Source: an uncultured Actinomycetes bacterium
GTDB taxonomy: Bacteria > Actinomycetota > Actinomycetes > Streptosporangiales > Streptosporangiaceae
Reading direction: 5' to 3'
NCBI GenBank assembly: GCA_963806335.1
Contig: CAWDXO010000009.1
Location: forward strand, 165,269-229,268
Length of the DNA: 64,000 bases
Below are positions 1-64,000 of the stretch, piece after piece (within the stretch, counting starts at the first letter, position 1; each line of letters opens with the position of its first letter). The notes below the pieces were generated by a model. It was not told the DNA's origin. It ran no database searches and worked only from the letters and a program-made list of their open reading frames with translations. The position numbers and the translations under genes are program-made.

Positions 1-82
1 TGCTCTAGCCTCATCTGTACTTCCACAATCGACGCTAGGCCCGCCTGCCCCCCGGTAGCAGAGCCGTCCGGGCCGCCAGCGA

Positions 83-96
83 GGGACTTTGGTCCA
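83..96. promoter_or_regulatory. DevR/DosR-type operator, GGGACTTTGGTCCA (1 mismatch to GGGAC-N4-GTCCC)
   Basis: Palindrome about 100 nt upstream of the dosR start. It has the same core as the other boxes in the window, which suggests autoregulation. Confidence 0.55.
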
Positions 97-192
97 TACC
101 AGCGGCCGCACGAAGTGCCTAGAGTAGAAGTGACACAGGGCCCTGGCCGGGATGACCTTCCGGGGCGGCAGGCGCGAACATCAGGAGTCAGG

Positions 193-909
193 GTGACAAG
201 TCCGGTCGGCGGACCCGGGTCCGGCGAGGCAAAAGACCCGATCGCGGTGTTTCTTCTCGATGATCACGAGGTGGTCCGCCGGGGCGTCCGTGACCTGCTG
301 GAGGCCGAGCCTGATATCCGGGTGATCGGCGAGGCCGGGACCGCGTCCTCAGCGCTGGCCCGGATTCCGGCGCTGCGCCCGGATGTGGCCGTCCTCGACG
401 TGCGGCTGCCGGATGGCGACGGGGTGTCAGTGTGCCGGGAGATCCGCTCGAAGATGCCCGAGGTGGCCTGCCTGATGCTCACCTCGTTCGGCGACGACGA
501 GGCGCTGTTCGACGCGATCATGGCGGGCGCGGCGGGCTACGTGCTGAAGCAGATACGGGGCACCGACCTGGTCGGCGCGGTGCGCACGGTGGCCTCGGGC
601 CAGTCGATGCTCGACCCGCGGGCCGCGAGCCAGCTGATGGCCAGGCTGCGGGATCAGTCCACCAAGCACGATCCGCTGGCCGGCCTGTCCGCGCAGGAAC
701 GCAGGATCCTGGAGCTGATCGGGGAAGGCCTGACCAACCGGCAGATCGGCGAGCGGATGTTCCTGGCCGAGAAGACCGTGAAGAATTACGTCTCGGCGCT
801 GTTCGCCAAGCTGGGCATGGAGCGGCGCACCCAGGCCGCCGCGTACGCGGTTCGCGCCTTCGGCGGCCAGCACGACAGCGAAGAACGATACTCCGAGCAC
901 GGCGACTAG
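193..909 (+). CDS. dosR: NarL/LuxR-family response regulator, DevR/DosR orthologue
   Basis: Receiver domain ([13 protein letters not shown]...[14 protein letters not shown]) plus LuxR HTH ([38 protein letters not shown]), collinear with M. tuberculosis DevR as I recall it. The ORF is open from GTG 115; GTG 193 is preferred because AGGAG lies 5 nt upstream. Confidence 0.9.
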
Positions 910-933
910 ACACCACGCAAGTCCCGGCGACTC

Positions 934-947
934 GGGACCTAGTTCCC
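934..947. promoter_or_regulatory. DevR/DosR-type operator, GGGACCTAGTTCCC (1 mismatch)
   Basis: Lies between the dosR stop and the PPOX-fold gene start (984). Confidence 0.5.
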
Positions 948-983
948 TGGTTCCGCCGTCGGATCCACGGCACTGTGGCCACC

Positions 984-1445
984 ATGCACACCGACGACGC
1001 CCCGGCCCTAGAGCAGCTGCCTAGGTATGAATCTCTCCGGCTCCTGGCCACCGTGCCCATCGGCCGGGTCATCTTCACCCGGCGGGCGCTGCCAGCGGTG
1101 GAGCTTGTCCATTTCGCCCTCGATAACGGTGACATCATCATCAGGGCCGACCCGGGTGACGCGCTCGCCACCGATATCCGCGACGCCGTCGTCGCTTTCG
1201 AGGCCGATAGCCTCGACGTGGCCCACCGGGCCGGCTGGAGCGTCGCGATCATCGGACGGTCCCGGGTGGTGACCGATCCGGGCGAAATCGACCGGCTGCA
1301 AGAGATAGGCCTGCGCTCCTGGGGCGCCGGGGAGGCGGCACATTTCATCCGTATCTCGCCGGAGCTACTGACCGGGCGGCGGCTTCTCGCTAATGGTCAA
1401 GGGAACGACCGGGAGGACGTGGCGGTGCGGCTCATTTCAGCCTAG
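984..1445 (+). CDS. Pyridoxamine 5'-phosphate oxidase (PPOX)-fold family protein, paralogue 1
   Basis: ATG 984 lies inside the longer track ORF 432..1445. Motifs: LPRYESLRLLATVPIGRVIF, PAVELVHFALDNGDIIIR, GWSVAIIGRSRVV, FIRISPELLTGRRL. It is paralogous to 22337, 49279 and the C-terminal half of 13262. Confidence 0.75.
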   Translation: MHTDDAPALEQLPRYESLRLLATVPIGRVIFTRRALPAVELVHFALDNGDIIIRADPGDALATDIRDAVVAFEADSLDVAHRAGWSVAIIGRSRVVTDPGEIDRLQEIGLRSWGAGEAAHFIRISPELLTGRRLLANGQGNDREDVAVRLISA

Positions 1446-3167
1446 GGGTACCCGCCACTCCAGGGCCGTTCCTGGCGGCGATGCGGCCGGGTCCGCCGGG
1501 CCGAGGCGCAGCTCGCCGCCGAGCTTCTCGGCGCGGCTGGCCATATTGCGCAGCCCGCTGCGTCTGCCCTCGGCCGGGATGCCGCTCCCGTTGTCGGTGA
1601 CCTGGACGGCGAGAATCCGGTCCGGATCCACGTCCACGGACACGTCTACCTGGCTGGCGCCCGAGTGCCTGGCCGCGTTCGACAGCGCCTCACGCAATGC
1701 GGCGAGCACATGCTCGGCTACCTCGGGGCGGACATGGGTGGCGAGGCCGGAGCCCAGTCGCAGCGACGGGGCGAAACCAAGCATCGACGACATCTCCTCC
1801 ACTAGGCCGACAATGTCCCCGCGCAGGTCCGGCGGGCGCACGGCGTCACCACCCTGCAACGCGAAGATGGTGGCGCGGATGTCCTTGATGGTCTCGTCCA
1901 TCGCGTCCACCGCGTTGGTGACGCGGCTCGCCACTTCGGGCCTGGTAATCATCGGCATGGTGCCCTCCAGCGACATGCCGGTAGCGAAAAGCCGCTGGAT
2001 GACCAGGTCATGCAGGTCGCGGGCGATCCGGTCCCTGTCCTCGAACAGCGACAGCCGTTCGGCTTCCGCGTGGGTAGCCGCGAGTTCGAGCGCGACGCCC
2101 GCCTGCGCGGCGAACGACGCCACCACATCGGCCTGGGCCTGGGGGAACGGCGCCGCGCCGTGGCGGCGACCCACGGTGAGCACGCCGCGGACGTTGCCCG
2201 GCACCCCGAGCGGGAACAAGATCGCGGGCCCGATATGGCTCATCACGCCGCGGGCGGCCTGGGAAGCGCGCTCGTCATCAGCGAAATCAGCGGACGTGAT
2301 GGGCTCGCCGCCGGCTAGCACCTGGCCGGACAGCGACTGCCCGGCCGGCAGCACCAGACCTCGGGTGGCGGCGGCGCCGTCACCCTCGGCGTAGGTCATG
2401 GTCAGCCGGCGTCCTTCCTCGTCGGGGAGGGCGAGCACGACAAGGTCGGCTCCGGACAGCTCGAGCGCCCGCCGGGTGATATCGGCCAGGACCTCGCCCG
2501 GCTCGGAGCCTGACAGCAGCCGCGTGGTGACCTCGGCGCTGGCCTGGACCCAGCGTTGCTGGCGGCGGGCGGTGTCATAAAGCCGCGCGTTCTCGATGGC
2601 CACGCCGGCCGCGGCACCCAAGGCGACGAGCACCGCCTCGTCGTCCTCGGTGAACTCGCCGCCGCCGCGCTTGTTGGTCAGGTAGAGGTTGCCGAACACC
2701 TGGTCGCGGAGCCGGATCGGGACACCCAGGAAGCCGTGCATCGGCGGGTGCCCCGCGGGGAAGCCTGACGATTGCCGGTGCGCGGCGATATCGGCCAGCC
2801 GCAGCGGCCCTGGATCATCGATCAGCAGGCCGAGCAGGCCGCGTCCCTCGGGCCAGTGATGGATCTGCCTGATCTCGTCCTCGGTCAGGCCGACCGGGAT
2901 GAACTCGGCCAGCCGCCCGTCGTCACCGATGACGCCGAGCGCGCCGTACGTCGCGTCCACCAGCTTGACCGCGCTCTCGACGATCCGCCTGAGCGTGGAC
3001 TCCAGGTCCAGGCCGGAGCCGATGGCGACGACCGCCTCCAGCAGCCCGCGCATCCGGTCCCTGGTGGCCAGCACCGCCTGCAGCCGCCCCTGCAACTCAG
3101 CGAGCAACTCGTCAAGTTTCAGGTGTGGCAGCAGGAGCTCTGGGCTCTTGGCCGCACTAGGTTCCAA
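1437..3167 (-). CDS. devS: Tandem-GAF sensor histidine kinase, DevS/DosT-like (HisKA_3 + HATPase_c)
   Basis: Two GAF-like regions are followed by the H-box RIARDLHDLVIQRLFATGMSL and an ATPase part (LSNAARHS, DNGSGIP). The N-terminus (LDELLAELQGRL...GLDLESTLRRIV) resembles mycobacterial DevS. Its 3' end overlaps the convergent PPOX gene by 9 nt. Confidence 0.85.
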   Translation of the reverse strand: MEPSAAKSPELLLPHLKLDELLAELQGRLQAVLATRDRMRGLLEAVVAIGSGLDLESTLRRIVESAVKLVDATYGALGVIGDDGRLAEFIPVGLTEDEIRQIHHWPEGRGLLGLLIDDPGPLRLADIAAHRQSSGFPAGHPPMHGFLGVPIRLRDQVFGNLYLTNKRGGGEFTEDDEAVLVALGAAAGVAIENARLYDTARRQQRWVQASAEVTTRLLSGSEPGEVLADITRRALELSGADLVVLALPDEEGRRLTMTYAEGDGAAATRGLVLPAGQSLSGQVLAGGEPITSADFADDERASQAARGVMSHIGPAILFPLGVPGNVRGVLTVGRRHGAAPFPQAQADVVASFAAQAGVALELAATHAEAERLSLFEDRDRIARDLHDLVIQRLFATGMSLEGTMPMITRPEVASRVTNAVDAMDETIKDIRATIFALQGGDAVRPPDLRGDIVGLVEEMSSMLGFAPSLRLGSGLATHVRPEVAEHVLAALREALSNAARHSGASQVDVSVDVDPDRILAVQVTDNGSGIPAEGRRSGLRNMASRAEKLGGELRLGPADPAASPPGTALEWRVPLG

Positions 3168-3327
3168 CTAGTAGATCCTTCCGCCAACGATATGCCGCAA
3201 GACTAACCGCCGGGCGCGCCGCCGGCTATGACGCAAGTGGTCAGTTGCGGGTAAAAGCAAGACCATTTATACCGAACGGACGGTGGGACCTGTCCCCGGT
3301 GCGGCAGGCGGCTCGGGGACCGGTCGG

Positions 3328-5700
3328 CTACCGCAGCAACTCGTAACCGGGGTTGATCATCGCGGGACGGCCGTCAGCCGCGATGCCGACCATGCCGTGC
3401 AGGCGGATCCGGCAGCCCGGCTCGATGCCCGCGATGCGCGTGCGCCCGTAGAACAGCGCGACCAGGTCGCCGGTGGAGTCGGTAATCTCGCACGCCAGAA
3501 CGCTGTTACGTTCGGTCGGCCGGACTTCAGCCGTGTGCAGGCGGCCCTGGACGGTGGCCCGGCGTGGCTCGCGCAGCGACCCGATGGGATCGGTCCCCGA
3601 CGGCGGGACCGGCCGCTCGTAGTCAAGGAGGCTATCGGTCTTGGCCGGCCTATCCCGCTTGGCGTGTATCGTCTCGACCTTGTGGCGCACGTCGAAGGGG
3701 ATGATGGTGGCCGCCGCGCCGGGAACGCGGCTCACCACGCGAGCGATCCGGTCCGCGGTGTGGTCGTGCAGCAGCCGCCCAGCCAGCGGCGGGTAGCTGC
3801 GGCGCGGCAGAACCATGGTCACGTGCGTGCCGGGCGCGGCCGCCTCGCTGGCGGCCAGCCGGGCCGCGGCGTGGGCGAGCCGCCGGTCCGGACAGTCGGC
3901 GAGCTCGAGCGGCACCCCGGTGCCGGCGTCCAGCCACTGCTGTCTGAGCTTGTCCGCCCGGGCACTGTCCAGGCTGAAGTGCACCGCGCGTAGCGCCGAA
4001 GGCCGCAGGCTCTTGGCGTACCTGAGCGCGGCGATGGCGGCCAGGTCGTAGCTGTCTATCATCAGCAGCACAACCCGGCGAGAGTAGTTCGGCGGGGACG
4101 GAGGCAGATCACCGCGCCCTGGCTGGTCGAGGATGGCGGCTTCGTGGCGGTATTGCCGGTTGAGGCGGATGAGAGCGTACACCAGGACCGGGAAGATGAT
4201 CACGATCAGCCACGCGCCCTCGGTGAACTTCACCACGGCGAACAGCACCACCACCAGCGCCGTGTAGATCCCGCCGGTCATGTTGATCACGAGGCGGTGC
4301 CGCCAGCCCGCCTCCCTGGTCCGGCGGTGGTACCTGGCCATGCCGAACCCGGCCATGGCGAAACCGGTGAACACGCCGATGGCGTAGAACGGGATGAGGG
4401 CGTCGACGGTCGCGCCCGCCACCAGCATCAGCGACAGCGACAGCACGGCCAGCAGGATGATGCCGTTGGAGAACACCAGCCGGTGACCGCGCCTGTTCAG
4501 CCACCGGGGCAGGAAGGAGTCCTCGGCGACGAAGCTGGCCAGGAACGGGAACCCGGTGAAGCTGGTATTGCCGCCGGTGAACAGGATAGCCGCGGTGGCT
4601 ATCTGCAGCACGAAGAACATGACCTGCCCCGCCGCGGTGGGTCCGAAGACGAGCTCGGCTTCCTGCGCGAGGACGGTCGGGAAGCCGGTGGTGTAAGGGA
4701 TCGCGTGCGTGATGTGCGCGAGCCAGGAGATCCCCGCGATCAGGACCGCGACCACCGATCCCTGCATGGCCAGGATCTGCCGGGCATGGCGCCCTTCCGG
4801 CGGGCGCAGCGCGCTGACCGCGTTGGAGACGGCCTCGATCCCGGTCAGCGACGAGCCGCCGTTGGCGAAGGCCTTAGCCATGATGAACAGGGCGCCAAAG
4901 GCGATGAGCCCGGAATGCGACCCGATGCCGACGGCACCGTGCCCCGGCACGGCCTGCGGCAGGCCGCTGGTCAGCTCGCGGACCACGCCGATCACGATCA
5001 TCAGGACCACCGAGGCGGCGAACAGGTACGTGGGAAACGCGAAAATCCGGCCGGCCTCACGGATGCCGCGCAGGTTTCCTATGCACATGATCAAAATGGC
5101 CAGCACGGAGATGACCAGCAGGATTTTGGGACCGATCAGCGGAATGCCCGACAGCGCCGGAAACGCGGATACGATCGCCGCGCTGCCCGCCGCCGTCTGC
5201 ACCGCGACCGTTACCACGTAGTCGATCAGCAGCGCGACCGCGGCGACCTGCGCGACGTGGGGTCCGAAGTTCTCCCGCGCCACCACGTATGAGCCGCCGG
5301 CCCTGGTGTACACCGACACCACCTCGCGGTAGGAAAGCACCACCAGGAGAACCCCGAACAAGACCAGCAGGGTCAGCGGCAAGACCAGCGTGAAGGCCGC
5401 CAGCCCGAAGAAGGGGAGCAGCGCGTAGAGGATCTCCTCGGTGCCGTAAGCGGCCGACGAGAGCCCGTCACAGGAGAGCACACCCAGCGCCAGCGGCCGG
5501 GACAGGCGCTGGTTTTGCAGCTGCTCCGATACCAGCGGCGCCCCGAGCAGGCGGCGCTTTGCGAGGTACCAGAATCCTTCCGGCGGTTCGCCGCCCAGGG
5601 ACGGCGCCGATCCAGCCCACGGCGTCCGCGGGGCGGCCTTCGCCGAGGCCGGCCGCCTCGACACCGACTCGGAATCAGCGACTGCCACCATGTCCTCCAT
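3328..5700 (-). CDS. APC-superfamily permease fused to a cytoplasmic alpha/beta domain and a C-terminal OB-fold domain
   Basis: About 12 predicted TM helices (residues about 70-520). These are followed by a soluble region (RRVVLLMIDSYDLAAIAAL...VTMVLPRR), then an OB-like tail (ATVQGRLHTAEVRPTERNSVLACEITDSTGDLVALFYGR...RIRLHGMVG). Confidence 0.7.
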   Translation of the reverse strand: MEDMVAVADSESVSRRPASAKAAPRTPWAGSAPSLGGEPPEGFWYLAKRRLLGAPLVSEQLQNQRLSRPLALGVLSCDGLSSAAYGTEEILYALLPFFGLAAFTLVLPLTLLVLFGVLLVVLSYREVVSVYTRAGGSYVVARENFGPHVAQVAAVALLIDYVVTVAVQTAAGSAAIVSAFPALSGIPLIGPKILLVISVLAILIMCIGNLRGIREAGRIFAFPTYLFAASVVLMIVIGVVRELTSGLPQAVPGHGAVGIGSHSGLIAFGALFIMAKAFANGGSSLTGIEAVSNAVSALRPPEGRHARQILAMQGSVVAVLIAGISWLAHITHAIPYTTGFPTVLAQEAELVFGPTAAGQVMFFVLQIATAAILFTGGNTSFTGFPFLASFVAEDSFLPRWLNRRGHRLVFSNGIILLAVLSLSLMLVAGATVDALIPFYAIGVFTGFAMAGFGMARYHRRTREAGWRHRLVINMTGGIYTALVVVLFAVVKFTEGAWLIVIIFPVLVYALIRLNRQYRHEAAILDQPGRGDLPPSPPNYSRRVVLLMIDSYDLAAIAALRYAKSLRPSALRAVHFSLDSARADKLRQQWLDAGTGVPLELADCPDRRLAHAAARLAASEAAAPGTHVTMVLPRRSYPPLAGRLLHDHTADRIARVVSRVPGAAATIIPFDVRHKVETIHAKRDRPAKTDSLLDYERPVPPSGTDPIGSLREPRRATVQGRLHTAEVRPTERNSVLACEITDSTGDLVALFYGRTRIAGIEPGCRIRLHGMVGIAADGRPAMINPGYELLR

Positions 5701-5870
5701 CGTCAGGCCGCCCGTTCCGCGCTTTCTCCAGCTACAAGGGGATGATCACAGGAAAGCGTCGCAACGCCGGTCCGGCCAGGGCCAAAGGTGAGGGACCTTA
5801 GGCACCTGGGTCACTACAGTCGCGCGGTAGCCAGCTGACCGGGGTTCGACGGGGAGAGACCTGGCTTGCC

Positions 5871-5884
5871 GGGACCTTGGTCCC
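5871..5884. promoter_or_regulatory. DevR/DosR-type operator, GGGACCTTGGTCCC (perfect)
   Basis: Sits in the divergent intergenic region between the permease (-) and a USP (+, start 5999). A weaker copy, GGGACCTTAGGCAC, lies at 5792..5805. Confidence 0.75.
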
Positions 5885-5998
5885 CGGCCCACGGGCCGGA
5901 ACGCCCCTGGCCGTCTCGCCCGGCACACGATCGGATGATCTCGGAGGACGAGGGTGCCCGGGGCACCCGGCGCCTCCGGTCTAGCGAGGAGGACCAGC

Positions 5999-6874
5999 AT
6001 GTCAGCAAAGCCCATCGTGGCCGCTACGGACGGCTCCGAGGAATCGCTGCGGGCGGTCGAATGGGCCGCCAGGGAGGCCGTGCTCCGCGGCGCGCCGCTG
6101 CGCATCGTGTCCGCCGCCGCGCTGCTGCCCCGCATGATCGAGGGCCGGGAAGGGTCTGACCTCGGTACCGTGACCGATGCCCTCAGCCAGAACCGTGACC
6201 TGGCTCTGGCCGGCTCAGCGGAACGGGCGGCCAAGACGTCACCCGGCCTGCTGATCGACACCGATCGCCTGACCGGGCCACCCGCCCAGGCGGTCACGGA
6301 GAGCGGAGCGGGCGCGCTGATGCTGGTCGTCGGGTCCCGCGGCCTCGGCGCGTTCACGGCCATGGTCCTCGGCTCCGTGAGCCGGTACGTGGCCACCCAC
6401 GCGTCCTGTCCGGTCGCGGTCATCCGCGACGAGTCCATGGCCGCGCACCGGCAGGTCTGCGTGGGCATCGGCGACCTGGAGCACTGCGCCGACTCACTCA
6501 CCTTCGCCTTCGAAGAGGCGGCCGATCGGCAGGCCAGCCTGCTGGCCGTTCATTGCTGGCACGCACCGCAAGCTGACATCTCCCGGGCCGGGCAGGCCTT
6601 TACGGCGCCGACCGCACACGCGGTGGAAGCCGAAGCCAGCCGCTGGCTGGCGGCGCTGCTCGACGGCTGGCGGGCTAAGTACCCAGACGTCCCGGTCAGC
6701 CAGGACGTCGTACATGGCCATCCGGGGCGGACCCTGGTCGGCTTGTCGGCCCGCGCCGACCTGATGGTCCTCGGCAGGCACGCCAGGCATTCCGGCCTGC
6801 CGGGTCCCGGCGCGGTCACGCACGCTGTGCTGAACCACGCGCACGGCCCCGTCGTCACGGTCCCTTCATCCTGA
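5999..6874 (+). CDS. Universal stress protein, tandem Usp domains
   Basis: ATG 5999 is preceded by GAGGAGG. Motifs: MSAKPIVAATDGSEESLRAVEWAA...LMLVVGSRGLG in the first domain, and LMVLGRHARH...VTHAVLNHAHGPVVTV in the second. Confidence 0.9.
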   Translation: MSAKPIVAATDGSEESLRAVEWAAREAVLRGAPLRIVSAAALLPRMIEGREGSDLGTVTDALSQNRDLALAGSAERAAKTSPGLLIDTDRLTGPPAQAVTESGAGALMLVVGSRGLGAFTAMVLGSVSRYVATHASCPVAVIRDESMAAHRQVCVGIGDLEHCADSLTFAFEEAADRQASLLAVHCWHAPQADISRAGQAFTAPTAHAVEAEASRWLAALLDGWRAKYPDVPVSQDVVHGHPGRTLVGLSARADLMVLGRHARHSGLPGPGAVTHAVLNHAHGPVVTVPSS

Positions 6875-7006
6875 CCATGCCTCATGGCGGAATCTGTTCC
6901 ATCCCTCGTCGCGGTCAGGACCTTTGGCCCTAAACACCCAGCCAGGTCGTCATGTGATGGTGGGCCGAGCGCATCAACGTGTACTTAGGACAGGTGTCAG
7001 AAGACG

Positions 7007-7372
7007 ATGACCCACGTTGAGTACCAGACCGCAGGCGATCGAGGCGTTGCCGGGATCGAGATCCTGAGGATGCCAGCAGAGCTGGATCTCGCCACCAGTG
7101 AGAGCGTGGTCGCGCAGGGTTACGCGGCCATCGCCTGCTCAGCCTGGGTGCTGCTCGACCTGACCGGCCTGTCCTTCTGCGACGCCCAGGGCCTCAGTGC
7201 CTTCGTCCGGATCGCCAACCAGGCCGATGCTGCAGGCTGCGGTTTCGGCCTCATCGGGCCGCGGCCGCCAGTGGCCAAGATACTGCGGATCAGCGGCCTG
7301 GATAGCCGCATGCGGGCCTTCGCGACCGTCGACGACGCACTGGCGCTCCGCACCGTTACGACCCGCGTCTAG
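7007..7372 (+). CDS. STAS-domain anti-sigma-factor antagonist
   Basis: Motifs: LDLTGLSFCDAQGLSAFVRIANQA...PPVAKILRISGLD. A weak box, AGGACCTTTGGCCC, lies at 6917..6930 upstream. Confidence 0.8.
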   Translation: MTHVEYQTAGDRGVAGIEILRMPAELDLATSESVVAQGYAAIACSAWVLLDLTGLSFCDAQGLSAFVRIANQADAAGCGFGLIGPRPPVAKILRISGLDSRMRAFATVDDALALRTVTTRV

Positions 7373-7428
7373 GCGGCCGGGATGGACAGGTGGACAACCG
7401 GCCCCCATAGGCCCACGGACCAGCGCGA

Positions 7429-7442
7429 AGGACCTTCGTCCC
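7429..7442. promoter_or_regulatory. DevR/DosR-type operator, AGGACCTTCGTCCC (1 mismatch)
   Basis: A TATTAT hexamer at 7465..7470 follows, which places the box centre near -42 of a putative transcription start. Confidence 0.55.
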
Positions 7443-7642
7443 TAGCGGGAAGGCGATGCCTGTTTATTATCGTCTGGCGAGAACAGCGTCGCTGCGCTAG
7501 ACCCCGGCAGCGCAGGAACTAGGCCTGGTGGTGATTACTGTCCGCAGGATCTCACAGGCCCTGACCGCGGTCATGCCGGGCAGCCCGCAAGAGTCCGCCG
7601 CGCGGCGACCGCCCATCTTGTGGATGAGGAAGGAGATCGGGC

Positions 7643-8029
7643 ATGGCCAGGCAGGAACTGCATCGGCACGTCGAGATCAGCGACGATGAGCGCACGGTAG
7701 CCGCAGCCGAGGTCACCTCAGAAGGACCAGGCGGAACCGCCTGGGCGTCGCTGCGCGCCGAGTCCGGGCATATCACCCCGGGCTGTCGCGCGAGCCTGGT
7801 CGATGCCGTGCTGGACCTTCCCGAAGTGCGGGAAAGCGCACACCTGAACGTGGTGTTCCCGCTCGGCGACGGCGAGACACTGCAGCGGCTCCGGGAACGC
7901 TGCCTGGACGTCCGCACCCACCCGGCCGGAGACAGCGCGATCATGGAGGCGAACCTGCCGCCCGGCGGTCCCGCTGCTCACCGGGCAGGTCACCGAGGGG
8001 AACGGACCACCGTTCAGATCAGTCCGTGA
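7643..8029 (+). CDS. Hypothetical protein
   Basis: ATG is preceded by AGGAAGGAG at good spacing. I recognise no domain. Confidence 0.45.
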   Translation: MARQELHRHVEISDDERTVAAAEVTSEGPGGTAWASLRAESGHITPGCRASLVDAVLDLPEVRESAHLNVVFPLGDGETLQRLRERCLDVRTHPAGDSAIMEANLPPGGPAAHRAGHRGERTTVQISP

Positions 8030-8061
8030 CCTCAGGCGCACCGTAGCTCGCTGTTCACCGG

Positions 8062-8907
8062 CTAGCGGACGCAGGGATTGACCACGCCCACCGGGCACGG
8101 TGAATGGTGCAGCATGGCCTGGGCCACCGAGCCGAGGTTCATGTCATCAAGGCCGCCGCGGCCGCGGGAGCCCACGATGAGCAACTGGGCCCCATTCGCC
8201 GCCGTGAGTAGCGGCCTCCGGGGCGGGCCGGGCACCACTTGCCGTACTACGCGGACGTCCGGATGCTCCTTCTCCGCACGGGCCATCGCGTGAATGAAGT
8301 CTTCTTCGATGTGACGCATCTCGCCAAGCCTGCCGGGTGCGTCGGCCAGAGCGCATACCGCCACCAGGGGAACGTCGAGCAGCACCGCTTCCTCGAAGGC
8401 GAACTCGATCGCAGCCAGCGATCCGAGGGATCCATCCGCGCCCACCACGACCGGGCCCGGGGGTTGATTGGGCGGCTGCCACTGGCCGCGGACCACGACG
8501 ACCCGTCCAGACGCGTGCCCGGCGACCTGCCAGGAAACCGATCCGAGCAGCAAGCCAGGCAGCTCGCTGTGCCCGCGGGAGCCGACCACGACCATCTCGG
8601 CGGTCCGGCTGCGCTCGCACAGCGCCTGAGCGGCTGACCCGCCGACCAGAGCCGCGGCCACCCGCCCCGGTCCCAGCACCGACTCGGCGTACGGCAGCCC
8701 GCGGGCCAGGATCTCCTTACCGTGCTGCCAGGCCAGGTCGCAGAGGGCCGACTCGGTGGGCAGCGCCATATGATCTGGTGTCCAGGCCAGGCAGACCGTC
8801 AGCGTGAGGCCGCGTGCCTTGGCTTCCTTGGCGGCCCAGTACAGCGCCAGACCGCTGCCGGGTGACCCGTCGTAGCCCGCCACGATCCCGCCGTTCATTC
8901 CCGTCAT
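8062..8907 (-). CDS. Universal stress protein, tandem Usp domains
   Basis: ATG 8907 is preceded by AAGGAGG. Motifs: MTGMNGGIVAGYDGSPGS...MVVVGSRGHS and LLIVGSRGRGG...AQAMLHHSPCPVGVV. Confidence 0.9.
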   Translation of the reverse strand: MTGMNGGIVAGYDGSPGSGLALYWAAKEAKARGLTLTVCLAWTPDHMALPTESALCDLAWQHGKEILARGLPYAESVLGPGRVAAALVGGSAAQALCERSRTAEMVVVGSRGHSELPGLLLGSVSWQVAGHASGRVVVVRGQWQPPNQPPGPVVVGADGSLGSLAAIEFAFEEAVLLDVPLVAVCALADAPGRLGEMRHIEEDFIHAMARAEKEHPDVRVVRQVVPGPPRRPLLTAANGAQLLIVGSRGRGGLDDMNLGSVAQAMLHHSPCPVGVVNPCVR

Positions 8908-8985
8908 GGCGACCTCCTTGCCGCCGGGGACCGGCCTCAACAGCCGCTCTAAAGCCAATCTCGTCGTGACCCAGCCTCAGCAATA

Positions 8986-8999
8986 GGGCAGAAGGTCCC
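8986..8999. promoter_or_regulatory. Candidate DevR/DosR-type operator, GGGCAGAAGGTCCC (2 mismatches)
   Basis: Sits in the divergent region between a USP (-) and the flavodoxin gene (+). Another weak copy, GGGTCGAAGGTCAC, lies at 9142..9155. Confidence 0.35.
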
Positions 9000-9250
9000 A
9001 GGCCGGGTGCCGGACGTCGGTACTCCCGGCGGGCTGATCGGAACGACCTCGGGTGGCCTGCGCTCCACCGGCCGGCGGTACCTGTAAGCCTTCGTGCGCG
9101 GCCCATACTGCGAGACTCACCGCCACGACCGGCTCCGGGGAGGGTCGAAGGTCACTCCTTGTCAGGAGCTTTTTCCCGGCGAGACGGGACCCCTAGCTCC
9201 TTGCCTGCCGGCGCCGGTTCGGCTGCGCTGGAAGCAACCGGCCTAAGGAC

Positions 9251-9805
9251 GTGAGAACCATGCGAGCACTCGTGGTGTACGAGTCGATATACGGGAACAC
9301 ACATGTCATCGCAAGCAACATCGAGGACGGCCTGAGCGCCACTCACGAGGTGACCCTCGTCCCCGTCACCGCGGCCACCGCGGAACTCGTCAGCCATGCC
9401 GATCTCCTGGTCGTCGGCGGCCCGACCCACATGCACCGGCTGTCGAGCGCCAGTTCCCGCCGGATGGCGGTACAAGCGGCGGGCAAGGAGGGCAGCGGGC
9501 TGACGCTGGACGCGGACGCGAGCGGGCCGGGGCTCCGCGACTGGCTCAAGGACATGGAGGACGGCCGGGCTCTCGCCGCTGCCTTCGATACGCGCCTGCA
9601 CGGCGTCCCCCTGGCCACCGGCCGCGCCAGCCGCGGCATCAGCAGGCTGCTGAAGGGGCACGGCTACCGCATCTTCGTCGCCCCGGAGAGTTTCCTGATC
9701 GGCCAGCAGAACACGCTACTGGACGGCGAGGCCTCCCGGGCCCGCCAGTGGGGTGCCATGCTCGGTGCCGTGGCGGCCGACGCCTGCGTCGCCGCACGCA
9801 CGTGA
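9251..9805 (+). CDS. Flavodoxin-family protein
   Basis: Motifs: MRALVVYESIYGNTHVIASNIEDGL...ADLLVVGGPTHMH. The start is ambiguous between GTG 9251 and ATG 9260. Confidence 0.7.
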   Translation: MRTMRALVVYESIYGNTHVIASNIEDGLSATHEVTLVPVTAATAELVSHADLLVVGGPTHMHRLSSASSRRMAVQAAGKEGSGLTLDADASGPGLRDWLKDMEDGRALAAAFDTRLHGVPLATGRASRGISRLLKGHGYRIFVAPESFLIGQQNTLLDGEASRARQWGAMLGAVAADACVAART

Positions 9806-9839
9806 GCCCTTGGCCGGACACTACGCAGAAGCGAGTGAG

Positions 9840-10052
9840 ATGAGTGAAGTGAATGACTTCTTCGGGATTGTCACAGCAGGCCCAGCGTTCTTCGTCAGCT
9901 CCTGGCTACTAATGATCTTCGCTGGGATCACGGCTCCTGATGTCGGGATCCGGCCGTTCGGCTATGTCACCTCCATGGTCGTCACGATCGGGCTCTGGCT
10001 GACACTGGCGCCAGCCGTCGGCGCGATCGCCCGCGCGACCAGTAAAAAGTGA
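9840..10052 (+). CDS. Small two-TM membrane protein, hypothetical
   Basis: ATG 9840. Two hydrophobic spans: [14 protein letters not shown] and [18 protein letters not shown]. Confidence 0.5.
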
Positions 10053-10099
10053 CCAAAACAAGCCGATCTCAGAAAGCGAGGCTGAGACACCTGGCGCAC

Positions 10100-10290
10100 C
10101 TGCCCGATGGCAGTTACCCAGCCGTCATCTCCCGCATCCTGGACCACCTGCCCCCACGCCGCCCTGGCGGTGCGGGTCACCGGGTGGTGCACGGGGGCGA
10201 GCGCTTCGGCGCATCGGTGCTGGTGGACGATGAGGTCATCGCCACGATCCAGGAGTTCGCCCGGCTGGCGCCGCTGCACAACCCGGCGAC
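10100..10290 (+). pseudogene. ackA: Acetate kinase (ackA) relic, internal fragment only
   Basis: Track ORF 10049..10354 contains [38 protein letters not shown], the conserved AckA segment. The N-terminal SGSSS(L/I)K motif and everything after LHNPA are absent, and pta starts at 10344. Confidence 0.7.
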
Positions 10291-10343
10291 ACCGCCCGCC
10301 ACCTCGCCGCCCGCCCGGCGGCCTCAGCCAGGAAGTAGACGTC

Positions 10344-12425
10344 ATGGCCCGTAACCTGCTCATCGTGCCCGCCGCGGGCGAAACCGGCCTGGCCCGGACG
10401 TGCCTGGGGCTGCTGCACGCGCTGGAGCGCAGCGGGGTGCACGTGGCCTACGTCAAGCCGGTGGCCCCGCCGCGGGCCGACGGCACTCCGGACAGCTCAG
10501 CCGCGCTGGTGGCGGCGGTCACCACGCTGCGGCCGCCGGAACCGCTGAGCACCGCCGAACTGGAGCGGCAGCTGGGTGAGGGCGGCCTCGATGTCGTCCT
10601 GGACAAGATCGTTGCGGCCTGGGAACCGATCTACCGCCGGTCCGATGTCGTTGTGGTCGAGGGGCTGAGCTCGGGGCCGTCCAAGCTGTACGCTAGCGCC
10701 CTCAACCAAGCGCTGGCCCGTGCCCTGGACGCCGACGTCCTGCTGGTCGGCAGCTGGCCCTCGGATCCGGACGGCGTCGACGGCCTGGCTGAGCAGTTCG
10801 CCATCGCGGCCGGCGGATACACCTCCGGCGAGGAGGTGCGCGTGGTCGGATGCGTGGTCCACCGCTTGCCCGCGGCCCACCGTCCGGGCACGGCTCCGGC
10901 CACCGAACTGCGGACCGCGCTAGCCAGGCACGGGCTCCGCCTGATCGCCGGGGTGCCGCACCGCCCGGAGCTGACCTGGCCACGGGTCGGCGACCTGGTC
11001 CGCGAGCTGAACCCCGAGGTTTTGCACGAGGGCGACATGTCCCGGCGGATCAAGGACGTGGCGGTGTTCGCTCAGGGCGTCCCCGGCGGCATCCGGGTCA
11101 TGGACGACGGCCGGCTTGTCGTGGTTCCCGGGGACCGGCACGAGGTGGTCATGGCTGCCTGCCTGGCGGCGCAGAACGGGACCCGCCTGGCCGCCCTGCT
11201 GCTGAGCGCGGGGATCCGGCCCGATCCGCGGATCTGGGAACTCACCCGGACCGCCTTCGCCGGCCTGCCCGTCCTGCTGGTCCAGCCCGACAGCTACCAG
11301 ACCGCCACCCGGGTGCGAGATCTGGACCCCGGGCTGCCGCCCGACGACGTGGACCGGATCGAGGGCGTGACCAGCAACATCGCCGATGCGCTTAACGCGT
11401 CCTGGCTGCAGTCCCTGGCCGGCCCCGGCCGTCCCCGCCGGCTCACCCCGGCCGCCTTCCGTTACCAGCTGGCGGAGCAAGCCCGCGCCGCCCATGCGCT
11501 CATCGTGCTGCCCGAAGGCACCGAACCCCGTACCTTGCGGGCCGCGGTCACGTGCGCCCACCGCGGCATCGCTCGCTTCCTGCTGCTCGGCGCCCCGGAT
11601 GAGATAACCGCCCAGGCCAGGCAGCTCGGGCTGCGGCTGCCCGAGGATGTCACCATCGTGGACCCGCGGACCGTCGCCGAGCGCTACGTTGCCCCGCTGG
11701 CCGAACTGCGGCGGCACAAAGGCTGGACCGAGGAGATGGCCCGGGAGCATCTCGCCGACCCGGTCACGGTCGGGATCATGATGCTCAAGCAGGGCGAGGT
11801 GGACGGCATGGTGGCCGGCGCGGTGCACACCACCGCGGCCACGATCCGCCCCGCGCTGCAGATCCTCGGCACCAAGCCAGGCAGCCGCCTGGTGTCCTCG
11901 GTGTTCTTCATGTGCCTGCCCGACGAGGTCGTCATCTACGGCGACTGCGCCATCAACCCTCGGCCCGGTGCCGAGGACCTGGCCGACATCGCCATCTCCA
12001 GCGCGGCGTCCGCGCGGGCCTTCGGCATCGAACCCCGGGTGGCGATGATCAGCTTCAGCACCGGCACCTCCGGCACGGGCACCGATGTGGACAAGGTCGC
12101 CGAGGCCACCCGGCTCGTCCGCGAGCGCGAACCCGGCCTGGCCGTCGACGGCCCGCTGCAGTACGACGCCGCCGCCATCGCCTCGGTCGGCCGGGCCAAG
12201 CGGCCAGGTAGCCCGGTAGCAGGCCGGGCTAACGTCTTCATCTTCCCCGACCTGGACACGGGCAACACGACGTACAAGGCGGTGCAGCGCAGCGCGCAGG
12301 TCGTCAGCATCGGCCCGATGCTGCAGGGCCTGGCCAAGCCGGTGAACGACCTGAGCCGCGGCGCCCTGGTCGAGGACATCATCTACACGGTCGCGCTGAC
12401 CGCGGTCCAGGCCCGCGCCAGTTAA
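10344..12425 (+). CDS. pta: Phosphate acetyltransferase, long form (N-terminal P-loop-like/DRTGG region + PTA_PTB domain)
   Basis: ATG 10344 lies inside track ORF 10107..12425. The product is about 693 aa. The C-terminal domain carries [17 protein letters not shown]...[18 protein letters not shown]...[21 protein letters not shown]. Confidence 0.9.
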
Positions 12426-12468
12426 CCCGGGCCCAACCCTGACCAAGCTGAAGGCCTTCTCACCTTCC

Positions 12469-12482
12469 GGGACCTAGGTCCC
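12469..12482. promoter_or_regulatory. DevR/DosR-type operator, GGGACCTAGGTCCC (perfect)
   Basis: Lies between the pta stop and the USP start (12609). An extra GTCCC half-site is at 12494. Confidence 0.75.
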
Positions 12483-12608
12483 GGGAGCTAGAGGTCCCTA
12501 TCTGGTCATGCCTTGGGTCCCTGGCCACTCACATCGCGCGGCGCGACACTGACATGGGGAAGACACTGAGTTCACCCAAGGTAGTTTTGGCGCCGGAAGG
12601 ACAAAGCG

Positions 12609-13028
12609 ATGTATGACAAAATCCTGGTGGCCGTGGACCACTCAGAAATATCCGACCGGGCGGTGCTCGCGGCCCGCGACCTGGCGGCGTTGTCCAAGGG
12701 TGAGGTATGGGTCCTGCACCTACGGGAGCGCGAGGTAGCGGTCAAGACGGGGGCGGCCATGACGGCCGAGAGCGAGGACGACGCGAACGTCGCTGTTTCG
12801 GCCGCTGTCGAGGTGCTGACCCAGGCCGGCGTGAAGGCGCACGGCGAGATCAGGACCACCCTGTTCGGCTACGCCGCGCGCGAGATCGTCGATGACGCCA
12901 TAGAGCACAACGCCGACGTCATCGTCATGGGTTCACGTGGCCGAAGCGACCTGGTCGGTTTCATGCTGGGCAGCACGGCGCACAAGGTGATACACCTCAC
13001 CGACAGGCCGGTCCTGATCATCAGGTGA
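12609..13028 (+). CDS. Universal stress protein, single domain
   Basis: Motifs: [19 protein letters not shown]...[11 protein letters not shown]...[17 protein letters not shown]. It is a close paralogue of 37670..38089. Confidence 0.9.
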   Translation: MYDKILVAVDHSEISDRAVLAARDLAALSKGEVWVLHLREREVAVKTGAAMTAESEDDANVAVSAAVEVLTQAGVKAHGEIRTTLFGYAAREIVDDAIEHNADVIVMGSRGRSDLVGFMLGSTAHKVIHLTDRPVLIIR

Positions 13029-13092
13029 GCAAGGTCCTGGCGGGCCTGCCGATGACTCGTCGCGGCCACGGCGGGGGTGCGGCACCAGGATG

Positions 13093-13106
13093 TGGACGAA
13101 CGTCCC
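13093..13106. promoter_or_regulatory. DevR/DosR-type operator, TGGACGAACGTCCC (1 mismatch)
   Basis: About 155 nt upstream of the HTH-PPOX gene. Confidence 0.5.
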
Positions 13107-13261
13107 GGCCGGACATGGCGGAGGACACTCGCCGCCCGGCTTCGATCTGCTGAGGGTGGGTGATATGAGGAGCGCAAGCCCCGCATGACAGCGGATATAA
13201 CCGAGGAGGTGAAGCGACGTTTGCGGTCCGGCCCAGGCCGGACCCGCATCGCCGCGATCCG

Positions 13262-13975
13262 ATGACCGTTAGAGACATATCCTGGCCAGGGCCCATTGGG
13301 CCGGAGCAGCACGAGGAACAGGGCTGGCCGTCGCCGCCCGACCCTGGTGACCTGAGCAAGCGGATCGCGCAGCGACGCGCGGAGCTGCGGCTGAGCCAGG
13401 AGCAGGTAGCTGCGCGCGCCAAGGTCAGCCTGCGGTACCTGCAGTACCTGGAGAGGTACCCGGCCCGGCCGAACAGCACTACGCTACGGCAGATCGCCGC
13501 CGCGCTGCAGACGACGCCGACCGCGCTGCTCGGAGGCGGCGCGGGGGTTCCGCCCGGGCACGGCCGCCCGGCGGGCCAGCGGGTCACGATCAAGCTCACG
13601 TCGGCGGAGTGCCGCCGGCTGATTGCGCCAGGCGGTGTCGGGCGGATCGCGTTCCCCACGGTCTCGGGCCCGGTCGTCCTTCCGGTCAACTTCGCCATGC
13701 TGGCGGACACCATCGTCATCAGGACCGCCGAAGGCACGGTCATCGAAGGGCATGCCGACGGCCTGGTCGCGCTCGAGGTCGATCACATCGACGAGGCACT
13801 CGGCCAGGGCTGGAGCGTCCTCGTGCGCGGGCAAGCGCATCGTGTCACGCACCCGGCCGAACTGCGCCGCCTGCAGGAGGACGCCGTGGTCTGGCCGTGG
13901 GCGGGGGGTGAGCGCGAGGTCTACGTACGCATCCTGCCCGGCCAGATGACCGGCCGCCGCATCGAGATCCGGTGA
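13262..13975 (+). CDS. XRE-type HTH domain fused to a PPOX-fold domain
   Basis: The N-terminal part (LSKRIAQRRAELRLSQEQVAARAKVSLRYLQYLE...LRQIAAAL) is HTH_XRE-like. The C-terminal part (LTSAECRRLIAPGGVGRIAF...GWSVLVRGQAHRV...VRILPGQMTGRRI) is collinear with the stand-alone PPOX paralogues. Confidence 0.8.
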   Translation: MTVRDISWPGPIGPEQHEEQGWPSPPDPGDLSKRIAQRRAELRLSQEQVAARAKVSLRYLQYLERYPARPNSTTLRQIAAALQTTPTALLGGGAGVPPGHGRPAGQRVTIKLTSAECRRLIAPGGVGRIAFPTVSGPVVLPVNFAMLADTIVIRTAEGTVIEGHADGLVALEVDHIDEALGQGWSVLVRGQAHRVTHPAELRRLQEDAVVWPWAGGEREVYVRILPGQMTGRRIEIR

Positions 13976-13986
13976 CGGCAATGCTA

Positions 13987-14021
13987 TAAGAGCGGGCCGC
14001 TTCCCAGGCGGCCCGCTCTTA
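13987..14021. terminator. Bidirectional intrinsic-terminator-like hairpin (14-bp perfect stem, 7-nt loop)
   Basis: Stem arms are TAAGAGCGGGCCGC and GCGGCCCGCTCTTA. It lies between the convergent stops of 13262..13975 (+) and gap (-). Confidence 0.7.
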
Positions 14022-14036
14022 GCGTAGGGACCGTGA

Positions 14037-15038
14037 CTACAGCTGGCGCCCAACGAGCGCGGCGAGGTCGGCTAGCCGGCAGGTGTACCCCCATTCGTTG
14101 TCGTACCAGCCGAACACCTTGACCAGCGTTCCCGACGCCTGAGTCAGCGGCGAGTCGAACACGCACGAGGCGGGGTCGCCAATGACGTCGCGGGAGACGA
14201 TGGGGTCGGTGCTGTAGCGCAGGACGCCCGTCATCGGGCCGGCCGCCGCGGCGGCGAACGCCTCGTTGACCGCCTCTGCGGTAACGTCGCGACTGAGCAC
14301 GACCGCGAGGTCGGTCAGCGACCCGTCCTCTACCGGAACCCGCAGGGAGATCCCGTCCAGCTTCCCGGCCAGGGCCGGGAAGACTTCGCCGGTGGCGGCG
14401 GCCGCGCCGGTCGTGGTCGGCACGATGCTGACCGCCGCGGACCTGGCCCGCCGCAGGTCCTTATGCGGTCCGTCCAGCAGCATCTGGTCCCCGGTGTAGG
14501 CGTGCACCGTGGTCATGTAGCCCTGAACCACGCCGAACGCGTCGTGCAGCACCTTGGCCATCGGGGCCACGCAGTTGGTCGTGCAGGACGCGTTGGAGAT
14601 CACGTCGTGGCGCGCCGGGTCGTAGGCGCTGTCGTTGACCCCGAGCACGACGGTAAGGTCCGCGCCCTTGCCCGGCGCCGAGATCAGCACCTTGCGCGCG
14701 CCGCCCTTCAGGTGCAGGGCCGCGCCGTCCCGGCTGCGGAACTTCCCGGTGGACTCGATCACCACGTCGGCGCCGAGCTTGCCCCAGTCGATGGCCGCCG
14801 GGTCACGCTCGGACAGCACGGCGACCGGGCGGCCGTCGATGATCAGCGAGTCCTGGGTGTGCTCCACCGTGCGGCCGAACCGGCCGAAGGTGGAATCGAA
14901 TGCCAGCAGGTGCGCCAGCGTCCGCGCGTCGGTGATGTCGTTGACCGCCACCACCTCCAGATCGCCGCGATCCGCCGCCAGCCGCGTGAACGCCCGCCCG
15001 ATACGGCCGAACCCGTTAATGCCCACCCTGGTCGTCAT
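14037..15038 (-). CDS. gap: Glyceraldehyde-3-phosphate dehydrogenase, type I
   Basis: ATG 15038 is preceded by GAGGAGGAAG. Motifs: MTTRVGINGFGRIGR, SNASCTTNC, WYDNEWGY. It is not followed by pgk-tpiA. Confidence 0.95.
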   Translation of the reverse strand: MTTRVGINGFGRIGRAFTRLAADRGDLEVVAVNDITDARTLAHLLAFDSTFGRFGRTVEHTQDSLIIDGRPVAVLSERDPAAIDWGKLGADVVIESTGKFRSRDGAALHLKGGARKVLISAPGKGADLTVVLGVNDSAYDPARHDVISNASCTTNCVAPMAKVLHDAFGVVQGYMTTVHAYTGDQMLLDGPHKDLRRARSAAVSIVPTTTGAAAATGEVFPALAGKLDGISLRVPVEDGSLTDLAVVLSRDVTAEAVNEAFAAAAAGPMTGVLRYSTDPIVSRDVIGDPASCVFDSPLTQASGTLVKVFGWYDNEWGYTCRLADLAALVGRQL

Positions 15039-15123
15039 GGTGCTTCCTCCTCGTAGATGTTTTCCGTCAACAGCCTGTGCCTGGACCCCGTGGGACGGAT
15101 ACCGCCAATGGGCACACAACGGC

Positions 15124-15137
15124 GGGACCAATGGCCC
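15124..15137. promoter_or_regulatory. DevR/DosR-type operator, GGGACCAATGGCCC (1 mismatch)
   Basis: First of three boxes in the gap / CBS-BON divergent region. Confidence 0.55.
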
Positions 15138-15154
15138 TTTGGCCGGAACCGGAA

Positions 15155-15168
15155 GGGACTAAGGTCCC
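15155..15168. promoter_or_regulatory. DevR/DosR-type operator, GGGACTAAGGTCCC (perfect)
   Basis: Second of three boxes in the gap / CBS-BON divergent region. Confidence 0.75.
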
Positions 15169-15220
15169 GGTCAGGTAAGGAGAAACGGCCCTGGCCGGGT
15201 AACAGCGGCACGGATCATAA

Positions 15221-15234
15221 GGGACCGAGGTCCC
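15221..15234. promoter_or_regulatory. DevR/DosR-type operator, GGGACCGAGGTCCC (perfect)
   Basis: Third of three boxes in the gap / CBS-BON divergent region. Confidence 0.75.
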
Positions 15235-15373
15235 GGTGGTGTGGTGACGTCCGGCCGTGGCGCCGGCAGCGAGCTCAGTGGGAGACTCCCAGCTAGGAAC
15301 CGGACCATGCGGAGCCGGGGATCCCGGCCCCGCCCAACCGGTCCGGCCAGGAGTTAGTGAGGAAGTGAGCGTG

Positions 15374-16267
15374 ATGGCGCGCACTGATATTCACCTCGAC
15401 GCGATGCTCCGCCACCTCGGCGCGGCATACTACGATTCCCTGCACGGCAGGGCCGCCCGCTCGGACGTGACCCGCGCCCTGGACACGGTGGAGGAACACC
15501 TGCACGAGCAGGCGCCGCATCCCGCCCATGCCAAGACCCACCCGCACCCGGCCCACCCGAGCGACGGACCGTGGCACCGGCGGTGGGCGCGCCGGGTCAG
15601 CGACGTGATGACGACCTCGGTGGTCACCGTCGACCGGATCACGCCGTTCCAGGAGATCGACCGTTTGCTGACCCAGCACCGGATTAGCGGCGTGCCGGTG
15701 CTGATGATGGGCCGCGAGGTGGCAGGGATCGTCACCGAAGCCGATCTGCTCGCCGCGGAGGACGAGCCGAACAGGCACGCGCGGATGGCCGACTCGGCCG
15801 GCCACCATCGGCGACTCCGCAAGCAGCCGCCGCATGTGAGCCTGACCGCGGGCGCGCTGATGACCGCACCGGCTATTACCATCAGCCCCGACGCGACTAT
15901 TCCGAGCGCTGTGCGCTTGATGAACACGCATCACCTCAGGAGGCTGCCCGTGGTTGACGAGGAAGGCAAGCTGGCCGGCATCGTGAGCCGCCGCGACCTG
16001 CTCAGCATCTTCCTGCGCCCCGACGCCGACCTAATCCACGATGTCCGGCAAGTCCTGGCCGAGCTCCCGCTCATTGATCCCGAGCAGGTCATCGTAACGG
16101 TACGCAATGGCGTGGTGACCCTTACCGGCACGATAGAGGCCGAGCCGGGCCAGCACGAGGACATCGTTCTGCTCGCGCTCCGGCTGATCTGGGACATCGA
16201 CGGAGTAGTCGACGTGGTGAACAAGCTCGGCGAAGCCCAGCCAGCGGCCAAGACAGGGGCGGTGTGA
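15374..16267 (+). CDS. CBS-pair + BON domain protein with His/Pro-rich N-terminal extension
   Basis: ATG 15374. Motifs: VSDVMTTSVVTV...ISGVPVL, a second CBS (LMTAPAITI...LRRLPVVDEEGKLAGIVSRRDLL), and a BON-like tail (VIVTVRNGVVTLTG...IDGVVDVVNKL). Confidence 0.8.
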   Translation: MARTDIHLDAMLRHLGAAYYDSLHGRAARSDVTRALDTVEEHLHEQAPHPAHAKTHPHPAHPSDGPWHRRWARRVSDVMTTSVVTVDRITPFQEIDRLLTQHRISGVPVLMMGREVAGIVTEADLLAAEDEPNRHARMADSAGHHRRLRKQPPHVSLTAGALMTAPAITISPDATIPSAVRLMNTHHLRRLPVVDEEGKLAGIVSRRDLLSIFLRPDADLIHDVRQVLAELPLIDPEQVIVTVRNGVVTLTGTIEAEPGQHEDIVLLALRLIWDIDGVVDVVNKLGEAQPAAKTGAV

Positions 16268-16436
16268 GCTATACCGGTGAGGACCTAGCGCGTCGGCCGT
16301 CCGGCCAGCTGTGCTGGGCGGCGGGTGCAGATAGTGGCAGACGGTTCAAGCGAGCCTGCGAGCACCAGCCGAGCCATCCGCCGCGTCCACAGCGCAAGAC
16401 ACGGTCGACGTTGGCATTGAGATGCAGGCCCGGGCA

Positions 16437-17873
16437 TTACCGATGAGTCGACGCTGCCCGTCGTTTGGCCGCTGCTGCCCTTTGGTGGTGCTTGGCGGCC
16501 GTCCGTAGCTCCGACACGCCTTGCTCAATGCCGTGGGCGAGCACGTCGAGGTCGGGGTTGGCCGCGAAGTCGCCGGTGATCCCGAAGGTGACGTTGCCGC
16601 AGTAGCTGAAGATCGAGATCCCGGTGCGCATCGTGGTGGCGATCGGCACGTAGGGGATGATTTCCAGGAGCCGCCGGCCCATCCCGTAGAGCGGCTGGCC
16701 GGGACCGGGCACATTCGTGGTGACGGTGACGATCTCCCGTTGGGGCAGTCCGAACGCCAGCCTGACCCACCAGGACGCGACCGGGTACCAGCTGTAGCGG
16801 CCCAGACTGGTCAGGGCCTCGCCTACTAGCGCTTCCTTGCTTGCCTTCAGGGACCGCAGCTCGGCCTGGACGGCCGCGAGCCGTTCCACCGGGTCGGGGA
16901 TGTGGACGGGGAGATCGGCCAGTACGGCTGAGACCCGGTTGTCGTAGATGTTCTCCTCGCCGGGAGCCCGCAGCGACACCGGGACCAGCGAGCGGACCAT
17001 GTGCGGTTCTGGTTCCTCACCACGGGCGAGCAGGAGCGCCCGGAAGCCACCGCTGATCGCGGCCAAGACGACATCGTTCACGGTGCCGCCAAGCTCCTGC
17101 TTGATCTTCTTCACATCATCTAGCGACGCCCGGGCCCAGGTGTATCGCCGTTGCCTGCCGATCGGCCCGCTCAGCGACGACCCCGTGGTCGGCGACAAAG
17201 CTGGCGTCAGCTTGGCGAAGGCCCGGGCCGCGTCAGCAGCCTGGCGGATGGCACCGCCAGGATCGCCGGCTACCGAGCCGCTCAGCGCGAGGGCTTCACG
17301 GACCGGGAGCACGACGTTGTCCACAGCGGCCTGAGCAGCCAACCCGAGGGAGGACGGCTCCGGGCCCACGAGCCGGTCGTCGACGACGGGCGGCGAAGGT
17401 TCGGGCGAGAAGTCGAAGATCACGCGGTACAGGTCAGTACCGGAAACGCCGTCGACCATGCAGTGGTGCACCTTGGAAATCAGCGCCCAGCGATCCTGGG
17501 CGAGTCCTTCGATGACCCAGTACTCCCACAGCGGGTGATCGCGGTCGAGCCGCTGGGACATCACCCTCGCCATCAGCTCGGCGAGCTGCTGGTCTCCTCC
17601 TGGCGCGGGCAGGGCGGTCCGCCGGACGTGGTAAGCAAGGTCGAAGTGCGGGTCGTCAACCCAGACCGGCGGTCCGAGGCGGAGCGGCACCGTGCGAAGC
17701 TTCTGGCGGTAGCGAGGCACCCGCGGCAAACGCCCGGCCAGGAAAGCCAGAAACTCCTCGTGAGACGGCGGCGGCCCCTCGAACACCGCAATCGACGCGA
17801 TCGCCATCGACGTGTGCAGGTCCTGGTCCTCCGCATCGACGAAAACGGCGTCCAGTGGGCTCAGCTTGTCCAT
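16437..17873 (-). CDS. tgs: Wax ester synthase / diacylglycerol acyltransferase (WS/DGAT), Tgs-like
   Basis: ATG 17873 (MDKLSPLDAVFVDAED). It carries the catalytic HHCMVDGVSG motif (HHxxxDG). The product is 478 aa. Confidence 0.9.
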   Translation of the reverse strand: MDKLSPLDAVFVDAEDQDLHTSMAIASIAVFEGPPPSHEEFLAFLAGRLPRVPRYRQKLRTVPLRLGPPVWVDDPHFDLAYHVRRTALPAPGGDQQLAELMARVMSQRLDRDHPLWEYWVIEGLAQDRWALISKVHHCMVDGVSGTDLYRVIFDFSPEPSPPVVDDRLVGPEPSSLGLAAQAAVDNVVLPVREALALSGSVAGDPGGAIRQAADAARAFAKLTPALSPTTGSSLSGPIGRQRRYTWARASLDDVKKIKQELGGTVNDVVLAAISGGFRALLLARGEEPEPHMVRSLVPVSLRAPGEENIYDNRVSAVLADLPVHIPDPVERLAAVQAELRSLKASKEALVGEALTSLGRYSWYPVASWWVRLAFGLPQREIVTVTTNVPGPGQPLYGMGRRLLEIIPYVPIATTMRTGISIFSYCGNVTFGITGDFAANPDLDVLAHGIEQGVSELRTAAKHHQRAAAAKRRAASTHR

Positions 17874-18003
17874 GACGTCCCCTTCCAAGTTGCGTCCACC
17901 CCGCCGCCCGGAACGCTGCCAGGCAAACGACGAATACCCTGCTCCACTTTTGGATCGTAGGTCGCGCGGCTCTGGCTGGCCCCGGCCAATCGTCCTGCAT
18001 GCT

Positions 18004-18017
18004 GGGACTTTCGGCCC
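18004..18017. promoter_or_regulatory. DevR/DosR-type operator, GGGACTTTCGGCCC (1 mismatch)
   Basis: Sits in the divergent tgs / fadD intergenic region. Confidence 0.55.
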
Positions 18018-18033
18018 TGAGCACCGGCTCCTC

Positions 18034-18047
18034 GGGCTGAAGGTCCC
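18034..18047. promoter_or_regulatory. Candidate DevR/DosR-type operator, GGGCTGAAGGTCCC (2 mismatches)
   Basis: Second box in the tgs / fadD intergenic region, 30 bp from the first. Confidence 0.4.
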
Positions 18048-18141
18048 GCCAGGCCGGGCAGAACGCCCGTAGCGGCCGCCGCTCGGCACCGCACACGCTA
18101 AGTAGCGGACCACTAGCTCAGTATCGTGAAGGGACGGGGTC

Positions 18142-19716
18142 ATGAGCTTCAACCTTGCTGTCATTCTCAGCGAAACCGCGCATTCATCGCCAGACAAGCC
18201 CGTGGCCGTGTTCACCGGGGGCCAGCTGACGTACCGGGAACTTGACATGGCCTCGGACCGGCTGGCAGCTTCCCTGGCGGCGGCCGGGATTAAGCCCGGT
18301 GACCCGGTGGCACTGCAGCTGCCCAACATCCCCCAGTTTCTGATCTGCTACTTCGGGATCCTCAAGGCGGGCGGCATCGTCGTGCCGCTCAACGTCATGC
18401 TCAAGGCGCCCGAGGTGGCATTCCATCTAGGCGATAGCGGGGCCCGCGTCCTGATCACCTGGGAAGGGATCCTGGCCGAGGCCGTCAAGGGAGCCGAAGC
18501 CGCCGGGCTCGAGGAAATCTATGCCGTCGGCCACGGCGATGACTCCGGAGGTGCCGTCCCGTTCGAGCGGCTGCTGGCCGTCGAGGTGGCGCACTTCGAG
18601 ATGGCCATGCGGCAGCCCATGGACACCGCTGTCATCGTCTATACCTCGGGCACGACGGGTCGGCCCAAGGGCGCCGAGCTCACGCACCTGCAGCTGTACA
18701 TGAACGCCGACATCCCCGGCCGCCTGTTCGAGGTCCAGCCCGACGACATCGTGATCACCGTGCTGCCGCTGTTCCATGTCTTCGGCCTATCCAGCATCCT
18801 GGACATCTGCGTGCGGTTCGGCTGCACCATGTCGCTGATCCCGCGGTTCACCCCCGCCGCGGTGCTGACCGCGATCCAGCGCGACCGGGCCACCATCTTC
18901 GAGGGCGTGCCCACCATGTTCGCCGACCTGCTTTCCTGCCCGGACATAGACCGCTACGACCTGTCCTCGCTGCGGATCGCCATCTCCGGCGGGGCGTCCA
19001 TCCCCGCGCCGGTCCTGGACGCGTTCGAGGACCGCTTCGGGCTGATCATCCTGGAGGGCTACGGGCTGACCGAAACCGCGTCGACGGTGACCTTCAACCT
19101 CAGCGAGCACGAGCGCCGCGCCTACAGCGTCGGCAAGCCCATCTGGGGCACCCAGACGCAGGTCTGGGACAACCAGGGCCGGCCACTGCCGCCCGGCCCG
19201 GAGCACGTCGGCGAGGTCGTCACCCGCGGCCTGCACGTGATGAAGGGCTACCTGCACAACCCCCAGGCCACCGCCGCCACCTTCACCGGCGACTGGCTGC
19301 GTACCGGGGACCTGGGCTACTTCGACCGGGACGGGTTCTTGTTCATCGTCAGCCGCGAGAAGGAACTCATCATCCGGGGCGGCTACAACGTCTACCCCAG
19401 CGAGATCGAGAACGTGCTGCACGCCCACCCGGCGGTCGCCGAGGCCGCGGTGGTCGGTATTCCCGACGGGCGGCTCGGCGAAGAGGTCATGGCGGTCATC
19501 GTCCCGCGGCAGGCGGCGACCGTGCTGGAAGCCGACTTGTTCTCCTACTGCGGGGAGCGGCTGGCTGCCTACAAATGCCCGCGGATTTTCGAGTTCCGCT
19601 CGGAGCTGCCCAAGAACTCGCTCGGCAAGATCCTCAAGGACGAACTGGTCCGGCTCCGGGTGCCCCGGATCCGGGTCCAAAGTCCGGGACCTTTGGCATC
19701 GGATGAAGTGAGCTAA
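18142..19716 (+). CDS. fadD: Long-chain fatty-acid--CoA ligase (AMP-binding family)
   Basis: Motifs: YTSGTTGRPKGA, GYGLTE, TGDLG, and the C-terminal KNSLGKILK. Confidence 0.9.
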   Translation: MSFNLAVILSETAHSSPDKPVAVFTGGQLTYRELDMASDRLAASLAAAGIKPGDPVALQLPNIPQFLICYFGILKAGGIVVPLNVMLKAPEVAFHLGDSGARVLITWEGILAEAVKGAEAAGLEEIYAVGHGDDSGGAVPFERLLAVEVAHFEMAMRQPMDTAVIVYTSGTTGRPKGAELTHLQLYMNADIPGRLFEVQPDDIVITVLPLFHVFGLSSILDICVRFGCTMSLIPRFTPAAVLTAIQRDRATIFEGVPTMFADLLSCPDIDRYDLSSLRIAISGGASIPAPVLDAFEDRFGLIILEGYGLTETASTVTFNLSEHERRAYSVGKPIWGTQTQVWDNQGRPLPPGPEHVGEVVTRGLHVMKGYLHNPQATAATFTGDWLRTGDLGYFDRDGFLFIVSREKELIIRGGYNVYPSEIENVLHAHPAVAEAAVVGIPDGRLGEEVMAVIVPRQAATVLEADLFSYCGERLAAYKCPRIFEFRSELPKNSLGKILKDELVRLRVPRIRVQSPGPLASDEVS

Positions 19717-19757
19717 GTCTCTCCCGGTCCGGAAAGGCCCTGGGCGAAGCTGAGGCC

Positions 19758-20090
19758 ATGAACGCGAGATACCTGCACCCATCAGCCAGGAAAGACAACG
19801 CCACGGCCCAGCGCGGCTCCGGCGACACCGTCGGCTCGCCCGCCCAGGGCGCAGGGCCGGCCGACCGCGCCTGCTGCTGCCCGGCTAAGGCGGTCGTGCG
19901 GGTCACGGTTCCGGCCGCCCCGGCTCGGCCCCGCCAGACCGACCTGCTGCTTTGCGGACACCACTACCGCGTCTCGCGGCACGCCCTCACGGCGGCCTCG
20001 GCCACCGTGCGGGGGCTGCCCGGGACGCCGCGCGACATCATGAGCTGGATTGAGCTAGACCACCAGAGTTCATCATGCACGCCTACGTAA
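19758..20090 (+). CDS. Hypothetical Cys-rich protein (pattern resembles actinobacterial DUF7455-like proteins)
   Basis: Motif DRACCCPAKAVVRV...DLLLCGHHYR. It overlaps the next gene by 16 nt. The start is uncertain. Confidence 0.4.
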   Translation: MNARYLHPSARKDNATAQRGSGDTVGSPAQGAGPADRACCCPAKAVVRVTVPAAPARPRQTDLLLCGHHYRVSRHALTAASATVRGLPGTPRDIMSWIELDHQSSSCTPT

Positions 20091-20713
20091 GGGACGTCAT
20101 GACCGCGAACGTCGTGACGGTCCGGGCTGAAACGTCCTACCGGGACATGATCACCCTGGTCCGCAGGCACCGGATCAGCGGGTTGCCGGTGGTGAACGAG
20201 GACGGGAAGGTCCTCGGCGTGGTGTCTGAGACAGATCTGCTGGCCCCGGAGGCCGTCGGTCCCGGACAGGGCGTTCACCCGACCCGGCTGCCGCACCGGA
20301 AGCAGGTAATGGCGGACACGGCGACCGCGGGCGACCTGATGACCCATCCGGCGGTGACGACAGATCCGGACGAACTCGTCGCCAACGCGGCCCGCCTGAT
20401 GCTCTCGCTCAAGCTCCAGCGGCTCCCGGTCGCCGATCGCGACGGGCGCCTGGTCGGCATCGTCAGCCGGTCCGACGTGCTGAGCGTGTTCAGCCGGACC
20501 GATGAGGATATCCGCCGTGAGGTCACCCAGGATGTGATCATGGACGGCTTCTTCACCGACCCCAGCCGGTTCACGGTAACGGTGCAAGACGGGATCGTCA
20601 CGCTGGCCGGTGCCCCGGGCAGCGTCGTGCTCGGCGAGAACATCGTCGACCAGGTCCGGCAACTCGAGGGCGTGGTCGCCGTCCAGGACCAGTTCACCTA
20701 TCCGGAACTTTAG
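20075..20713 (+). CDS. CBS-pair + BON domain protein
   Basis: Motifs: VRDVMTANVVTV...ISGLPVVNEDGKVLGVVSETDLL; LMTHPAVTT...LQRLPVADRDGRLVGIVSRSDVL; and a BON tail (VTVQDGIVTLAG...LEGVVAVQDQ). Confidence 0.85.
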   Translation: MHAYVRDVMTANVVTVRAETSYRDMITLVRRHRISGLPVVNEDGKVLGVVSETDLLAPEAVGPGQGVHPTRLPHRKQVMADTATAGDLMTHPAVTTDPDELVANAARLMLSLKLQRLPVADRDGRLVGIVSRSDVLSVFSRTDEDIRREVTQDVIMDGFFTDPSRFTVTVQDGIVTLAGAPGSVVLGENIVDQVRQLEGVVAVQDQFTYPEL

Positions 20714-20717
20714 TCCC
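20704..20717. promoter_or_regulatory. DevR/DosR-type operator, GGAACTTTAGTCCC (1 mismatch)
   Basis: Overlaps the stop codon of the CBS-BON gene and lies upstream of the Rv1733c-like gene. Confidence 0.5.
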
Positions 20718-20748
20718 GTCGTCAGAGGAGACCAAGGGCCCTAGGACA

Positions 20749-20762
20749 GGGCCATAAGTCCC
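20749..20762. promoter_or_regulatory. DevR/DosR-type operator, GGGCCATAAGTCCC (1 mismatch)
   Basis: About 85 nt upstream of the Rv1733c-like gene. Confidence 0.55.
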
Positions 20763-20847
20763 TACCTGATCGTACCCAGCGCGCGGCAGGCTAGTGGACA
20801 GGCGGCCGATACCCTCACAGCCGCCCGGTTAGCCGCCGGAGGTGATC

Positions 20848-21459
20848 ATGATGCGCGGCAATAAGGTCCTCAGACCGAGCGGGCGCCTGACACGCTGCGC
20901 CCGCTGGCTCGGCTTGGACCGTAACCCGCTGCGCCGGACCACCGACCGGATCGAGGCGGCCATCCGGCTGGCCATGATCATCTTGCTCGTCGGCGCGGTG
21001 CCCATGGCCGCCGTCGCCGTCGGCCAGCGGGCCGATCAGCTGGCCATTCGCCACGCTCACGCGCAGCAAGTAGGGGATCACCTGGTGAACGCGGTCTTGG
21101 TCCGGCAGGCGCCCGCGACCGGGATCCCGGACCCGTATACCTCGATCCAGTACACGTGGGTCTTGGCCCGCTGGCAGCCGCCGGGCCAGGCCCGGTTCGG
21201 GGAGGTCCTGGCCGCAGCCGGATCGCGCCGGGGAAGCACCGTGGCGACCTGGATCAACGCCTCCGGCGCGGTCACCGATCCCCCGCCAAAACACCGTGAG
21301 ATTGTCGGCGATGTCTGCGTCGCCGTCGCGGCGACCTGCCTCCTGTCAATGCTGGTGCTGCTGGGGTCGGCTGCGCTCGCCCGCCGGACCCTGGACCGTT
21401 GGCGGCTGGACGCCTGGGAGGCCGAGTGGCGGGCGAGCGGTCCGCTCCGTTCCCGCTGA
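20848..21459 (+). CDS. Rv1733c-family two-TM membrane protein
   Basis: ATG 20848 follows GGAGG. Motifs: RNPLRRTTDRIEAAIRLAMIILLV at the N-terminus and a second TM span (VCVAVAATCLLSMLVLLG). The architecture matches the mycobacterial DosR-regulon protein Rv1733c. Confidence 0.75.
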   Translation: MMRGNKVLRPSGRLTRCARWLGLDRNPLRRTTDRIEAAIRLAMIILLVGAVPMAAVAVGQRADQLAIRHAHAQQVGDHLVNAVLVRQAPATGIPDPYTSIQYTWVLARWQPPGQARFGEVLAAAGSRRGSTVATWINASGAVTDPPPKHREIVGDVCVAVAATCLLSMLVLLGSAALARRTLDRWRLDAWEAEWRASGPLRSR

Positions 21460-21563
21460 TAAGCCTGATCCCTGGCGCGAAAGACGGATGGGGCCGTGGG
21501 TCAGGTGCGGACGGGATGAAGGTCAGGCCTGCTCAGGGGTACCGCCGCGAGCGCGGTCGTTGG

Positions 21564-21577
21564 GGGACCTCGGTCCC
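21564..21577. promoter_or_regulatory. DevR/DosR-type operator, GGGACCTCGGTCCC (perfect)
   Basis: About 115 nt upstream of the hsp20 start. Confidence 0.75.
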
Positions 21578-21689
21578 ATAGTCATGACGAAGGTCGCGTC
21601 GTGCCGTGCCATCTGGCCCTGCCCTTCCGGGTCTGGCTGTTATGCGATCGAGATGGAAGTGCACGCACCGCCACAGAAAGGCCGAAGAG

Positions 21690-22112
21690 ATGAGCAATGT
21701 GCTGCGTAGAGACCCGAGGACAATGTTCCCGGACCTGGTCGAGTGGTTCGAGGAGCCGTTCATGACGCTGCGCCCCTACCTGGCCCAGCCGATCAGGGTC
21801 GAGGATTACCTGGAAGGTGAGCACTACATGATCCGGGCGGAGCTAGCCGGGATCGACCCGGAGAAGGATGTCGAAGTGACGGTCGGCTCCGGCTACCTGA
21901 CCATCCGCGCCGAGCGGCACGACAAGACCGAGGGCAAGCACCGATCGGAGTTCCGGTATGGCGCATTCACCCGCAGCCTGCCGCTGCCAGCCAACGCCGG
22001 CGAGGACGACGTCAAGGCGACCTACCACGACGGCATCCTCACGATCGCCGTCGGGCTTCAGACCGAGAAGAAGGAACCGGTCAAGAAGATCGAGGTCAAG
22101 TCGATCAAATAG
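21690..22112 (+). CDS. Hsp20/alpha-crystallin family small heat-shock protein (HspX/Acr-like)
   Basis: ATG 21690. Motifs: IRVEDYLEGEHYMIRAELAGIDPEKDVEVTV...GAFTRSLPLP...ATYHDGILTI. Confidence 0.9.
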   Translation: MSNVLRRDPRTMFPDLVEWFEEPFMTLRPYLAQPIRVEDYLEGEHYMIRAELAGIDPEKDVEVTVGSGYLTIRAERHDKTEGKHRSEFRYGAFTRSLPLPANAGEDDVKATYHDGILTIAVGLQTEKKEPVKKIEVKSIK

Positions 22113-22120
22113 GTCCCTCC

Positions 22121-22139
22121 CGCTGACCTAAGGTCAGCG
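22121..22139 (+). terminator. Hairpin just after the hsp20 stop (8-bp stem, 3-nt loop)
   Basis: Sequence CGCTGACC-TAA-GGTCAGCG. No U-tract follows. Confidence 0.35.
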
Positions 22140-22336
22140 CTCATGACTGTGGCCGCGTCGGCGGGCGCGGCCATTGCCATGTCGCGGGCGCGCCGGCAGG
22201 GTGCCGCCCGGTACCGCAGGCAACGCCCACCGTTCCCTCCGCATGGCCAAGAGCGGTACGCCAGACGATGAAGGTGCCCGGCAGATAAGGACCTTCTTCC
22301 CTAGGTATAGGGCATCACGCCCAGCATGCTCTGCGC

Positions 22337-22792
22337 ATGTACTCCGACGGCACGTTCGTGGACCACTTGTCCAGACACGAATGTCTGCGGCGGCTGGAAT
22401 CCGTTCCTGTCGGCCGGATCGTTTACACCCGGCAGGCCCTGCCCGCGGTGGAACTCGTCAACTTCGCGATCGACGACGGCGACATCGTCATCAGGACGGA
22501 CACGGGCAGTAAGCTCGCGGCGGCGACCCAGGGAACGGTGGTCGCGTTCGAGGCCGATTCCATCGGCCCCGACCACGACGCTGGCTGGACCGTCACCGCC
22601 ATCGGACGGTCGCGTGAGGTCATAGATCGTGAGGACATCGATCACCTGCACAAGATCGGACTCCGCGCCTGGGCGCCGGGAACGCGGGACCACTTCATCC
22701 GCATCGCACCGGAAATCCTGACCGGCCGGCTGCTTCGCGCCGACGGCGCGGAGGAGCAAGCAAGCACCGGGCCCGTCGCGCCCGGCCCATGA
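22337..22792 (+). CDS. PPOX-fold family protein, paralogue 2
   Basis: Motifs: LSRHECLRRLESVPVGRIVY, PAVELVNFAIDDGDIVIR, GWTVTAIGRSREV, FIRIAPEILTGRLL. A weak box, AGGACCTTCTTCCC, lies at 22288..22301. Confidence 0.8.
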   Translation: MYSDGTFVDHLSRHECLRRLESVPVGRIVYTRQALPAVELVNFAIDDGDIVIRTDTGSKLAAATQGTVVAFEADSIGPDHDAGWTVTAIGRSREVIDREDIDHLHKIGLRAWAPGTRDHFIRIAPEILTGRLLRADGAEEQASTGPVAPGP

Positions 22793-22870
22793 CGCCCGTC
22801 GCGCCCGGCCCATAACGCCCGTCGCGCCCGGCCCATAACGCCCGTCGCGCCCGGCCCATGACGCCCGTCC
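22771..22870. repeat. Tandem repeat, 23-bp unit x 4.3 (GCCCGTCGCGCCCGGCCCAT[G/A]AC)
   Basis: Units start at 22771, 22794, 22817 and 22840, with a partial unit at 22863. The first unit encodes the last residues and stop codon of the PPOX gene. Confidence 0.9.
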
Positions 22871-23166
22871 GCCTGAGGCCAGGCTGACGAAGCCGCGGAC
22901 GGCCACTGCTGACGAGGGTGGCGTCACGGCCAGTTACCGCGGCGGCATCCGCACGACCATGAGGGCCAGGTAGGTCCTGATGGCTGTCTTCGGACAGCTC
23001 GCCAATGGCCATGCCAGGTCACGACCATCTGCCCTAGGCGCTTCGGCGACGAGCGGTTACGCTGGAGGCGGGCGAGCAGCGCGCCCGGCCGGTTAGCTGG
23101 GCAAGGCCTAGGGAGCTGCCGTGGCTACTGATCGTTATCAAGGTCTCGTATGGATTCCGCCGGGGC

Positions 23167-24309
23167 ATGGTGAACTGGTGGGAGAACCACCGGAATACGG
23201 CGGCGGCTGTGCCTGACGATATCTACCCGGTGCGGTGGACGGGCCAGCAGGCCGTGGTGGCCTTCCCTGAAGAAGTTGACGTATCTAATGCCGGGCAGAT
23301 CCGCGAGGAGTTGCTTTCCGTCATCAACCGCGGCGCGGCCGTCCTGATCGCTGACATGACCGATACGGTCTCCTGTGATCATGCGGGCGTGGATGCCATC
23401 GGGCGCGTCTACCAGCGGGCCCTGGTCAGCGGGACGGAACTGCGACTGGTGGTCGGCAGCGAGATCGTGCGGCGCGTGCTCGCCATGAGCGGCGTCGACC
23501 GGGTGGTGTCCATATACCCCTTCGTAGCCGCCTCCCTGGCCGCGAAGAAAACAGACACCGGGCCGCTGCTCACGCTGGCCGAACCCGGCGGAGGCCAGAG
23601 CCGGCCCGATGCGGATGTCGGCGTCGAGGTCGCGCTGCTGGATTGCGACGGCGTGATCGTGTGGGTAAACGAGGCCTGGCAGGTCTTCGCGCTGGCCAAC
23701 GACGGCGACCTCTCCCGCGCAGGCACCGGCGTGTCGTACCTGGATGTCTGTGATACCGCGGGCGACGACCCGACCACCGGTGAGGTCGCCGCCGCTATCC
23801 GCAGCGCGCTGACGGGAGATATGCCTGCTCCCATCACCATCGAAGTGCCCTGTCACAGCCCGAGCACGGAGCGCTGGTTCGACATGCTGATTGCCGCGCG
23901 GCGCGGCGACAACGGAAGGCCGCTGGGAGCGACGGTCACATTGTCGCTGGCCAGGTCGGAGGATCGGGCCACGCCGATCAGGCCCGAGCGCAGCGGGGTG
24001 GCCGGGACGGCACGAGCGGGCACAGGCGGCCACGTTCTACCTGGTCACGGCCGACCGGCCCCCGCGGACCTCGCTGACTTCGCTCGTGCGGCCGCGCAGC
24101 AGGCGCGCCGTCGCCAGGAACTGCTCGAACGGATCACCAACAGCCTGTACCAGGTCGGGCTCACCTTGCAGGACGCCGACGAGTCTCCCGAGGCAGCGCA
24201 GGAAGCCATAACCGGAGCCCTTCAGGGCTTGGATACCACGATCCGCGAGATCCGCGACGCCGCGTTCACGGACTCGATCAGGTCGTTCCCGCCGCCAGAG
24301 CCCACCTAG
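23167..24309 (+). CDS. STAS - PAS - coiled-coil (degenerate HisKA_3-like) signalling protein
   Basis: STAS part: VVAFPEEVDVSNAGQIREEL...DHAGVDAIGRVY...EIVRRVLAMSGVD. PAS-like part: LLDCDGVIVWVNEAWQVFA...ERWFDMLIAA. C-terminal helices: ERITNSLYQVGLTLQ...LDTTIREIRDAAF. There is no ATPase domain. Confidence 0.65.
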   Translation: MVNWWENHRNTAAAVPDDIYPVRWTGQQAVVAFPEEVDVSNAGQIREELLSVINRGAAVLIADMTDTVSCDHAGVDAIGRVYQRALVSGTELRLVVGSEIVRRVLAMSGVDRVVSIYPFVAASLAAKKTDTGPLLTLAEPGGGQSRPDADVGVEVALLDCDGVIVWVNEAWQVFALANDGDLSRAGTGVSYLDVCDTAGDDPTTGEVAAAIRSALTGDMPAPITIEVPCHSPSTERWFDMLIAARRGDNGRPLGATVTLSLARSEDRATPIRPERSGVAGTARAGTGGHVLPGHGRPAPADLADFARAAAQQARRRQELLERITNSLYQVGLTLQDADESPEAAQEAITGALQGLDTTIREIRDAAFTDSIRSFPPPEPT

Positions 24310-24333
24310 CTTGCATCCCCCACGCCTGGTATC

Positions 24334-24361
24334 GGGACTTTGGCCTCGGGACTTTGGTCCC
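24334..24361. promoter_or_regulatory. Two abutting DevR/DosR-type operators, GGGACTTTGGCCTC + GGGACTTTGGTCCC (second is perfect)
   Basis: A direct 14-bp duplication about 110 nt upstream of the cytochrome b start. Confidence 0.7.
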
Positions 24362-24472
24362 GAGGCCTGGTGACCCTTAGCACTTCAGGCCAGGCCGCGG
24401 CGATTCCATGATGGGGCGATCAGCTAAGTAGCCGGGCGGATAAGTCCGCCCGGCAAGACCCCGGAGGTCCCG

Positions 24473-26329
24473 TTGACACTCCTTGACGCGGCGGGAAACG
24501 CTCCCGTGGCCATCGACCTGAACCATCCAGGCACCTACCTGAACTGGAACATCTTCACGATTTCAGTGGCCAACCTTGTCCTCATTGCGGTCATGGTGGT
24601 CATCTTCGGTGCGGCACTGCTGCTGCCGTTCCCCAGAGCGCACCGCGGCGAAACGGGGGAGGTGACCGAGCCTGAAAATGCCACCGTGGCTCCTGATATC
24701 GGCACCGTCCCCGGTGATGAGCGGATGTGGACGGCGCGGGTGCGCCGCCGCGCGCTGACCTCGCTGCCGCCGAACAAACTGCTGCCTGATCGCCAGCCCG
24801 CCTACGTCGCCTCCTGGGTATACGTGTTCGGCGTGGCCTCGCTGGCCGCGCTCGGCGTGGTGATCGTGAGCGGCTTCGCCATCGCCCTCGGCGGCCCCGA
24901 CTGGTGGCATTACAACCCCGTGGGGCACTTCTTCAACAGCCTGCACCTGTGGAGCGTCGAGCTGTTCATGGCCTTTCTGGTTATCCACCTGTGGGGCAAG
25001 TTCTGGATGGCCGCCTGGCGCGGCCGCCGCGCCATGACCTGGATCACCGGCGTCGTCGCCTTCGTCGCCGCCGTGGTCGAGTGCTTCACCGGGTACCTGT
25101 CCCAGCAGAACTTCGACTCCCAGTGGATCGCCACCAACGGCAAGGATGCGTTCAACGCGGTCGGGGTCGGGGCGTTCTTCAACCTGATGAACTTCGGCCA
25201 GATGCTGATGTGGCACATCGTGCTCCTGCCGATCATCCTGATCGCGATCATCGGCGCGCACGTGCTGCTGGTCCGTGTCCGCGGCGTCAGCCACCCGCTG
25301 CCGGTCGCCAGGCCCCGCGGCCTGGCCGCCCGGCGCGCGGCCGCCAAAGCCGACCGGGCGGCGTGGCGCGGGCCGACCAAGCGCTACGACATCCTGAAGG
25401 AAGGCACCATCGCGACCGTCGTGGTCCTGGTCCTGACCATCGGCCTGTCCGCCCTGCTGTCCTCCCCTAACGTGCCGCCGGTCACGGTCCGCAGCTGGGT
25501 CCAGGTCGCCCCCGCCGACTTCCTGGCCACCGCCGCCAGCGAGCTGAACGGCACCAGCCTGACCGCGAGTTACGGCCCGCCGTACAACACCAACGGAACC
25601 CCGCAAAGCGAATGGTTCGCGCCGGCGGACATCGCCGGCGTGCGGCAGCCGATCGACCCGGCACGGACCTTCGTGCTCGAACCGCTGGCCCAGTCGGCTC
25701 CCACCGACCCGGCGCTGGCCGCCGCGCTGGCCGCTTACAACGCAGCGTCTCCCAAGCAGCAGAACACCTGGGCAACCAACTACGGGAACGCGCTCGCCAA
25801 GGTCAAGTTCGTGAACGGGACCCCGGTGGTACCCGCAGGCAACTACGGGCCCGTCCCCGCCATGCTGGCCACCGAGCTGACCCTGGCCCGCAGCGGCGCG
25901 GTCGACGCCGCCCTGAGTGGCGCCCAGCCGTTCTACGGCACCGACTTCACCAAGCCGCTGCTGTTCCTCGAGGACGGCGCTTACTACGCCAACCAGGCGA
26001 CCGCCGAGCACCTCACCGGAGACCAGTGGGGCGTGATGAACGAGACGGGCAGTTACCCGGGCCAGCCCTGGCTGTGGCTGTACCAGATGTGGTACCACGT
26101 CCCCGGATGGCGTAACTCCGCCAACATCGACCTGATCGCCATCTACATGACCGGCGTGGCCACCCTGCTGCTGCTGGCCATCCCGTTCATCCCCGGCCTG
26201 CGCGACATCCCCCGGTGGATACCCGTGCACCGGCTGATCTGGCGGAACTGGAACCAGAGCGAGCATCCCTCCGGGCCCATCGGCCAGACCGAATCCGGCC
26301 CCAAGCCGGAGCCCGCCGGACAGAAATGA
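24473..26329 (+). CDS. Dihaem cytochrome b (b6/QcrB N-terminal type) with a large extracytoplasmic domain and extra C-terminal TM helix
   Basis: TTG start after GGAGG. Helix B (HLWSVELFMAFLVIH) has 13 residues between the His ligands. Helix D (HIVLLPIILIAIIGAH) has 14 between them. The stretch WRGRRAMTWITGVVAFVAAVVECFTGY resembles QcrB. The stop overlaps the hydrogenase large-subunit ATG. Confidence 0.75.
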   Translation: MTLLDAAGNAPVAIDLNHPGTYLNWNIFTISVANLVLIAVMVVIFGAALLLPFPRAHRGETGEVTEPENATVAPDIGTVPGDERMWTARVRRRALTSLPPNKLLPDRQPAYVASWVYVFGVASLAALGVVIVSGFAIALGGPDWWHYNPVGHFFNSLHLWSVELFMAFLVIHLWGKFWMAAWRGRRAMTWITGVVAFVAAVVECFTGYLSQQNFDSQWIATNGKDAFNAVGVGAFFNLMNFGQMLMWHIVLLPIILIAIIGAHVLLVRVRGVSHPLPVARPRGLAARRAAAKADRAAWRGPTKRYDILKEGTIATVVVLVLTIGLSALLSSPNVPPVTVRSWVQVAPADFLATAASELNGTSLTASYGPPYNTNGTPQSEWFAPADIAGVRQPIDPARTFVLEPLAQSAPTDPALAAALAAYNAASPKQQNTWATNYGNALAKVKFVNGTPVVPAGNYGPVPAMLATELTLARSGAVDAALSGAQPFYGTDFTKPLLFLEDGAYYANQATAEHLTGDQWGVMNETGSYPGQPWLWLYQMWYHVPGWRNSANIDLIAIYMTGVATLLLLAIPFIPGLRDIPRWIPVHRLIWRNWNQSEHPSGPIGQTESGPKPEPAGQK

Positions 26330-27654
26330 CGCATAAGAACGACCGCGTGCTCGCGGTCACCGAGCTGGCCCGGGTGGAAGGCGAAGGCGCCATGTACATC
26401 CGGGCCAGCGGAGGGCAAGTGGAGGAGGCGCGGCTCAACATCTACGAGCCGCCCCGCTTCTTCGAGGCGTTCCTGCGGGGCCGCGGCTACACCGAGCCGC
26501 CGGACATCACCGCCCGGGTCTGCGGCATCTGCCCGGTCGCCTATCAGATGAGCTCGTGCATGGCGATCGAGGACGCCTGCGGCGTCACCGTCGACGGGCC
26601 GATCGCCGACCTGCGCAGGCTGCTGTACTGCGGGGAGTGGATCGAGAGTCATGCGCTGCATATCTACCTGCTGCACGCGCCCGACTTCCTCGGCTTCGGG
26701 AGCGGGATCGAGATGGCGGTGGCGCGGCGGGACATCGTGGAGCGCGGCCTGGCGCTGAAGAAGGCGGGCAACGCGATCATGGAGGTGGTAGGCGGCCGGG
26801 CCATCCACCCGGTCAACGTGCGCGTCGGCGGCTTCTACCGGGTGCCCACCCGGGCCGAACTCGGCACGCTCGCCGACCAGCTGCGGCGAGCGCTCGACGG
26901 CGCGCTCGACACGGTGCGCTGGGTGGCCGGATTCGATTTCCCTGATCACGCCAGCCAGCAGGACCTGCTCGCCATGTCCCGCCCGGGTACCTACCCGATC
27001 GAGCGGGGGAACCTGGTGACGCGCTCGGGTCTGGCGTTCACCGCGGCCCAGTTCGACGAGCACGTGGTCGAGGAACAGGTACCGTACTCCACCGCGCTGC
27101 ACGCTCACCTGGCCGGCGGAGGCACGTACCTCACCGGCCCGCTGGCCCGCTACTCGCTGAACTCGCGCTGGCTGTCACCGCTGGCGCGGGAGGCAGCACA
27201 CGCGGCCGGGCTCGGCCCGGCCTGCGACAACCCGTTCCGCAGCATCATCGTGCGCGCGGTGGAGGTGGTCTACGCGATCGAGGAGGCGCTGCGCCTCATC
27301 ACCGCCTACGAGCCGCCCGGCCTCCCGGCCGTGGCGGTGCGCCCCCGTGCTGGTGTCGGATACGGGGTAACCGAGGCGCCCAGGGGCATCTTGTACAACC
27401 GGTATGAAATCAGCGCGGACGGCCTGGTGACCAGCGCCCGCATCGTGCCCCCGACCTCCCAGAGCCTGGCGGCCATGGAGGCTGACCTGCGCGACTTCGT
27501 GCAGCTGCGGATCGACCTCGACGACGCCGAGCTCACCCGCCAGTGCGAGCGGGCGATCCGCAACTACGACCCGTGTATCTCCTGCTCGGCCCACTTTCTC
27601 GACCTCACCGTCGAAAGGTCGTTATGGCCAGGACCGACGGACCGGTCGTGGTGA
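26326..27654 (+). CDS. hyhL: [NiFe]-hydrogenase large subunit, group 3b (sulfhydrogenase alpha / HyhL type)
   Basis: ATG 26326 forms an ATGA overlap with the upstream stop. The N-terminal Ni-binding motif is RVCGICP and the C-terminal motif is DPCISCSAH. At about 442 aa it is collinear with Pyrococcus sulfhydrogenase alpha as I recall it. Confidence 0.85.
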   Translation: MTHKNDRVLAVTELARVEGEGAMYIRASGGQVEEARLNIYEPPRFFEAFLRGRGYTEPPDITARVCGICPVAYQMSSCMAIEDACGVTVDGPIADLRRLLYCGEWIESHALHIYLLHAPDFLGFGSGIEMAVARRDIVERGLALKKAGNAIMEVVGGRAIHPVNVRVGGFYRVPTRAELGTLADQLRRALDGALDTVRWVAGFDFPDHASQQDLLAMSRPGTYPIERGNLVTRSGLAFTAAQFDEHVVEEQVPYSTALHAHLAGGGTYLTGPLARYSLNSRWLSPLAREAAHAAGLGPACDNPFRSIIVRAVEVVYAIEEALRLITAYEPPGLPAVAVRPRAGVGYGVTEAPRGILYNRYEISADGLVTSARIVPPTSQSLAAMEADLRDFVQLRIDLDDAELTRQCERAIRNYDPCISCSAHFLDLTVERSLWPGPTDRSW

Positions 27655-28088
27655 TCGGCGTGGGTAACGAGTTCCGCCGCGACGACGGGGCCGGGCCCGT
27701 GGTGGTCAGCAAGCTGCGCGACGTCGTGCCGCCGGACGTGCGGCTGGTGGTCACCGACGGCGAGCCGGTGCGGCTGATGGAGGCCTGGACCGGAGCGGCG
27801 CTCGCCGTCGTCGTCGACGCGGTCCGCGCTGATCCGCCGCGGCCGGGCCAGACGTACCGTTTCCTGGTCGACCGGCCGCAGACCGGGCCGCGACGGCCCG
27901 CGAGTTCGCACGGCCTCGGCCTTGATGACGCGATCAGCCTGGCACTCGCATTGGACCGCATGCCCGGCCAGCTGATCGTGCACGCGATCGAGGCGGCCGA
28001 CCTGACCCAGGGCCCCGGCCTGTCGCCATCGGTCGCGGCGGCCGTCGACACCGTGGTGAGCGCCGTCATCGCCGACGTTTGCGCATAG
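27624..28088 (+). CDS. Hydrogenase maturation endopeptidase (HycI/HoxW family)
   Basis: Motifs: VVVIGVGNEFRRDDGAGP...SSHGLGL. It overlaps the hyhL 3' end by 31 nt. Confidence 0.8.
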   Translation: MARTDGPVVVIGVGNEFRRDDGAGPVVVSKLRDVVPPDVRLVVTDGEPVRLMEAWTGAALAVVVDAVRADPPRPGQTYRFLVDRPQTGPRRPASSHGLGLDDAISLALALDRMPGQLIVHAIEAADLTQGPGLSPSVAAAVDTVVSAVIADVCA

Positions 28089-28097
28089 CGCAGCCGT

Positions 28098-28886
28098 TCA
28101 CTCCGCCGGTGACGGGCCGGCCGTCCTGGCCGCGGCGAAGGCGGGAGCGGCGGCGTTGAAGGTGGCGAAAATTCGCCGCACTTCTGCCTCGGTCAGCCCG
28201 AGGCGCCGGAGCTGGGGGGTGAGGGCGGCGAGGTTCGGCGTGTCCACCGGGCCGAAACAGCCGTAGCAGCCCCGGCCGAAGGCGGGGCAGATCGCCCCGC
28301 AGCCGGCCTGGGTCACCGGCCCGAGGCAGGGCGTACCGTGCGCCACCATCACGCACGACGTGCCCCGCAGCTTGCAGTCATGACAGACGCTGTGCTTAGG
28401 CAGGCGGGGCTCCCGGCCCGCCAGCAGAGCGGTCAGCAGCTCGAGCAGCTGCCGGGAATCGATCGGGCAGCCGCGCAACTCGAAATCGACCGCAACATGA
28501 TCGGATACCGGCGTCGAGGTCGCCAGGGTCGAGATGTACTCGGGTCGCGCGTACACCACCGAGGTGAACTCCCTGACGTCGGCGAAGTTGCGCAGGGCCT
28601 GGATACCGCCCGAGGTAGCGCAGGCCCCGATGGTGACTAGTACCCGGGAGGCCGAGCGGATATCGGCGAGACGGCGGACGTCCCGCTCGGTGGTAACCGA
28701 GCCCTCCACCAGGGAAACGTCGTAGGGCCCGGCCACCTCGGTGCTTGACGCCTCGGTGAAGTGCGCGATCTCGACGGCGCCCGCGATCGCGAGCAGCTCG
28801 TCCTCGCAGTCGAGCAGGGTGAGCTGGCAGCCGTCGCAGGAAGCTAGCTTCCACACGGCCAGCTTGGGCTTATTAACGCCGGTCAT
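28098..28886 (-). CDS. hyhS: [NiFe]-hydrogenase small subunit, group 3b (delta / HyhS type)
   Basis: ATG 28886. Motifs: [14 protein letters not shown]...GACATSGGI...GCP, plus distal Cys clusters. Its start overlaps the hyhG stop by 1 nt. Confidence 0.85.
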
Positions 28887-29743
28887 CACAGCTCCTTCAG
28901 CGTCACAAGGGGAGCGGCCCCGGCGTAGCTGACCACCGGGCCGTCTCGGCAGAGCAGGAGCGGGCCCAGCTGGCAGTGGCCGCAGAGCGCGGTACCGCAC
29001 CGCATGTTCCGCTCCAGGGAGACCTGGATGTCCGCGGCCGCGACCCCGCAGTTCACCAGCGCTTCGGCGGACCGCCGCATCATGATCTCCGGCCCGCAGA
29101 TGAATGCCGCTGTCCACGCGGGATCAACGACCGCGTCCTCGATGAGCCCGGTGATCAAGCCGACCCGACCGTCCCAGTCGGGGGTGCCGCGGTCCACCGT
29201 GACCCGCACGTCGGCGCCGCGCTGGCGCCAGGTCCTGAGCTCGCGGGTGAAGATCAGGTCGTCCGGTGACCGCGCGCCGACCAGCAGGACCACCCGGTCG
29301 TACCTGGCCCGCGCGGCGAGGGCCGCCAGCACCACCGGACGCAGCGGGGCGAGCCCGATACCACCCGCCACGATCAGCGCGTCCCGGCCGTCGGCGCGGC
29401 GCAGCCGCCAGTCGGTGCCGAACGGCCCGCGCACCCCGATCATGTCGCCGGGCGCCGCGGCGCACAGGGCGCGGGTCGTCGCCCCGACCGCCCGGATCGT
29501 ATGAACGAGCGGGCCCGCGCCGCCATGGAAGCCGCTGACCGAGACCGGGACCTCGCCCACGCCGAAGGTATACAGCATGGTGAACTGGCCCGGACGCGGC
29601 GGCGGGATCGCGTCGTCCACCGGTCGCAGCATCAGCGTCACCGTGTCGTGGGTCTCGGCGCGCCGCGCCGCCACGACGTAGCGCGCGGGCCGCATCGGCG
29701 CTCCCGGGACCGGGGGGACGGAACGCTCCCACACCATCGTCAT
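28886..29743 (-). CDS. hyhG: Hydrogenase gamma subunit, FNR-like FAD/NAD(P)-binding with C-terminal 2Fe-2S (HyhG type)
   Basis: ATG 29743 forms an ATGA overlap with the hyhB stop. Motifs: [31 protein letters not shown]. Confidence 0.8.
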
Positions 29744-30897
29744 GACCCCTCCCCCGCTGGCCGATCGCGCTCCGCGCGCAGGGCCCGGGTTTCCTCGGTG
29801 AGATCGATGCCCGCCGGGCACCACACGATGCACCGTCCGCAGCCCACGCAGCCGGACGAGCCGAACTGGTCGTGCCAGGTGCCGAGCTTGTGGGTAAGCC
29901 ACTGCCGATACCGGCTCGCTCCCGACACCCGCACGCTGCCGCCATGCAGGTAGGAAAAGTCCAGGTCGAAACAGGAATCCCAGCGCTGCCAGCGCTCGGC
30001 GTGCCCGCCGGTCAGGTCGGTGGTGTCCTCGACCGTGGTGCAGAAACACGTCGGGCAAGCCAGGGTGCAATTGCCGCAGGTCAGACAGCGCGCGGCGACG
30101 TCATCCCAGCGGGCGGCCTGGTGGCTGTCCGTCATCAGGTCCCGCAGGTCGCAGGTGTCCAGCTGGCGGCCCATCCGGTCCACCGCGGCGTCCACCGCCG
30201 ACCGTGCCCGCCGGATGGTGGCGTCGTCCGCCCGCTCGTTCGGCACCTGCGTCAGGACGTCCGCGCCGTCGGCCGAGCCGATGTTGACGAGGAACCGGTG
30301 CCCGTGGTCGTCGAGCAGTTCGGTGAGCGCCAGGTCGAAGACTTCCCCGGCGCTGCCCGGACCGGTGCCCATTGAGGCGCAGAAGCAGGTCTCCCCCGGC
30401 TCGGTGCAGTTCACCGCGATGATGAACACGCCGGAGCGGCGGGCCGCGTACCCTGAGCCTGCCCGGCCGAGGACCTGATCCTGGATCGCGATCGCCCGCA
30501 GGTCACACGGGCGGACACCGAGGAACGCGTACCGCGGGGGTTCGTCCTGGCCGGGATCGTCGGACACCTCGAATCCATTGCCGGTACGCGTCGCCGACCA
30601 GAGCCGCTCCCGCGGCGGGTGCAGGAACCGCTTCCAGCTTTGCGGTCCCGCCACGTGACCGAAGGCGGCCGTATCATCGCGGCGGCGCAGCCGGTATCCG
30701 CCCGGCTCGAGCCGGACTCCCCAGCCGAAGGGCAGTTCCCCGGCCGACGACAGCTCGGCGAGCACGATGGCACCGTCCCGGACCGTCGGCCCGACGACGC
30801 GGTAACCCTGAGCGACCAGTGCCCGATACAGATCACCGAGACCCTCGACATCGATAAGCCGGGGGACGTCAATCGCAAGTCCGGTAGCCATTACCAC
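29740..30897 (-). CDS. hyhB: Hydrogenase beta subunit, 4Fe-4S dicluster protein (HyhB / AsrA-like)
   Basis: Motifs: CLTCGNCTLACPTCFC and CVGCGRCIVWCPAGID. It is the first gene of the hyhBGS unit. Confidence 0.8.
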   Translation of the reverse strand: MVMATGLAIDVPRLIDVEGLGDLYRALVAQGYRVVGPTVRDGAIVLAELSSAGELPFGWGVRLEPGGYRLRRRDDTAAFGHVAGPQSWKRFLHPPRERLWSATRTGNGFEVSDDPGQDEPPRYAFLGVRPCDLRAIAIQDQVLGRAGSGYAARRSGVFIIAVNCTEPGETCFCASMGTGPGSAGEVFDLALTELLDDHGHRFLVNIGSADGADVLTQVPNERADDATIRRARSAVDAAVDRMGRQLDTCDLRDLMTDSHQAARWDDVAARCLTCGNCTLACPTCFCTTVEDTTDLTGGHAERWQRWDSCFDLDFSYLHGGSVRVSGASRYRQWLTHKLGTWHDQFGSSGCVGCGRCIVWCPAGIDLTEETRALRAERDRPAGEGS

Positions 30898-30989
30898 TGT
30901 CCGTTCGGCCGATAAGGGATTTTGATCTTTCTTCCCTCACCGTCCCGCCGCGGGCCGCCGACGGTCATGGGCGTTGGTTCGTAGTACGC

Positions 30990-31003
30990 GGGTCCTTAGT
31001 CCT
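30990..31003. promoter_or_regulatory. Candidate DevR/DosR-type operator, GGGTCCTTAGTCCT (2 mismatches)
   Basis: About 95 nt upstream of the hyhB start. An AT-rich stretch lies at 30915..30935. Confidence 0.35.
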
Positions 31004-31030
31004 GCGATCGGCCGCGCGCAGGAGCGCGGA

Positions 31031-31981
31031 TCAGGACCCGGCGGCCGCCTGGGCCAGCTCGAGCAAGTTGTGCAGGTCACGTGACGCTTCCAGGGCGGAA
31101 ACCCCGGAGACCGCGACGAGCAGGACGGCGGCGGCGAGCAACACCAGCTGGGGCCGCGGCGCCGGGCGGAGCAGGGCCGCGACACGGTGCGGAACGGGCC
31201 CGGGGCCGCGCCTGAGCTGCGGCAGCGCGACCGCACCGAGCGCCACCGCCGGACCGGGACGGCGGTGCGGGTCCGCTGAGGCCGCGATGGCGGCCTGGGC
31301 GACGGCGCGGGCCGCGAGGGGCCGGTCCCCGGTGACCGCGGCGGCATGCTCATCGGCCCATCGTTCTACCGTGTAGCCGACGGCGGCGGCGACCGGGCGG
31401 AGCAGCGGGTTGGCGGCGGCGGCCAGCCGGGCCGCGCTGGTGAACAGGTAGTGGAACCACACGGCGTGGGCCCGTTCGTGGGCCAGCAGGACCTTCTGCT
31501 CGGACGAGCTGAGCGCGCGCATCATGCCGGCGGTAACCACGATCCGGCACGGCCAGCCGGGCAGGGTGTACGCGTCGGCGGTCTCCTCCTCGGTGACCAC
31601 GACCTGACCGGACCCGGGCAGTCGGCGGGCCTGCCCGAACGCGGCGGCCAGGGCGCTGCCGCGGTGCCACAGCGCCCGCCCGGCCGCGGTAGCGGAGATG
31701 GCCAGCAGCGCCCCCGCGGCCACGGCGACCGGCAGCGAGGCGGGGTCACCATGGCTGAACACCGGCGCGGACATGCCGCCAACCTGGTCGACCAGGGGAA
31801 TCCGGAACAGCGCGGTCAGTGCGAGCAGCCCCAGCACGGCGCTGCTGGCCGCGGCCAGCACTAGCGCGCTGCCGGCCAGCAGCCAGGTGGCGGCGGCCGG
31901 CGGCAGCCGCCGGGACAGCGGCCTCGCCGCCAGGGCCGCCAGCAGCGGCACCACGAGCGGGAAGTAAATCACCATGTCCAT
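31031..31981 (-). CDS. M56/M48-type membrane metalloprotease, BlaR1-like signal transducer without a penicillin-binding sensor domain
   Basis: Several TM helices and the HExxH motif in LLAHERAHAVWFH. It lies immediately downstream of the BlaI-family gene. Confidence 0.7.
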   Translation of the reverse strand: MDMVIYFPLVVPLLAALAARPLSRRLPPAAATWLLAGSALVLAAASSAVLGLLALTALFRIPLVDQVGGMSAPVFSHGDPASLPVAVAAGALLAISATAAGRALWHRGSALAAAFGQARRLPGSGQVVVTEEETADAYTLPGWPCRIVVTAGMMRALSSSEQKVLLAHERAHAVWFHYLFTSAARLAAAANPLLRPVAAAVGYTVERWADEHAAAVTGDRPLAARAVAQAAIAASADPHRRPGPAVALGAVALPQLRRGPGPVPHRVAALLRPAPRPQLVLLAAAVLLVAVSGVSALEASRDLHNLLELAQAAAGS

Positions 31982-31995
31982 CAGCGGTCCCCAGG

Positions 31996-32412
31996 TCAGC
32001 CGCGTGCCGCAGGACCTGGCACGTCACCGAGCATCCGCCGCAGCAGTTCCTCGTCGGCACCGGACAGGCCGGAGACGAACCGGGCAAGTACCGCCTCCCG
32101 GTCAGCCTCGGCGTCCAGCACCCGGGCCATCCGGCGAGCCGCCAGGCCAGGCTCGTCCGCAACGGGCGCGTACAGGTAGGCGCGCCCGGCCTTGTGCCGG
32201 TGGAGCACGCCCTTGGCGTGCAGCCGCGACAAGATCGTGACCACGGTCGTGTAGGCCAGGCCGTCGTCCAGGTGGTCCCGGACCTGGCCCGGCGACAGTG
32301 GCTGGCCGGCGGCATGCAGGACGGCGAGCACCGCGGTCTCCAGTTCCCCCGCCCCCCGCCGGGAGCTCAGGACGTCACCGAGCGCCTCCGGGCCGCCGTT
32401 CTTGTCTCCCAT
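31996..32412 (-). CDS. BlaI/MecI/CopY-family transcriptional repressor
   Basis: Winged-helix part: ELETAVLAVLHAAGQPLSPGQVRDHL...YTTVVTILSRLHAKGVLHR...GRAYLYAPV. Confidence 0.8.
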   Translation of the reverse strand: MGDKNGGPEALGDVLSSRRGAGELETAVLAVLHAAGQPLSPGQVRDHLDDGLAYTTVVTILSRLHAKGVLHRHKAGRAYLYAPVADEPGLAARRMARVLDAEADREAVLARFVSGLSGADEELLRRMLGDVPGPAARG

Positions 32413-32447
32413 AACCGCCCGCCTGTTCCCCCGTCGCGGAGTAGCAT

Positions 32448-32461
32448 CTACATCAGTGTAG
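32448..32461. promoter_or_regulatory. Candidate BlaI-family operator, CTACATCAGTGTAG
   Basis: A TACA/TGTA dyad 36 nt upstream of the repressor gene, in the divergent region shared with uppP. An extra TGTAG lies at 32476. Confidence 0.5.
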
Positions 32462-32568
32462 TATTTCTATGGCTGTGTAGACGTCCAATTGTGCCAGTGT
32501 GCCACAAAGAGAAAGCCTGCTCCGGCCGATACGGTGGGGAGCTCAGCCGGAGAAAGCGAGCTTGACCG

Positions 32569-33627
32569 ATGTCGCATCTGACCTACGCCGAGGCTATGGT
32601 CGTCGGCCTGATCCAGGGCGTGACCGAGCTGTTCCCGGTCTCCAGCCTCGGCCACAGCGTGCTGATCCCCGCCCTGATCGGCGGCTCGTGGGCCCAGGAC
32701 CTGAACGTCTCCAAGTCCGAGTCTCCCTACCTGGCCTTCATTGTCGGCCTGCACGTCGCCACCGCGCTAGCGATGATCATCTACTTCTGGCGGGACTGGC
32801 TGCGGATCATCGGCGGTTTCTTCACCTCGCTGCGCGACCGGCAGATCCGTACGCCGGATCAGCGGCTGGCGTGGCTGATCATCGTGGCGACCATCCCGGT
32901 CGGCATCGCCGGGCTGCTGCTCGAGCACCTGTTCCGGGTGGTGTTCAGCAAGCCCATCCTCACCGCGATATTCCTGGCGTGCAACGGTCTCATTCTGTTC
33001 GCCGGTGAGTGGCGACGGCGCCGCACTCTGGCCGAGATTGCCGACAGGGAGGCCAGCGTGTCAGCTGCGCCGGCCGACGCGGCATCGGCGCTGGCCAGGG
33101 AGCGGGCGGTGGCGGGCGCGGTGGGAGGCCCGGTTACCGGCGGGCCTAGACACGCTAGGCCGACCACATCAGCGGCGGGCGCCGACGGGCCGCCCAGCCG
33201 TCAGGAAGAGACCGAAGCGGGCGTGCGGGCTGACCGCCGTCTGGCCGGGATGGGGTTCTGGCAGGTCCTGCTGCTCGGCGGCTCCCAGATCCTGGCGCTG
33301 CTGCCTGGCATCAGCCGGGACGGCATGGTCACCGTAACCGGTATTTTCCGCGGCCTGTCGCGGGAGGACGCCGTCCGGTTCTCTTTCCTGCTGTCCGCCC
33401 CGGTGATCCTGGCCGCCGGCGCGCTGAAGATCCCCGACCTGACCGGCCCGCTCGGCGCCGGGATCCGCGGCCAGGTCCTGGTCGGCAGCCTGTTCTCGTT
33501 CATCGGCGCTTACCTGTCGGTCCGCTTCCTGACTCGTTACTTCAGTAAGTCCGGCACCCTCACCCCGTTCGCGATCTACTGCCTGGCCGCCGGACTGGGC
33601 AGCCTGATCTACCTGCTGGTCCGCTGA
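32569..33627 (+). CDS. uppP: Undecaprenyl-diphosphate phosphatase with an approximately 75-aa Ala/Gly/Pro-rich insertion
   Basis: Motifs: GLIQGVTELFPVSSLGHS at the N-terminus and PGISRDG centrally. The product is 352 aa; my recollection is that typical UppP proteins are shorter. Confidence 0.85.
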   Translation: MSHLTYAEAMVVGLIQGVTELFPVSSLGHSVLIPALIGGSWAQDLNVSKSESPYLAFIVGLHVATALAMIIYFWRDWLRIIGGFFTSLRDRQIRTPDQRLAWLIIVATIPVGIAGLLLEHLFRVVFSKPILTAIFLACNGLILFAGEWRRRRTLAEIADREASVSAAPADAASALARERAVAGAVGGPVTGGPRHARPTTSAAGADGPPSRQEETEAGVRADRRLAGMGFWQVLLLGGSQILALLPGISRDGMVTVTGIFRGLSREDAVRFSFLLSAPVILAAGALKIPDLTGPLGAGIRGQVLVGSLFSFIGAYLSVRFLTRYFSKSGTLTPFAIYCLAAGLGSLIYLLVR

Positions 33628-33628
33628 C

Positions 33629-34690
33629 TCAGGGCCGCAGCCGCGCGCTGGGCGGCTGGACAGGCGCGGGGAAGGCCAGGACGGCGACGAAGTCCCTGGT
33701 CCAGCCCACGAGGTACTGGTCGGCCGGACGGTACTGACCGGGCACCGCCGTCCGGAGCGAACCGCCCGGCCGCCCGGCCACATCCAGCTGGACCCACTCG
33801 GGGTTGATATCAAGCTCCATCGCGATCCTGGCGCCGTCGTAGGCCAGCACAGCCGCCAGGTCGGCGGGCGTCGTGGACATACTCGCGGCGTAGAGGAGGT
33901 CGCCGGCGGCGTTCTGGCCGAGCGCGCTGCGGGCGACGTACTCCCCGCCGATCGTCGCGCCCCACTGGCTCCAGTCGGCCGCGGCCGGCGCGGGCTGGCC
34001 GTTCAGGACCAGCGACGGCAGATTCTGCCGGACGCTGTACACCGCCTCGCCCGGTGCGGGCACGCCGCGGCCCCAGATCCCGATCGTGGCCTGGCCCGCG
34101 CTGTCGATGACCAGGCTAGCCAGGCCACGGCGGAGCGGGCTGATCACGTCGCCCTCCTGCTCGTACCCGCCCACACCCGCGGAGAGCTTGAACCCGCCGT
34201 TGAACGCGGCCAGCAGTTGCCCACGCTCGGCACCGGTCACGACCGGGCCGGCCCGGACCCGCCCCGCCGCGGCCGCCCCTGGATCAAGGCTGCCGTTGTG
34301 CAGGACATACCGCACCGGACCCCGGATGGTCGCGACGGTCACTACGGAGCCGTCCGGGGTCCGGCTCCGGGTTAGCGTGATGCGCGGCATGGGCGCCGCC
34401 GGCAGCGCGACCGGGCCCGCGCCGGCCGCCTGGGCTGGGTCCGGGCGGGCTGGGGTATCTGGTCCGGCCGGGGTATCTGGTCCGGCCGGGGTATCTGGTC
34501 CGGCCGGGGTATCTGGTCCGGCCGGGGTATCTGGTCCGGCCGGGGTAGGCGAGGCAGGGCGCGCGCTGGCGCGGCCGGAGGTACTGGCGCGGCTGGAGGG
34601 CTCGCCTGGGTGGGTCACGGCGGGCGGAGCGCTGCACGCCGCGAGCGCGCACAGCCCGGCCAGCGCGCCCGCCGTCCAGAACCTGCGCAT
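33629..34690 (-). CDS. Lipoprotein, probable phosphodiester-glycosidase (DUF2233-like) family, with a (PDTPAG)5 linker
   Basis: Signal peptide with lipobox (LCALAAC). Motifs: FNGGFKL and AMELDINPEWV. Confidence 0.55.
   Translation of the reverse strand: MRRFWTAGALAGLCALAACSAPPAVTHPGEPSSRASTSGRASARPASPTPAGPDTPAGPDTPAGPDTPAGPDTPAGPDTPARPDPAQAAGAGPVALPAAPMPRITLTRSRTPDGSVVTVATIRGPVRYVLHNGSLDPGAAAAGRVRAGPVVTGAERGQLLAAFNGGFKLSAGVGGYEQEGDVISPLRRGLASLVIDSAGQATIGIWGRGVPAPGEAVYSVRQNLPSLVLNGQPAPAAADWSQWGATIGGEYVARSALGQNAAGDLLYAASMSTTPADLAAVLAYDGARIAMELDINPEWVQLDVAGRPGGSLRTAVPGQYRPADQYLVGWTRDFVAVLAFPAPVQPPSARLRP
34452..34541. repeat. Perfect tandem repeat, 18 bp x 5, in frame inside the lipoprotein gene
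   Basis: Five copies of GGGGTATCTGGTCCGGCC encode PAGPDT repeats on the minus strand. Confidence 0.95.
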
Positions 34691-34746
34691 TCATGCACTC
34701 CCGGATGCCACAACGGCGGCTCGAAGAGACGGATCTTCTACATTTA

Positions 34747-34760
34747 TGTAGATGTTATAA
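34747..34760. promoter_or_regulatory. Candidate BlaI-family operator, CTACATTTATGTAG
   Basis: Same dyad and spacing as at 32448. It lies in the divergent region between the lipoprotein (-) and the DprE1-like gene (+). A second palindrome, GATGTTATAACATC, abuts it at 34761..34774. Confidence 0.5.
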
Positions 34761-34814
34761 CATCGCGGAGCCGGGGCAGCTCCCGCCGAGACCAGCGCGT
34801 AGCATTCTCTGACT

Positions 34815-36173
34815 ATGCCTAGTCGTACCGTACGGCTTACCGGCTGGGGCCGGGTGTCGCCATCTTCGGCCGAGCTGGCCGAGCCCGCCACCATCGACGG
34901 CGCCGCCCAGCTGCTGCGGGCCGGAGCCGACGTTCGCGGCGTGATTCCCCGCGGGCTGGGCCGCAGCTACAACAACGCCGCCCAGAGCGCGGACGGCGTG
35001 GTGATCTCGACTGCCAGGATGAACCGGATCATCGAGCTAGACGCGACCACCGGCCTGGTCACCTGCGAGGCAGGCGTCAGCCTGGAACAGCTCATGGTCG
35101 CGGGGCTGCGGGCCGGGTGGTTCGTGCCCGTTTCTCCCGGGACCAGGCAGGTGACCATCGGCGGCGCGATCGCCGCGGACGTGCACGGCAAGAACCACCA
35201 CGTGGCCGGCAGCTTCGCCCGTCACGTGCCGTCATTCGAGATCCTGCTGCCCGGCGGCGATCTGCGCCCGGTCACCGGTTCATCCGATCCCGCGCTGTTC
35301 TGGGCGACGGCAGGCGGCATGGGCCTGACCGGGCTCGTCGTTCGGGCCACCGTGCAGCTGAAGCGGGTGGCCACCTCGCGGATCCGGGTGGACACGGTGC
35401 GTACCGCCGACATAGACGAGACGATGGCGGTGCTGGCCGAGCACGACCGCCATTACGGCTATACGGTGGCCTGGTCGGACAGCATGGCCCGGGGCGCCAG
35501 CCTGGGACGGTCGGTGATTACCAGCGGCGACTTCGCCGATCTCGCCGATCTGCCGCCGGCCGACCGGGCGGACCCGTTCGCGTTCCGGCCGGGTGCCCGG
35601 GTCGGTGTTCCGGCCGGATTTCCCCCGGGCCTGATCAACCGCTACACGGTCCGCCTGGCCAACGAGGCGTGGTACCGCAAGGCACCGCGCTCGCGGACCG
35701 GGGAGCTGCAGACCATCGGAGCGTTCTTCCATCCGCTGGACGGGATCAGGAACTGGAACCGGGTCTACGGCCCTGGCGGCTTCCGGCAATACCAGTACGT
35801 CGTGCCGTTCGGCCAGGAGACGGCGGTGCGCCGGTCGTTCGAGCTGGTCAGCGACGCGCACGCGCCGTCGTTCGTGACCGTCCTCAAGCGGTTCGGCGAA
35901 GGCGACCCCGGCCTGCTCTCCTTCCCCATGGCCGGCTGGACGCTCGCGCTTGACTTCCCCGCGCGGACGCCGGGTCTGGCCCGGCTGCTCGGGCAGCTCG
36001 ACGAGCTCGTCCTCGAGGCTGGGGGCCGCGTCTACCTGGCCAAGGATTCACGCGTGCCGGCCGAGGTGCTGGCCGAGATGTACCCGCGGCTGCCCGAGTT
36101 CAGGAAACTGCGCGCCGAGCTCGACCCGGCGGAGATCCTCGCGTCGGACCTGTCCCGGCGACTGGGCCTGTAG
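34815..36173 (+). CDS. FAD-linked oxidoreductase, DprE1-like (decaprenylphosphoryl-ribose oxidase family)
   Basis: Motifs: RGLGRSYNNAAQ...PGTRQVTIGGAIAADVHGKNHH, which closely matches the DprE1 signature region. No DprE2-like gene is adjacent. Confidence 0.75.
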   Translation: MPSRTVRLTGWGRVSPSSAELAEPATIDGAAQLLRAGADVRGVIPRGLGRSYNNAAQSADGVVISTARMNRIIELDATTGLVTCEAGVSLEQLMVAGLRAGWFVPVSPGTRQVTIGGAIAADVHGKNHHVAGSFARHVPSFEILLPGGDLRPVTGSSDPALFWATAGGMGLTGLVVRATVQLKRVATSRIRVDTVRTADIDETMAVLAEHDRHYGYTVAWSDSMARGASLGRSVITSGDFADLADLPPADRADPFAFRPGARVGVPAGFPPGLINRYTVRLANEAWYRKAPRSRTGELQTIGAFFHPLDGIRNWNRVYGPGGFRQYQYVVPFGQETAVRRSFELVSDAHAPSFVTVLKRFGEGDPGLLSFPMAGWTLALDFPARTPGLARLLGQLDELVLEAGGRVYLAKDSRVPAEVLAEMYPRLPEFRKLRAELDPAEILASDLSRRLGL

Positions 36174-36295
36174 AGGTCCCGGTCGCGGAGGTGCAGCCGG
36201 GCCGGGCCAGGAAGTCGCCAGCAGCATGTACCCCGCAACTCCCAGCAGCCCCAAAGATCCAGGGACGCCATGGCGTGTTTCACGCTGGCTCCCGC

Positions 36296-36309
36296 AGGAC
36301 CCAAGTCCC
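36296..36309. promoter_or_regulatory. DevR/DosR-type operator, AGGACCCAAGTCCC (1 mismatch)
   Basis: About 145 nt upstream of the 33-aa ORF / P-II-like pair. Confidence 0.5.
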
Positions 36310-36451
36310 GGCAATGCCGGCTTTCGACCCTAGAGCGACGGCCGGAAAATAGCGACATTCAGAAGCAGGCAGGCGTGCTGCGGAAAGCTGACAGCACACT
36401 CAGATCCGGGCCGGGAAAGATCGCGTCCGGCGGAGGAGAAAGGCTCAGAGT

Positions 36452-36553
36452 ATGAAGCGGATCGCAGGAACAGCGGTAGTGGCAGTCGTTGCCCTGGCTC
36501 TGATCGCGGGCAAGGATGACATCCGTAAATTCTACCGCATGTACAGCATGTAG
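36452..36553 (+). CDS. 33-aa single-TM peptide (absent from the ORF track)
   Basis: Product: MKRIAGTAVVAVVALALIAGKDDIRKFYRMYSM. GGAGGAGAAAGG lies upstream of the ATG, and the ORF sits directly upstream of the P-II-like gene. Confidence 0.5.
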   Translation: MKRIAGTAVVAVVALALIAGKDDIRKFYRMYSM

Positions 36554-36618
36554 TGACGTCAGTTACCGGCTACTTCGCGTTGGGCGCACACGGGCAGCTG
36601 AAGCGGAAGGTGAATGGC

Positions 36619-36981
36619 ATGAAACTTATTACCGCAGTTATTAAGCCGGAAAAGCTTGACGAGCTGATCGGGATCATTACCGACCACGGGGCCCGCGGCC
36701 TGACCGTAACCAATGTCCGGGGCTTTGGTCAGCAGTACGGTCAGCTCGCCGCCAGCAGGGCGTACGGTGAGGCGGCCAGCGTGACCGGCGACATCAAGGC
36801 GGTCCTGCTGCCCAAGGTCCGCCTGGATGTCGTCGTCCTCGACGACGATGCGGACGCCATGGCGGAGGCCATGGCGAAGCAGGCCCGCACCGGGGCGATC
36901 GGCGACGGAAAGATCTGGATGGCCACGGTGGACAGCGCCATCCGGGTCCGGACCGGCGAACGAGGCCGTGACGCGGTGTGA
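36619..36981 (+). CDS. P-II (GlnB/GlnK)-like signal protein with an extended, Tyr51-less T-loop
   Basis: ATG 36619. Motifs: MKLITAVIKPEKLDEL...TGAIGDGKIWMATVDSAIRVRTGERG. The T-loop region is GFGQQYGQLAASRAYGEAASVTGDIKAVLLPKV. No amtB or glnD gene is nearby. Confidence 0.75.
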   Translation: MKLITAVIKPEKLDELIGIITDHGARGLTVTNVRGFGQQYGQLAASRAYGEAASVTGDIKAVLLPKVRLDVVVLDDDADAMAEAMAKQARTGAIGDGKIWMATVDSAIRVRTGERGRDAV

Positions 36982-36987
36982 CCGCTG

Positions 36988-37025
36988 GATGACCCCGATC
37001 AGGATGGGGCCTGATCGGGGTCATC
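36988..37025. terminator. Bidirectional terminator-like hairpin (16-bp perfect stem, 6-nt loop)
   Basis: Stem arms are GATGACCCCGATCAGG and CCTGATCGGGGTCATC. It lies between the convergent P-II-like gene and a USP gene, and the right arm lies within the last USP codons. Confidence 0.65.
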
Positions 37026-37472
37026 GCGCATGATCAGCACCGGGCAGTGCGCATGATGGACGCAATGCTGGCTCACCGAGCCGAGCAGGGCCTCGGCCAA
37101 GCTTCCGTGGCCACGGCGCCCGACCACGAGTAGGTCCGCGCCGTCCGCTGCCTCCAGCAGAACCTGGGAGGGGTGTCCTTTCCGGACCTCGATCCTCACC
37201 CGCTGGCTGTCGGCCGGGTCGACGTCCTCGCTGACCACGGTTTCGATCGTCCGCCTCGCGTCTTTCTCGAATTCGCCTTCCTCTTCCATGTAGATGGGCG
37301 CCCAGCCCGAACTGGCCAGGACCAGCGGGATCTGCCAGGCGATGACGGCGTCTACGGTGCCGCCGGTGAGCCTGGCCTGACTGACGGCCCAGCGCAGGGC
37401 CGCGCGTGACGACGGGGAACCATCCACTCCCGCCACAATCCGGGGGGCGCTGTTCGTGACCGCTGCTGGCAC
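36999..37472 (-). CDS. Universal stress protein, single domain
   Basis: Motifs: RIVAGVDGSPSSRAALRWA...LLVVGRRGHG...SVSQHCVHHAHCPVLIM. Confidence 0.85.
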   Translation of the reverse strand: MPAAVTNSAPRIVAGVDGSPSSRAALRWAVSQARLTGGTVDAVIAWQIPLVLASSGWAPIYMEEEGEFEKDARRTIETVVSEDVDPADSQRVRIEVRKGHPSQVLLEAADGADLLVVGRRGHGSLAEALLGSVSQHCVHHAHCPVLIMRDDPDQAPS

Positions 37473-37532
37473 CGGTACCAGATCCTTCCGCTTACTCGTT
37501 CTCCGTACCTATGGCGCCAGCATTTCCGGACG

Positions 37533-37561
37533 GTGACCAAGGTCCCAGTGACAAAGGTCCC
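37533..37561. promoter_or_regulatory. Two adjacent DevR/DosR-type operators, GTGACCAAGGTCCC and GTGACAAAGGTCCC (1 mismatch each)
   Basis: Centres are 15 bp apart. They sit in the divergent region between two USP genes. Confidence 0.6.
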
Positions 37562-37669
37562 CTGGCGTTACCGCTTTCGTCCCTTACGACTCAGCGCGCG
37601 ACACACGATGATCAGGCCGAGGCCGCCGGGATTTTCTTAGCGAGCCTGAGGACGGAAGGAACAAGCCCC

Positions 37670-38089
37670 ATGTACGACAGGATTCTGGTAGCGGTGGACC
37701 ATTCAGAGATGTCCGACCGGGCGGTACTGGCGGCTCGCGATCTAGCCGTACTTTCTAAAGGTCAGGTGTGGGTTCTGCACCTGAGGGAACGCGAGGTCGG
37801 CCTCAAGACCGGAGTTACCTTCATGGACGAGACCAGGGAAGACGCGAATGCCCAAGTAGCCGCCGCGGTCGAGGTGCTCATTCAGGCCGGTGTTAAAGCG
37901 CAGGGCGAATGCAGGCATACCCTATTCGGCTACGCCGCGCGTGAGATCGTTAATGACGCGAAAGAACACGACGTCGACGTCATCGTGATGGGCTCGCGCG
38001 GTCGCGGCGACCTGGCCGGCATCGTTCTCGGCAGCACCGCGCACAAGGTCATCCACCTTACTGACCGGCCGGTCCTGGTCGTACGGTGA
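37670..38089 (+). CDS. Universal stress protein, single domain (paralogue of 12609..13028)
   Basis: ATG 37670 follows GGAAGGA. Motifs: [19 protein letters not shown]...[11 protein letters not shown]...[14 protein letters not shown]. Confidence 0.9.
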
Positions 38090-38867
38090 CGGTTACCCGG
38101 CGCCCTTGGTTCCTGACGGCTTCGATGGATTCGCGGGCGGCGTCCGGATCGAGGTACTGACCACCCTTGGTCACGGGACGCATGTCGGGGCCGAGCTCGT
38201 AGGCCAGCGGTATGCCGGTGGGAATGTCCAAGCCGGCGATCTGGTCGTCGGGTAGGGAGTCGAGATGCTTGACCAGTGCCCGCAGCGTGTTGCCGTGTGA
38301 GACGACGAGCACGCATCCGCCGGTGCGCAGGTCGGGGACGATCGCGTCGTACCAGTAGGGCAGCAGTCGCGCGGACACCTCCTGGAGGGATTCGGCGCGC
38401 GGACGCACCTCGGGGGGCAGAGCCGCGTAGCGAGGATCGCCGAACTGCGAATACTCCTCGCCGGGGCCAAGAGGCGGCGGCGGCACGTTATAGGAGCGGC
38501 GCCACAGCAGGAACTGCTGCTCGCCGTGATCCCGGAGGACCTGGGTCTTGTTCCGGCCCTGCAGCGCTCCGTAGTGCCGCCCGTTGAGGCGCCAGGACCG
38601 GCGCACTGGAATCCAGTCGCGGTCCGCGGCCGCCAAGGCGAGGTCGGCCGTCCGGATCGTCCGCCGCTGCAGGGACGTGTGGGCGAACGCGGGGAACAGG
38701 CCCCGCGCCGCGAGCATCTTCCCGGCCCGCGCGGCTTCGGCCTCGCCGACGGCAGTGAGGCCGACATTCACCCAGCCGGTAAACCGGCCCTCGACGTTCC
38801 ACTCGCTTTGCCCGTGCCTAAGAACGACTAGGCAACAGGTACGGCGTGTCGCCCGCGCGTTATTCAT
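38058..38867 (-). CDS. gpmA: 2,3-bisphosphoglycerate-dependent phosphoglycerate mutase
   Basis: Motifs: [19 protein letters not shown]...[15 protein letters not shown]...[10 protein letters not shown]. The proposed ATG 38867 overlaps the pgk 3' end by 8 nt. Confidence 0.85.
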
Positions 38868-40053
38868 CGCCCTGCAGCACGGCCAGGCCGGGCAGGGTCT
38901 TGCCCTGGATGAACTCCAGGCTCGCGCCGCCGCCGGTGGAGACATAGCCGAACGCGCGGTCGGGGAAGCCGAGCGCGCGGACCGCGGCGCCGGTGTCACC
39001 GCCGCCCACCACGGTGAACGCGTGGCTGCTGGTCACCGCCCGGGCGATCGTCCGGGTACCGCCAGCGTACGGGGCCAGCTCGAATACGCCCATCGGGCCG
39101 TTCCAGAAGACGGTCCGGGCCTCGCCGACGCTGGCGGCGAAAACCCGGGCCGACTCCGGCCCGATGTCCAGGCCCATCCGGTCCGCGGGGATCGCATCCA
39201 CGGCCACTACTTCGTGCGGCGATCCGGCGGAATTATCGGGTGCCACGATGACATCTACCGGCAGGACAAGCTCCGTGCCCGCTCGGGCCGCCTGAGTGAG
39301 ATACTCTGCGGCGGCGTCGACCTGGCTGGCCTCTAGCCGGGAGGTACCCACCTTGTGGCCCTGGGCGACGAGGAAGGGAAAGGCCATGGCTCCGCCGATC
39401 AGGATGCGGTCCGCGGTGGCGATCAGGCTGTCGATCGCGCCGAGCTTGTCCTCGACCTTCGCGCCGCCCAGCAGGACCACGTACGGCCGCCGGACATCTC
39501 CGGTCAGCCGGCTCAGCGCGGCGACTTCAGCCTGGACTAGGTAGCCGGCGGCGTGCGGCAAGCGCAGGGCGACGTCGTAGACGCTGGCGTGCTTGCGGTG
39601 CACGACACCGAACCCGTCGGCGACGTACAGCTCGGCCAAACCGGCCAGCTGGTCAGCGAACAGGCCGCGCTGAACGTCGTCCTTGCTGGTCTCGCCCGCG
39701 TTGAACCGCAGGTTCTCCAGCATGACCAGGCCGCCGGGGCGCAGGGCCGCGACCGCGGCGCGGGCGGCCGGCCCGGCGGTATCGGCGGCGAGTTCTACCC
39801 GCCGGCCGAGCAGCTGACCGAGCCGAGCCGCCACCGGAAGCAGCGAGTACCGGCGGTCGGGCTTGCCTTTCGGCCGGCCGAGGTGCGCGCAGACGACCAC
39901 CTTGGCGTGGCGCTCCATCAGCGTGGTCAGGGTCGGCAGGGCGGCCCGGATCCGGCCGTCGTCCGCGACATCGTAGCCGTCAAGCGGCACATTAAGGTCG
40001 GCACGCACCAGGACACGGCGGCCCGTGACCGTCAGGTCATCGATCGTCTTCAT
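38860..40053 (-). CDS. pgk: Phosphoglycerate kinase
   Basis: Motifs: [33 protein letters not shown]. Its ATG forms an ATGA overlap with the upstream USP stop. Confidence 0.95.
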
Positions 40054-41003
40054 TGTGACAACATCTCCTTGACCGAAGCTGAGGGGTGAAAGGTCCAGCC
40101 CGAGGCGGTTGCCGGAGGCTGCGCTGAAGGGACGATGGCCACGGGACCGCGGGCGTGATCGAGCACCGCGTGCTGGATCGAGCCGATAGCCGGGCCCGCG
40201 CCGCGGGGACTGCCATGCCTGCCGAGCACGACGAGGTCGGCCCGGGCAGAATAGCTAGCCAGTAGCCGCCCCGGATGGCCGTGGACCACGTCCTGGCGGA
40301 CCCGGACACCCGGGTACTTGTCCCGCCACTCGCGCAGGGCCGCGGTCAGCTGGCTCGTGGCCTGCGCCGATATCTGCTGAGGGTCGGCCGGACGCAGTTC
40401 GGCGCCTCCGCCGGCAGCGGGACCGCGCAGCTGAGCGGGGAACCAGAACCAGGTGTGCACGGCGGTGAGGTCCGCACCGCGCAGCGCGGCTTCCTCGAAC
40501 GCGAACCCCAGCGTGTCGGTGGTGTCCTGGGGATCGCGGATGCCGACGGCGATCTCGCGGTGGACGGCCATGCTCTCCTGCCTGACCACCATGACCGGGC
40601 ATGGCGCGTAGGCGGCGACGTACCTGCTCACGGAGCCGAGGACCATCCCCGCGAACCCGCCGGCCCCACGGGCCCCCACGACGAGCATGGCCGCGGTTGA
40701 ACCGCTTTCCGCCACCGCCAGCGCGGGCGCTCCGGACAGCAGCCCGGTGGTCACGGACAGACCGGGGGCCACTTCGTCGGACCGCGCTACGGCCGCGTCG
40801 AGCGCCCGGGCGGATACTCCGCGCAACGCGATGGCGACCGTCGACTCAGTGGCGTGATAGGCACGCACCCGCGGCATGGCCGCGGGCGCGGACACGATAC
40901 GGAGCGGTGAGCCATGCCGTTTCGCCTCCAGGGCGGCCCACTCCACGGCCTGGAACGACTCCTCGGATCCGTCTACTCCCACTACGATCGGCTTGGTTGC
41001 CAT
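40050..41003 (-). CDS. Universal stress protein, tandem Usp domains (paralogue of 5999..6874)
   Basis: Motifs: MATKPIVVGVDGSEESFQAVEWAA...MLVVGARGAGG...LVVLGRHGSP. It is the first gene of the usp-pgk-gpmA unit. A weak box, GGGACTTACGCCCT, lies at 41105..41118. Confidence 0.9.
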   Translation of the reverse strand: MATKPIVVGVDGSEESFQAVEWAALEAKRHGSPLRIVSAPAAMPRVRAYHATESTVAIALRGVSARALDAAVARSDEVAPGLSVTTGLLSGAPALAVAESGSTAAMLVVGARGAGGFAGMVLGSVSRYVAAYAPCPVMVVRQESMAVHREIAVGIRDPQDTTDTLGFAFEEAALRGADLTAVHTWFWFPAQLRGPAAGGGAELRPADPQQISAQATSQLTAALREWRDKYPGVRVRQDVVHGHPGRLLASYSARADLVVLGRHGSPRGAGPAIGSIQHAVLDHARGPVAIVPSAQPPATASGWTFHPSASVKEMLSQ

Positions 41004-41132
41004 GACCCAGCCTCCTCACCCAACTCGACCGCGGACCTGTTCGTCCGAGCTCAGCGTGGCGGTCGCGGTACCGTTCCGGATGGAGGCGTCGGACACCAGA
41101 TCGCGGGACTTACGCCCTCCCGGCCCTTGTTG

Positions 41133-41606
41133 TCAGTACCGGGCCGCCGACGGGCTGGACCGGGTGATCAGCCTGACCCTGGTGGCCTGCAACCGGTGCG
41201 CGATGACCCGGGCCAGCCGCCCGGTGAGCTCGTACCCGAGCTCGGGATCAGCCTCGCAGGAGGCCCGTACCGCTCGCCCGTCGAACTCGAAGGCCTCCAC
41301 AGGGTTGACCGTCACGGCGCCGAAGGCATAGGTGAACGGCGGGAACAGCCATGACCAGCCGACCAGTTCGCCCATGCCGATAGTTTCGACCCGGACCCGG
41401 CCCTCCCCGGGAACGTGCATGTCCAGGGCCACGTAGCCGGACTGGACCAGCCAGAAACGGGCGGCGTGCCCACCGTCCTCGAAGAGCCGGTGCCCAGCCG
41501 GGAAGCGGACGTCCAAAGCGGCCGCTGCGAGCACGGCCAGCTGTTCGCGGGACATGCCGTGCAGGAAGGGATGAGCGGCCAAAGCCGTCGGCGTGACTTC
41601 GATCAT
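41133..41606 (-). CDS. Stand-alone cyclic-nucleotide-binding domain protein
   Basis: Motifs: HPFLHGMSREQLAVLA...FPAGHRLFEDGGHAARFWLVQSGYVAL...GELVGWSWLF. No DNA-binding or catalytic domain is attached. Confidence 0.7.
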   Translation of the reverse strand: MIEVTPTALAAHPFLHGMSREQLAVLAAAALDVRFPAGHRLFEDGGHAARFWLVQSGYVALDMHVPGEGRVRVETIGMGELVGWSWLFPPFTYAFGAVTVNPVEAFEFDGRAVRASCEADPELGYELTGRLARVIAHRLQATRVRLITRSSPSAARY

Positions 41607-41784
41607 GGGATATCACCGTCCTGCGTTGCTCATGGGCTTCTCAGCCTGGGTACCGGCGCCTGCCTGCGGCTAGGGCTGAAGGTCATCTTTGGCCATGACC
41701 AACAGCCCTGGTAGGCCGGGCTGGAGCAGCGGTCGCGCCGGAGGAAGCCGTGGCATGGCCGTGGGCCGGCATCCGCTGACATCG

Positions 41785-41798
41785 GTGACGGAGGTCCC
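41785..41798. promoter_or_regulatory. DevR/DosR-type operator, GTGACGGAGGTCCC (1 mismatch)
   Basis: About 115 nt upstream of the membrane protein gene (41913). It lies in the divergent region shared with the cNMP-binding gene. Confidence 0.5.
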
Positions 41799-41912
41799 GG
41801 ACTTATGGTGACGTCTGGCCGTGTCGGCGGCGGGGCGGCGGCGCAAGACTGCGAGTTAATAACTGAAGAAAAGTAGCGGGCAACGGCCCGCATGTTAAAG
41901 GAAGGCATTACG

Positions 41913-42509
41913 ATGCGCCGCAATTCTCGTCTCACCGCCATTGTCGGCTTCGCCGCCGCAGCGATCCTGCTGGTAGCAGGCGGACTGCTGCTGTGGGGGT
42001 CGACCTACGTGCACAACACCGTGCAGAGCCAGCTCGCCTCACAGCAGATCACCTTCCCGCCGCAGGCCGCGTTCGCCCACCCCACGGCCGGCGGCGAGAT
42101 CACCCCCAGCATGATCCCGCTGGTCTCCCAGTACGCCGGGCAGCAGCTGCTGACCGGGCAGCAGGCCGAGGCTTACGCCGACCACTTCATCGCCGTGCAC
42201 ATCGCCGAGATCGGCGGCGGCAAGACCTACTCCCAGCTGTCGGCCGCATCGCTGGCCCAGCCGAAGAACACCGTGCTGGCCGGCCAGGTCGCCACCGTGT
42301 TCAAGGGCGAGACGCTGCGCAGCATGCTGCTGAACGCCTACGGCTGGTGGAAGGTCTCCCAGATCACCTACATCATCTCCCTGACCTGCTTCGCCCTCGG
42401 CGGCCTCACCGCGATCGGCACCGGCCTCGCGCTGGTCCTCGGACGCAAGAACCAGACCCCGGCCGAGCCCCTCCGGCAGACCGGCAAGACCCCCGTCACG
42501 GTCGCATGA
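41913..42509 (+). CDS. Two-TM membrane protein, hypothetical
   Basis: ATG 41913 follows AAGGAAGG. It has an N-terminal TM span (AIVGFAAAAILLVAGGLLLW) and a C-terminal TM span (ISLTCFALGGLTAIGTGLALV). Confidence 0.6.
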   Translation: MRRNSRLTAIVGFAAAAILLVAGGLLLWGSTYVHNTVQSQLASQQITFPPQAAFAHPTAGGEITPSMIPLVSQYAGQQLLTGQQAEAYADHFIAVHIAEIGGGKTYSQLSAASLAQPKNTVLAGQVATVFKGETLRSMLLNAYGWWKVSQITYIISLTCFALGGLTAIGTGLALVLGRKNQTPAEPLRQTGKTPVTVA

Positions 42510-42625
42510 CCCCACCGGCAGCCGAACCCGGACAACAGCACATAACCACAGCACGACCGGAGGACCTCCGGCCAGCGCCCACCGCGCCGGCTGGAGGTCC
42601 TTTCCGTTACGAAAGCCGAGGGGGC

Positions 42626-42730
42626 CGAACGTGAGGGAGGGCGGATGAACTGGCTGCGCACCATTACCGCCTTCGACGGGCCGGAGCTGACGGCGGAGGC
42701 GACGGAACCAGGCGACGACGGCCCGCAAGC
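42626..42730 (+). pseudogene. Relic fragment of a GltD-like oxidoreductase gene (about 35 codons)
   Basis: By eye it is about 80% identical at the nucleotide level to 43711..43818 of the intact gene downstream. It encodes NWLRTITAFDGPELT in both places. Confidence 0.65.
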
Positions 42731-42745
42731 TATGAGCACAAAGCC

Positions 42746-42759
42746 GGGCCGAAAGTCCC
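42746..42759. promoter_or_regulatory. DevR/DosR-type operator, GGGCCGAAAGTCCC (1 mismatch)
   Basis: 30-40 nt upstream of the first possible starts (GTG 42788, ATG 42797) of the GltD-like gene. Confidence 0.5.
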
Positions 42760-42787
42760 TGATGCTGGGCAGCGACCTGGGCGTAGC

Positions 42788-44437
42788 GTGGCCGATATGG
42801 CCTTGCCACCAGCCCGACCAGACGTCACGTCGTTGCCAGATCTGCTGCACGGCCGGTCCCGCGCCGGTCCCGTCCGGCAGGAGCGACCCCGCTACGTCGA
42901 CCTGCTGCCGCCGTGCAATGCCGGCTGCCCGGCCGGGGAGAATATCCAGGCGTGGCTGGCGCACGCCGAGACAGGTAACCACGAGCGGGCGTGGCGGCAG
43001 CTGACCGCGGACAACCCGATGCCGGCCATCCACGGCCGGGTCTGCTACCACCCGTGCGAGAGCGTCTGCAACCGGGCCAGCCTGGACAGCGCTGTCTCTA
43101 TTCACTCGGTCGAGCGGTTCCTCGGCGATCTCGCGCTCGAGCGGGGGTGGCCGTTCGACCCGCCCCCGGTCCGTACCGGCCGGCGGGTGCTGGTCATCGG
43201 CGCCGGGCCGAGCGGGCTTTCCGCCGCCTACCACCTGGCCCGGCTCGGCCACGAGGTCGAGATCAGGGATGCGGGCGAGCAAACCGGCGGGATGATGCGC
43301 TACGGCATCCCGTCCTACCGGATGCCACGCGACGTCCTGGACGGCGAGGTTGACCGGATCGCCGCGATGGGCGTGCGGATCACGCTCGGCCACCGGGTGG
43401 AGGACCTGGACGCGGAGCGGCGCGAGGGCGGCTTCGACGCGGCCTTCGTGGCGGTGGGCGCGCACCTGTCCAAGCGGGTCGACATCCCGGCCAAGGACGC
43501 GGGACCGATCGTCGACGCGGTGTCGTTCCTGCGCAGCGTCGCCTCGGGTGAGCGGCCGGTGATCGGGCGGCGCGTCGCCGTCTACGGCGGCGGCAACACC
43601 GCCATGGACGCCGCCCGGGTGGCCCGCCGCCTGGGCGCGAACGACGCGCTCATCGTCTACCGCCGCACCCGGGCGCAGATGCCCGCCCATGAAGAAGAGG
43701 CGGAAGAGGCCGAGCGGGAGGGAGTGCGGATCAACTGGCTGCGCACTATCACCGCGTTCGACGGCCCTGAGCTGACGATCGAGGCGATGGAGCTTGACGA
43801 GCACGGATTCCCGCAGCCGACCGGACGGTTCGAGACGCTGGCCGCGGACACGGTGATCCTCGCCCTCGGCCAGGAGAGCGACACCGCGTTCCTGCGCCAG
43901 GTGCCCGGAGTGGAATTCAGCCGGGACGGCACCGTACAGGTGTCGACGTCCATGATGACCGGATGCGCCGGCGTGTTCGCCGGAGGCGACATGGTGCCGT
44001 CCGAGCGCACCGTGACGGTCGGCGTAGGGCACGGCAAGAAGGCGGCCAAGAACATCGACGCCTGGCTACGCGGAACCGCGCCGGCGAATACGGCCAAGCA
44101 CGAGCAGGTCTCGTTCCGCGACCTGAACTTGTGGTATTTCGGTGACGCGGCCCGCAGGCAGCAGCCGGAGGCCGTCCCGGAGGAGCGGATCGCGGATTTC
44201 GGCGAGGTGCTCGGCGGCTTGTCCGAGGTCGAGGCGACGTACGAGGCACGCCGCTGCCTGTCGTGCGGCAACTGCTGCGAGTGCGACGGCTGCCTGGGCG
44301 CGTGCCCCGAGGACGCGGTGATCAAGCTGGGGCCCGGCCATCGCTACGAGTTCAACTATGGCAAGTGCACCGGCTGCGGCGCGTGTTACGAGCAGTGCCC
44401 GGTGCACTCGATCGAGATGATCCCGGAGGACGAATGA
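42788..44437 (+). CDS. GltD-family NAD(P)H-dependent FAD oxidoreductase with N-terminal Fe-S motif and a C-terminal 2x[4Fe-4S] ferredoxin domain
   Basis: Motifs: CNAGCPAGENIQ...VCYHPCESVCNR; VLVIGAGPSGLSAAYHL; VAVYGGGNTAMDAAR; and C-terminal CLSCGNCCECDGCLGACP and CTGCGACYEQCP. Confidence 0.8.
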   Translation: MADMALPPARPDVTSLPDLLHGRSRAGPVRQERPRYVDLLPPCNAGCPAGENIQAWLAHAETGNHERAWRQLTADNPMPAIHGRVCYHPCESVCNRASLDSAVSIHSVERFLGDLALERGWPFDPPPVRTGRRVLVIGAGPSGLSAAYHLARLGHEVEIRDAGEQTGGMMRYGIPSYRMPRDVLDGEVDRIAAMGVRITLGHRVEDLDAERREGGFDAAFVAVGAHLSKRVDIPAKDAGPIVDAVSFLRSVASGERPVIGRRVAVYGGGNTAMDAARVARRLGANDALIVYRRTRAQMPAHEEEAEEAEREGVRINWLRTITAFDGPELTIEAMELDEHGFPQPTGRFETLAADTVILALGQESDTAFLRQVPGVEFSRDGTVQVSTSMMTGCAGVFAGGDMVPSERTVTVGVGHGKKAAKNIDAWLRGTAPANTAKHEQVSFRDLNLWYFGDAARRQQPEAVPEERIADFGEVLGGLSEVEATYEARRCLSCGNCCECDGCLGACPEDAVIKLGPGHRYEFNYGKCTGCGACYEQCPVHSIEMIPEDE

Positions 44438-47400
44438 CACGCGCCACGGTCGACGGTAACGAGGCCGCGGCGTCGGTCGCCTACCGGCTCAACGAGGTTT
44501 GCTGCATCTACCCGATCACGCCGTCGTCGCCGATGGCCGAGCTCGCGGACGAGTGGTCAAGCAAGGGACGGCCGAACCTGTGGGGCGGCGTGCCGTCCGT
44601 GGTCGAGATGCAGCACGAGGGCGGGGCCGCGGGCGCGTTGCACGGTGCGCTGCAGAGCGGGGCCCTGGCCACCACCTTCACGGCGTCGCAGGGCCTGCTG
44701 CTGATGATCCCCAACATGTACAAGATCGCCGGGGAGCTGACTCCGGCCGTGATCCACGTGGCGGCCCGGTCGCTGGCCGCGCAGGGGCTGTCCATCTTCG
44801 GTGACCACTCGGACGTGATGGGGGTGCGGCAGACCGGTTTCGCGCTGCTCGCTTCCGCGTCGGTGCAGGAGGCCCACGACCTCGCGCTGGTGGCACAGGC
44901 CGCCACGCTGGCGACCCGGGTGCCGTTCGTGCACTTCTTTGACGGGTTCCGCACCTCGCACGAGCTGAACACGATCGAGATGCTGGCCGACGACGACCTG
45001 CGCGCGCTGGTGCCCGAGGCGCTGATTCGCGCGCACCGCGGCCGGGGGCTGTCACCGGAGCGGCCGTTCATCCGGGGCACCGCGCAGAACCCGGACGTCT
45101 ACTTCCAGGCACGCGAAACGGTGAACCCGTTCTACGACGCCGTGCCGGGCGCGGTGCAAGAAGCGATGGACGGCCTCGCCGCCCGTACCGGCCGCCAGTA
45201 TCACGTCGTCGACTACGCCGGTCACCCCGAAGCCGACCGGGTGATCGTCGTGATGGGCTCGGCGGCTGAGACGATCGGCGAGACCGTGGCCTACCTGTGC
45301 GGCCAGGGCGAGCGGGTGGGCATGCTGCAGGTCCGCCTGTACCGGCCGTTCCCGGCTCGGGCCCTGCTCGACGCGCTGCCCGCGAGCGCCGGACGGATCG
45401 CCGTGCTCGACCGGACCAAGGAGCCAGGTTCGAATGGCGAGCCGCTGTTCCTCGACGCGGTCACCACGCTGGCCGAGGCGCACACCGGCGGTGAGCGCGC
45501 GGTGCTGCCGCTGGTGACGGGCGGCCGCTACGGCCTGTCGTCGAAGGAACTCACCCCGGGCATGGTGGCCGGTATTTTCGCGGAACTGGCCCGCGAGCAC
45601 CCGCGGCCCCGGTTCACGATCGGCATCAACGACGACGTGTCCGGCCTGAGCCTGCCTTATGACCGGTCGCTGGACATCGAACCGCCCGGCACGATCCGCG
45701 CGGTCTTCTTCGGCCTCGGCTCGGACGGCACGGTCGGCGCGAACAAGAACACGATCAAGATCCTCGGCGCCGAGGAGAACCTGAACGCGCAAGGCTACTT
45801 CGTCTATGACTCGAAGAAGTCGGGCTCGCAAACGGTGTCGCACCTGCGGTTCGGGCCGCAGCCGATCCGCGCGCCTTACCTGGTGCAGCAGGCCAGCTTC
45901 GTCGGCTGCCATCACTTCGGCCTGCTGGACCGGGTCGACGTGCTCGGCCTGGCGGCCCCGGGAGCGACGCTGCTGCTCGACTGCAAGTTGCCAGCGGATG
46001 AGGTCTGGGATGCGCTGCCCCGCCCGGTCCAGGAGAAGATTCTCGCCAAACGGATCGTGGTTTACGCGATCGATGCCGGGCACATCGCTCGCGAGGCCGG
46101 CCTGGCCGGCCGGACCAACACCGTGCTGCAGACCTGCTTCTTCGCGATCTCGGGCGTACTGCCCCGGGAAGAAGCGATCGACAAGATCAAGAAGTCGATC
46201 ACCAAGACCTACGGCCGCCGCGGCGCCGAGGTGGTCGAGAAGAACCTGTCCGCGGTCGATCACACCGTGGCGGCGCTGCACCAGATCGAGGTGCCCGGCC
46301 GGGTGACGTCCGCGCGGGAACTGCCCGCGATGGTGCCGGCCAGCGCGCCGGAATTCGTCCGCACCGTCACCGCGGAGATGATGGCCGGCCGCGGCGACGA
46401 GCTGCCGGTCAGCATGCTGCCGGTGGACGGCACCTACCCGAGCGGCACCACGGCGTATGAGAAGCGCAACATCTCCGAGCTGGTCGCGGAATGGGATCAG
46501 GACCTGTGCATCCAGTGCGGCAACTGCAGCTTCGTCTGCCCGCACAGCGTGATCAGGGCCACCTACTACGACGAGTCGCTGCTGAAGGGGGCGCCATCGG
46601 AGTTCAAGTCGGCGCCGCTGGACGCCCGCGGGCTCCCGGACACCCGCTTCACGCTGCAGGTCTACGTGGAGGACTGCACCGGATGCGAGCTGTGCGTCCA
46701 GGCCTGCCCGGTCGGGGCGCCTGACAACCCCGAGCGTAAGGCGATCAACCTCGCGGCCCGGGCGCCGCTGGTGGCCGCCGAACGGGACAACGTCGCGTTC
46801 TTCGAGACGCTGCCGGTGGCCGACCGGTCCCGGGTGGACTTCGGCACGGTGCGCGGCACGCAGTTCCTGCAGCCGCTGTTCGAGTTCTCCGGCGCCTGCG
46901 CGGGCTGCGGCGAGACGCCGTACGTCAAGCTCCTTTCGCAGCTGTTCGGCGACCGGCTGATGGTCGCCAACGCCACCGGCTGCTCCTCGATCTACGGCGG
47001 GAACCTGCCCACCACGCCGTGGACGACCAACGCCGACGGGCGCGGGCCGGCCTGGTCGAACTCCCTGTTCGAGGACAACGCCGAGTTCGGCCTCGGGTTC
47101 CGGCTGGCCGCCGACCGGCACACCGAGCTAGCCCGAAGCCGCCTGGACGAGCTCCGCGAGGCGGTCGGCGCCGACCTGGCCGACGAGATCCTCGGCGCGC
47201 CCCAGCTCACCGAGTCGGAACTGGCCGCCCAGTTCGACCGGGTCGCCGAGCTGAAGCGGCGGCTCGAGGCCCTGGACCAGGACTACGGGCATGTCGCCGA
47301 TCTGCGCAGCGTGGTCGATCACCTGGTCCGGCGCAGTGTGTGGATCGTCGGCGGGGACGGCTGGGCCTACGACATCGGCTCCTCGGGCCTGGACCACGTG

Positions 47401-48012
47401 CTGGCCACCGGGCGCAACGTGAACGTGCTGGTGCTCGACACCGAGGTCTACTCCAACACCGGCGGGCAGTCATCGAAGTCGACACCGCTCGGCGCCGTCG
47501 CCAAGTTCGCCTCGGCAGGCAAGACCGTGCCGAAAAAGGACATCGCGCTGCAGGCCATCGCCTACGGCAACGTCTACGTCGCCCGGGTGGCCATGGGCGC
47601 GGACCCGCAGCAGACCCTGCGTGCCTTCCGCGAGGCGGAAGCCTACGACGGGCCGTCGCTGGTCATCGCCTACAGCCACTGCATCGCGCACGGCATCGAG
47701 ATCCGCACCGGACTCGACCAGCAATACCGCGCCGTGGCCAGCGGGCACTGGCCGCTGATCAGGTACGACCCGGTGATCAGGACGGCCGGGGGTAACCCGT
47801 TCCTGCTCGACTCGCCGCGGCCGCGCATCAGCCTGGCCAGCTACACCCAGCGCGAGCTGCGGTACCGCTCGCTCAGCAATACCAACCCGGCCGAGGCCGA
47901 GCGGCTGGGAGCCCTGGCCCAGGAAGCGGTCGACCAGCGCTGGAGCACCTACGAGGAGATGGCTACCCGCGGAGCGCAACAGTTCCCGGCCGACGCGCGG
48001 AGGGACGACTGA
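44434..48012 (+). CDS. nifJ: Pyruvate:ferredoxin (flavodoxin) oxidoreductase, single-chain NifJ type
   Basis: ATG 44434 forms an ATGA overlap with the upstream stop. The product is about 1192 aa. Motifs: CCIYPITPSSPMAE, CIQCGNCSFVCPH, CTGCELCVQACP, and the TPP motif GGDGWAYDIGSSGLDH. Confidence 0.95.
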   Translation: MTRATVDGNEAAASVAYRLNEVCCIYPITPSSPMAELADEWSSKGRPNLWGGVPSVVEMQHEGGAAGALHGALQSGALATTFTASQGLLLMIPNMYKIAGELTPAVIHVAARSLAAQGLSIFGDHSDVMGVRQTGFALLASASVQEAHDLALVAQAATLATRVPFVHFFDGFRTSHELNTIEMLADDDLRALVPEALIRAHRGRGLSPERPFIRGTAQNPDVYFQARETVNPFYDAVPGAVQEAMDGLAARTGRQYHVVDYAGHPEADRVIVVMGSAAETIGETVAYLCGQGERVGMLQVRLYRPFPARALLDALPASAGRIAVLDRTKEPGSNGEPLFLDAVTTLAEAHTGGERAVLPLVTGGRYGLSSKELTPGMVAGIFAELAREHPRPRFTIGINDDVSGLSLPYDRSLDIEPPGTIRAVFFGLGSDGTVGANKNTIKILGAEENLNAQGYFVYDSKKSGSQTVSHLRFGPQPIRAPYLVQQASFVGCHHFGLLDRVDVLGLAAPGATLLLDCKLPADEVWDALPRPVQEKILAKRIVVYAIDAGHIAREAGLAGRTNTVLQTCFFAISGVLPREEAIDKIKKSITKTYGRRGAEVVEKNLSAVDHTVAALHQIEVPGRVTSARELPAMVPASAPEFVRTVTAEMMAGRGDELPVSMLPVDGTYPSGTTAYEKRNISELVAEWDQDLCIQCGNCSFVCPHSVIRATYYDESLLKGAPSEFKSAPLDARGLPDTRFTLQVYVEDCTGCELCVQACPVGAPDNPERKAINLAARAPLVAAERDNVAFFETLPVADRSRVDFGTVRGTQFLQPLFEFSGACAGCGETPYVKLLSQLFGDRLMVANATGCSSIYGGNLPTTPWTTNADGRGPAWSNSLFEDNAEFGLGFRLAADRHTELARSRLDELREAVGADLADEILGAPQLTESELAAQFDRVAELKRRLEALDQDYGHVADLRSVVDHLVRRSVWIVGGDGWAYDIGSSGLDHVLATGRNVNVLVLDTEVYSNTGGQSSKSTPLGAVAKFASAGKTVPKKDIALQAIAYGNVYVARVAMGADPQQTLRAFREAEAYDGPSLVIAYSHCIAHGIEIRTGLDQQYRAVASGHWPLIRYDPVIRTAGGNPFLLDSPRPRISLASYTQRELRYRSLSNTNPAEAERLGALAQEAVDQRWSTYEEMATRGAQQFPADARRDD

Positions 48013-49046
48013 TGGACCTTTCGACCCGCTACATGGGCCTGGCGCTGCGAAACCCGCTCGTCGCCTCCGCGTCCCCGCTCTCGAATACCGTCGACGGGGT
48101 CCGGCGGCTCGCCGACGGCGGTGTCGGCGCGGTGGTGCTCTACTCCCTGTTCGAGGAGCAACTGCGCCGGGAGGCCGAACAGAACGCGCGGCTGGCCGAG
48201 ATGGGCACGGAGGTTTTCGCCGAGGCCCTGTCCTACTTCCCGGCCGAGGCCGAGGCTGAGGCGACGGAGGATGGCAGCGCGGATGAACCTAGCCCGCGCC
48301 GCTACCTGAGCCTGCTCGAGCGCGCCGCGGCGGCGGTCGAGATACCGGTCATCGGCAGCATCAACGGGGTGACACCCGGCGGCTGGACCAGCTACGCGCG
48401 CGCGATGCAAGACGCCGGCGCCGCGGCGATCGAGCTGAACATCTACTACATCCCAGGCGACCCGCACATTACCGGCCGCGAGGTCGAGCAGCGGCACATC
48501 GACATCCTGTCCCAGGTCAAGGACGCGGTGACCGTGCCGGTGGCGGTCAAGCTGAGCCCGCACTTCAGCTCGGCCGGCGAGATGGCCCTGCGGCTTGACG
48601 AGGCGGGCGCGGACGGCCTAGTGCTGTTCAACCGGTTCCTGCAGCCCGACATCAACCTCGAGACCCTCGCGGTGCAGCCCGACGTGTACCTCTCCAGCCC
48701 GGCCGAGGCCCGGCTGCCGCGCACCTGGATCTCCATCCTGCGCCAGCATCTGCGTGCCTCCCTCGCCGCGACGACCGGCGTCGAGGGACCGGCCGACGTG
48801 ATCAAGTACCTGCTCGCGGGCGCCGACGTCGTGATGACGGCATCCGCGCTGATCCGGCACGGCCCCGAGCACGCCGCCGTCCTGCTTGACGGCCTGTCCG
48901 ACTGGATGGCCCGCAAGGGTTACCCGTCGGTCGCCGGAGTGCGCGGCATGCTCGCCCTGCCTGCAGGTACCGACGAGGCTGCTTACGAGCGCGCAGGCTA
49001 CGTCCGCGCGATGCAGGCCGCCAACAGCTCCCGCGGGCCGTGGTGA
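48012..49046 (+). CDS. Dihydroorotate-dehydrogenase-like FMN protein (class 1 fold, no Fe-S domain)
   Basis: The ATG overlaps the nifJ stop (TGATG). Motifs: LRNPLVASASPLS...VIGSINGV...AIELNIYY...VAVKLSP...GLVLFNR. Confidence 0.75.
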   Translation: MDLSTRYMGLALRNPLVASASPLSNTVDGVRRLADGGVGAVVLYSLFEEQLRREAEQNARLAEMGTEVFAEALSYFPAEAEAEATEDGSADEPSPRRYLSLLERAAAAVEIPVIGSINGVTPGGWTSYARAMQDAGAAAIELNIYYIPGDPHITGREVEQRHIDILSQVKDAVTVPVAVKLSPHFSSAGEMALRLDEAGADGLVLFNRFLQPDINLETLAVQPDVYLSSPAEARLPRTWISILRQHLRASLAATTGVEGPADVIKYLLAGADVVMTASALIRHGPEHAAVLLDGLSDWMARKGYPSVAGVRGMLALPAGTDEAAYERAGYVRAMQAANSSRGPW

Positions 49047-49278
49047 CGATTAAGAAGGGCTGACCTGCGCAACCGGTGACCGAAGTCCTAGCAGCCGGGG
49101 ACCTTCAGTAATGGCGAGAGCGCCGCCGCGGGCGGGACACTGGCACTATCAGGTCAGGCAAGGCCCGGGCCGGGCCGGGCCGGAAGGCTCCCGTCGAGCG
49201 GCGCCGACGGGTAAGCGAGTGCGGGCGGCCGGCGCCGGGCGTCGGCCACCCCACCCGCCGATGGCTAGGCGGCAGTAT

Positions 49279-49701
49279 CTAGTGAGCAGGGCGGATGCGG
49301 CGGCCAGTGATGCGGGACGGGACGATCCGCACGAACAATTCCCGGTCTCCGGCGGGCCACGGCTCGACGCCCGCTTGCTCGGCAGACTTGCGCTCGGCCT
49401 CGGACACGTGATGGGCCGGTCCCTGGATGAGCACACTCCAGCCCTCGCGCCCGGCTACGTCGATCTCGTCGATCTCGAACGCCACCTGGTAGTCCCCACC
49501 GACGATCCCGGTCTGCAGGTCCTCGTCCAGCGCACTGTGCCGGACCGTGCGGAACACGATCGCTCCGTCATGCCACTGGTAGTTCACCGGCAGCACGGCC
49601 GGGCCGAACCGGCTTTGGTAGGCGATCCGTCCGACTCCGCCCGGCGATATCAGCCGCAGGCTCTCCGATTCATCGAGTTCCTCGATCGTACGGTCAGACA
49701 T
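49279..49701 (-). CDS. PPOX-fold family protein, paralogue 4
   Basis: Motifs: LDESESLRLISPGGVGRIAY, PAVLPVNYQWHDGAIVFR, GWSVLIQGPAHHV, FVRIVPSRITGRRI. Confidence 0.8.
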   Translation of the reverse strand: MSDRTIEELDESESLRLISPGGVGRIAYQSRFGPAVLPVNYQWHDGAIVFRTVRHSALDEDLQTGIVGGDYQVAFEIDEIDVAGREGWSVLIQGPAHHVSEAERKSAEQAGVEPWPAGDRELFVRIVPSRITGRRIRPAH

Positions 49702-49789
49702 GCCTGATCCTCCCGGGTGCGAGGCCTGGTCGCGTAGTTACGACCTTAGCGTCATGGACGAGGCCGATGACCTTCAACCCGGCTAGACA

Positions 49790-49803
49790 TGGACTTTCGG
49801 CCC
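49790..49803. promoter_or_regulatory. Candidate DevR/DosR-type operator, TGGACTTTCGGCCC (2 mismatches)
   Basis: Sits in the divergent region between PPOX paralogue 4 (-) and adh (+). It resembles the box at 18004. Confidence 0.4.
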
Positions 49804-49867
49804 TGTCCCCCGACCCCCGCCTCCGGCCAAGCTGGAAATCGGAAGCCAGCGACATCTGGAGGCAGTC

Positions 49868-50908
49868 ATGCGAGCCCTCGTTTATGACGGTCCAGGACGC
49901 AAGGCCTGGGAAGAGGTTGCCGATCCGGAGATCACCGATGACGGCGACATCATCGTGCGGGTCGACGCGACCACGATCTGCGGCACCGACCTGCACATCC
50001 TCAAGGGCGACGTGCCCGCGGTGCATAAGGGGCGGATCCTCGGCCACGAAGCCGTCGGGACCATCGATGAGGTCGGCGACGGCGTGCGCAGGATGTGTCC
50101 CGGTGACCGGGTGCTTGTCTCGTGCATCAGCGCCTGCGGGACGTGCCGGTTCTGCCGCGAGGGACGCTACGGGCAGTGCCTGGAGGGCGGCGGCTGGATC
50201 CTCGGCCACAAGATCGACGGCACCCAGGCGGAGTACGTCCGCGTGCCGTTCGCCGACACCTCCACTTTCCGGGTCCCCGACGGCGTGTCCGACGAGGAGA
50301 TCCTCATGCTGGCCGACATCCTGCCGACCGGCTACGAGGTCGGCGTCCTGGCCGGAGGCGTCCGCCCCGGCGATGTCGTCGCCGTCGTCGGAGCCGGTCC
50401 GGTCGGCTTGTCCGCGATCGCCGGCGCGCAGCTGTTCAGCCCCAGCCACATCATCGCGATCGACCTCTCCGCCACAAGGCTGGAGGCGGCCAAGCAGTTC
50501 GGCGCCGACGTCACGGTCAACAATTCGCGTGAGGACCCGCTCAGCGTCATCAGGGCACTGACCGGGCGGCTAGGCGCGGACGTCTCCATCGAAGCCGTCG
50601 GCACGCCCGCCACGTTCGAGCTGGCCGTCAAGCTGGCCCGGCCGGGCGGCCGGATCGCGAACATCGGCGTGCACGGCGAGGCCGCCCTGCTGCACCTGGA
50701 AGAAGAGTGGATCAAGGACATCACGATCACTACGGGCCTGGTCGACACGTCCTCCACCCCGACCCTGATGCGCCTGCTCACCAACGGCCAGATCGACGCC
50801 AGGCGGTTCATCACCCACCGCTTCGGCCTAGACGAGTTCGAAGAAGCTTACGACGTGTTCGCCCGGGCCGCCGACACCGGCGCGCTCAAGGTCGTCCTCA
50901 CGCGCTAA
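49868..50908 (+). CDS. adh: Zinc-dependent alcohol dehydrogenase (MDR family)
   Basis: Motifs: ICGTDLHILKG, GHEAVGTIDEVG, the structural-zinc motif CGTCRFCREGRYGQC, and VVGAGPVGL. Confidence 0.9.
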   Translation: MRALVYDGPGRKAWEEVADPEITDDGDIIVRVDATTICGTDLHILKGDVPAVHKGRILGHEAVGTIDEVGDGVRRMCPGDRVLVSCISACGTCRFCREGRYGQCLEGGGWILGHKIDGTQAEYVRVPFADTSTFRVPDGVSDEEILMLADILPTGYEVGVLAGGVRPGDVVAVVGAGPVGLSAIAGAQLFSPSHIIAIDLSATRLEAAKQFGADVTVNNSREDPLSVIRALTGRLGADVSIEAVGTPATFELAVKLARPGGRIANIGVHGEAALLHLEEEWIKDITITTGLVDTSSTPTLMRLLTNGQIDARRFITHRFGLDEFEEAYDVFARAADTGALKVVLTR

Positions 50909-50931
50909 GGCACAGAAAAGAAGTGACAACG

Positions 50932-51624
50932 ATGAAGTCCACCGTCAAAGACGTGATGACCACTCGCGTGGTCTGGGTCAAGAAGAGCGCGTCGTTCAGG
51001 GAGATGGCCCATGCCCTCCGGGAGAACCGGATCAGCGCGTTTCCGGTCCTGGACGAGGAGGGGAAGGTGATCGGCGTCGTCTCCGAGTCCGACCTGCTGG
51101 CCAAGGAAGCCCGCAACGGCGAGCACGACGGCCTGACGGGAATGGTCAGCGACCTGCTGCACCACAACGAACTGGTGAAGGCGCGCGGGATAACGGCGGG
51201 CGAGCTGATGACAAGCCCCCCGGTGACCGTCGGCCCCGAGGACACGGTCGAGCATGCCGCCCGGCTGCTGTACAAGCGCAAGGTCAAGAGGCTCCCCGTC
51301 GTCGACGTGGCCGGTCATCTGGCCGGCATCGTCAGCCGGGCCGACGTGCTAGCGGTCTTCGACCGCCCGGACGAGGACATCCGGAGGGAAGTCAACGCCG
51401 AGATCCTGTTTGACCAGGTTCTTGGCGACCCGAACCGGCTGAGCGTGGCGGTAAAGGACGGCGTGGTGACCCTGGCCGGCACGCCGGAGACCGAAGGGAT
51501 CGGCCGCGAGATCGTGGACCAGACCCGGCACGTCCAGGGTGTGGTGGCCGTACGCGACCGCCTCAGCTATCCGCCGCCGAAGGATTCCGGCTATGACCCG
51601 TGCGTCATGTTCCCGTCCGACTGA
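50932..51624 (+). CDS. CBS-pair + BON domain protein
   Basis: ATG 50932. Motifs: VKDVMTTRVVWV...ISAFPVLDEEGKVIGVVSESDLL; VKRLPVVDVAGHLAGIVSRADVL; and a BON tail (VAVKDGVVTLAG...VQGVVAVRDRL). Confidence 0.85.
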   Translation: MKSTVKDVMTTRVVWVKKSASFREMAHALRENRISAFPVLDEEGKVIGVVSESDLLAKEARNGEHDGLTGMVSDLLHHNELVKARGITAGELMTSPPVTVGPEDTVEHAARLLYKRKVKRLPVVDVAGHLAGIVSRADVLAVFDRPDEDIRREVNAEILFDQVLGDPNRLSVAVKDGVVTLAGTPETEGIGREIVDQTRHVQGVVAVRDRLSYPPPKDSGYDPCVMFPSD

Positions 51625-51655
51625 CGCCCGCACCAGCCTGAGAAGGGACAGCACG

Positions 51656-52333
51656 ATGAACACCACCGTCAAGGACATCATGACCGCCGAGGTCGTGGCG
51701 GTGAAGCGCGGCGCGTCCTTCAAGGAGATGGCCGCCCTGCTGCGCCGGTTCCGGGTGAGCGCCTTGCCCGTCGTCGATGACGACGAGAAGGTGATCGGGG
51801 TCGTCTCCGAGGCCGACCTGCTGGCCCGGGAGGTGCTGACCGGCAGCCACGACAGGATGCCCGGGATGATCGCCGGCCTGCTGCACCACCGGGAGCAGGA
51901 GAAGGCCGCCGGCCTCACTGCGGGCGAGCTGATGACGCACCCGGCGGTGACGGTCCGGCCCGAGGATTCGGTCGAGCAGGCCGCCCGGCTGCTGTACACC
52001 CTCGGGGTGAAACGGCTCCCCGTGATCAATGCGGGCGGCCGCCTCGTCGGCATCGTCAGCCGGACCGACGTACTGGCGGTCTTCGACCGCCCGGACGAGG
52101 AGATCCGCAGGGAGATCACCGATGAGGTGATCTTGCGCGGCTCCCTCGAGGACCCGCGTCAGTTCGCGGTGACCGTCCAGGCCGGCGTCGTGACCCTGGC
52201 GGGAAGCCCGGAAACCGCCGCACTTGGCCACGACATCGTGCGCAGGATCCGGCATGTCCAGGGCGTGGTGGCCGTCCGGGACCACCTCAGTTACCCGGAC
52301 GTTTACCCCATCGTCGCCGGCCCGGTCTTCTGA
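51656..52333 (+). CDS. CBS-pair + BON domain protein (tandem paralogue)
   Basis: ATG 51656. Motifs: VKDIMTAEVVAV...VSALPVVDDDEKVIGVVSEADLL; VKRLPVINAGGRLVGIVSRTDVL; VTVQAGVVTLAG...VQGVVAVRDHL. Confidence 0.85.
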   Translation: MNTTVKDIMTAEVVAVKRGASFKEMAALLRRFRVSALPVVDDDEKVIGVVSEADLLAREVLTGSHDRMPGMIAGLLHHREQEKAAGLTAGELMTHPAVTVRPEDSVEQAARLLYTLGVKRLPVINAGGRLVGIVSRTDVLAVFDRPDEEIRREITDEVILRGSLEDPRQFAVTVQAGVVTLAGSPETAALGHDIVRRIRHVQGVVAVRDHLSYPDVYPIVAGPVF

Positions 52334-52337
52334 CCCG

Positions 52338-54842
52338 ATGGGTAAACAGGCAGACTGGCAGACTGACATGGAAAAGCAGGCCGACCAGGTGTACGCGCTG
52401 CTCGCTGACGGGACCACGGTCGAGATCCGCCCGGCCGGCCCGGATGATTTCGACGCGGTCAAGGCCATGCACGAAGCGATGTCTCCTGACAACGCGTACA
52501 TGCGCTTCTTCAACCTCAGCCGGCTGGCCGCGGCGGCGGAGGCGCGCCGGACCTGCCAGGAGCCCGGCCCCGATCACGGCGCGCTGCTCGCGCTGTGCGG
52601 CGGCGAGGTGGTCGGTGTGGCCAGCTTCTACGTTACCGATAACCCGGCACCGGCCAGCGGCGAGCGTGCGGCGGAGATCGCGTTCGCGGTGGCCGACCAC
52701 ATGCACCACCGGGGGATCGCCACCCTGCTGCTCGAGCACCTGGTCTCGCTGGCCAGGAGCCGCCAGATAACCACGTTCACCGCCGAGACCCTTTCCGAGA
52801 ACAAGCCGATGCAGGACGTGTTCGCGGGCGCGGGGCTGCCCGTCAAGCGTCACTACGCGGACGGGGTCTTCGAGATGACCTTTCCGCTGCCCACCCCGGA
52901 CGCCGGCACCGCACTGGACAGCTACCTGAGTGCCGTGGCCGAACGTGAACGCCGCGCGGAGGCCGCCAGCCTGCGGCACGTATTCGCGCCCGAGTCCGTC
53001 GTGGTGATCGGCGCCAGTCGGCGGCGGGGCAGCGTGGGCCGGGCGATCGTAGACAACATCCGCGCCGGCGGGTACGCCGGCCGGCTCTATACAGTGAACC
53101 CGCACGCCCGGCAGATCGGCGGCGAGCACTGCCTGTCCTCGGTGCTGGACCTGCCCGAGCCCGCCGACCTGGCCGTGATAGCGGTGCCCGCCGCCGCGGT
53201 CCTCGGCGCGGCCGAGCACTGCGGCCAGCGCGGCGTCCGGTCCCTGATCGTGATCACCGCCGGGCTGGGGGTCGCCGGCTGCGCCGATCTGCTCGCGGTG
53301 TGCCGCCGGCACGGCATGCGGCTGGTCGGCCCGGACTGCTTCGGCGTGGCCGTGCCCGGCATCGGCCTCAACGCCACGTTCGCCGAGAACCCGCCCGCAC
53401 CCGGCGTGGCCGGCCTGGTCATGCAGTCCGGTGGCCTGGGGTTCGCGATGGTAGACCAGCTCTCCCGACTCGGCATCGGGATCTCCTCGTTCGCGTCGGT
53501 GGGCGACAAGCTCGACGTGTCAAGCAACGACATGCTGCTGTGGTGGGAGCATGACGGCATCACCAAGGTCGCCGTGCTCTACATCGAGTCGTTCGGCAAT
53601 CCGCGCAAGTTCGGCCGGAACGCTCGCCGGGTGAGCGCGAGCATGCCCGTACTCACCGTGCTGGCCGGCCAGCAGGAGACTCCCCTAATCAGCCGGGAGG
53701 CCCCCCTACTCACCCGGGAAGCAGTGTTCGAGCAGGCCGGCGTGGTCACCGTGCGCGGCTTCGGCGACCTGATCGAGGCCACCGCGCTGCTCGCGACCCA
53801 GCCGGTTCCGGCCGGCTCCACCATCGCCATCGTGTCCAATATCGGCAGCGCCGGCGAGCTGGCCGCCGCGGCTTGCACCGAGCGCGGGCTGAACGTGTAC
53901 GACCCGCACGGCCTGACCAGGCGGCGGCTGCGGGCGCTCGGGTCCGGCCCCGGCGCCGGAACCATCAGTGACACCGGAGCGGTCGACACCACGGCCACGG
54001 TTTCCGGCGAGCGTTTCCGCGCCTGCCTGGAACTGCTGGCGGCGGACGACGACGTGCACGCGATCATCGCGCTCGTCCTGCCGACGGGCGCGACCGGCGA
54101 CCTGGTGACCGCCATCCAGGAAGCGAATGTCAGCGTCCCGCTGGCCGCCGTCGTGCTCAATCAGAGCGAATCCGTCCGGCTGCTGGCCCGGCCGGAGGGG
54201 CACCGGGCGGGCCGGATACCGGCTTACGGTTACCCGGAGGCGGCGGTCGCCGCGGTGGCCCGGGCCGTCGGTTACGGCGCCTGGCGCGCTGAGCCGCGCG
54301 GCCGGGTGCCCGACTTCCCCGATATCAGGGCCGCGGACGCTCGCACGCTGGCCCGCGAGTTCCTCCGCCACGCGCCGCAGGGCGGCTGGCTGCCGCCCGG
54401 TAAGACGGCCGAGCTGCTGTCCTGCTACGGAATAGCGGTGGGTGCCGCCGCACCGGACGGCACCGAGGTGATCGTCACGGTAGCCGCGGACCAGACGTTC
54501 GGCCCGCTGGTGGTGTTCGGGCTCGGCGGCGCGGGGACTGAGGTGTTCGCCGACCGCGCGGCCCGGCTCACGCCGGTGACCGACACCGACGCGGACAAGC
54601 TGATCCGGTCCATCCGCTCCGCGCCGCTGCTGCTCGGCCGGGGCGGCCGTGCCGCCGCGGACCTGGACGAGCTGCGCGACCTGCTGATGCGGGTCTCGCG
54701 GCTCGCCGACGACCTAGCCGAAGTCGCCGACCTCGAGCTCAGCCCGGTCATCGCCGGGCCGACCGGGGTCGTGGCCAGGCGAGCGCGGATCCGGCTGGCC
54801 CCGTATGAGCCCAAGGACCCGTTCCTGCGACGATTGCGCTGA
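52338..54842 (+). CDS. GNAT acetyltransferase fused to an NDP-forming acyl-CoA-synthetase-like module (Pat-type protein acetyltransferase, GNAT-first order)
   Basis: The N-terminal GNAT part carries [13 protein letters not shown]. It is followed by a CoA-binding part ([17 protein letters not shown]), a ligase-CoA part and an ATP-grasp-like part. The start is ATG 52338 or ATG 52368. Confidence 0.75.
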
Positions 54843-57265
54843 TGGTAACGGGGGCAAGCACCGCTGCCCGTTCGGACAAAAAAGGGGTCTATGTGTCTGT
54901 GACGGAGACTGTGCCCGGGCCGTTGACGGCCAGTGAGCTTGACGCGCTCGACGGGTGGTGGCGCGCGGCGAATTACCTGTCGGTGGGGCAGATCTACCTA
55001 ATGGATAATCCGCTGCTGGCCGAGCCACTGCGGCCCGAGCACGTCAAGCCGCGGCTGCTGGGGCACTGGGGGACGACGCCGGGGCTGAACCTGATTTACG
55101 CGCACCTGAACCGGGTGATCAGGAACTCCGACCTGGACGTGATCTACGTGGCGGGTCCGGGGCACGGCGGTCCCGGGATGGTGGCGAATACGTACCTGGA
55201 GGGGACGTATACCGAGCGCTACTCACGGATTACCCAGGACACGGCGGGGATGGCCCGGCTATTCCGGCAGTTCTCCTTTCCCGGCGGGATCCCCTCGCAC
55301 GTGGCGCCGGAGACGCCCGGGTCGATCCATGAGGGCGGTGAGCTTGGCTACTCGCTGGCGCACGCGTACGGGGCGGCGTTCGATAACCCGGACCTGATCG
55401 TGGCGTGCGTGATCGGCGACGGGGAGGCCGAGACCGGGCCGCTGGCGGGCAGCTGGCATGCGAACAAGTTCCTGGACCCGGCCAGCGACGGCGCCGTGCT
55501 GCCAATCCTGCACCTGAACGGGTACAAGATCGCGAACCCGACGGTGCTGGCCCGGATCCCGGCCGGGGAGCTCGATTCGCTCCTAACCGGCTACGGGTAC
55601 CGGGTGTACACGGTGGAGGGTAATGACCCGGCGCGGGTGCACCAGCAGCTCGCCGCCACCATGGACACGGTCATCGCCGAGATTCATGCCATCCAGCGCC
55701 GGGCCCGCGTGGACGGGGACGTGACCCGACCGGCGTGGCCGGTCATCGTGCTGCGGACGCCGAAGGGGTGGACCGGTCCCAAGGTGGTGGACGGGCTGCC
55801 GGTGGAGGGGACATGGCGGGCGCACCAGGTCCCGATCGACGCGGCCCGGACGAACCCGGAGCACCTGACCCAGCTGGAGTCCTGGCTGCGGTCCTACCGC
55901 GCCGAGGAACTCTTCGATGCCTCCGGGGCGCTGGTCCCCGAGCTGGCCAGGCTAGCGCCACACGGGGAGCGGCGGATGAGCGCCAACCCGCACGCGAACG
56001 GCGGGGTGCTGCTGCGGGATCTGGACCTCCCGGATTTCCGTGACTACGCGGTGGCGGTGCCGGCCCCGGGGGCCGGGATGTCCGAGGCGACCCGGGTACT
56101 GGGCCAGTGGCTGCGTGATGTGATCACCCGTAACCCTTCGTCGTTCCGGCTGTTCGGCCCGGATGAGACGGCTTCCAATCGGCTGGACGCGGCGTTCGAG
56201 GTGACGAACCGGGCATTCGAGGGCGAGATCATCGATGGCGACAACCACCTCGCCCCCGACGGGCGGGTGGTGGAGGTGTTGTCGGAGCATCTGTGCCAGG
56301 GCTGGCTGGAGGGATACACGCTGACCGGGCGGCACGGGCTGTTCAACTGCTACGAGGCGTTCATCCACATCATCGACTCCATGTTCAACCAGCACGCCAA
56401 GTGGCTGAAGGTCACCCGCGGTATCGGCTGGCGGGCGCCGGTGGCCTCGCTGAACTACCTGCTGTCCTCGCTGGTCTGGCGGCAAGACCACAACGGGTTC
56501 AGCCACCAGGACCCTGGCTTCATTGACCACGTGGTGAACAAGAAAGCCGAGGTCATCCGCGTCTACCTGCCGCCTGACACCAACACCCTGCTCTCGGTCG
56601 GCGATCACTGCCTGCGCTCGCGGCAGTACGTCAACGTCATCGTGGCCGGAAAGCAGCCGCAGTGGAACTGGCTCGGCATGGACGAGGCGATCATCCACTG
56701 CTCCCGCGGGGCCGGGATCTGGGAATGGGCCAGCAACGACTCTCCCGGCGAGCCGGACGTGGTGATGGCCTGCTGCGGGGAGACTCCCACGCTGGAGACC
56801 ATGGCCGCGGTGTCGCTGCTGCGTGAGCACCTGCCGGAGCTGAAGGTGCGGGTGGTCAATGTGGTTGACCTGATGCGGCTTGAGCCCGAGACCGAGCACC
56901 CGCACGGCATGTCGGACGCGGAGTTCGACGCCCTGTTCACCACCGGCCGGCCGGTGATCTTCGCGTACCACGGTTACCCCTGGCTGATCCACCGGCTGAC
57001 CTACCGCCGGCACGGTCACGACAACCTGCACGTCCGCGGCTACAAGGAAGAGGGCACCACCACCACCCCGTTCGACATGGTCATGATGAACGATCTGGAC
57101 CGCTTTCACCTGGTCATGGACGTCATCGACCGTGTCCCGGGGCTCGCGTCGGCGGCCGGGCACGTTAGGCAGCTGATGACGGATAAGCGCCTGACGTGCC
57201 GCGCGTATACCCGCGAGCACGGCGAGGACGCTCCCGAGATCACCAACTGGAAGTGGGCGTACTGA
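54842..57265 (+). CDS. xfp: Xylulose-5-phosphate/fructose-6-phosphate phosphoketolase
   Basis: Motifs: [40 protein letters not shown]. The product is about 800 aa. Its ATG overlaps the upstream stop (TGATG); a later GTG start is possible. Confidence 0.9.
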
Positions 57266-57367
57266 CGGCACGATCTCGCCGCGATCCTGATCCGGCGCAC
57301 GCTGACGGCATTCGTCGTGCGGACCGAGGCGGTGTGAGCCGCGGCGCCGCTGGCCGGGCGCCGCCGT

Positions 57368-57592
57368 TCAGAGTTTGGTCAGCTTGGCGCACGGCGTCAT
57401 GATCCGCACCTGACGCGTGCCGAACTCGATGATCAGGGCGGTGTCCCCCTCGACGCCGACGACCCGGCCCAGGCCGTACTTGTCGTGCGTCACCTGGTCC
57501 TGCTCGGCGAACTGCTCCGCAGGCGGGGCGGGCGCGGTCTTGAAGGGACTTGTGGGCAAGTGGCGCCGGGTCCCGGCGCGGGCAGGTTCCAC
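57368..57592 (-). CDS. Small protein with UvrD/PcrA C-terminal Tudor-like (DUF3553-like) motif
   Basis: C-terminal sequence: DQVTHDKYGLGRVVGVEGDTALIIEFGTRQVRIMTPCAKLTKL. The start is unresolved. GTG 57592 is assumed, which overlaps the upstream ORF by about 100 nt. Confidence 0.4.
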   Translation of the reverse strand: MEPARAGTRRHLPTSPFKTAPAPPAEQFAEQDQVTHDKYGLGRVVGVEGDTALIIEFGTRQVRIMTPCAKLTKL

Positions 57593-58071
57593 CCTTTCAG
57601 TATGCGCCCAACGGGCGCTCTCCGCTTGTTTCCGAGGCCTGACCGTAACCATTGGGCCGCTGGCGGCAGCGCGAAGGTGACCGAGGCCCGCGTCCCGCGA
57701 GGGCCGGTCCGCACCTCCATGCGGTCGGCCACCTTCCGTACCACCCACAGGCCATGGCCATCCAGGTAGGGCCACGGATCCGCCTGGGCCTCATCCCCCT
57801 CGCCGCCCTCGACCCGCTGGCCCACCGGGGCGGCCGGGCCGTCGTCCTCGACCTCGCAGCACAATGCTTCAGGCAGGTTCCACATCCGCAGGCGTCCCGC
57901 GCCGGCGCCATGGCGAATGGCGTTAGCCGCCAGTTCGTGCACGACCAGGACCACGTCGATGGCCCGGTCCTCCAGCATCCCGGCCTGACAGGCGTACGCC
58001 TGCACGGCCGCACGCAGCGTGTGCAGCGTGCCGGAGTCGAACGCTAGGTCAAGAGTCTGCGACATGCGCAC
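57490..58071 (-). CDS. Anti-sigma-factor serine kinase (RsbW/SpoIIAB-like HATPase_c_2)
   Basis: Motifs: VVLVVHELAANAIRHG...CEVEDDGP...GHGLWVVRKVADRMEV. The last approximately 55 residues are low-complexity and overlap the next gene. Confidence 0.7.
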   Translation of the reverse strand: MRMSQTLDLAFDSGTLHTLRAAVQAYACQAGMLEDRAIDVVLVVHELAANAIRHGAGAGRLRMWNLPEALCCEVEDDGPAAPVGQRVEGGEGDEAQADPWPYLDGHGLWVVRKVADRMEVRTGPRGTRASVTFALPPAAQWLRSGLGNKRRAPVGRILKGWNLPAPGPGATCPQVPSRPRPPRLRSSSPSRTR

Positions 58072-58362
58072 CTGACGGGGATAAGGAGGCGGGCCCTCCG
58101 CACGACTGGATCGCCGGTGGTGTGTCCGCCCATCAGAATCGCCTCCCGGGCATCCGCAGCGCTCGCCCTGGTCCGCTGGTTAGGCCGATCGCGGCAACCA
58201 CAGGCCAGACCGTCGACAGGAGTCTTCTACCAGCACGGCCGGCTTATAAACTGGCACATCCCGCAACTCCTTTCACGGTCTCGCGCGTCCGCCGACGGCG
58301 TGGTCGCGCGTGTCCAGGTGCACGCAGTCGGCCCGTTCGGAGAAATAAGGGTTTGACCCCGG

Positions 58363-59532
58363 TCAGACGGTGCCGAGCTGGACCTGGATGGTGCCGAGTT
58401 CGACCTGGTCCAGGGCGTGCGCCCAGGTCCGGCCCGGCCAGTGGTACCGGGCGACGCCCTCGGCCGGCCGGTACTCGGCGGTGTACAGGCTGCCGAAACC
58501 CTCGTGGAATCGGGTGGCGTACAGCGGAGCTTTCAGGAATGCCGCGACGACGCCGGGGACAGCGGTCCCCTCGGCGAGCAATTCCTCCACGTACTCCAGT
58601 CGCTCCACGCTGCGGATCGCCGCGACGTAGGGCGCCCATTCCACCTCGCCCTGATGGTTGGTGACCGCGGCCTGGCCGGTGACGCGGGCTGGCCGGTCCG
58701 GGGCGAGGTACACCGTGACCCGCTCGCCGGAGCGGTCGAGGACGGTGACGTTGTAGGACATGTGGACCGGCACCCGGCGCAGCACCTGCTCGGCCTCCGA
58801 CACGGTCCCGCAGACCTCGAGCACGTAGCGGATGACCAGCGGGATCCCGAAGCCCTCGCCGACCACCGGCCGTCCGCCGAACGTCAGCGATACGGCCAGC
58901 CCGGCGTCGTTCACTCCGTCGAGCAGGCCCCACAGGCAGTCGAGCATGCCGAGCACCCGGTGGCCGGCGTAGGCCGTGCTGGCCACGACCCCGTCGAAAA
59001 GACGGTAGTCCCAGTCGTAGTTGCGGATCAGCGCCGGACCGCCTGCCAGCACCGCCGCCTGCGTGCACCCGGTGAGGAACGGCGGCGGGTTCCATAGCGA
59101 GAGCGCGGCACCCGCGTCGGAGTCGCCCGTCTCTGAGCTCTCCGCGATCATGGCGGTCAGCCGCTGCCAGGCCGGGACGAGCTCCGGCATGTGCTCCTCG
59201 AGTCGCGCCCTGGCCTCCGCCGCGGTCGGCCGCGTGTTCGCGCCATCCCGCCACCACTGGCGGAAGGCGGGCCAGGTCGCCGCCAGATGCTCACTGATCC
59301 GGTCGCCTGGCTCGTCTTCGGTGAAGGCCCGCAGGGTGAGGGGAATGCCGCCGGCCCGGGGAGCCTGCTCCCAGGGAACGCCCGGCCACGGTCCCGAACC
59401 CCAGTCTGCCGAGGCGAGGCGCTGCAGCCAGGAGCGCCAGTCCGTCCAGTCGACGTCCTCCACCCACCGCTGCCAGTCCTGCCAGCTCGCCGGGACAGCC
59501 GCCTGGTCCCCGCCATCGCGGTCTTTCGCCAC
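58363..59532 (-). CDS. C45-family (Ntn, acyl-CoA:6-APA acyltransferase-like) hydrolase with a Trp-rich N-terminal region
   Basis: Candidate nucleophile in FLTGCTQAAV, then IRNYDWDY...NDAGLAVSL...MSYNVTVLD. The N-terminus carries WQDWQRWVEDVDWTDWRSW. Confidence 0.55.
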   Translation of the reverse strand: MAKDRDGGDQAAVPASWQDWQRWVEDVDWTDWRSWLQRLASADWGSGPWPGVPWEQAPRAGGIPLTLRAFTEDEPGDRISEHLAATWPAFRQWWRDGANTRPTAAEARARLEEHMPELVPAWQRLTAMIAESSETGDSDAGAALSLWNPPPFLTGCTQAAVLAGGPALIRNYDWDYRLFDGVVASTAYAGHRVLGMLDCLWGLLDGVNDAGLAVSLTFGGRPVVGEGFGIPLVIRYVLEVCGTVSEAEQVLRRVPVHMSYNVTVLDRSGERVTVYLAPDRPARVTGQAAVTNHQGEVEWAPYVAAIRSVERLEYVEELLAEGTAVPGVVAAFLKAPLYATRFHEGFGSLYTAEYRPAEGVARYHWPGRTWAHALDQVELGTIQVQLGTV

Positions 59533-59728
59533 GCGGTCTGCTCCCTTCTGATGCCCGCCGGGCGTCTGATGCCCGCTGGACGCTCGTCGAGGCTACCCGC
59601 CGCTTGCAGCCTAAACCCGGGGGCGCGCTCAGGGGCGGCATGAGTGCCGCCGCGGTTGCAAGTTGGCGGGCTCATGTTTGAGGACTTTGGTGCGGGTAGA
59701 TGGGTGGCCTAACGAAAGGAAATTAGTC

Positions 59729-59818
59729 ATGTATATAGGCATCGGAACCGTCGTGCTCATCGTGATCATCGTGCTGGTCATTCTTATGCTGCGCAGGTTA
59801 TGCCGCGCAGGTGATTAG
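59729..59818 (+). CDS. 29-aa hydrophobic peptide (absent from the ORF track)
   Basis: Product: MYIGIGTVVLIVIIVLVILMLRRLCRAGD. GAAAGGA lies 8 nt upstream of the ATG. The local sequence is low in GC and uses rare codons (ATA, TTA). Confidence 0.45.
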   Translation: MYIGIGTVVLIVIIVLVILMLRRLCRAGD

Positions 59819-59907
59819 TTCGCGCGGGCGTTTCCCTGACGCCCGTTAAGGTCACGCCCAAGCCTCAATCCCCCGGGTAAGCCCGGGGGTGATCTTTTAC
59901 CGCCACC

Positions 59908-61215
59908 ATGGCGGACGAAAGGACACCTCATGGAGGTCAAGGCCGGGTGAACCGCTTTCGTGGAGCCGAGGCGCCTGAGGTATACCGGGAAGCCGAGCTC
60001 TCCCGTGAAACCAGGCTCTCCCGCGAACCTCAGGCGGCCGAGGTCCGGGCTCAGGAGGAGGTCCGGACCCAGGAAAACCCGCCTCAGGGGGAAGATCAGA
60101 GCCAGCAGGGACAAGACCGGATACAGGAGGCGCTCGAGACGGCGGCGGCCGTAGCCGAGGAGACGGGCGGCCTCGGCACACCGGGACGGCCCATCAACCG
60201 GCGTTCCCCCTTCATGATCGGGATGACCGGAGCCTTCGGCGTCGCGGTGACCTACGGCCTGGTCGAACTGCTCGGCCGGGCCAGGTCGGTGCTCATACTC
60301 ATCGGCCTGGGCTTCTTTATCGCCGCGGGCCTGGACCCGGTCGTCGGCTGGCTGGTCCGGCACCGGATACCGCGATGGGCCGCCGTGCTCACCGTCATAG
60401 CTTGCGGCCTCGCGGTCGGGGCGGCGTTTCTCGCCGCCGCGATCCCGCCGCTGACCTCCGAGGCCACCGCGCTCGCGCATCAGATCCCGCACTACATGCA
60501 CAGTTTGCAGGACCGCAATTCGCAGCTGGGCAAGCTCAATATGAGGTACCACCTGCAGCAGCGCCTTTCGAAACTGGTCACCAGCGGGGGAAGCTCCTGG
60601 GTGGGAGGGGTCCTCGGCGCGGGGGCCCTGGTGCTCACCACCGCCTCCTCCATTTTGGCCGTGATTGTGCTCAGCATTTACTTCCTGGCCGGCCTGCCGC
60701 GTATCAAGGTGTTCGCCTACCAGCTCGTACCGCACTCGCGGCGGCCGCGGGCCATCCTGATCGGCGATGAGATCCTCGCCAAGGTCGGCGGGTACGTGCT
60801 GGGCAACTTCATCACCTCGGTGATCGCCGGCCTGGGGACCTTCTTCTGGCTGCTCGCGTTCGGCGTTCCCTATCCGCTCCTGCTGGCCATGTTCGTGGCC
60901 CTGCTCGACCTGATCCCGGTGATCGGGTCAACCATCGGCGGCATCGTGGTGTCCCTCGTCGCGCTGACCGTGTCCCTGCCGGTAGCGCTCGCCACCCTCG
61001 CGTTCTACGTGGCGTACCGGCTCGCCGAGGACTACCTCATCGTGCCGCGGATCATGGGCCGCACCGTTCAGGTGCCGGCCATCGTCAGCCTGGTGGCGGT
61101 GCTGATCGGCGGGGTACTGATGGGCATCATCGGCGCGCTCGTGGCGATTCCGGTCGCCGCCGCCATCCGGTTGCTCCTGCACGAGGTCGCGATCCGCCGG
61201 CTGGACAAGAGCTGA
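59908..61215 (+). CDS. AI-2E family transporter (PerM/UPF0118) with a disordered charged N-terminus
   Basis: About 8 TM helices. Motifs: FFIAAGLDPVVGWL...LLDLIPVIGSTIGG. The start is uncertain. Confidence 0.8.
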   Translation: MADERTPHGGQGRVNRFRGAEAPEVYREAELSRETRLSREPQAAEVRAQEEVRTQENPPQGEDQSQQGQDRIQEALETAAAVAEETGGLGTPGRPINRRSPFMIGMTGAFGVAVTYGLVELLGRARSVLILIGLGFFIAAGLDPVVGWLVRHRIPRWAAVLTVIACGLAVGAAFLAAAIPPLTSEATALAHQIPHYMHSLQDRNSQLGKLNMRYHLQQRLSKLVTSGGSSWVGGVLGAGALVLTTASSILAVIVLSIYFLAGLPRIKVFAYQLVPHSRRPRAILIGDEILAKVGGYVLGNFITSVIAGLGTFFWLLAFGVPYPLLLAMFVALLDLIPVIGSTIGGIVVSLVALTVSLPVALATLAFYVAYRLAEDYLIVPRIMGRTVQVPAIVSLVAVLIGGVLMGIIGALVAIPVAAAIRLLLHEVAIRRLDKS

Positions 61216-61252
61216 GCGTCCGGGGCCCCGGCCGACCGCCGGGCGGTCCGGG

Positions 61253-61351
61253 TCAGGACTCGCGGTTGCGGCGCTGGTCGCTGCGCCTGAGCAGGAACAA
61301 GACCACGACGATGAAGACGAACAGCGCGGCCGCGCCGATGTAGTCAATCAT
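61253..61351 (-). CDS. 32-aa hydrophobic peptide (C-terminal part of a longer track ORF)
   Basis: Product: MIDYIGAAALFVFIVVVLFLLRRSDQRRNRES. GGATGGAGA lies upstream. The design matches the peptide at 59729. Confidence 0.4.
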   Translation of the reverse strand: MIDYIGAAALFVFIVVVLFLLRRSDQRRNRES

Positions 61352-61707
61352 GCCGTTCGTATCTCCATCCTCGGAGCGTAGCAGCAGCTTGGGCCGGGCG
61401 GGTAGCGCGGTCCGAGCACCAGTCACCGGGGCGGCCGGGCCGGCCGGGCCGGCGTAACCGGCCGGGCACGGAGAAGGGCAGGGGGTGGCAGTGGGTGAGC
61501 CGCTTCGTCGCTCAATTCGAGACGCCGGAGGCGCTGCGCGCGCCCAGGTGTGATCCCCAGCGGCCTGAAAGTGATTAGGGCGCCGTACCGCGGGTAGCGC
61601 GGCGGAGGCAGTGGGCGTCCCTGTCTGGGCGGCCACACGGTACCCGAAGAAGCCGGGCCATTAGCCGCGCTCGGCGCGGGGGCGGCTGGCTGGCCCGGAC
61701 AGAAAGG

Positions 61708-61953
61708 ATGCTTAGCATGTGGATGTTTCTTTCCAGGCGGCTGCGGGCTTGGGTGATACTCGCCATCGCCTTGCCGCTGACCCGGCTGTTCGTCCATCGC
61801 CTCGCCAGCGCCGCTGAACGCCGCGATCCGTACACTCGTACGGCCAGAGCGCTTCACCAGGCCGATTCGGCCGTGACCGCGGTGTCCAGGCGCACCTCCC
61901 GCAGGGCGGCACGCTTACCCGGCGAGATGGTGCTGGGTAGGGTGCGGGGGTGA
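61708..61953 (+). CDS. Hypothetical small membrane-associated protein
   Basis: N-terminal hydrophobic helix (LRAWVILAIALPL). Its stop overlaps the GTG start of the next gene (GTGA). Confidence 0.35.
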   Translation: MLSMWMFLSRRLRAWVILAIALPLTRLFVHRLASAAERRDPYTRTARALHQADSAVTAVSRRTSRRAARLPGEMVLGRVRG

Positions 61954-62708
61954 GCTTTGACGTCGGCGCGGACGCTTACCTGCGTTTTATGGGGAAGTAC
62001 TCCGAGCCGCTGGCGGTGCGGTTCGCTGACCTGGCCGGCCTTAGCCGGGGGCAGCGGGCGCTCGACGTGGGCTGCGGGCCGGGAGCGCTGACGGCCGAGC
62101 TGGTCAGGCGGCTGGGAGCGAACGCGGTCCGCGCGGTGGACCCCTCGGCGTCTTTCGTGGCGGCGGCGCGGGAGCGGCTGCCAGGGGTCGATATCAGCCG
62201 GTCGGCGGCCGAGCAGCTGCCCTTCCCTGACGGCGTTTTCGATGCCGTGCTGGCGCAGTTGGTCGTGCATTTCATGGCCGATCCGGTGGCGGGCCTGCGG
62301 GAGATGGGCCGGGTCGCCAGCCCCGGCGGAACGGTGGCGGCATGCGTGTGGGATCACGCAAGCGGCCGCGGCCCGCTAGCCGTATTCTGGCGGGCGGTGC
62401 TCGAGCTTGACCCGGCGGCGCACGACGAGTCCGGCCTGGCCGGCGTCCGGGAGGGCCAGCTGGCCGGCCTTTTCGCCGAGGCGGGCCTGGGCCAGGCGCA
62501 GGCGGCGACCCTGAATGTCCGCGTGCGCTACGACTCGTTCGAGCAGTGGTGGGAGCCGTTCACGCTCGGAGTCGGCCCGGCCGGGGCGTACGTCGCGTCG
62601 CTGACCGAGGAGCAGCGCGCCGCGCTGCGGGAACACTGCCGGCCGCGGCTACCCGCCGGACCAGTCGAGGTCAGCGCCTTCGCGTGGGCGGCCGTGGCCC
62701 GGATCTGA
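61950..62708 (+). CDS. Class I SAM-dependent methyltransferase
   Basis: Motif I LDVGCGPGALT, and post-I FPDGVFDAVLAQLVVHF. Confidence 0.85.
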   Translation: MSFDVGADAYLRFMGKYSEPLAVRFADLAGLSRGQRALDVGCGPGALTAELVRRLGANAVRAVDPSASFVAAARERLPGVDISRSAAEQLPFPDGVFDAVLAQLVVHFMADPVAGLREMGRVASPGGTVAACVWDHASGRGPLAVFWRAVLELDPAAHDESGLAGVREGQLAGLFAEAGLGQAQAATLNVRVRYDSFEQWWEPFTLGVGPAGAYVASLTEEQRAALREHCRPRLPAGPVEVSAFAWAAVARI

Positions 62709-63422
62709 CGGTTCCTCCTTGGTGCCCCGGCCCTGGAAGAGGACGGCGGTGGACCAGGTGCGGACCATCCGGGCCGTCGGCTGCCGACGGCGCAGCCAGC
62801 GCAGCAGCGACCACACACCCGGCCGCAGGCCGTTCAGCTGGAGCTGGACCCCGCGGCGGGCACACTCGGAGATCAGGACCTGGCGGTCGACGAACAGGGC
62901 GGGATCGTGCAGCCCCGGGGGCGCGGCCCGCGGTATCCGCTCGGCCACCGTGATGACCAGAAGCCGCGCCAGGAAGGTGGCGGCGATGGTGTCGACGACC
63001 AGGACCCCGCCCGGACGAAGGACCCGGCACGCTTCCCGCACGGCCGCGCGCAGGTCCACCACGTGCTCGAGGATCTCGCCGGCGCAGACCACGTCGGCGC
63101 AGCCGTCGGCCAGCGGCAGGACGGAGGCATCGCCCTGGACCGCCGTCACGCCGTGCTCGGCCGCCTGGACCAGCGCGGACCTGGTGAGGTCCACTCCCAC
63201 CAGCCGGTACCCCAGCCCGGTGACGTGCGGGGCGAGCAAGCCGGCCCCGCAGCCTACGTCGACCAGCACCGCTCCCGGCCGGGCGGCGGGCGGGACCAGG
63301 GCCGCGCGGGCCTGCGCCAGCCAGTGCAGCATGGCGAACGTCCCGCGTGGATCCCACCATTGACCAGCCAGGTCGTCGTACTGAGCCGGGTCGTTTCTGA
63401 CCCGTCGCGTTATGGCTGCCAT
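62649..63422 (-). CDS. Class I SAM-dependent methyltransferase (UbiG-like)
   Basis: ATG 63422. Motifs: WWDPRGTFAMLHW, VLVDVGCGAGLL, DVVCAGEILEHV. It is divergent from the UbiA-family gene and has a convergent 60-nt overlap with the previous gene. Confidence 0.75.
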   Translation of the reverse strand: MAAITRRVRNDPAQYDDLAGQWWDPRGTFAMLHWLAQARAALVPPAARPGAVLVDVGCGAGLLAPHVTGLGYRLVGVDLTRSALVQAAEHGVTAVQGDASVLPLADGCADVVCAGEILEHVVDLRAAVREACRVLRPGGVLVVDTIAATFLARLLVITVAERIPRAAPPGLHDPALFVDRQVLISECARRGVQLQLNGLRPGVWSLLRWLRRRQPTARMVRTWSTAVLFQGRGTKEEPSDPGHGRPREGADLDWSGG

Positions 63423-63467
63423 CCCCCGATCTTCGCAGCATTGCCGGAGAAGACATAGGTTGGCGCC

Positions 63468-64000
63468 ATGGGCGGGGAACAGCAGGTCGGGCTGCCCGGC
63501 GTTCGCGGCGCCGGCCCGGCCATCGCATTGCTCCGCGCTTCCCACCCCGAGCCGACGGCTATGGTCACGGCGCTGACCGTCGCGCTGGCCATAGGAACCG
63601 GGCGCAGCGGCGTCGGCGTCGGCCTGGCGGGCGCCGCGGTGCTGGCCGGGCAGCTATCGGTCGGCTGGCACAACGACTGGCTGGACGCGGCGCGCGACAC
63701 GGCCGCCCGGCGGGCGGACAAGCCCGTCGCGGCCGGGCTCGTCTCCCGGCGCACCGTCGGCAGGTGCGCGCTGGCCGCCCTGATCGCCACCGTGCCGCTG
63801 TCTTTCGCGTCCGGCTGGCGGGCGGCCCTGGCCCACCTGACAGCGGTAGGCCTGGCCTGGGCGTACAACGCGCGGCTGAAGGCGACCGTCTTCTCGTTCG
63901 TGCCCTACGCGGTGGCGTTTCCCCTGCTGGTCGCCTTCGTTACCCTGGGCGGCCCCCAGGCCTCGTGGCCGCCGTGGTGGGCGCTGGCGGCCGCGGCCCT
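63468..64000 (+). CDS. UbiA-family prenyltransferase, 5' partial (runs off the window)
   Basis: Open frame from ATG 63468 to the window end, absent from the ORF track. It carries the motif HNDWLDAARD (NDxxDxxxD) and several TM helices. Confidence 0.7.
   Translation, partial: MGGEQQVGLPGVRGAGPAIALLRASHPEPTAMVTALTVALAIGTGRSGVGVGLAGAAVLAGQLSVGWHNDWLDAARDTAARRADKPVAAGLVSRRTVGRCALAALIATVPLSFASGWRAALAHLTAVGLAWAYNARLKATVFSFVPYAVAFPLLVAFVTLGGPQASWPPWWALAAAA

Follow-up and report, generated by a model that had tools for sequence, protein, structure and literature searches.

A probable DevR/DosR-type hypoxia and redox survival island carrying about 30 credible Dev boxes in an uncultured actinomycete

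The window is the whole 64-kb stretch of DNA that was analysed. The DNA examined amounted to 73.8 kb of a 183-kb contig, contig_86835 of ENA ERZ25039525, and the specificity of the motif was assessed within these 73.8 kb. The island extends about 3 kb past the left edge of the window. Its genes and gene groups in the window are listed below (coordinates, strand, description).

193..909, +, devR/dosR-type response regulator, 238 aa, public gene call identical
984..1445, +, PPOX-fold (Pyridox_ox_2) gene
1437..5700, -, amino-acid-permease-like gene (3328-5700), then devS/dosT-like GAF-GAF-HisKA_3 kinase (1437-3167)
5954..6874, +, tandem-USP gene (public call starts at 5999)
7007..7372, +, STAS-domain (anti-sigma antagonist-like) gene
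7643..8029, +, orf of 128 aa, without family match
8062..8958, -, tandem-USP gene (public call starts at 8907)
9251..12425, +, flavodoxin-like gene, small orf, phosphate acetyltransferase (Pta, 10107-12425)
12609..13028, +, USP gene
13262..13975, +, HTH_3 and PPOX-fold gene
14037..15038, -, glyceraldehyde-3-phosphate dehydrogenase (GAPDH)
15257..16267, +, CBS-pair and BON gene, start uncertain
16437..17873, -, WS/DGAT triacylglycerol synthase (Tgs-like)
18142..20713, +, AMP-binding acyl/acetyl-CoA synthetase, DUF7455 orf (19758-20090), CBS-BON gene (20075-20713)
20842..21459, +, Rv1733c-family membrane protein (NCBIfam NF050032, 129 bits, cut-off 80)
21606..22112, +, HSP20/alpha-crystallin (hspX-like) gene
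22337..22792, +, PPOX-fold gene
24473..28088, +, cytochrome-b-like membrane protein (first gene, 24473-26329), [NiFe]-hydrogenase large subunit of sulfhydrogenase/group 3b type (about 26215-27654), HycI-type maturation protease (27543-28088)
28098..30897, -, hydrogenase Fe-S subunit (29740-30897), orf (29124-29945), small subunit (28098-29117)
36553..36981, +, P-II family gene, weak member
36999..37472, -, USP gene
37670..38089, +, USP gene
38058..41003, -, predicted operon of tandem-USP (40050-41003), phosphoglycerate kinase (PGK, 38860-40053) and histidine-phosphatase-type phosphoglycerate mutase (PGM, 38058-38867)
41133..41606, -, cNMP-binding-domain protein
41892..42509, +, two-TM membrane protein, without family match
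42788..49046, +, predicted operon of GltD-like NAD(P)H Fe-S flavoprotein (first gene, 42788-44437), pyruvate:ferredoxin oxidoreductase (PFOR, about 44263-48012) and dihydroorotate-dehydrogenase-like protein (48012-49046)
49279..49701, -, PPOX-fold gene
49868..57265, +, Zn-ADH (49868-50908), CBS-BON (50923-51624), CBS-BON (51656-52333), GNAT and ADP-forming acetyl-CoA synthetase fusion (about 52224-54842), phosphoketolase (54842-57265)

The regulator gene starts at GTG 193, which is preceded by an AGGAG ribosome-binding site. Its product matched the DevR structure 3C3W with E = 1.8e-83 and 63% identity. DevR is its best solved relative and scored 283 bits, while the next member of the family reached 148. 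The DevR residues D54, T82, K179, K182 and N183 are kept and the 12-residue recognition helix is identical, in line with the sequence-only reading, which had placed a close DevR orthologue with its own box at the left edge (83..96). The GAF-A domain of the kinase matched DevS and DosT with E ~1e-49 and retains both the haem histidine of HPPM and the tyrosine of LYLT; the kinase gene and the permease-like gene are probably co-transcribed as one operon. The genes for regulator and kinase converge, with another gene between them, whereas in M. tuberculosis the two are co-transcribed; their pairing here is therefore putative.

The pattern GGGAC-N4-GTCCC was searched for in the window with the spacer left free, and expectations were obtained from shuffles. 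Seven perfect copies were found against 0.34 expected (none of 100 shuffles reached 7), which agrees with the earlier estimate of well under one by chance. The six listed previously (5871, 12469, 15155, 15221, 21564 and 24348) were all recovered and are intergenic; the claim that every perfect copy is intergenic does not extend to the seventh, GGGACAGCGGTCCC at 58556, which lies inside an AAT-family gene, has a G+C-rich spacer and is probably a chance match. With up to one mismatch, 23 copies were observed in the window against 7.9 expected. All 13 one-mismatch copies reported earlier were among them, together with three that had been missed (9350, 55161 and 55925), each coding and with a G+C-rich spacer. 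Non-coding DNA makes up 13.7% of the window and contains 18 of these 23 copies (binomial p = 5e-12).

At two mismatches there were 58 matches in the window (17 intergenic, 41 coding). A/T at both central spacer positions (W-W), a feature left open by the search pattern, occurred in 11 of the 17 intergenic and five of the 41 coding matches (Fisher p = 1e-4). Over all intergenic sites with up to two mismatches the proportion was 25/35, against a background of 0.11 for a central A/T pair in intergenic DNA. The 11 intergenic W-W sites comprise the ten two-mismatch copies of the sequence-only reading, every one of which was found, and 20728; because the W-W centre is enriched in intergenic matches, the retention of ten out of 58 is justified. 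The stricter pattern GGGACYWWRGTCCC with up to two mismatches gave 22 matches against 2.5 expected. When match rates in coding DNA were extrapolated to intergenic DNA, about 1-2 of 30 boxes may be chance occurrences. About 30 credible Dev boxes are predicted in the window; they are listed below with the weak secondary boxes that are referred to later, and those with two mismatches all have a W-W centre.

83..96, GGGACTTTGGTCCA, 1 mismatch, 103.5 nt from the devR start and from a divergent usp (just beyond the left edge of the window); predicted devR autoregulatory site
934..947, GGGACCTAGTTCCC, 1 mismatch, 43.5 nt before its target, the PPOX-fold gene 984-1445
5792..5805, GGGACCTTAGGCAC, 2 mismatches, ~100 nt before the permease-devS operon (-)
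5871..5884, GGGACCTTGGTCCC, perfect, upstream of tandem-USP gene; kept as AGGACCTTAGTCCC in the related locus L002
6917..6930, AGGACCTTTGGCCC, 2 mismatches, 83.5 nt before STAS gene
7429..7442, AGGACCTTCGTCCC, 1 mismatch, 207.5 nt before orf 7643-8029
8986..8999, GGGCAGAAGGTCCC, 2 mismatches, upstream of tandem-USP gene (-)
9142..9155, GGGTCGAAGGTCAC, 2 mismatches, ~105 nt before flavodoxin-like gene
12469..12482, GGGACCTAGGTCCC, perfect, 133.5 nt before USP gene at 12609
13093..13106, TGGACGAACGTCCC, 1 mismatch, 162.5 nt before HTH-PPOX gene
15124..15137, GGGACCAATGGCCC, 1 mismatch, 92.5 nt before GAPDH ATG at 15038
15155..15168, GGGACTAAGGTCCC, perfect, divergent GAPDH/CBS-BON region
15221..15234, GGGACCGAGGTCCC, perfect, upstream of CBS-BON; secondary box GTGACGTCCGGCCG 23 bp downstream
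18004..18017, GGGACTTTCGGCCC, 1 mismatch, 137.5 nt before Tgs ATG at 17873
18034..18047, GGGCTGAAGGTCCC, 2 mismatches, 101.5 nt before AMP-binding gene
20704..20717, GGAACTTTAGTCCC, 1 mismatch, first of three before Rv1733c-family gene, overlapping the final 10 nt of the preceding CBS-BON gene
20728..20741, GAGACCAAGGGCCC, 2 mismatches, second of three; absent from the earlier list
20749..20762, GGGCCATAAGTCCC, 1 mismatch, third of three, 21 bp from box 20728 and 86.5 nt before Rv1733c-family gene
21564..21577, GGGACCTCGGTCCC, perfect, upstream of HSP20; secondary box ATGACGAAGGTCGC 20 bp downstream, conserved in the related locus L003
22288..22301, AGGACCTTCTTCCC, 2 mismatches, 42.5 nt before PPOX ATG
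24334..24347, GGGACTTTGGCCTC, 2 mismatches, abutting box 24348
24348..24361, GGGACTTTGGTCCC, perfect, 118.5 nt before cytochrome-b-like gene
30990..31003, GGGTCCTTAGTCCT, 2 mismatches, 99.5 nt before hydrogenase Fe-S subunit operon (-)
36296..36309, AGGACCCAAGTCCC, candidate, 1 mismatch, C-A centre, 250 nt before P-II gene
37533..37546, GTGACCAAGGTCCC, 1 mismatch, 67.5 nt before USP gene 36999-37472 (-)
37548..37561, GTGACAAAGGTCCC, 1 mismatch, 115.5 nt before USP gene 37670-38089
41105..41118, GGGACTTACGCCCT, 2 mismatches, 108.5 nt before usp-pgk-pgm operon (-)
41785..41798, GTGACGGAGGTCCC, 1 mismatch, between cNMP-binding gene (-) and orf 41892 (+); secondary box GTGACGTCTGGCCG 23 bp downstream
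42746..42759, GGGCCGAAAGTCCC, 1 mismatch, 35-45 nt before GltD-like-PFOR operon
49790..49803, TGGACTTTCGGCCC, 2 mismatches, divergent PPOX (-)/ADH operon (+) region

With revised gene starts, all boxes but 36296 (29 of 30) are centred 29-208 nt ahead of a start codon; the distance of mostly 30-200 nt given earlier was thus reproduced. Boxes 15124, 37533 and 37548 become intergenic only after correction of the GAPDH and USP start codons. Control DNA from outside the island, 18.6 kb in total (31.0-36.2 kb and 57.3-64 kb, plus the far left flank), contained no credible box.

The consensus of the island boxes, sGGGAC(C/T)WW(G/A)GTCCCs, equals the published M. tuberculosis Dev box TTSGGGACTWWAGTCCCSAA, including the central W-W and the pattern of variable positions, neither of which was imposed by the search; the identity of the motif core with that of the DevR box, as claimed before, was confirmed. 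Among the half-sites of the 30 boxes, mismatches were rarest at G3 (1/60) and C5 (4/60) and numbered 7-14/60 at the remaining positions. These two bases correspond to G5 and C7, which are essential in M. tuberculosis (PMC3177182). A weak secondary box lies 20-23 bp away, centre to centre, for 23 of the 30 boxes, compared with 4-15/30 for nine control offset sets; this spacing agrees with that of the M. tuberculosis boxes at -42.5 and -63.5, which are arranged in tandem and helically phased (PMC3177182). The Rv1733c-family gene has three boxes, like M. tuberculosis Rv1733c (PMC3177182). Only three promoters show a canonical -10 hexamer (TANNNT) at the distance expected. Such hexamers lie 23 and 26 nt past box 7429, and TAGCGT lies 25 nt past box 42746; the latter arrangement and the geometry of box 22288 would each fit a leaderless transcript.

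Conservation was assessed in 80 related loci, which gave 385 boxes; their reversed sequences, used as a control, gave 119. Non-coding DNA, 22% of the sequence, contains 225 of the 385. In these loci devR is surrounded by the same gene families in a rearranged order, and the association of box with gene is conserved. A box was present upstream of devR in 59 of the 79 loci scored for it, of HSP20 in 5/6, of the cytochrome-b-like gene in 6/8, of PPOX genes in 23/34 and of USP genes in 31/57, compared with 96/601 for other genes. The family of the two-TM protein (41892..42509) occurs near devR in 14 related loci, seven of them with a box. Two DevR paralogues are present in some related loci (L022 and L029), and therefore the sites assigned here to the regulator at 193..909 could be shared with, or belong to, a paralogue encoded elsewhere in this genome.

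The regulator at 193..909 remains the preferred owner of the boxes, and every sequence-level test applied agrees with the proposal that the boxed genes form one regulon of the DevR/DosR type. The mycobacterial set was identified as claimed (USPs, HSP20, WS/DGAT, CBS proteins and the NF050032 Rv1733c-family protein). The claimed metabolic extension needs qualification: the genes are present, but phosphoketolase, PFOR and the hydrogenase large subunit have no box of their own, nor do Pta, PGK, PGM and the kinase, so that these seven would join only through their predicted operons. Pta may be co-transcribed with the flavodoxin-like gene. The genes of 49868..57265 overlap except for gaps of 15 and 32 nt and probably form a single 7.4-kb operon. 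The hydrogenase Fe-S and small-subunit genes are colinear with the large subunit in the related locus L015. P-II, also in the claimed extension, does have a box, but a single weak one, and this is the weakest box-to-gene assignment. The boxless 31.0-36.2 kb (BlaI/BlaR, BacA and others) lies outside the predicted regulon.

Taken together, we put at roughly 85% the probability that the window covers most of a ~60-kb hypoxia/redox survival island under DevR/DosR-type control. Its host is an uncultured soil Streptosporangiales-like actinomycete, and its description as a new example of a hypoxia 'dormancy' regulon, of the type found in mycobacteria and Streptomyces, is well supported by sequence comparison. 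The signal would be loss of O2, or NO or CO, sensed by the DevS/DosT-type haem-GAF histidine kinase (1437-3167), which would phosphorylate the regulator at the Asp equivalent to D54. The phosphorylated dimer is predicted to bind the consensus via the K179/K182/N183-equivalent helix and to bring in more dimers at weak boxes that lie two helical turns off. Binding over the -35 region would then activate, under hypoxia, ~28 transcription units and ~45 genes, devR included. The dormancy output would consist of eight USP genes (in the window), alpha-crystallin, the Rv1733c-like protein, CBS and PPOX-fold proteins, and Tgs with an acyl-CoA synthetase for triacylglycerol storage. A metabolic module of GAPDH-PGK-PGM, PFOR with its GltD-like partner, the group-3b-like [NiFe]-hydrogenase, phosphoketolase, Pta, ADP-forming acetyl-CoA synthetase and ADH would maintain ATP and redox balance without respiration.

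The orthologous Streptomyces system is linked to development and stress, not strictly to hypoxia. As the sequence-only reading had stated for Streptomyces, OsdR of S. coelicolor binds a similar site, namely M. tuberculosis Dev boxes, and 27 predicted elements lie round osdR (PMC5069765). The clustering of targets in a single locus has already been described for S. coelicolor OsdR, and ADH and PPOX genes are among the predicted OsdR targets. In M. smegmatis, DosR activates Tgs and HspX along with the Hyh hydrogenase, and hydrogenase and glycolytic genes are under its control. Part of the metabolic extension is thus known already, and the system is not of a new type, since it has direct precedents in the OsdR island of S. 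coelicolor and in the DosR-controlled hydrogenase of M. smegmatis; the module of PFOR, phosphoketolase, Pta and ADP-forming acetyl-CoA synthetase represents a modest extension of the known regulon.

The palindrome GGGAC-N4-GTCCC (the Dev box, a predicted DevR/DosR-type operator) was counted in the window and compared with dinucleotide-preserving shuffles. Perfect copies (GGGACNNNNGTCCC) numbered seven, against 0.34 expected, and none of 100 shuffles reached that number. The sequence-only reading had described all perfect copies as intergenic. This holds for the six that it listed, all of which were present at their positions, and fails for a seventh that it had missed, at 58556 (spacer AGCG), which lies within an AAT-family gene. 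Allowing one mismatch gave 23 matches in the window for 7.9 expected; these comprise, besides the perfect copies, the 13 one-mismatch sites of that reading and three extra matches (9350, 55161 and 55925), which are coding and have G+C-rich spacers. Its ten two-mismatch sites were also found, drawn from 58 such matches, 17 of them intergenic.

Genes were mapped by third-position G+C content, Pfam and NCBIfam, the map being partly compared with public gene calls, and the coding share of the window was 86.3%. Within the window, 18 of the 23 matches with at most one mismatch were intergenic rather than coding (binomial p = 5e-12). A/T at both central spacer positions (a W-W centre) was seen in 11 of the 17 intergenic two-mismatch matches (the ten sites mentioned and one at 20728) versus five of the 41 coding ones (Fisher p = 1e-4); the background frequency of such a pair in intergenic DNA is 0.11. 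Since the centre lies outside the search pattern, it is independent evidence that the sites belong to a single type of element. We regard about 30 boxes as credible; judged from the match rates in coding DNA, one or two of them could be chance matches. As had been proposed, the boxes precede start codons, with the box centre 29–208 nt from the start in 29 of 30 cases, and seven divergent intergenic regions have common boxes.

The Dev box consensus reportedly originates from Park 2003. The consensus of 19 window sites, (C/A)GGGAC(C/T)(T/A)(A/T)(G/A)GTCCC(G/T), agrees with the core of the published Mycobacterium tuberculosis DevR consensus TTSGGGACTWWAGTCCCSAA (PMC2275270), in line with the earlier identification of the motif; the outer TT/AA flanks of the M. 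tuberculosis 20-mer show no conservation in the window boxes. Over 60 half-sites, mismatches were distributed as G1 9, G2 7, G3 1, A4 14 and C5 4, those at A4 being mostly A to C (position 4 is A in 46/60 and C in 10/60 half-sites). The least variable positions, G3 and C5, correspond to G5 and C7 of the M. tuberculosis half-site (18-mer numbering), which are essential for binding there (Chauhan et al. 2011, PMC3177182). The distances to start codons may be compared with the range of 17–221 nt in M. tuberculosis (PMC3177182).

Secondary weak boxes were searched at 20–23 bp centre-to-centre. A match of at least 6/10 positions was found at 23 of 30 boxes, compared with 4–15 of 30 at nine control offset sets, and the mean best match was 6.1/10 positions versus 4.7–5.6 at the controls; a smaller second peak was seen at 30–33 bp. 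Tandem, helically phased boxes like those of M. tuberculosis, where they lie at −42.5 and −63.5 (PMC3177182), are therefore predicted on statistical rather than footprint evidence. Secondary boxes account for the 40-nt likeness of promoters 15221 and 41785, and for the conserved GTCATGACGAAGGTCGC downstream of the hspX-like box, which is also present in the related locus L003. The Rv1733c-family gene (NF050032, 129 bits) has three boxes upstream, as does M. tuberculosis Rv1733c (PMC3177182). A −10-like TANNNT lies 23–26 nt past the box end at only three promoters, those of devR, orf 7643 and the GltD-like gene, a number that does not suffice to establish class-II geometry. At two PPOX genes xAxxxT is found at the same offset, with a spacing that fits leaderless mRNAs, and at most promoters no clear −10 hexamer was found at a fixed distance from the box. 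At these few promoters the geometry would be compatible with activation from the −35 region, and several spacings suit leaderless transcripts.

The regulator, the sensor and the other genes needed below by position are as follows.

193–909, plus strand: devR, DevR/DosR-type response regulator; GTG start preceded by an AGGAG ribosome-binding site, public gene call identical
984–1445: boxed PPOX-fold gene between the convergent devR and kinase genes
1437–3167, minus strand: devS, sensor kinase with domain order GAF-GAF-HisKA_3-HATPase, 0.5 kb from the regulator gene
10107–12425: Pta frame, enzyme that makes or uses acetyl-phosphate
24473–26329: cytochrome-b-like gene
41133–41606: cNMP-binding protein
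52224–54842: GNAT (weak Pat-like match)/ADP-forming acetyl-CoA synthetase fusion
54842–57265: phosphoketolase, enzyme that makes or uses acetyl-phosphate
L083:8061–9269 (DNA left of the window on the same contig): HDAC-like deacetylase

The best solved relative of the regulator is M. tuberculosis DevR (3C3W, E = 1.8e-83, 283 bits), followed by VraR (148 bits) and NarL (113 bits). Identity to DevR is 63% over 205 residues, and 45 of 63 residues of the C-terminal GerE-type HTH domain are common to both. In the alignment to 3C3W, D54 and T82 are kept as residues 69 and 97 of the window protein; K179, K182 and N183 are also kept, and the recognition helix is identical. We therefore assign the protein as a DevR orthologue and a predicted binder of the Dev boxes. 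The first GAF domain of the kinase matches the DevS/DosT haem domains with E ~1e-49, and both the haem histidine (HPPM) and the distal tyrosine (LYLT) are kept. The kinase gene probably shares a transcript with the boxed permease-like gene that precedes it.

We assigned about 28 transcription units, comprising about 45 genes, to the boxes. The mycobacterial set proposed by the sequence-only reading was recovered by Pfam and NCBIfam, the usp, hspX, tgs1, Rv1733c and CBS (Rv2626c-like) genes each having a box upstream.

Predicted targets of the Dev boxes, by function
Dormancy type: eight USP genes, HSP20, Rv1733c-family protein, five CBS-BON proteins, five PPOX-fold proteins
Dormancy type, further: two STAS proteins, cNMP-binding protein, P-II protein (weak link)
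Carbon storage: Tgs and AMP-forming ligase
Glycolysis: GAPDH; usp-PGK-PGM operon
Fermentation/redox: flavodoxin-like protein-Pta; GltD-like protein-PFOR-DHOD-like protein
Fermentation/redox, further: group-3b-like [NiFe]-hydrogenase
Hydrogenase operon 1: cytochrome-b-like protein, large subunit, HycI protease
Hydrogenase operon 2: Fe-S subunit, orf, small subunit
Fermentation/redox, further: ADH-CBS-CBS-GNAT/ADP-forming acetyl-CoA synthetase-phosphoketolase

The extension of this set to fermentation and glycolysis genes stands for the boxed units. Pta, PGK, PGM, PFOR, phosphoketolase and the hydrogenase large subunit have no box of their own; we infer their membership, and that of the equally box-free kinase gene, from short or overlapping gaps between genes. 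The content of DosR regulons differs from species to species; nitroreductases (acg, Rv3131), narK2/narX, fdxA, ctpF, nrdZ and pfkB were not found among the genes of the window and may be encoded in another part of the genome.

Several gene models deserve comment. The Tgs start at 17960 was rejected, having no start codon; ATG 17873, with a ribosome-binding site, fits the N-terminus of the family. The composition-based minus-strand call 'unk27564' was rejected in favour of the plus-strand ORF 27543–28088, a HycI-type protease. The Pta frame is a single open frame of 772 amino acids with all three domains in the window; in the public annotation it is split into a 149-residue AAA_26 product and a 527-residue DRTGG+PTA product. 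The hydrogenase genes form two convergent boxed operons. In the related locus L015, the Fe-S, orf, small and large subunit genes corresponding to the region 24473–30897 are colinear. An inversion seems to have parted the large subunit and the HycI protease from the other subunits and to have put them behind the cytochrome-b-like gene. The latter encodes a 618-residue membrane protein that begins with a cytochrome b/b6-like four-helix domain, continues with a large non-membrane domain and ends in a helix; no gene of the island is better conserved (84% nucleotide identity to the related locus L022).

The closest relatives of the regulator (92–94% identical) come from soil metagenome-assembled genomes labelled Nocardiopsis, Streptosporangiaceae or Actinomycetes. 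The gene families of the island reappear, with their order shuffled, in 80 loci round devR orthologues. These loci hold 385 boxes, compared with 119 in a reversed-sequence control, and 225 of the 385 lie in non-coding DNA, which makes up 22% of the loci. In 59 of 79 loci devR is preceded by a box at a distance of at most 300 nt. Boxes also precede HSP20 (5/6), the cytochrome-b-like gene (6/8), PPOX (23/34) and USP genes (31/57), compared with 96 of 601 unassigned genes. The perfect box 5871 before the tandem-USP gene is kept in the related locus L002.

The half-site differs between lineages. It is GGGCC in Streptomyces/Kitasatospora loci (GGGCC-type: L040, L044, L052–L054, L059–L064, L067, L069–L075 and L080) and GGGAC, as in M. 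tuberculosis, in Streptosporangiales (GGGAC-type: L004, L008, L012, L018, L035, L039, L046, L049, L056 and L058), with an unchanged recognition helix. Only I58V, F106L and Q168R separate the regulators of the A-type and C-type groups, none of them in the recognition helix. Q168R (Q153 in DevR) is the sole residue of the C-terminal domain that tracks box type, in a comparison confounded by phylogeny: the two groups are different clades, so no conclusion on co-variation of residue and box is drawn. Across the lineages the operator has drifted, being GGGAC/GTCCC in Streptosporangiales and mycobacteria and GGGCC/GGCCC in Streptomyces, under a constant recognition helix.

Exact matches of its proteins (PGK, USP and the regulator) assign the window to ENA ERZ25039525 contig_86835, a contig of 183 kb. 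The extent of the island was determined from the window and from 9.8 kb to its left, in which the island runs on for ~3 kb (L083:6700–9808, window −3100 to 0). A usp gene of this flank is divergent from devR, and box 83 lies 103.5 nt from both start codons. The HDAC-like deacetylase gene and a usp-usp pair follow and share two boxes, one of them perfect (GGGACAAAGGTCCC, window −1943) and the other degenerate (−1993); no boxes were found further left within the 9.8 kb. With 30 boxes between 83 and 49803 and two within 2 kb to the left, the targets are clustered round the regulator gene. None was found in 18.6 kb of adjoining non-island DNA, and no credible box lies in 31.0–36.2 kb or right of 57.3 kb. 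The box-free insert 31031–36173 encodes a BlaI-type repressor with an M48 BlaR-like sensor-protease, the undecaprenyl-diphosphatase BacA, a NAGPA-like glycosidase and an FAD-linked oxidase, and looks like an unrelated cell-envelope stress module. Rfam and tRNA scans of the window found nothing, and the island lacks any integrase or tRNA that would point to recent insertion.

Repeats were also noted in the window. At 22771–22885 a 23-nt tandem repeat (GCCCGTCGCGCCCGGCCCATGAC, ~4.5 copies, 96–100% identical) begins in the last codons of a PPOX gene and spans the gap to the STAS-PAS gene; it contains no Dev box. At 34422–34565 an 18-nt tandem repeat of ~8 copies occupies the 5' part of the NAGPA-like gene (minus strand) and would encode a hexapeptide repeat. 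The 107-nt stretch 42615–42721, immediately before the promoter of the GltD-like gene, resembles positions 43700–43806 within that gene (79% identity) and looks like a relic of partial duplication.

At the level of sequence the reading of the boxed genes as one regulon was borne out by palindromes at promoters, a DevR orthologue, a haem-GAF kinase and conserved box–gene links. By analogy with M. tuberculosis, M. smegmatis and Streptomyces coelicolor, the kinase would be switched on by loss of O2 or by NO or CO. The phosphorylated regulator would bind primary boxes and then recruit more dimers cooperatively, would activate transcription from a position over the −35 region and would autoregulate.

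Three alternatives were weighed. In the first, the operators are real and the signal is not hypoxia dormancy: the system would, as reported for Streptomyces OsdR, mainly couple stress or redox state to development (sporulation), or it might sense another GAF ligand or repress some targets. Genes of development and of the general stress response change in the S. coelicolor osdR mutant (PMC5069765), sporulating Streptosporangiales are the nearest cultured relatives, and the island contains two STAS anti-sigma-antagonist-like genes as well as the STAS-PAS gene. We nevertheless regard this as unlikely. The kinase retains the haem-ligand histidine and distal tyrosine of DevS/DosT; the dominant anaerobic-type enzymes (PFOR, group-3b-like hydrogenase, ADH and those of substrate-level phosphorylation) are sensible only when oxygen is scarce; and boxes 30–200 nt upstream with tandem phasing reproduce the activator architecture of M. 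tuberculosis.

Secondly, the palindromes might be the site of a different DNA-binding protein whose gene lies elsewhere, either a NarL/LuxR-family paralogue or another kind of protein; the DevR-like gene next to them would then be only one of its targets. Two related loci, L022 and L029, each carry two DevR-like genes less than 6 kb apart, the island encodes an XRE-type HTH-PPOX protein, and the analysis covers this one locus of the genome. Against such a binder, which we consider very improbable, the regulator agrees with M. tuberculosis DevR, which recognizes this motif, in every DNA-contact residue and throughout the recognition helix; devR retains its upstream box across several families, as is typical of autoregulation; and OsdR, equally distant from DevR, binds Dev boxes in vitro (PMC5069765).

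Finally, the copies might be repeats with no regulatory role, such as REP-like elements, small hairpins, terminators or scars of recombination, or might be chance matches in G+C-rich DNA. In favour of this, a 5-bp hairpin can form from the core, relatives differ in the arrangement of the island and three to four chance-type matches lie in coding DNA. The alternative is effectively refuted: the shuffles exclude chance, the copies have no common flanking sequence, unlike REP or MITE, and lie upstream rather than downstream of genes with no T-tract after them, boxes are conserved at orthologous promoters while the DNA around them diverges, and a repeat search of the window found no larger unit around the box, which speaks against descent from a MITE or REP.

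A further reading, drawn from gene content and in our view rather doubtful, takes the island as a self-contained, exchangeable hypoxia-survival cassette whose output acts back on the regulator that it encodes. In vitro, both DevR and OsdR are phosphorylated by acetyl-phosphate, which would be made here via the phosphoketolase and Pta of the regulon. The GNAT fusion, the cNMP-binding protein and the HDAC-like deacetylase could set the acetylation of the conserved K182. Acetylation of this residue blocks DNA binding by DosR in M. tuberculosis (PMC5999986), which makes such feedback on the window regulator conceivable. If this is true, the dormancy programme would be locked on or off by carbon flux as well as by the O2, NO or CO that the kinase senses. 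As a corollary, the boxes could mark break points of island reshuffling between lineages, as in the inverted hydrogenase segment.

The regulon reading extends the DevR/DosR paradigm to uncultured soil Streptosporangiales, with a nearly complete and compact regulon legible from sequence. It suggests that presumed obligate aerobes of soil combine dormancy proteins with a complete set of anaerobic-type functions, all governed by a single oxygen-sensing switch. For ATP generation and for redox disposal, this set offers a route from PFOR through ferredoxin to the group-3b-like hydrogenase, together with phosphoketolase, Pta and ADP-forming acetyl-CoA synthetase, as well as ADH and lower glycolysis. 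In practice, the motif and target list can be used in metatranscriptomics of soil hypoxia; the concept itself is unchanged.

The system is of the same kind as the M. tuberculosis DosR regulon, and its layout resembles the OsdR island of S. coelicolor. With the M. tuberculosis regulon it has in common a size of about 45–48 genes, the GGGAC-N4-GTCCC core with an A/T centre and the critical G and C of G-A-C, second boxes ~21 bp away, divergent promoters with common boxes, predicted autoregulation, a haem-GAF sensor kinase and, as targets, USPs, hspX, tgs, Rv1733c (three boxes) and a CBS protein. The inner half-site is mostly GGGACC/GGTCCC in the window, in contrast to GGGACT/AGTCCC in M. tuberculosis. 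Nearly all window targets lie in one ~60-kb locus, whereas those of M. tuberculosis occupy about ten scattered loci; and devR and devS are convergent with a PPOX gene between them rather than co-transcribed. The window adds PFOR, hydrogenase, phosphoketolase, Pta, ADP-forming acetyl-CoA synthetase, ADH, GAPDH, PGK and PGM.

In S. coelicolor, the targets of OsdR/OsdK (SCO0204/SCO0203) are clustered round the regulator (SCO0167–0181 and SCO0198–0219; Urem 2016, PMC5069765), as in the window. OsdR is a non-mycobacterial DevR orthologue, ~61–63% identical to DevR, with an autoregulatory box; it binds M. tuberculosis Dev boxes in vitro, 27 elements are predicted round osdR, eight of 11 usp genes are in the cluster and the predicted targets include ADH, PPOX and Crp/cNMP-type genes (PMC5069765). 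Streptomyces boxes follow GGGCC-N4-GGCCC and have a G+C-rich spacer (consensus AGGGCCGATCGGCCCT), whereas those of the window are GGGAC/GTCCC with an A/T centre; the window boxes do not match AGGGCCGATCGGCCCT, A rather than C prevailing at half-site position 4. The S. coelicolor island has the nitrate reductase Nar2, NarK2 and pyruvate phosphate dikinase where the window has hydrogenase, PFOR and phosphoketolase.

In M. smegmatis, an obligate aerobe of soil, DosR turns on a fermentative group 3b [NiFe]-hydrogenase, Tgs and HspX (Berney et al.; bioRxiv 10.1101/2023.09.11.557286), together with a flavin-binding PPOX/FDOR-type protein and glycolytic/gluconeogenic enzymes, the outcome being hydrogen fermentation and carbon storage (bioRxiv 10.1101/2023.09.11.557286). 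PFOR, phosphoketolase, Pta and ADP-forming acetyl-CoA synthetase are not mentioned for its DosR regulon in bioRxiv 10.1101/2023.09.11.557286. Its genes are not confined to one island. In the window, the hydrogenase is split into two convergent operons, and the first gene of one of them encodes a cytochrome-b-like membrane protein of unusual type. The literature searched contained no account of a DosR regulon from Streptosporangiales. DosR control of group 3b hydrogenase, Tgs, HspX and glycolytic enzymes is already established from M. smegmatis; the novelty appears to lie in the lineage, in the very high density of boxes and in the presence of PFOR, phosphoketolase, Pta and ADP-forming acetyl-CoA synthetase.

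Follow-up and report, generated by a model that had tools for sequence, protein, structure and literature searches.

Convergent group 3b [NiFe]-hydrogenase operons and an adjoining dihaem cytochrome b gene in a Streptosporangiales-like actinobacterium: probable neighbours under shared low-oxygen regulation

We describe here a group 3b [NiFe]-hydrogenase (Hyh) of a Streptosporangiales-like soil actinobacterium whose genes are split into two convergent operons, with the large-subunit gene hyhL lying directly behind a gene for a dihaem cytochrome b. The locus is part of a 64,000-nucleotide stretch of DNA, referred to here as the window. A first-pass annotation of this DNA had read the coupling of the two genes as a sign of membrane tethering of the hydrogenase or of a quinone branch. 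We consider it probable that the locus holds two separate things under shared regulation, an ordinary group 3b hydrogenase and an independent cytochrome b, with hyhL using the cytochrome b promoter; judging from gene content and distribution, hyhL most likely stands behind an unrelated cytochrome b gene only for the sharing of its low-oxygen promoter. The sequence-level observations of the annotation are confirmed and its overall interpretation is partly supported; a functional link between the two products appears improbable, although a cytochrome b gene near hyhL in seven of 47 informative relatives speaks in its favour.

The hydrogenase and its gene layout

The large-subunit gene hyhL (26326..27654, + strand) encodes 442 residues with the motifs RVCGICP and DPCISCSAH, and the CxxC Ni-Fe ligand motifs near the N- and C-termini are thus both present; the 19 residues following DPCISCSAH form a presumably cleavable C-terminal extension, and a maturation protease gene is adjacent. 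The hyhL ATG overlaps the cytochrome b TGA as ATGA (26326..26329), and because the HyhL alignment begins at residue 1 in all 80 metagenome relatives, the ATG at 26326 is the conserved start. The maturation endopeptidase gene (27624..28088, + strand; TIGR00072, 102 bits against a cutoff of 47; PF01750) has its ATG at 27624 in a different frame, overlapping hyhL by 31 nt, and its stop (28086-28088) is followed 9 nt further on by that of hyhS at 28098. The opposite strand carries hyhS (delta, small subunit; 28098..28886; PF01058, best NCBIfam match ShyD/HydD), hyhG (gamma, FAD/NAD(P)-binding and 2Fe-2S subunit; 28886..29743; PF00175, PF10418, PRK08345) and hyhB (beta, 4Fe-4S dicluster subunit; 29740..30897; PF17179 at 109 bits, best matches ShyB, HydB and AsrA). 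The hyhB and hyhG genes overlap by 4 nt as ATGA (29740-29743) and hyhG and hyhS by 1 nt at 28886; an ATG at 30891 may be an alternative start for hyhB, which is called as 383 aa in the relative L084. All six ORFs in the window are intact and their metal-binding motifs are kept. The junctions recur in L082-L086, five loci besides the window, so that an assembly error does not account for the layout. A motif-level check of all six frames of the window found neither HypC nor HypD signature motifs, and the Hyp maturation proteins would be encoded elsewhere. The first-pass annotation had described the large subunit and its motifs, the ATGA overlap, the overlapping protease gene, the opposite-strand order with its 4-nt and 1-nt overlaps ending 9 nt from the protease stop, and a window free of hyp genes, and the DNA bears it out on each of these.

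By its sequence the hydrogenase is a typical member of group 3b with four intact subunits, in agreement with the class first assigned to it. The best full-length PDB matches of HyhL are the alpha subunits of the soluble sulfhydrogenases of T. kodakarensis and P. furiosus (PDB 5yxy, 9nez and 9e15; about 220 bits over residues 9-425, with 5yxy_A and 9nez_D, both 3b, at 222 bits). Mvh (3c) reaches 161 bits, Hox (3d) 151 and Frh (3a) 128, and the NCBIfam scores give the same ranking (ShyA 268 and HydA 248, versus VhuA 130 and FrhA 127). The gene set for a heterotetramer is complete, with a small subunit (PF01058), an AsrA-like beta (PF17179) and an AsrB-like gamma (PF00175 and PF10418); NCBIfam ranks ShyD, ShyB/HydB and the PRK08345 gamma model first for these three, and the four subunits find their best matches in Shy/Hyd A, B, G and D. 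However, the scores fall far short of the cutoffs set for the archaeal equivalogs, the enzyme of the window is high-GC and bacterial with an apparent regulation by hypoxia, and the archaeal genes form one operon, unlike the split seen here. The intact NAD-binding subunit lends indirect support to a soluble, NAD(P)-coupled bidirectional activity, and we expect Hyh to be of the soluble NAD(P)H-linked HyhBGSL type, as is that of M. smegmatis.

The gene order of M. smegmatis Hyh (Hyd3) is hyhBGSL. This actinobacterial system shares with the window the four subunit types and a protease, a location in a DosR-type hypoxia island among genes for Hsp20, USP and Tgs-like proteins, and an expected NAD(P)H-driven evolution of H2 in hypoxia. 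The window differs in that hyhL and the protease gene are turned round to face hyhBGS as a convergent unit, in that hyhL follows a cytochrome b gene and not hyhS, and in having no adjacent hyp genes. The M. smegmatis enzyme is DosR-activated and fermentative (bioRxiv 10.1101/2023.09.11.557286), and in Frankia the group 3b clusters are likewise without hyp genes and have often disappeared or turned into pseudogenes (PMC11879354).

Among the 80 metagenome hyhL loci surveyed (HyhL identity 68-85%), 48 could be classified by layout; the convergent form is the commonest (33 of 48), followed by hyhL without a nearby hyhS (8 of 48) and the canonical form (7 of 48), and Actinoplanes lobatus has a canonical single operon. 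The convergent split appears on this sampling to be a clade feature, and a clade-wide operon rearrangement would have separated hyhL and the protease gene from hyhB-hyhG-hyhS, which run on the opposite strand.

The cytochrome b and its relatives

The gene upstream of hyhL (24473..26329, + strand) encodes a 618-aa seven-helix dihaem cytochrome b-like membrane protein (PF13631, residues 164-276; 48.6 bits, with the cutoff at 27). Its TTG start lies 5 nt past GGAGG, and the N-termini of homologues align to the same start. Two histidine pairs, H158/H172 and H248/H263, are separated by 13 and 14 intervening residues and correspond in alignment to the four histidines that bind haem in cytochrome b6. 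Of the seven hydrophobic segments, two are additional helices, one N-terminal and one C-terminal, and the order along the protein is a b6-type dihaem N-terminal domain, a helix, a domain of about 220 aa and a final helix. The length, the TTG start after GGAGG, the b6-type histidine spacing and the extra C-terminal helix had been proposed in the first reading of the sequence and they stand, as does a non-membrane domain; it lies between the last two helices and is somewhat smaller (about 223 aa, residues 330-552) than the approximately 270 aa claimed for it.

Profile matching to the PDB is limited to residues 114-278, which align with the four-helix domain of cytochrome b6 and QcrB with all four ligand histidines and b6-type spacing. 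The protein departs from the bc1/b6f pattern in lacking the cytochrome b C-terminal domain and the Qo-site motif PEWY, in having no Rieske or cytochrome c gene among its recurrent neighbours, and in carrying the extra N-terminal helix and, after the dihaem domain, the helix, 220-aa domain and final helix. Topology prediction puts this large domain on the outer, non-cytoplasmic side of the membrane. For the C-terminal half neither Pfam nor a comparison of its fold with the PDB gave a match; its AF2 model has a pLDDT of 83.6. The cytochrome b is placed here as an uncharacterised regulon member with a domain of about 220 aa without an assigned fold.

At least 563 stretches related to the cytochrome b are present in species-representative genomes. 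At 78 of 80 species-level loci there is no hydrogenase gene within 10 kb, and one is present at the other two, which speaks against the proposed tethering or quinone link. The neighbours encode DevS/DevR-like proteins, USP, PNPOx-like, CBS/BON and Rv1733c-like proteins and Zn-ADH, with no fixed partner, and other phyla have the module in a two-gene form, seen in Chloroflexota-type contigs where hydrogenase genes are absent from the surrounding 6 kb. One close relative, L081, is informative in that behind a 95% identical cytochrome b gene just the opening ~85 nt of hyhL are left, after which come the same flanking genes. This is a deletion scar of the hydrogenase cassette in which the cytochrome b gene was left intact, and the dN/dS values for cytochrome b (0.205 between the window and L081, 0.164 between the window and L084) suggest that it is still under purifying selection in L081. 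The family thus appears, from its distribution, to be largely independent of hydrogenases.

Linkage of the cytochrome b gene to hyhL

Seen from the hydrogenase side, a cytochrome b gene is absent near hyhL in 40 of the 47 informative loci; in the other seven it is adjacent on the same strand (four loci), 3.5 kb away (one) or divergent (two). Two further cases of proximity are found in L002 and L020. The linked cytochrome b sequences are scattered over several parts of the cytochrome b tree, with identities of 63-95% in three configurations, and the proximity of the two genes recurs beyond what a single accident would give. The first-pass annotation had staked its proposal on whether homologues of this cytochrome b neighbour hydrogenase genes; some do, so that the idea of a partner is weakened only, and most do not.

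What lies upstream of hyhL is variable, and may be hyhS, a CBS-domain gene (L087-89 and L091), a DosR-type box standing by itself, or a cytochrome b gene that is either 138 nt away or divergently oriented; in convergent loci hyhL usually has its own DosR-type box or lies behind the CBS-domain gene. The tight junction with cytochrome b is likewise not conserved: the genes overlap by 4 nt in the window and L083-86, stand 4 nt apart in L082, and are separated in L092-95 by 138 nt that form a strong hairpin (MFE of the whole spacer -76 kcal/mol). The spacer seems to have shrunk from 138 nt to +4 and then to -4, which could reflect selection for joint expression.

DosR-type boxes, regulation and alternative explanations

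The window is rich in DosR-type boxes (palindromic consensus GGGAC-N4-GTCCC), with 23 at one mismatch or fewer against 7.9 expected, a number reached in none of 100 shuffles. A doubled box (24334..24361, + strand) precedes cytochrome b, with GGGACTTTGGCCTC at 24334 (2 mismatches) directly adjoining a perfect GGGACTTTGGTCCC at 24348, about 112 nt ahead of the start codon. A weaker box, GGGTCCTTAGTCCT (30990..31003; 2 mismatches), lies 93 nt upstream of hyhB, and a near-identical GGGTCCTAAGTCCT occupies the equivalent place in L082. Among 77 species loci, 48 show a box belonging to cytochrome b, and these boxes cluster 100-127 nt ahead of the gene (background rate 0.064 per 370 nt in the scan of upstream regions). 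Of 67 hyhL loci, 20 have a box of hyhL's own in the 400 nt before the gene, perfect and at about -105 in seven cases, and hyhB is preceded by a box with at most one mismatch in nine of 20 relatives. In the two divergent cases, L146 and L165, the intergenic region common to cytochrome b and hyhL holds a DosR-type box.

A DevR/DosR-like response regulator (223..861, + strand) is the candidate regulator of the island; it has 85% tblastn identity to a Response_reg and GerE-type regulator of related loci, its Pfam context being taken from the syntenic locus L082. A DevS/DosS-like GAF-GAF-HisKA_3 sensor kinase (1443..3167, - strand) has 85% tblastn identity (577 aa) to the L082 kinase, in which GAF, HisKA_3 and HATPase_c domains are found; in the related loci the kinase and a DevR-like regulator are Pfam-annotated. 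Together with the boxes these suggest that the locus belongs to a DosR/DevR-type hypoxia island. The initial description of two convergent units, with a doubled box ahead of cytochrome b and a weaker one ahead of hyhB, holds.

We propose that the cytochrome b is an independent, widely conserved dihaem membrane protein with its own DosR-type promoter, and that a promoter region belonging to hyhL and the protease gene would have been lost in the lineage of the window. As hyhL and the protease gene lie directly behind cytochrome b, the three are probably transcribed as one cytochrome b-hyhL-protease message from the box at 24348, with hyhL presumably translated by termination-reinitiation at the ATGA, and hyhBGS may be transcribed from the second, weaker box at 30990. 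Under low oxygen HyhL would be processed and would join HyhS, HyhG and HyhB in the cytoplasm, and the assembled enzyme would release electrons from NAD(P)H as H2. In the membrane the cytochrome b would act separately, probably as a quinol-linked transmembrane electron carrier.

Three other explanations are to be considered. The cytochrome b and Hyh could be complementary, physically separate hypoxic sinks, for the quinol pool and for NAD(P)H respectively, whose closeness is selected for joint inheritance and regulation. The DosR-type boxes on both genes in many species fit such a model, as do the USP, Hsp20, Tgs-like, PNPOx-like and CBS/BON genes held by both the cytochrome b and the hyh islands and a proximity that is recurrent but loose. 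However, it adds only selection for linkage to the preferred explanation and counts on a cytochrome b role that is itself putative, and the low linkage rate from the cytochrome b side (2/80) indicates that any such selection is weak; we regard it as unlikely.

Alternatively, in this lineage the hydrogenase could have a genuine partner in the cytochrome b, which would anchor it to the membrane or couple it to quinone/quinol and so connect a group 3b enzyme with the respiratory chain. The precedent for hydrogenase-quinone coupling is HyaC/HupC (PF01292), by which group 1 [NiFe]-hydrogenases are known to be anchored in the membrane, and which is likewise a dihaem membrane cytochrome b encoded beside the structural genes. 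The ATGA coupling in the window and L083-86, the recurrence of proximity among diverse cytochrome b sequences and the boxes over both genes are consistent with a partnership, and the positively charged cytoplasmic loops and conserved cytoplasmic C-terminal tail of the cytochrome b could dock a soluble enzyme. The tail, however, is equally present in homologues unlinked to hydrogenase, such as L001 and L004, and the only large domain is predicted to face outward. Anchors of the HyaC/HupC type serve periplasm-facing enzymes via a C-terminal helix of the small subunit; HyhS has no comparable helix, the cytochrome b has no match to PF01292 (Ni_hydr_CYTB) at E <= 0.01, and it does not consistently co-occur with hydrogenases. 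With the usual NAD(P) electron route through HyhB and HyhG intact, the variable gene upstream of hyhL, the hydrogenase-free loci in this and other phyla and the cassette deletion in L081, tethering or a quinone branch seems quite unlikely. The more specific proposal, that a Streptosporangiales-like lineage recruited a DosR-controlled cytochrome b as a group 3b membrane partner linking H2 turnover to the menaquinone pool or an extracellular acceptor in hypoxia, is similarly doubtful, and is kept in view because several clades show the loose recurrent proximity and because the junction has tightened step by step; if true, it would provide a respiratory branch for a hydrogenase class supposed to be cytosolic.

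Finally, it is very unlikely that the cassette is a decaying, functionless remnant whose position behind cytochrome b is meaningless, for although L081 has lost it, L083 lacks hyhS and hyhB, hyhL of L002 looks disrupted and Frankia clusters are often pseudogenised (PMC11879354), the six ORFs of the window and their metal-binding motifs are intact, hyhL has a dN/dS of 0.14-0.23 versus its relatives, and the same intact cassette is found in L082 and L084-86.

Identity and layout of the hydrogenase

The locus encodes a hydrogenase of a known kind in a gene order and regulatory setting that are new, and it adjoins an uncharacterised cytochrome b of a DosR-type regulon. The window has a GC content of about 69%, and the closest homologues of its genes are in Streptosporangiaceae, Trebonia-like and other actinobacterial MAGs. 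Its sequence places the hydrogenase in group 3b, as the first-pass annotation had claimed, and as an ordinary member of that group. The large subunit HyhL (26326..27654, + strand) is closest to the sulfhydrogenase alpha subunits of Thermococcus and Pyrococcus, with full-length matches of about 220 bits to the solved proteins and lower scores against Mvh (161 bits), Hox (151 bits) and Frh (128 bits), and NCBIfam ranking gives the same assignment for all four subunits; the text of the HydDB paper yielded no defining motifs for group 3b. HyhB (29740..30897, - strand) has a Fer4_22 dicluster domain, HyhG (28886..29743, - strand) has NAD-binding and 2Fe-2S domains, and HyhS (28098..28886, - strand) is an Oxidored_q6 protein, and because all of these are present the usual NAD(P)-linked route for electrons is intact. 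The enzyme is predicted to work like the Hyh of M. smegmatis, a member of the same group that is fermentative and activated by DosR (bioRxiv 10.1101/2023.09.11.557286). A motif scan of the window detected no hyp genes, in keeping with the first-pass annotation, and the group 3b clusters of Frankia likewise lack them and show patchy loss or pseudogenisation (PMC11879354).

The division of the cassette into two convergent operons, also reported at first pass, is real, and it is clade-wide rather than peculiar to the window. Among 80 metagenome loci with HyhL at 68-85% identity the layout is readable in 48, of which 33 have hyhL-protease converging on hyhS-hyhG-hyhB, eight lack a hyhS in the vicinity of hyhL, and seven follow the canonical hyhBGSL order. 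Actinoplanes lobatus (72% identity) differs in having a single operon, hyhB-(cNMP-binding)-hyhG-hyhS-hyhL-protease, in which the called end of hyhS overlaps the start of hyhL by 4 nt. A DosR-type box, a palindrome of the GGGAC-N4-GTCCC type, lies within 400 nt upstream of hyhL in 20 of 67 loci (background 0.1 per 400 nt) and is perfect, at about -105, in seven of those 20; hyhB has a box of its own in 9/20 loci. The usual arrangement is therefore a pair of separately DosR-boxed half-operons, and a large soil and peat actinobacterial clade of group 3b hydrogenases uses two convergent units and not one operon. What precedes hyhL varies; four relatives, L087-89 and L091, have a CBS-domain gene there, at a distance of 5-17 nt. 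One idea is that a single inversion of hyhL and the protease gene inside a canonical operon gave rise to the split. The geometry agrees with this, and L092-95, the next clade out, contain inverted hyhL 5' fragments, but the breakpoints could not be traced.

Relatives also differ in accessory genes. A gene for a cNMP-binding-domain protein lies between hyhB and hyhG in relatives with canonical order (L090:5811-6314, L002:6428-6928 and L020:16417-17016), and a flavodoxin gene follows hyhS in the convergent loci L087-89 and L101 and follows the protease gene in L091. The window has neither.

Many relatives have the large subunit fused in frame with its own maturation protease, giving proteins of about 598-601 aa with both PF00374 and PF01750 (17 of the top 120 clusters; for example L087:8001-9806 and proteins P0167 and P0184). 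At the fusion junction the C-terminal extension of HyhL continues directly into the protease domain (...DPCISCATHFLDLTIERSL...VVVIGVGNEFRRDDGAG), and such proteins may be self-processing. In the window (26326-28088), unlike in the fusions, the two genes are in different frames and overlap. The sequence-level statements of the first-pass annotation all hold with two small corrections, one of which concerns this overlap: it exists, and since the protease ATG is at 27624 it is 31 nt long.

The cytochrome b and its family

The other correction concerns the 618-aa cytochrome b encoded upstream of hyhL (24473..26329, + strand), which does contain a non-membrane stretch, although of about 223 aa and not the 270 aa or so proposed. 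Only residues 114-278 match known cytochromes b. The C-terminal half (residues 300-618, window 25370-26326) has no Pfam match and consists of a helix, an all-alpha outward-facing domain of about 220 aa, and a final helix; hydropathy and the positive-inside rule predict that the 223-aa domain lies outside the cell and that loops 53-111 and 269-305 and the tail 576-618 lie inside. A confident AF2 model of this half (pLDDT 83.6) was searched against the PDB and matched no known fold (best E 3.7, TM at most 0.14), and the full-length model, built with 11 close homologues, reached a pLDDT of only 42 and was unusable. The C-terminal half has 967 representative homologues, and many of these are proteins of 320-335 aa that stand alone in Chloroflexota and Bacteroidota MAGs; in two contigs (L172, 5390-6999, and L173) the stand-alone gene overlaps a gene for a 204-aa cytochrome b, with no hydrogenase within 6 kb of the two-gene module. 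The window protein has a single cysteine and is not a full member of the bc1/b6f cytochrome b family, whose C-terminal domain, PEWY motif and partner genes are all missing here; nor does it belong to the HyaC/HupC hydrogenase-anchor family (PF01292).

This cytochrome b is an independent gene family, with at least 563 related stretches in species-representative genomes. We surveyed the neighbourhoods, up to 10 kb per side, of the best 80 of these loci (64-86% identity), and no fixed neighbour is present across them. Neighbours that recur include a DevS-like kinase and a Zn-ADH (17 loci each), a PNPOx-like protein (16) and a DevR-like regulator (15). In 10 loci a 211-aa membrane protein is encoded directly upstream, and CBS/BON, USP, Rv1733c-like, nitroreductase-like and STAS-PAS genes are found repeatedly too. 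In 48 of 77 species-level loci of this set the gene is preceded by a DosR-type box with no more than one mismatch, which is perfect in 28; these boxes cluster 100-127 nt ahead of the start, against a background of 0.064 per 370 nt. This suggests a conserved, uncharacterised member of a DosR-type hypoxia regulon across Actinomycetota. With its predicted outward-facing domain of no matched fold it is the most promising lead from this locus and merits its own study, since it may be a new part of the machinery by which obligate aerobes dispose of electrons in hypoxia.

Linkage of cytochrome b to hyhL

The stop codon of the cytochrome b gene overlaps the start of hyhL (ATGA at 26326..26329), and the first-pass annotation had read this as membrane tethering of the hydrogenase or a quinone branch. 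Were there such a functional tie, the view of group 3b hydrogenases as purely cytosolic would change, but we consider it quite unlikely. Its synteny prediction stands in part, in that 7 of the 47 informative hyhL loci have a cytochrome b gene close by (four adjacent on the same strand, one at 3.5 kb, and two divergent), but 78 of the 80 best cytochrome b loci have no hyh genes within the 10 kb or less surveyed on each side. The two that do, of the best 80 among at least 563, are L002, with a canonical hyh operon divergent from cytochrome b, and L020, with hyhBGS 3.5 kb downstream, and in none of the 80 does hyhL directly follow cytochrome b. In favour of a tie, the two divergent loci (L146 and L165) have cytochrome b and hyhL sharing a DosR-boxed intergenic region, and a neighbour-joining tree built from 92 cytochrome b sequences places L146, L165 and L020 outside the main hydrogenase-linked subclade. 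That subclade holds most of the linked sequences and also the unlinked L001, L004 and L067. The proximity counts and the scattered tree positions thus describe a linkage that is recurrent but loose, the pattern to be expected of genes that belong to one shuffled hypoxia island.

One syntenic relative also argues against a partnership, because it keeps cytochrome b and has lost the cassette. In L081 the cytochrome b is 95% identical and its flanking genes are those of the window (STAS/PAS upstream; M48 peptidase, BlaI-like and BacA downstream), but the whole hydrogenase cassette is missing, and the first ~85 nt of hyhL directly follow the cytochrome b stop (L081:9854-9940) before the M48 peptidase gene, a clean deletion scar of the whole cassette. 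For cytochrome b, comparison of the window with L081, the lineage lacking the hydrogenase, gives a dN/dS of 0.205, and comparison with L084, which has it, gives 0.164. The window layout is common to L082-L086, with a 4-nt gap in place of the overlap in L082. This last locus repeats the cytochrome b 3'/hyhL 5' junction in degenerate form in the interval from hyhB to the M48 gene (L082:14560-14720), and the cassette is therefore flanked by direct repeats that could in principle mediate such a deletion. L083 has a 96% identical HyhL and keeps hyhL, the protease gene and hyhG with hyhS and hyhB absent (L083:9763-10837), a state due either to partial decay of the cassette or to a fault in the assembly. 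In L092-95 (HyhL 85%) hyhL lies on the strand of cytochrome b at a distance of 138 nt, and the spacer (L093:6863-7000; also L092, L094 and L095) has no DosR box and contains a perfect 19-bp hairpin (GCTGGCCCGGGTGGAAGGC-AAA-GCCTTCCACCCGGGCCAGC) with a left arm that matches the hyhL 5' coding sequence exactly; the whole spacer has an MFE of -76 kcal/mol (z -5.8), and the hairpin may be a rearrangement remnant, or a terminator or processing site. The adjacency is thus lineage-restricted and unstable. A mobile repeat as the source of the hyhL 5' sequence in scars and spacers is rejected because this sequence occurs once in the window, and an assembly chimera because the junctions recur in five further loci (L082-L086).

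In the literature searched we found no paper on a link between group 3b hydrogenases and cytochrome b, on the convergent split, or on this cytochrome b family; searches for group 3b Hyd3 with DosR and for Trebonia with hydrogenase had no match, and one that paired group 3b hydrogenases and cytochrome b in Actinobacteria gave no title or abstract concerned with such a link.

The hypoxia island and proposed expression of the locus

DosR-type boxes are concentrated in window 1-25000, with perfect copies at 5871, 12469, 15155, 15221, 21564 and 24348. Together with a DevR-like regulator gene (223-861), a DevS-like GAF kinase gene (1443-3167) and dormancy genes they appear to form a large hypoxia island. 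The dormancy-type genes include those for GAPDH (14037-15131) and a Tgs-like WS/DGAT protein (16437-18329), two CBS-BON genes, and acyl-CoA ligase-like, Hsp20, PNPOx-like and (by synteny) Rv1733c-like genes. In hypoxia the regulator would bind the box at 24348 and give a cytochrome b-hyhL-protease transcript from which hyhL would be translated by reinitiation at the ATGA, and a weaker second box at 30990 would drive hyhB-hyhG-hyhS. HyhL, once processed, would assemble with HyhS, HyhG and HyhB into a soluble enzyme making H2 from NAD(P)H, and cytochrome b would have a role of its own in the membrane, where it probably carries electrons across in a quinol-linked manner. If this explanation holds it carries a caution, since the stop/start overlap here would reflect promoter sharing in a shuffled stress island and not a protein complex.

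The convergent units leave 9 nt between their stop codons, with no recognisable terminator between them. Scans of 24200-31100 for sigma-70 promoters and intrinsic terminators, which are ill-suited to a high-GC actinobacterium, gave no promoters and one terminator-like site, not above shuffles. Further downstream, a gene at 33629-34690 (- strand) encodes a predicted secreted protein with a tandem PAGPDT peptide repeat near its N-terminus (PAGPDTPAGPDTPAGPDT...), and its counterpart in the syntenic loci has a weak NAGPA-domain match.

Follow-up and report, generated by a model that had tools for sequence, protein, structure and literature searches.

Pyruvate:ferredoxin/flavodoxin oxidoreductase (PFOR) is usually regarded as strictly ferredoxin- or flavodoxin-dependent. 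In a 64,000-nucleotide stretch of DNA (hereafter, the window) from an uncultured actinomycete related to the Streptosporangiaceae, a PFOR gene lies between the genes of a GltD-like and a dihydroorotate dehydrogenase (DHOD)-like flavoprotein, and this raises the question of whether electrons from pyruvate might instead be passed directly to NAD(P)+. The sequence-only reading of this DNA had taken the flanking genes to be the two halves of a dihydropyrimidine dehydrogenase (DPD)-like module wiring PFOR to NAD(P)+. The NADPH-type GltD-like module and the synteny of the trio bear this wiring out in part, but the DHOD-like half lacks the catalytic Cys of DPD. The reading favoured here, tentatively and at slightly less than even confidence, is that the trio would constitute a ferredoxin-independent pyruvate:NADP+ oxidoreductase composed of PFOR and two accessory flavoproteins.

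The operon, its PFOR and its genomic setting

The three co-directional genes (Table 1), judged by their overlaps of ATGA (44434-44437) and TGATG (48010-48014), form a translationally coupled operon; both overlaps, already named in the sequence-only reading, were read directly, and the other features which that reading lists are likewise present at its coordinates. The region 42510-42620, upstream of the trio, folds with a z-score of -5.4 (0 of 200 shuffles fold equally well), and its hairpin looks like the terminator of the preceding gene at 41892-42509. The trio would therefore be a transcription unit of its own.

Table 1. Coordinates of the features of the operon and its upstream region, counted from the first nucleotide of the window; residues of gene 1 are numbered from the GTG at 42788
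Feature	Position	Strand	Basis
GC-rich hairpin, then UUUCC	42558..42606	+	Minimum free energy -48.2 kcal/mol (42510-42620)
DosR/DevR-type palindromic box, GGGCCGAAAGTCCC	42746..42759	.	One mismatch; 37 nt before ATG 42797
Gene 1, NfnB/GltD-like FAD + NADPH flavoprotein	42788..44437	+	Domain and motif searches, orthologue alignment
Fer4_20 part of gene 1	42908-43147 (residues 41-120)	+	Domain match
Pyr_redox_2 (FAD/NADPH core) of gene 1	43184-44035 (residues 133-416)	+	Domain match
Post-core segment of gene 1	44162-44308 (residues 459-507)	+	Likeness to NfnB N-terminus; source of C490/C493
C-terminal CxxCxxCxxxCP motifs (2x[4Fe-4S]) of gene 1	44273-44308; 44366-44401	+	Motif search
Gene 2, single-chain PFOR (NifJ type)	44434..48012	+	TIGR02176, 6cin/1b0p alignments
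Ferredoxin-domain motifs of PFOR	46507-46542; 46675-46710	+	Motif search
Gene 3, PRK07565-family DHOD/DPD-fold protein, predicted FMN binder	48012..49046	+	DHO_dh match, PRK07565, AF2 model

Gene 2 encodes what is by sequence a canonical full-length PFOR, a single chain of 1192 aa that reaches 1676 bits with TIGR02176, whose cut-off is 911, and 1301 bits with the Moorella PFOR (6cin), and aligns end to end with both 6cin and 1b0p. Its domain set is complete (POR_N, PFOR_II, POR, EKR, two Fer4 and TPP_enzyme_C), and the cluster-ligand and TPP motifs are present in the translation as CIQCGNCSFVCP, CTGCELCVQACP, CAGCGETPY, TGCSS, SHCIAHG and GGDGWAYDIG...NTGGQ. The protein ends at residue 1192 without an additional domain. 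It is thus not a Euglena-type pyruvate:NADP+ oxidoreductase (PNO) with a fused flavodoxin plus FNR reductase, because the reductase here belongs to another family and is encoded by a separate gene.

The trio is a putative member of a DosR/DevR regulon, as suggested by the palindromic box preceding gene 1. Boxes matching GGGACN4GTCCC with at most one mismatch number 23 in the window, mostly intergenic, against 7.9 +/- 2.7 expected (none of 100 shuffles gives as many), and the gene at 1437-3167 codes for a DevS-like GAF-GAF kinase. The box was correctly placed upstream of gene 1 by the sequence-only reading, but it recurs at only two of 28 orthologous loci and is specific to the lineage of the window. 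Subunits whose best match is group 3b hydrogenase, an enzyme which had been located 12 kb upstream, are encoded 12-16 kb upstream of the trio. The window also encodes Pta and an ADP-forming acetyl-CoA-synthetase-like protein, and no small soluble ferredoxin gene was found within its 64 kb. The best reading of these sequence features is that the operon has here become part of a DosR-type hypoxia island in which the group 3b hydrogenase is also encoded.

The flanking flavoproteins

Gene 1 may begin at GTG 42788 or ATG 42797, the latter being the likelier start because homologues (545-546 aa) begin at ATG. With 777 bits its product clears the NCBIfam PRK12771 cut-off of 516, which agrees with its earlier description as a GltD-family flavoprotein that bears an extra 2x[4Fe-4S] domain at its C-terminus. 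Across 28 orthologues, 15 Cys residues are invariant, including all eight of the C-terminal domain, while two non-ligand Cys vary. From these 15 residues four [4Fe-4S] clusters are predicted if the sixteenth ligand is not a Cys, an arrangement known from DPD and Nfn. The GGGNTAMD...YRR motif is likewise invariant, and its YRR portion matches the NADPH site of PfNfnI; from the motif alone, the subunit is probably of the NADPH type, with NADP+ used over NAD+. The protein scores 245-305 bits against NfnB- and Stn-type modules and only 123 bits against DPD, which places it nearer the former and away from the DPD-like half that had been proposed. Together with the invariant Cys residues and the NADPH motif, these scores support assignment as an NfnB-type module predicted to exchange electrons between NADPH and Fe-S clusters, a function that had also been anticipated. 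An AF2 model of the protein (pLDDT 42) was unusable.

Bifurcating NfnB proteins are distinguished by an upstream nfnA gene, Arg333 and an extended N-terminus (Huang et al. 2025, PMC12221290), while stand-alone NfnB-like proteins are by experiment non-bifurcating ferredoxin:NADP+ oxidoreductases (PMC12221290). No nfnA (PyrK-like) gene lies directly upstream of gene 1, where the neighbour at 41892-42509 matches nothing in Pfam or NCBIfam, and 26 of the 28 orthologues have His301 in place of PfNfnI-B Arg333. These two features argue against gene 1 encoding a bifurcating NfnB. A segment resembling the extended N-terminus (ER..F.EV...EA.RCL.C) does occur, but after the core, at residues 459-493, in a weak alignment of 12.7 bits. 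Against the solved structures of the NfnB/Cac_0764-type ferredoxin:NADP+ oxidoreductases (PDB 5jca_L, 4ylf_B; PMC12221290), the gene 1 protein scores 223-246 bits. It differs from this type in carrying an extra C-terminal 2x[4Fe-4S] domain and in having the flavoprotein core precede the initial CxxC of the Fer4_20 cluster, an order shared with its best PDB hits (9bov_A, 9n5u_A, 8oh5_C), and from NfnB further in its lack of an NfnA partner and its His at the Arg333 position.

The 344-aa product of gene 3 matches DHO_dh, contains not a single cysteine and belongs to the NCBIfam PRK07565 “DHOD-like protein” subfamily (456 bits, cut-off 303). It had been described as a DHOD-like FMN protein lacking Fe-S, with which these results agree, FMN binding being a prediction. 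Its AF2 model has a pLDDT of 88.6. In Foldseek the model matches best the FMN domain of pig DPD (E = 3e-16), along with class 1A DHODs at TM-scores of 0.66-0.68. DPD residues Asn668, Asn736 and Lys709 have retained counterparts in N143, N207 and K180, but an invariant Arg208 stands in place of Thr737, and the loop at the DPD catalytic Cys (pig C671) reads ELNIYYIPGD, with no Cys aligned to the SCPN loop and no catalytic Cys or Ser. Gene 3 can thus be set aside as a DHOD of class 1A, 1B or 2, as its score against pyrD_sub1_fam (82.8 bits) also falls below the cut-off of 270, and, for lack of the catalytic Cys, as a DPD.

Distribution of the pair and the trio

Among 80 related genome loci, of which 60 permitted a test for the GltD-like gene, the DHOD-like gene lies directly downstream of PFOR in 78, across many phyla that include cyanobacteria, Acidobacteriota, Bacteroidota and Actinomycetota. 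The full trio, in the same order, occurs in 29 of the 60 testable loci (Actinomycetota, Proteobacteria, Nitrospira and Gemmatimonadales), and this recurrence in several phyla shows that the arrangement is not due to chance. The remaining 31 loci have PFOR and the DHOD-like gene only, so that synteny of the trio, a check proposed in the sequence-only reading, holds for about half of the testable loci. Presence of the GltD-like gene tracks a single PFOR subclade exactly, with a clean split in a neighbour-joining tree; PFORs adjoined by it are 64-82% identical to that of the window, compared with 55-61% for those without it. In all 29 trio loci PFOR stands between the two flavoprotein genes, which are never adjacent. 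The PFOR stop and DHOD-like start overlap in 13 of 21 trio loci, while in the proteobacterial trios the genes are 100-180 nt apart and do not overlap. No true GltD-PFOR fusion was found, the only apparent “fusion” proteins being frameshift artefacts.

Given these counts, PFOR and the DHOD-like protein form a widespread core, seen also in the Synechocystis nifJ operon, to which the NADPH-type flavoprotein has been added in one clade. The core pair therefore works without the NADPH module, and the DHOD-like protein is independent of a GltD-like “other half”; it is best explained as an older and more general partner of PFOR, for which it may provide a second electron entry or exit. Elsewhere, NAD(P)-linked hydrogenases recur beside the pair, as in nifJ-DHODL-hoxEFUYH of locus L072. 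Of six remoter DHOD-like relatives looked up, five have no adjoining PFOR.

The idea of a trio complex is not new. In Propionibacterium, a glutamate-synthase-small-chain-like gene, nifJ1 and a DHOD-like gene, identical in families and order to the trio described here, are co-transcribed and co-regulated, and a complex of their products has been proposed (McCubbin et al. 2020, PMC7650540). The Synechocystis nifJ operon (sll0741-sll0743-sll0744; PMC11368403) has the same PFOR/DHOD-like pairing but lacks the GltD-like gene. The operon of the window differs from both in its setting within a DosR-type hypoxia island. The two flavoproteins also share the cofactor inventory of DPD (pig; E. coli PreT/PreA), namely FAD, an NADPH site, four [4Fe-4S] clusters and an FMN barrel. 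Unlike in PreT/PreA, however, the 2x[4Fe-4S] domain is fused to the GltD-like rather than the FMN subunit.

Electron transfer and its alternatives

According to the favoured reading, the thiamine-diphosphate site of PFOR would oxidise pyruvate and CoA, and its three [4Fe-4S] clusters would carry the electrons out to the NfnB/GltD-like subunit, whose ferredoxin-like C-terminal domain would receive them and replace soluble ferredoxin. The Fe-S chain of that subunit would then deliver them to FAD for reduction of NADP+ to NADPH, a net activity that is in principle reversible. The NADPH could drive H2 formation by the nearby group 3b hydrogenase, and acetyl-CoA could be converted to acetate with a yield of ATP. 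This reading, in which complex formation and the direction of flow are presumed, draws on the translational coupling, the order kept in 29 loci and the PFOR subclade split, on the four predicted clusters, the YRR motif and the missing nfnA and Arg333 of the GltD-like subunit, and on the DosR-type box, the hydrogenase, Pta and acetyl-CoA-synthetase-like genes nearby and the absence of a soluble ferredoxin gene; the ferredoxin:NADP+ activity of stand-alone NfnB-like proteins (PMC12221290) and the co-transcribed Propionibacterium trio (PMC7650540) also speak for it. Against this stand the loci that lack the GltD-like gene and the stand-alone DHOD-like relatives, the latter because the DHOD-like protein may have a separate function that has nothing to do with PFOR wiring.

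Some of the same evidence would suit simple co-expression, in which the GltD-like protein is a free Cac_0764-type enzyme re-oxidising the soluble ferredoxin or flavodoxin to which PFOR has passed its electrons, and the DHOD-like protein an independent enzyme. The behaviour of the stand-alone NfnB-like proteins, the missing nfnA and Arg333, the solitary DHOD-like relatives and the spaced proteobacterial genes are all compatible with this, yet the eight invariant Cys of the subunit's own 2x[4Fe-4S] domain would make a soluble carrier unnecessary, the window has no ferredoxin gene, and the exact association with one PFOR subclade speaks against it; it is judged rather unlikely. It is distinctly unlikely that PFOR and the DHOD-like protein form a widespread two-component unit whose FMN barrel is a ferredoxin-independent second electron port, and which turns, once joined by the NfnB-like subunit, into a pyruvate:NADP+ oxidoreductase that confurcates or bifurcates electrons at a flavin.

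An Nfn-like confurcating or bifurcating complex, with the NfnB-like FAD joining NADP(H), the low-potential PFOR and a high-potential DHOD-like FMN (serving quinol, fumarate or NADH), has been put forward for Propionibacterium (PMC7650540). It accords with the three flavin or TPP centres and many clusters of the operon, and with a modular logic whereby GltD-like and PyrK-like subunits make Nfn, PyrK and PyrD make DHOD B, and GltD-like and PyrD-like subunits make DPD. It is nevertheless very doubtful here, as the published NfnB discriminators nfnA and Arg333 are lacking and the likeness to the long N-terminus is weak and displaced, the DHOD-like protein occurs with PFOR in the 31 loci without a GltD-like subunit, and neither quinone-binding nor membrane elements were found. 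The least probable alternative is a DPD-type two-flavin reductase passing electrons from NADPH through FAD and four [4Fe-4S] clusters to FMN and a small substrate, with PFOR as an extra low-potential feed. The cofactor count, the structural match to the DPD FMN domain and the retained N143, N207 and K180 would fit, but the Cys671 equivalent is missing, Arg208 replaces Thr737, most DHOD-like genes have no GltD-like gene with them, and in the trios PFOR always separates the two.

Other routes from 2-oxoacids to pyridine nucleotides are the PNO of Euglena and Cryptosporidium, in which PFOR is fused to a cytochrome-P450-reductase-type reductase, and Azoarcus PadEFGHI, a phenylglyoxylate:NAD+ oxidoreductase. 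Both share the net chemistry proposed here, with electrons from a 2-oxoacid:ferredoxin-oxidoreductase core reaching NAD(P)+ via a flavoprotein; the reductase of the trio differs from that of PNO in being a separate NfnB-like subunit, accompanied by an additional FMN barrel protein. If the ferredoxin-independent reading is true, the trio would be a third independent route of this kind beside Euglena PNO and PadEFGHI, and would help to explain redox balance and H2 in hypoxic actinomycetes and propionibacteria. A two-port confurcating or bifurcating system, were it real, could permit NADPH-driven pyruvate synthesis in aerobes without low-potential ferredoxin systems. The more general result is the DHOD-like protein itself, whose place behind PFOR in 78 of 80 loci, with sll0744 of the much-studied Synechocystis nifJ operon as one instance, suggests an uncharacterised partner of PFOR.

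Gene organization of the trio

The PFOR gene is the second of three co-directional ORFs (GC3 ~0.90), and the two overlaps that join them, first noted in the sequence-only reading, can be read directly in the sequence. The ATG of gene 1 is favoured as its start since homologues of 545-546 aa begin there. Its product is a GltD-like flavoprotein, followed by a single-chain NifJ-type PFOR that matches the Moorella enzyme (6cin) at 1301 bits, and by a DHOD-like protein of the PRK07565 family. The gene 3 protein has zero cysteines and hence no Fe-S cluster, in line with its earlier description as an FMN protein without one. The DevR-type box placed by the same reading 30-40 nt before gene 1 is likewise found, as a DosR-type box with one mismatch to the palindrome GGGACN4GTCCC, 37 nt ahead of the ATG, and a strong hairpin appears to terminate the gene upstream. 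Owing to this hairpin and box, the trio is probably its own transcription unit. The ORF before the hairpin, for which Pfam and NCBIfam return no match, has a strong coding signal and a one-mismatch box of its own.

Table. Coordinates of the trio and of related features in the window
Feature	Position	Strand	Details
DevS-like GAF-GAF histidine kinase	1437-3167	-	
DosR-type boxes (examples)	5871, 12469, 15155, 15221, 21564, 24348, 58556		
Group 3b-like hydrogenase region	24473-30897	both	two converging sets
DosR-type box, perfect	24348-24361		upstream of + strand hydrogenase (large-subunit) operon
Cytochrome-b-like ORF		+	618 aa
Hydrogenase large subunit	26215-27654	+	
HycI protease	27543-28088	+	
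Hydrogenase delta, gamma, beta subunits	28098-30897	-	
DosR-type box, one mismatch	41785		ahead of 205-aa ORF
ORF upstream of trio	41892-42509		205 aa; GC3 0.92
Terminator-like hairpin	42558-42606		z = -5.4
DosR-type box	42746-42759		GGGCCGAAAGTCCC
Gene 1, GltD-like	GTG 42788, or likelier ATG 42797, to 44437		Fer4_20, Pyr_redox_2, C-terminal 4Fe-4S dicluster (Pfam); PRK12771, 777 bits (cut-off 516)
Overlap of genes 1 and 2	44434-44437		ATGA
Gene 2, PFOR	44434-48012		full PFOR domain set (Pfam); TIGR02176, 1676 bits (cut-off 911)
Overlap of genes 2 and 3	48010-48014		TGATG
Gene 3, DHOD-like	48012-49046		DHO_dh (Pfam); PRK07565 "DHOD-like protein", 456 bits (cut-off 303)
GNAT/acetyl-CoA-synthetase-like fusion	52224-54842		
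Phosphoketolase	54842-57265		

Conservation across genomes

One genome per GTDB species was scanned with a 10-sequence alignment of DHOD-like proteins, yielding at least 597 relatives, and the window's three proteins were mapped by tblastn coordinates on the best 80 loci, a set skewed to close relatives. In 78 of these best 80 of at least 597 loci, the DHOD-like gene is immediately preceded by a PFOR gene of the same orientation; of the remaining two, L039 is a true exception and the flank of L044 is too short. The GltD-like member of the trio is present in only 29 of 60 testable loci. These 29, each with the gene directly upstream of PFOR and with a C-terminal ferredoxin domain, take in every Actinomycetota locus with sufficient flank (cultured members include Nocardia shimofusensis, Mycobacterium attenuatum, Austwickia, Nostocoides and Tessaracoccus), together with some Alpha- and Gammaproteobacteria, a Nitrospira and a Gemmatimonadales genome. 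The gene is missing from the other 31, which belong to Acidobacteriota, Cyanobacteria, Bacteroidota/Ignavibacteriota, Verrucomicrobiota, Planctomycetota and Chloroflexia. PFORs accompanied by a GltD-like gene are 64-82% identical to that of the window, whereas those without one reach 55-61%, and the two groups separate fully in a neighbour-joining tree. The PFOR stop and DHOD-like start overlap in 13 of 21 trio loci. Accordingly, the DHOD-like protein is predicted to be a partner of PFOR with or without the GltD-like subunit.

No further neighbour is shared by more than eight of the 80 loci, and no clade-specific indel marking a docking site was found in PFOR or the DHOD-like protein; the positions that discriminate the clades with and without the GltD-like gene (12 in PFOR, two in the DHOD-like protein) are too weak to interpret. 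Two apparent GltD-PFOR fusions (P0274, P0335), considered as a sign of physical association, run out of frame and were rejected as indel artefacts. Genes for NAD(P)-linked Hox hydrogenases follow PFOR and the DHOD-like gene at four loci: an Isosphaeraceae MAG carries nifJ-DHODL-hoxEFUYH as a single co-directional cluster (L072, 536-10265), and HoxE/F-like genes lie nearby in L053, L070 and L078. Eight loci without the GltD-like gene encode a second, two-subunit (alpha and beta) 2-oxoacid:ferredoxin oxidoreductase within a few kb (L042, L050, L051, L058, L061, L076, L078, L080).

The closest homologues belong to Streptosporangiaceae MAGs. Positions 45013-52046 are 99.96% identical to a metagenome contig (L081; ENA ERZ25039525 contig_86835), with two mismatches and one indel. 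PFOR is called there as two genes of 522 and 690 aa, probably through an assembly indel, since it is intact in the window.

The flanking subunits and a proposed route of electrons

The closest solved structures of the GltD-like subunit are NfnB-like modules (9bov_A, 305 bits; 9n5u_A, 293 bits; 8oh5_C, 268 bits; PfNfnI 5jca_L, 246 bits), ahead of GltD (about 180 bits) and DPD (123 bits). Its N-terminal Fer4_20 part holds only five cysteines (43, 47, 86, 90, 94); the missing CxxC (C490, C493) is located past the flavoprotein core, as in the three best PDB matches, within a stretch alignable with the NfnB N-terminus (ER..F.EV..EA.RCL.C). Two complete CxxCxxCxxxCP motifs follow, in agreement with the extra C-terminal 2x[4Fe-4S] domain of the initial description. 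These 15 cysteines are all invariant across 28 orthologues, and the protein's two remaining ones vary. DPD and Nfn each use one non-Cys cluster ligand, and with one such ligand here the 15 cysteines would furnish a predicted four [4Fe-4S] clusters. A GGGNTAMD...YRR motif corresponds to the NADPH site of PfNfnI. The subunit is thus assigned, on sequence grounds, to the NfnB/ferredoxin:NADP+ oxidoreductase type, tracking one PFOR subclade; its AF2 model, built from a shallow alignment, was too poor to use (pLDDT 42).

The DHOD-like protein was modelled confidently (pLDDT 88.6), and the model is about as similar to the FMN domain of pig DPD (E = 3e-16, TM-score 0.65) as to class 1A DHODs (TM-score 0.66-0.68). 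In profile alignments it keeps K180 (VKLSP), N143 (ELN), N207 and the GG region, which is consistent with predicted FMN binding. IYYIPGD stands in place of the catalytic Cys loop SCPN, and an invariant Arg208 takes the position of DPD Thr737; for these reasons a dihydroorotate or dihydropyrimidine dehydrogenase was rejected as the identity of gene 3. The idea of PFOR set between two halves of DPD remains fair as a description of cofactors, but finds no support as an account of gene relationships, since the DHOD-like gene pairs with PFOR regardless of the GltD-like gene, which is itself NfnB-type. Among six distant relatives (36-40% identity), one adjoins PFOR and five stand alone (L083/L084, P0265; L086, P0204; L082; L085; L089), two of the five amid stress or O2/NO-sensing genes. 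The neighbours in L083 are a protoglobin histidine kinase, a universal stress protein, a NarL-type regulator and a NirB-like nitrite reductase, and those in L086 encode universal stress proteins and CBS-domain proteins. Such surroundings give a hint of a PFOR-independent, hypoxia- or NO-related role.

The best-supported mechanism, still tentative, resembles the pyruvate:NAD(P)+ oxidoreductase first envisaged. Electrons from PFOR would pass into the ferredoxin domain built into the NfnB-like subunit and on to its FAD, where NADP+ would be reduced, with the DHOD-like protein as a putative FMN electron port. It is unlikely that the GltD-like protein acts instead as a free ferredoxin:NADP+ oxidoreductase fed by soluble ferredoxin; its family would suit that role, and the 64-kb window holds no small ferredoxin gene. 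The flavodoxin-family gene formerly proposed at 9251 does match Flavodoxin_5, but weakly (27.9 bits) and in its N-terminal part only.

An Nfn-like bifurcating complex using quinol was postulated for the same kind of trio in Propionibacterium, where the genes are co-transcribed and co-regulated and knockout of the PFOR crippled growth (McCubbin et al. 2020, PMC7650540). Of the three criteria by which Huang et al. (2025, PMC12221290) set bifurcating NfnB apart from simple ferredoxin:NADP+ oxidoreductases, two make bifurcation improbable here: nfnA is absent, and the position of Arg333 is His in 26 of 28 orthologues. For the remaining one, a long N-terminus, the result is ambiguous, with the corresponding segment sitting after the core. 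A DPD-type reductase acting on some other substrate would account for the cofactor set, and is very unlikely.

A hypoxia and fermentation setting

The window contains 23 DosR-type boxes with at most one mismatch, mostly intergenic, where 7.9 +/- 2.7 are expected. It encodes a DevS-like kinase, several universal stress proteins and one HSP20, along with WS/DGAT acyltransferase, Pta, GAPDH, PGK, phosphoketolase and a GNAT domain fused to an ADP-forming acetyl-CoA-synthetase-like protein; no DosR-type response regulator gene was identified in it. Four subunits best matching NAD(P)-dependent sulfhydrogenase, plus HycI, agree with the group 3b hydrogenase recognized earlier. From its gene content and boxes, the window appears to be a DosR-type hypoxia and fermentation island. 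The box is not a conserved feature of orthologous operons, being present at only two of 28 loci. The last base of the fusion gene is the first of the phosphoketolase gene, which suggests translational coupling; four acidobacterial loci (L050, L051, L058, L073) encode a similar fusion, with GNAT at the C-terminus, near PFOR. Flow from NADPH to H2 through the hydrogenase would be plausible, given the perfect box at its operon and the Hox clusters adjoining PFOR and DHOD-like genes elsewhere.

The trio is a genuine conserved operon type, already reported, and the literature searched yielded neither a biochemical study of it nor a biochemically characterized bacterial pyruvate:NAD(P)+ oxidoreductase of its type. 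The Synechocystis nifJ transcription unit comprises sll0741 (nifJ), sll0743 and sll0744, the last annotated "DHOD (fumarate)" (PMC11368403) and found otherwise only in gene lists. Together, the three genes would add a putative new form to the NAD(P)-linked 2-oxoacid oxidoreductases. Most useful as a lead is the finding that, among close relatives, PFOR is almost always paired with the DHOD-like protein, a pairing open to test in model organisms.
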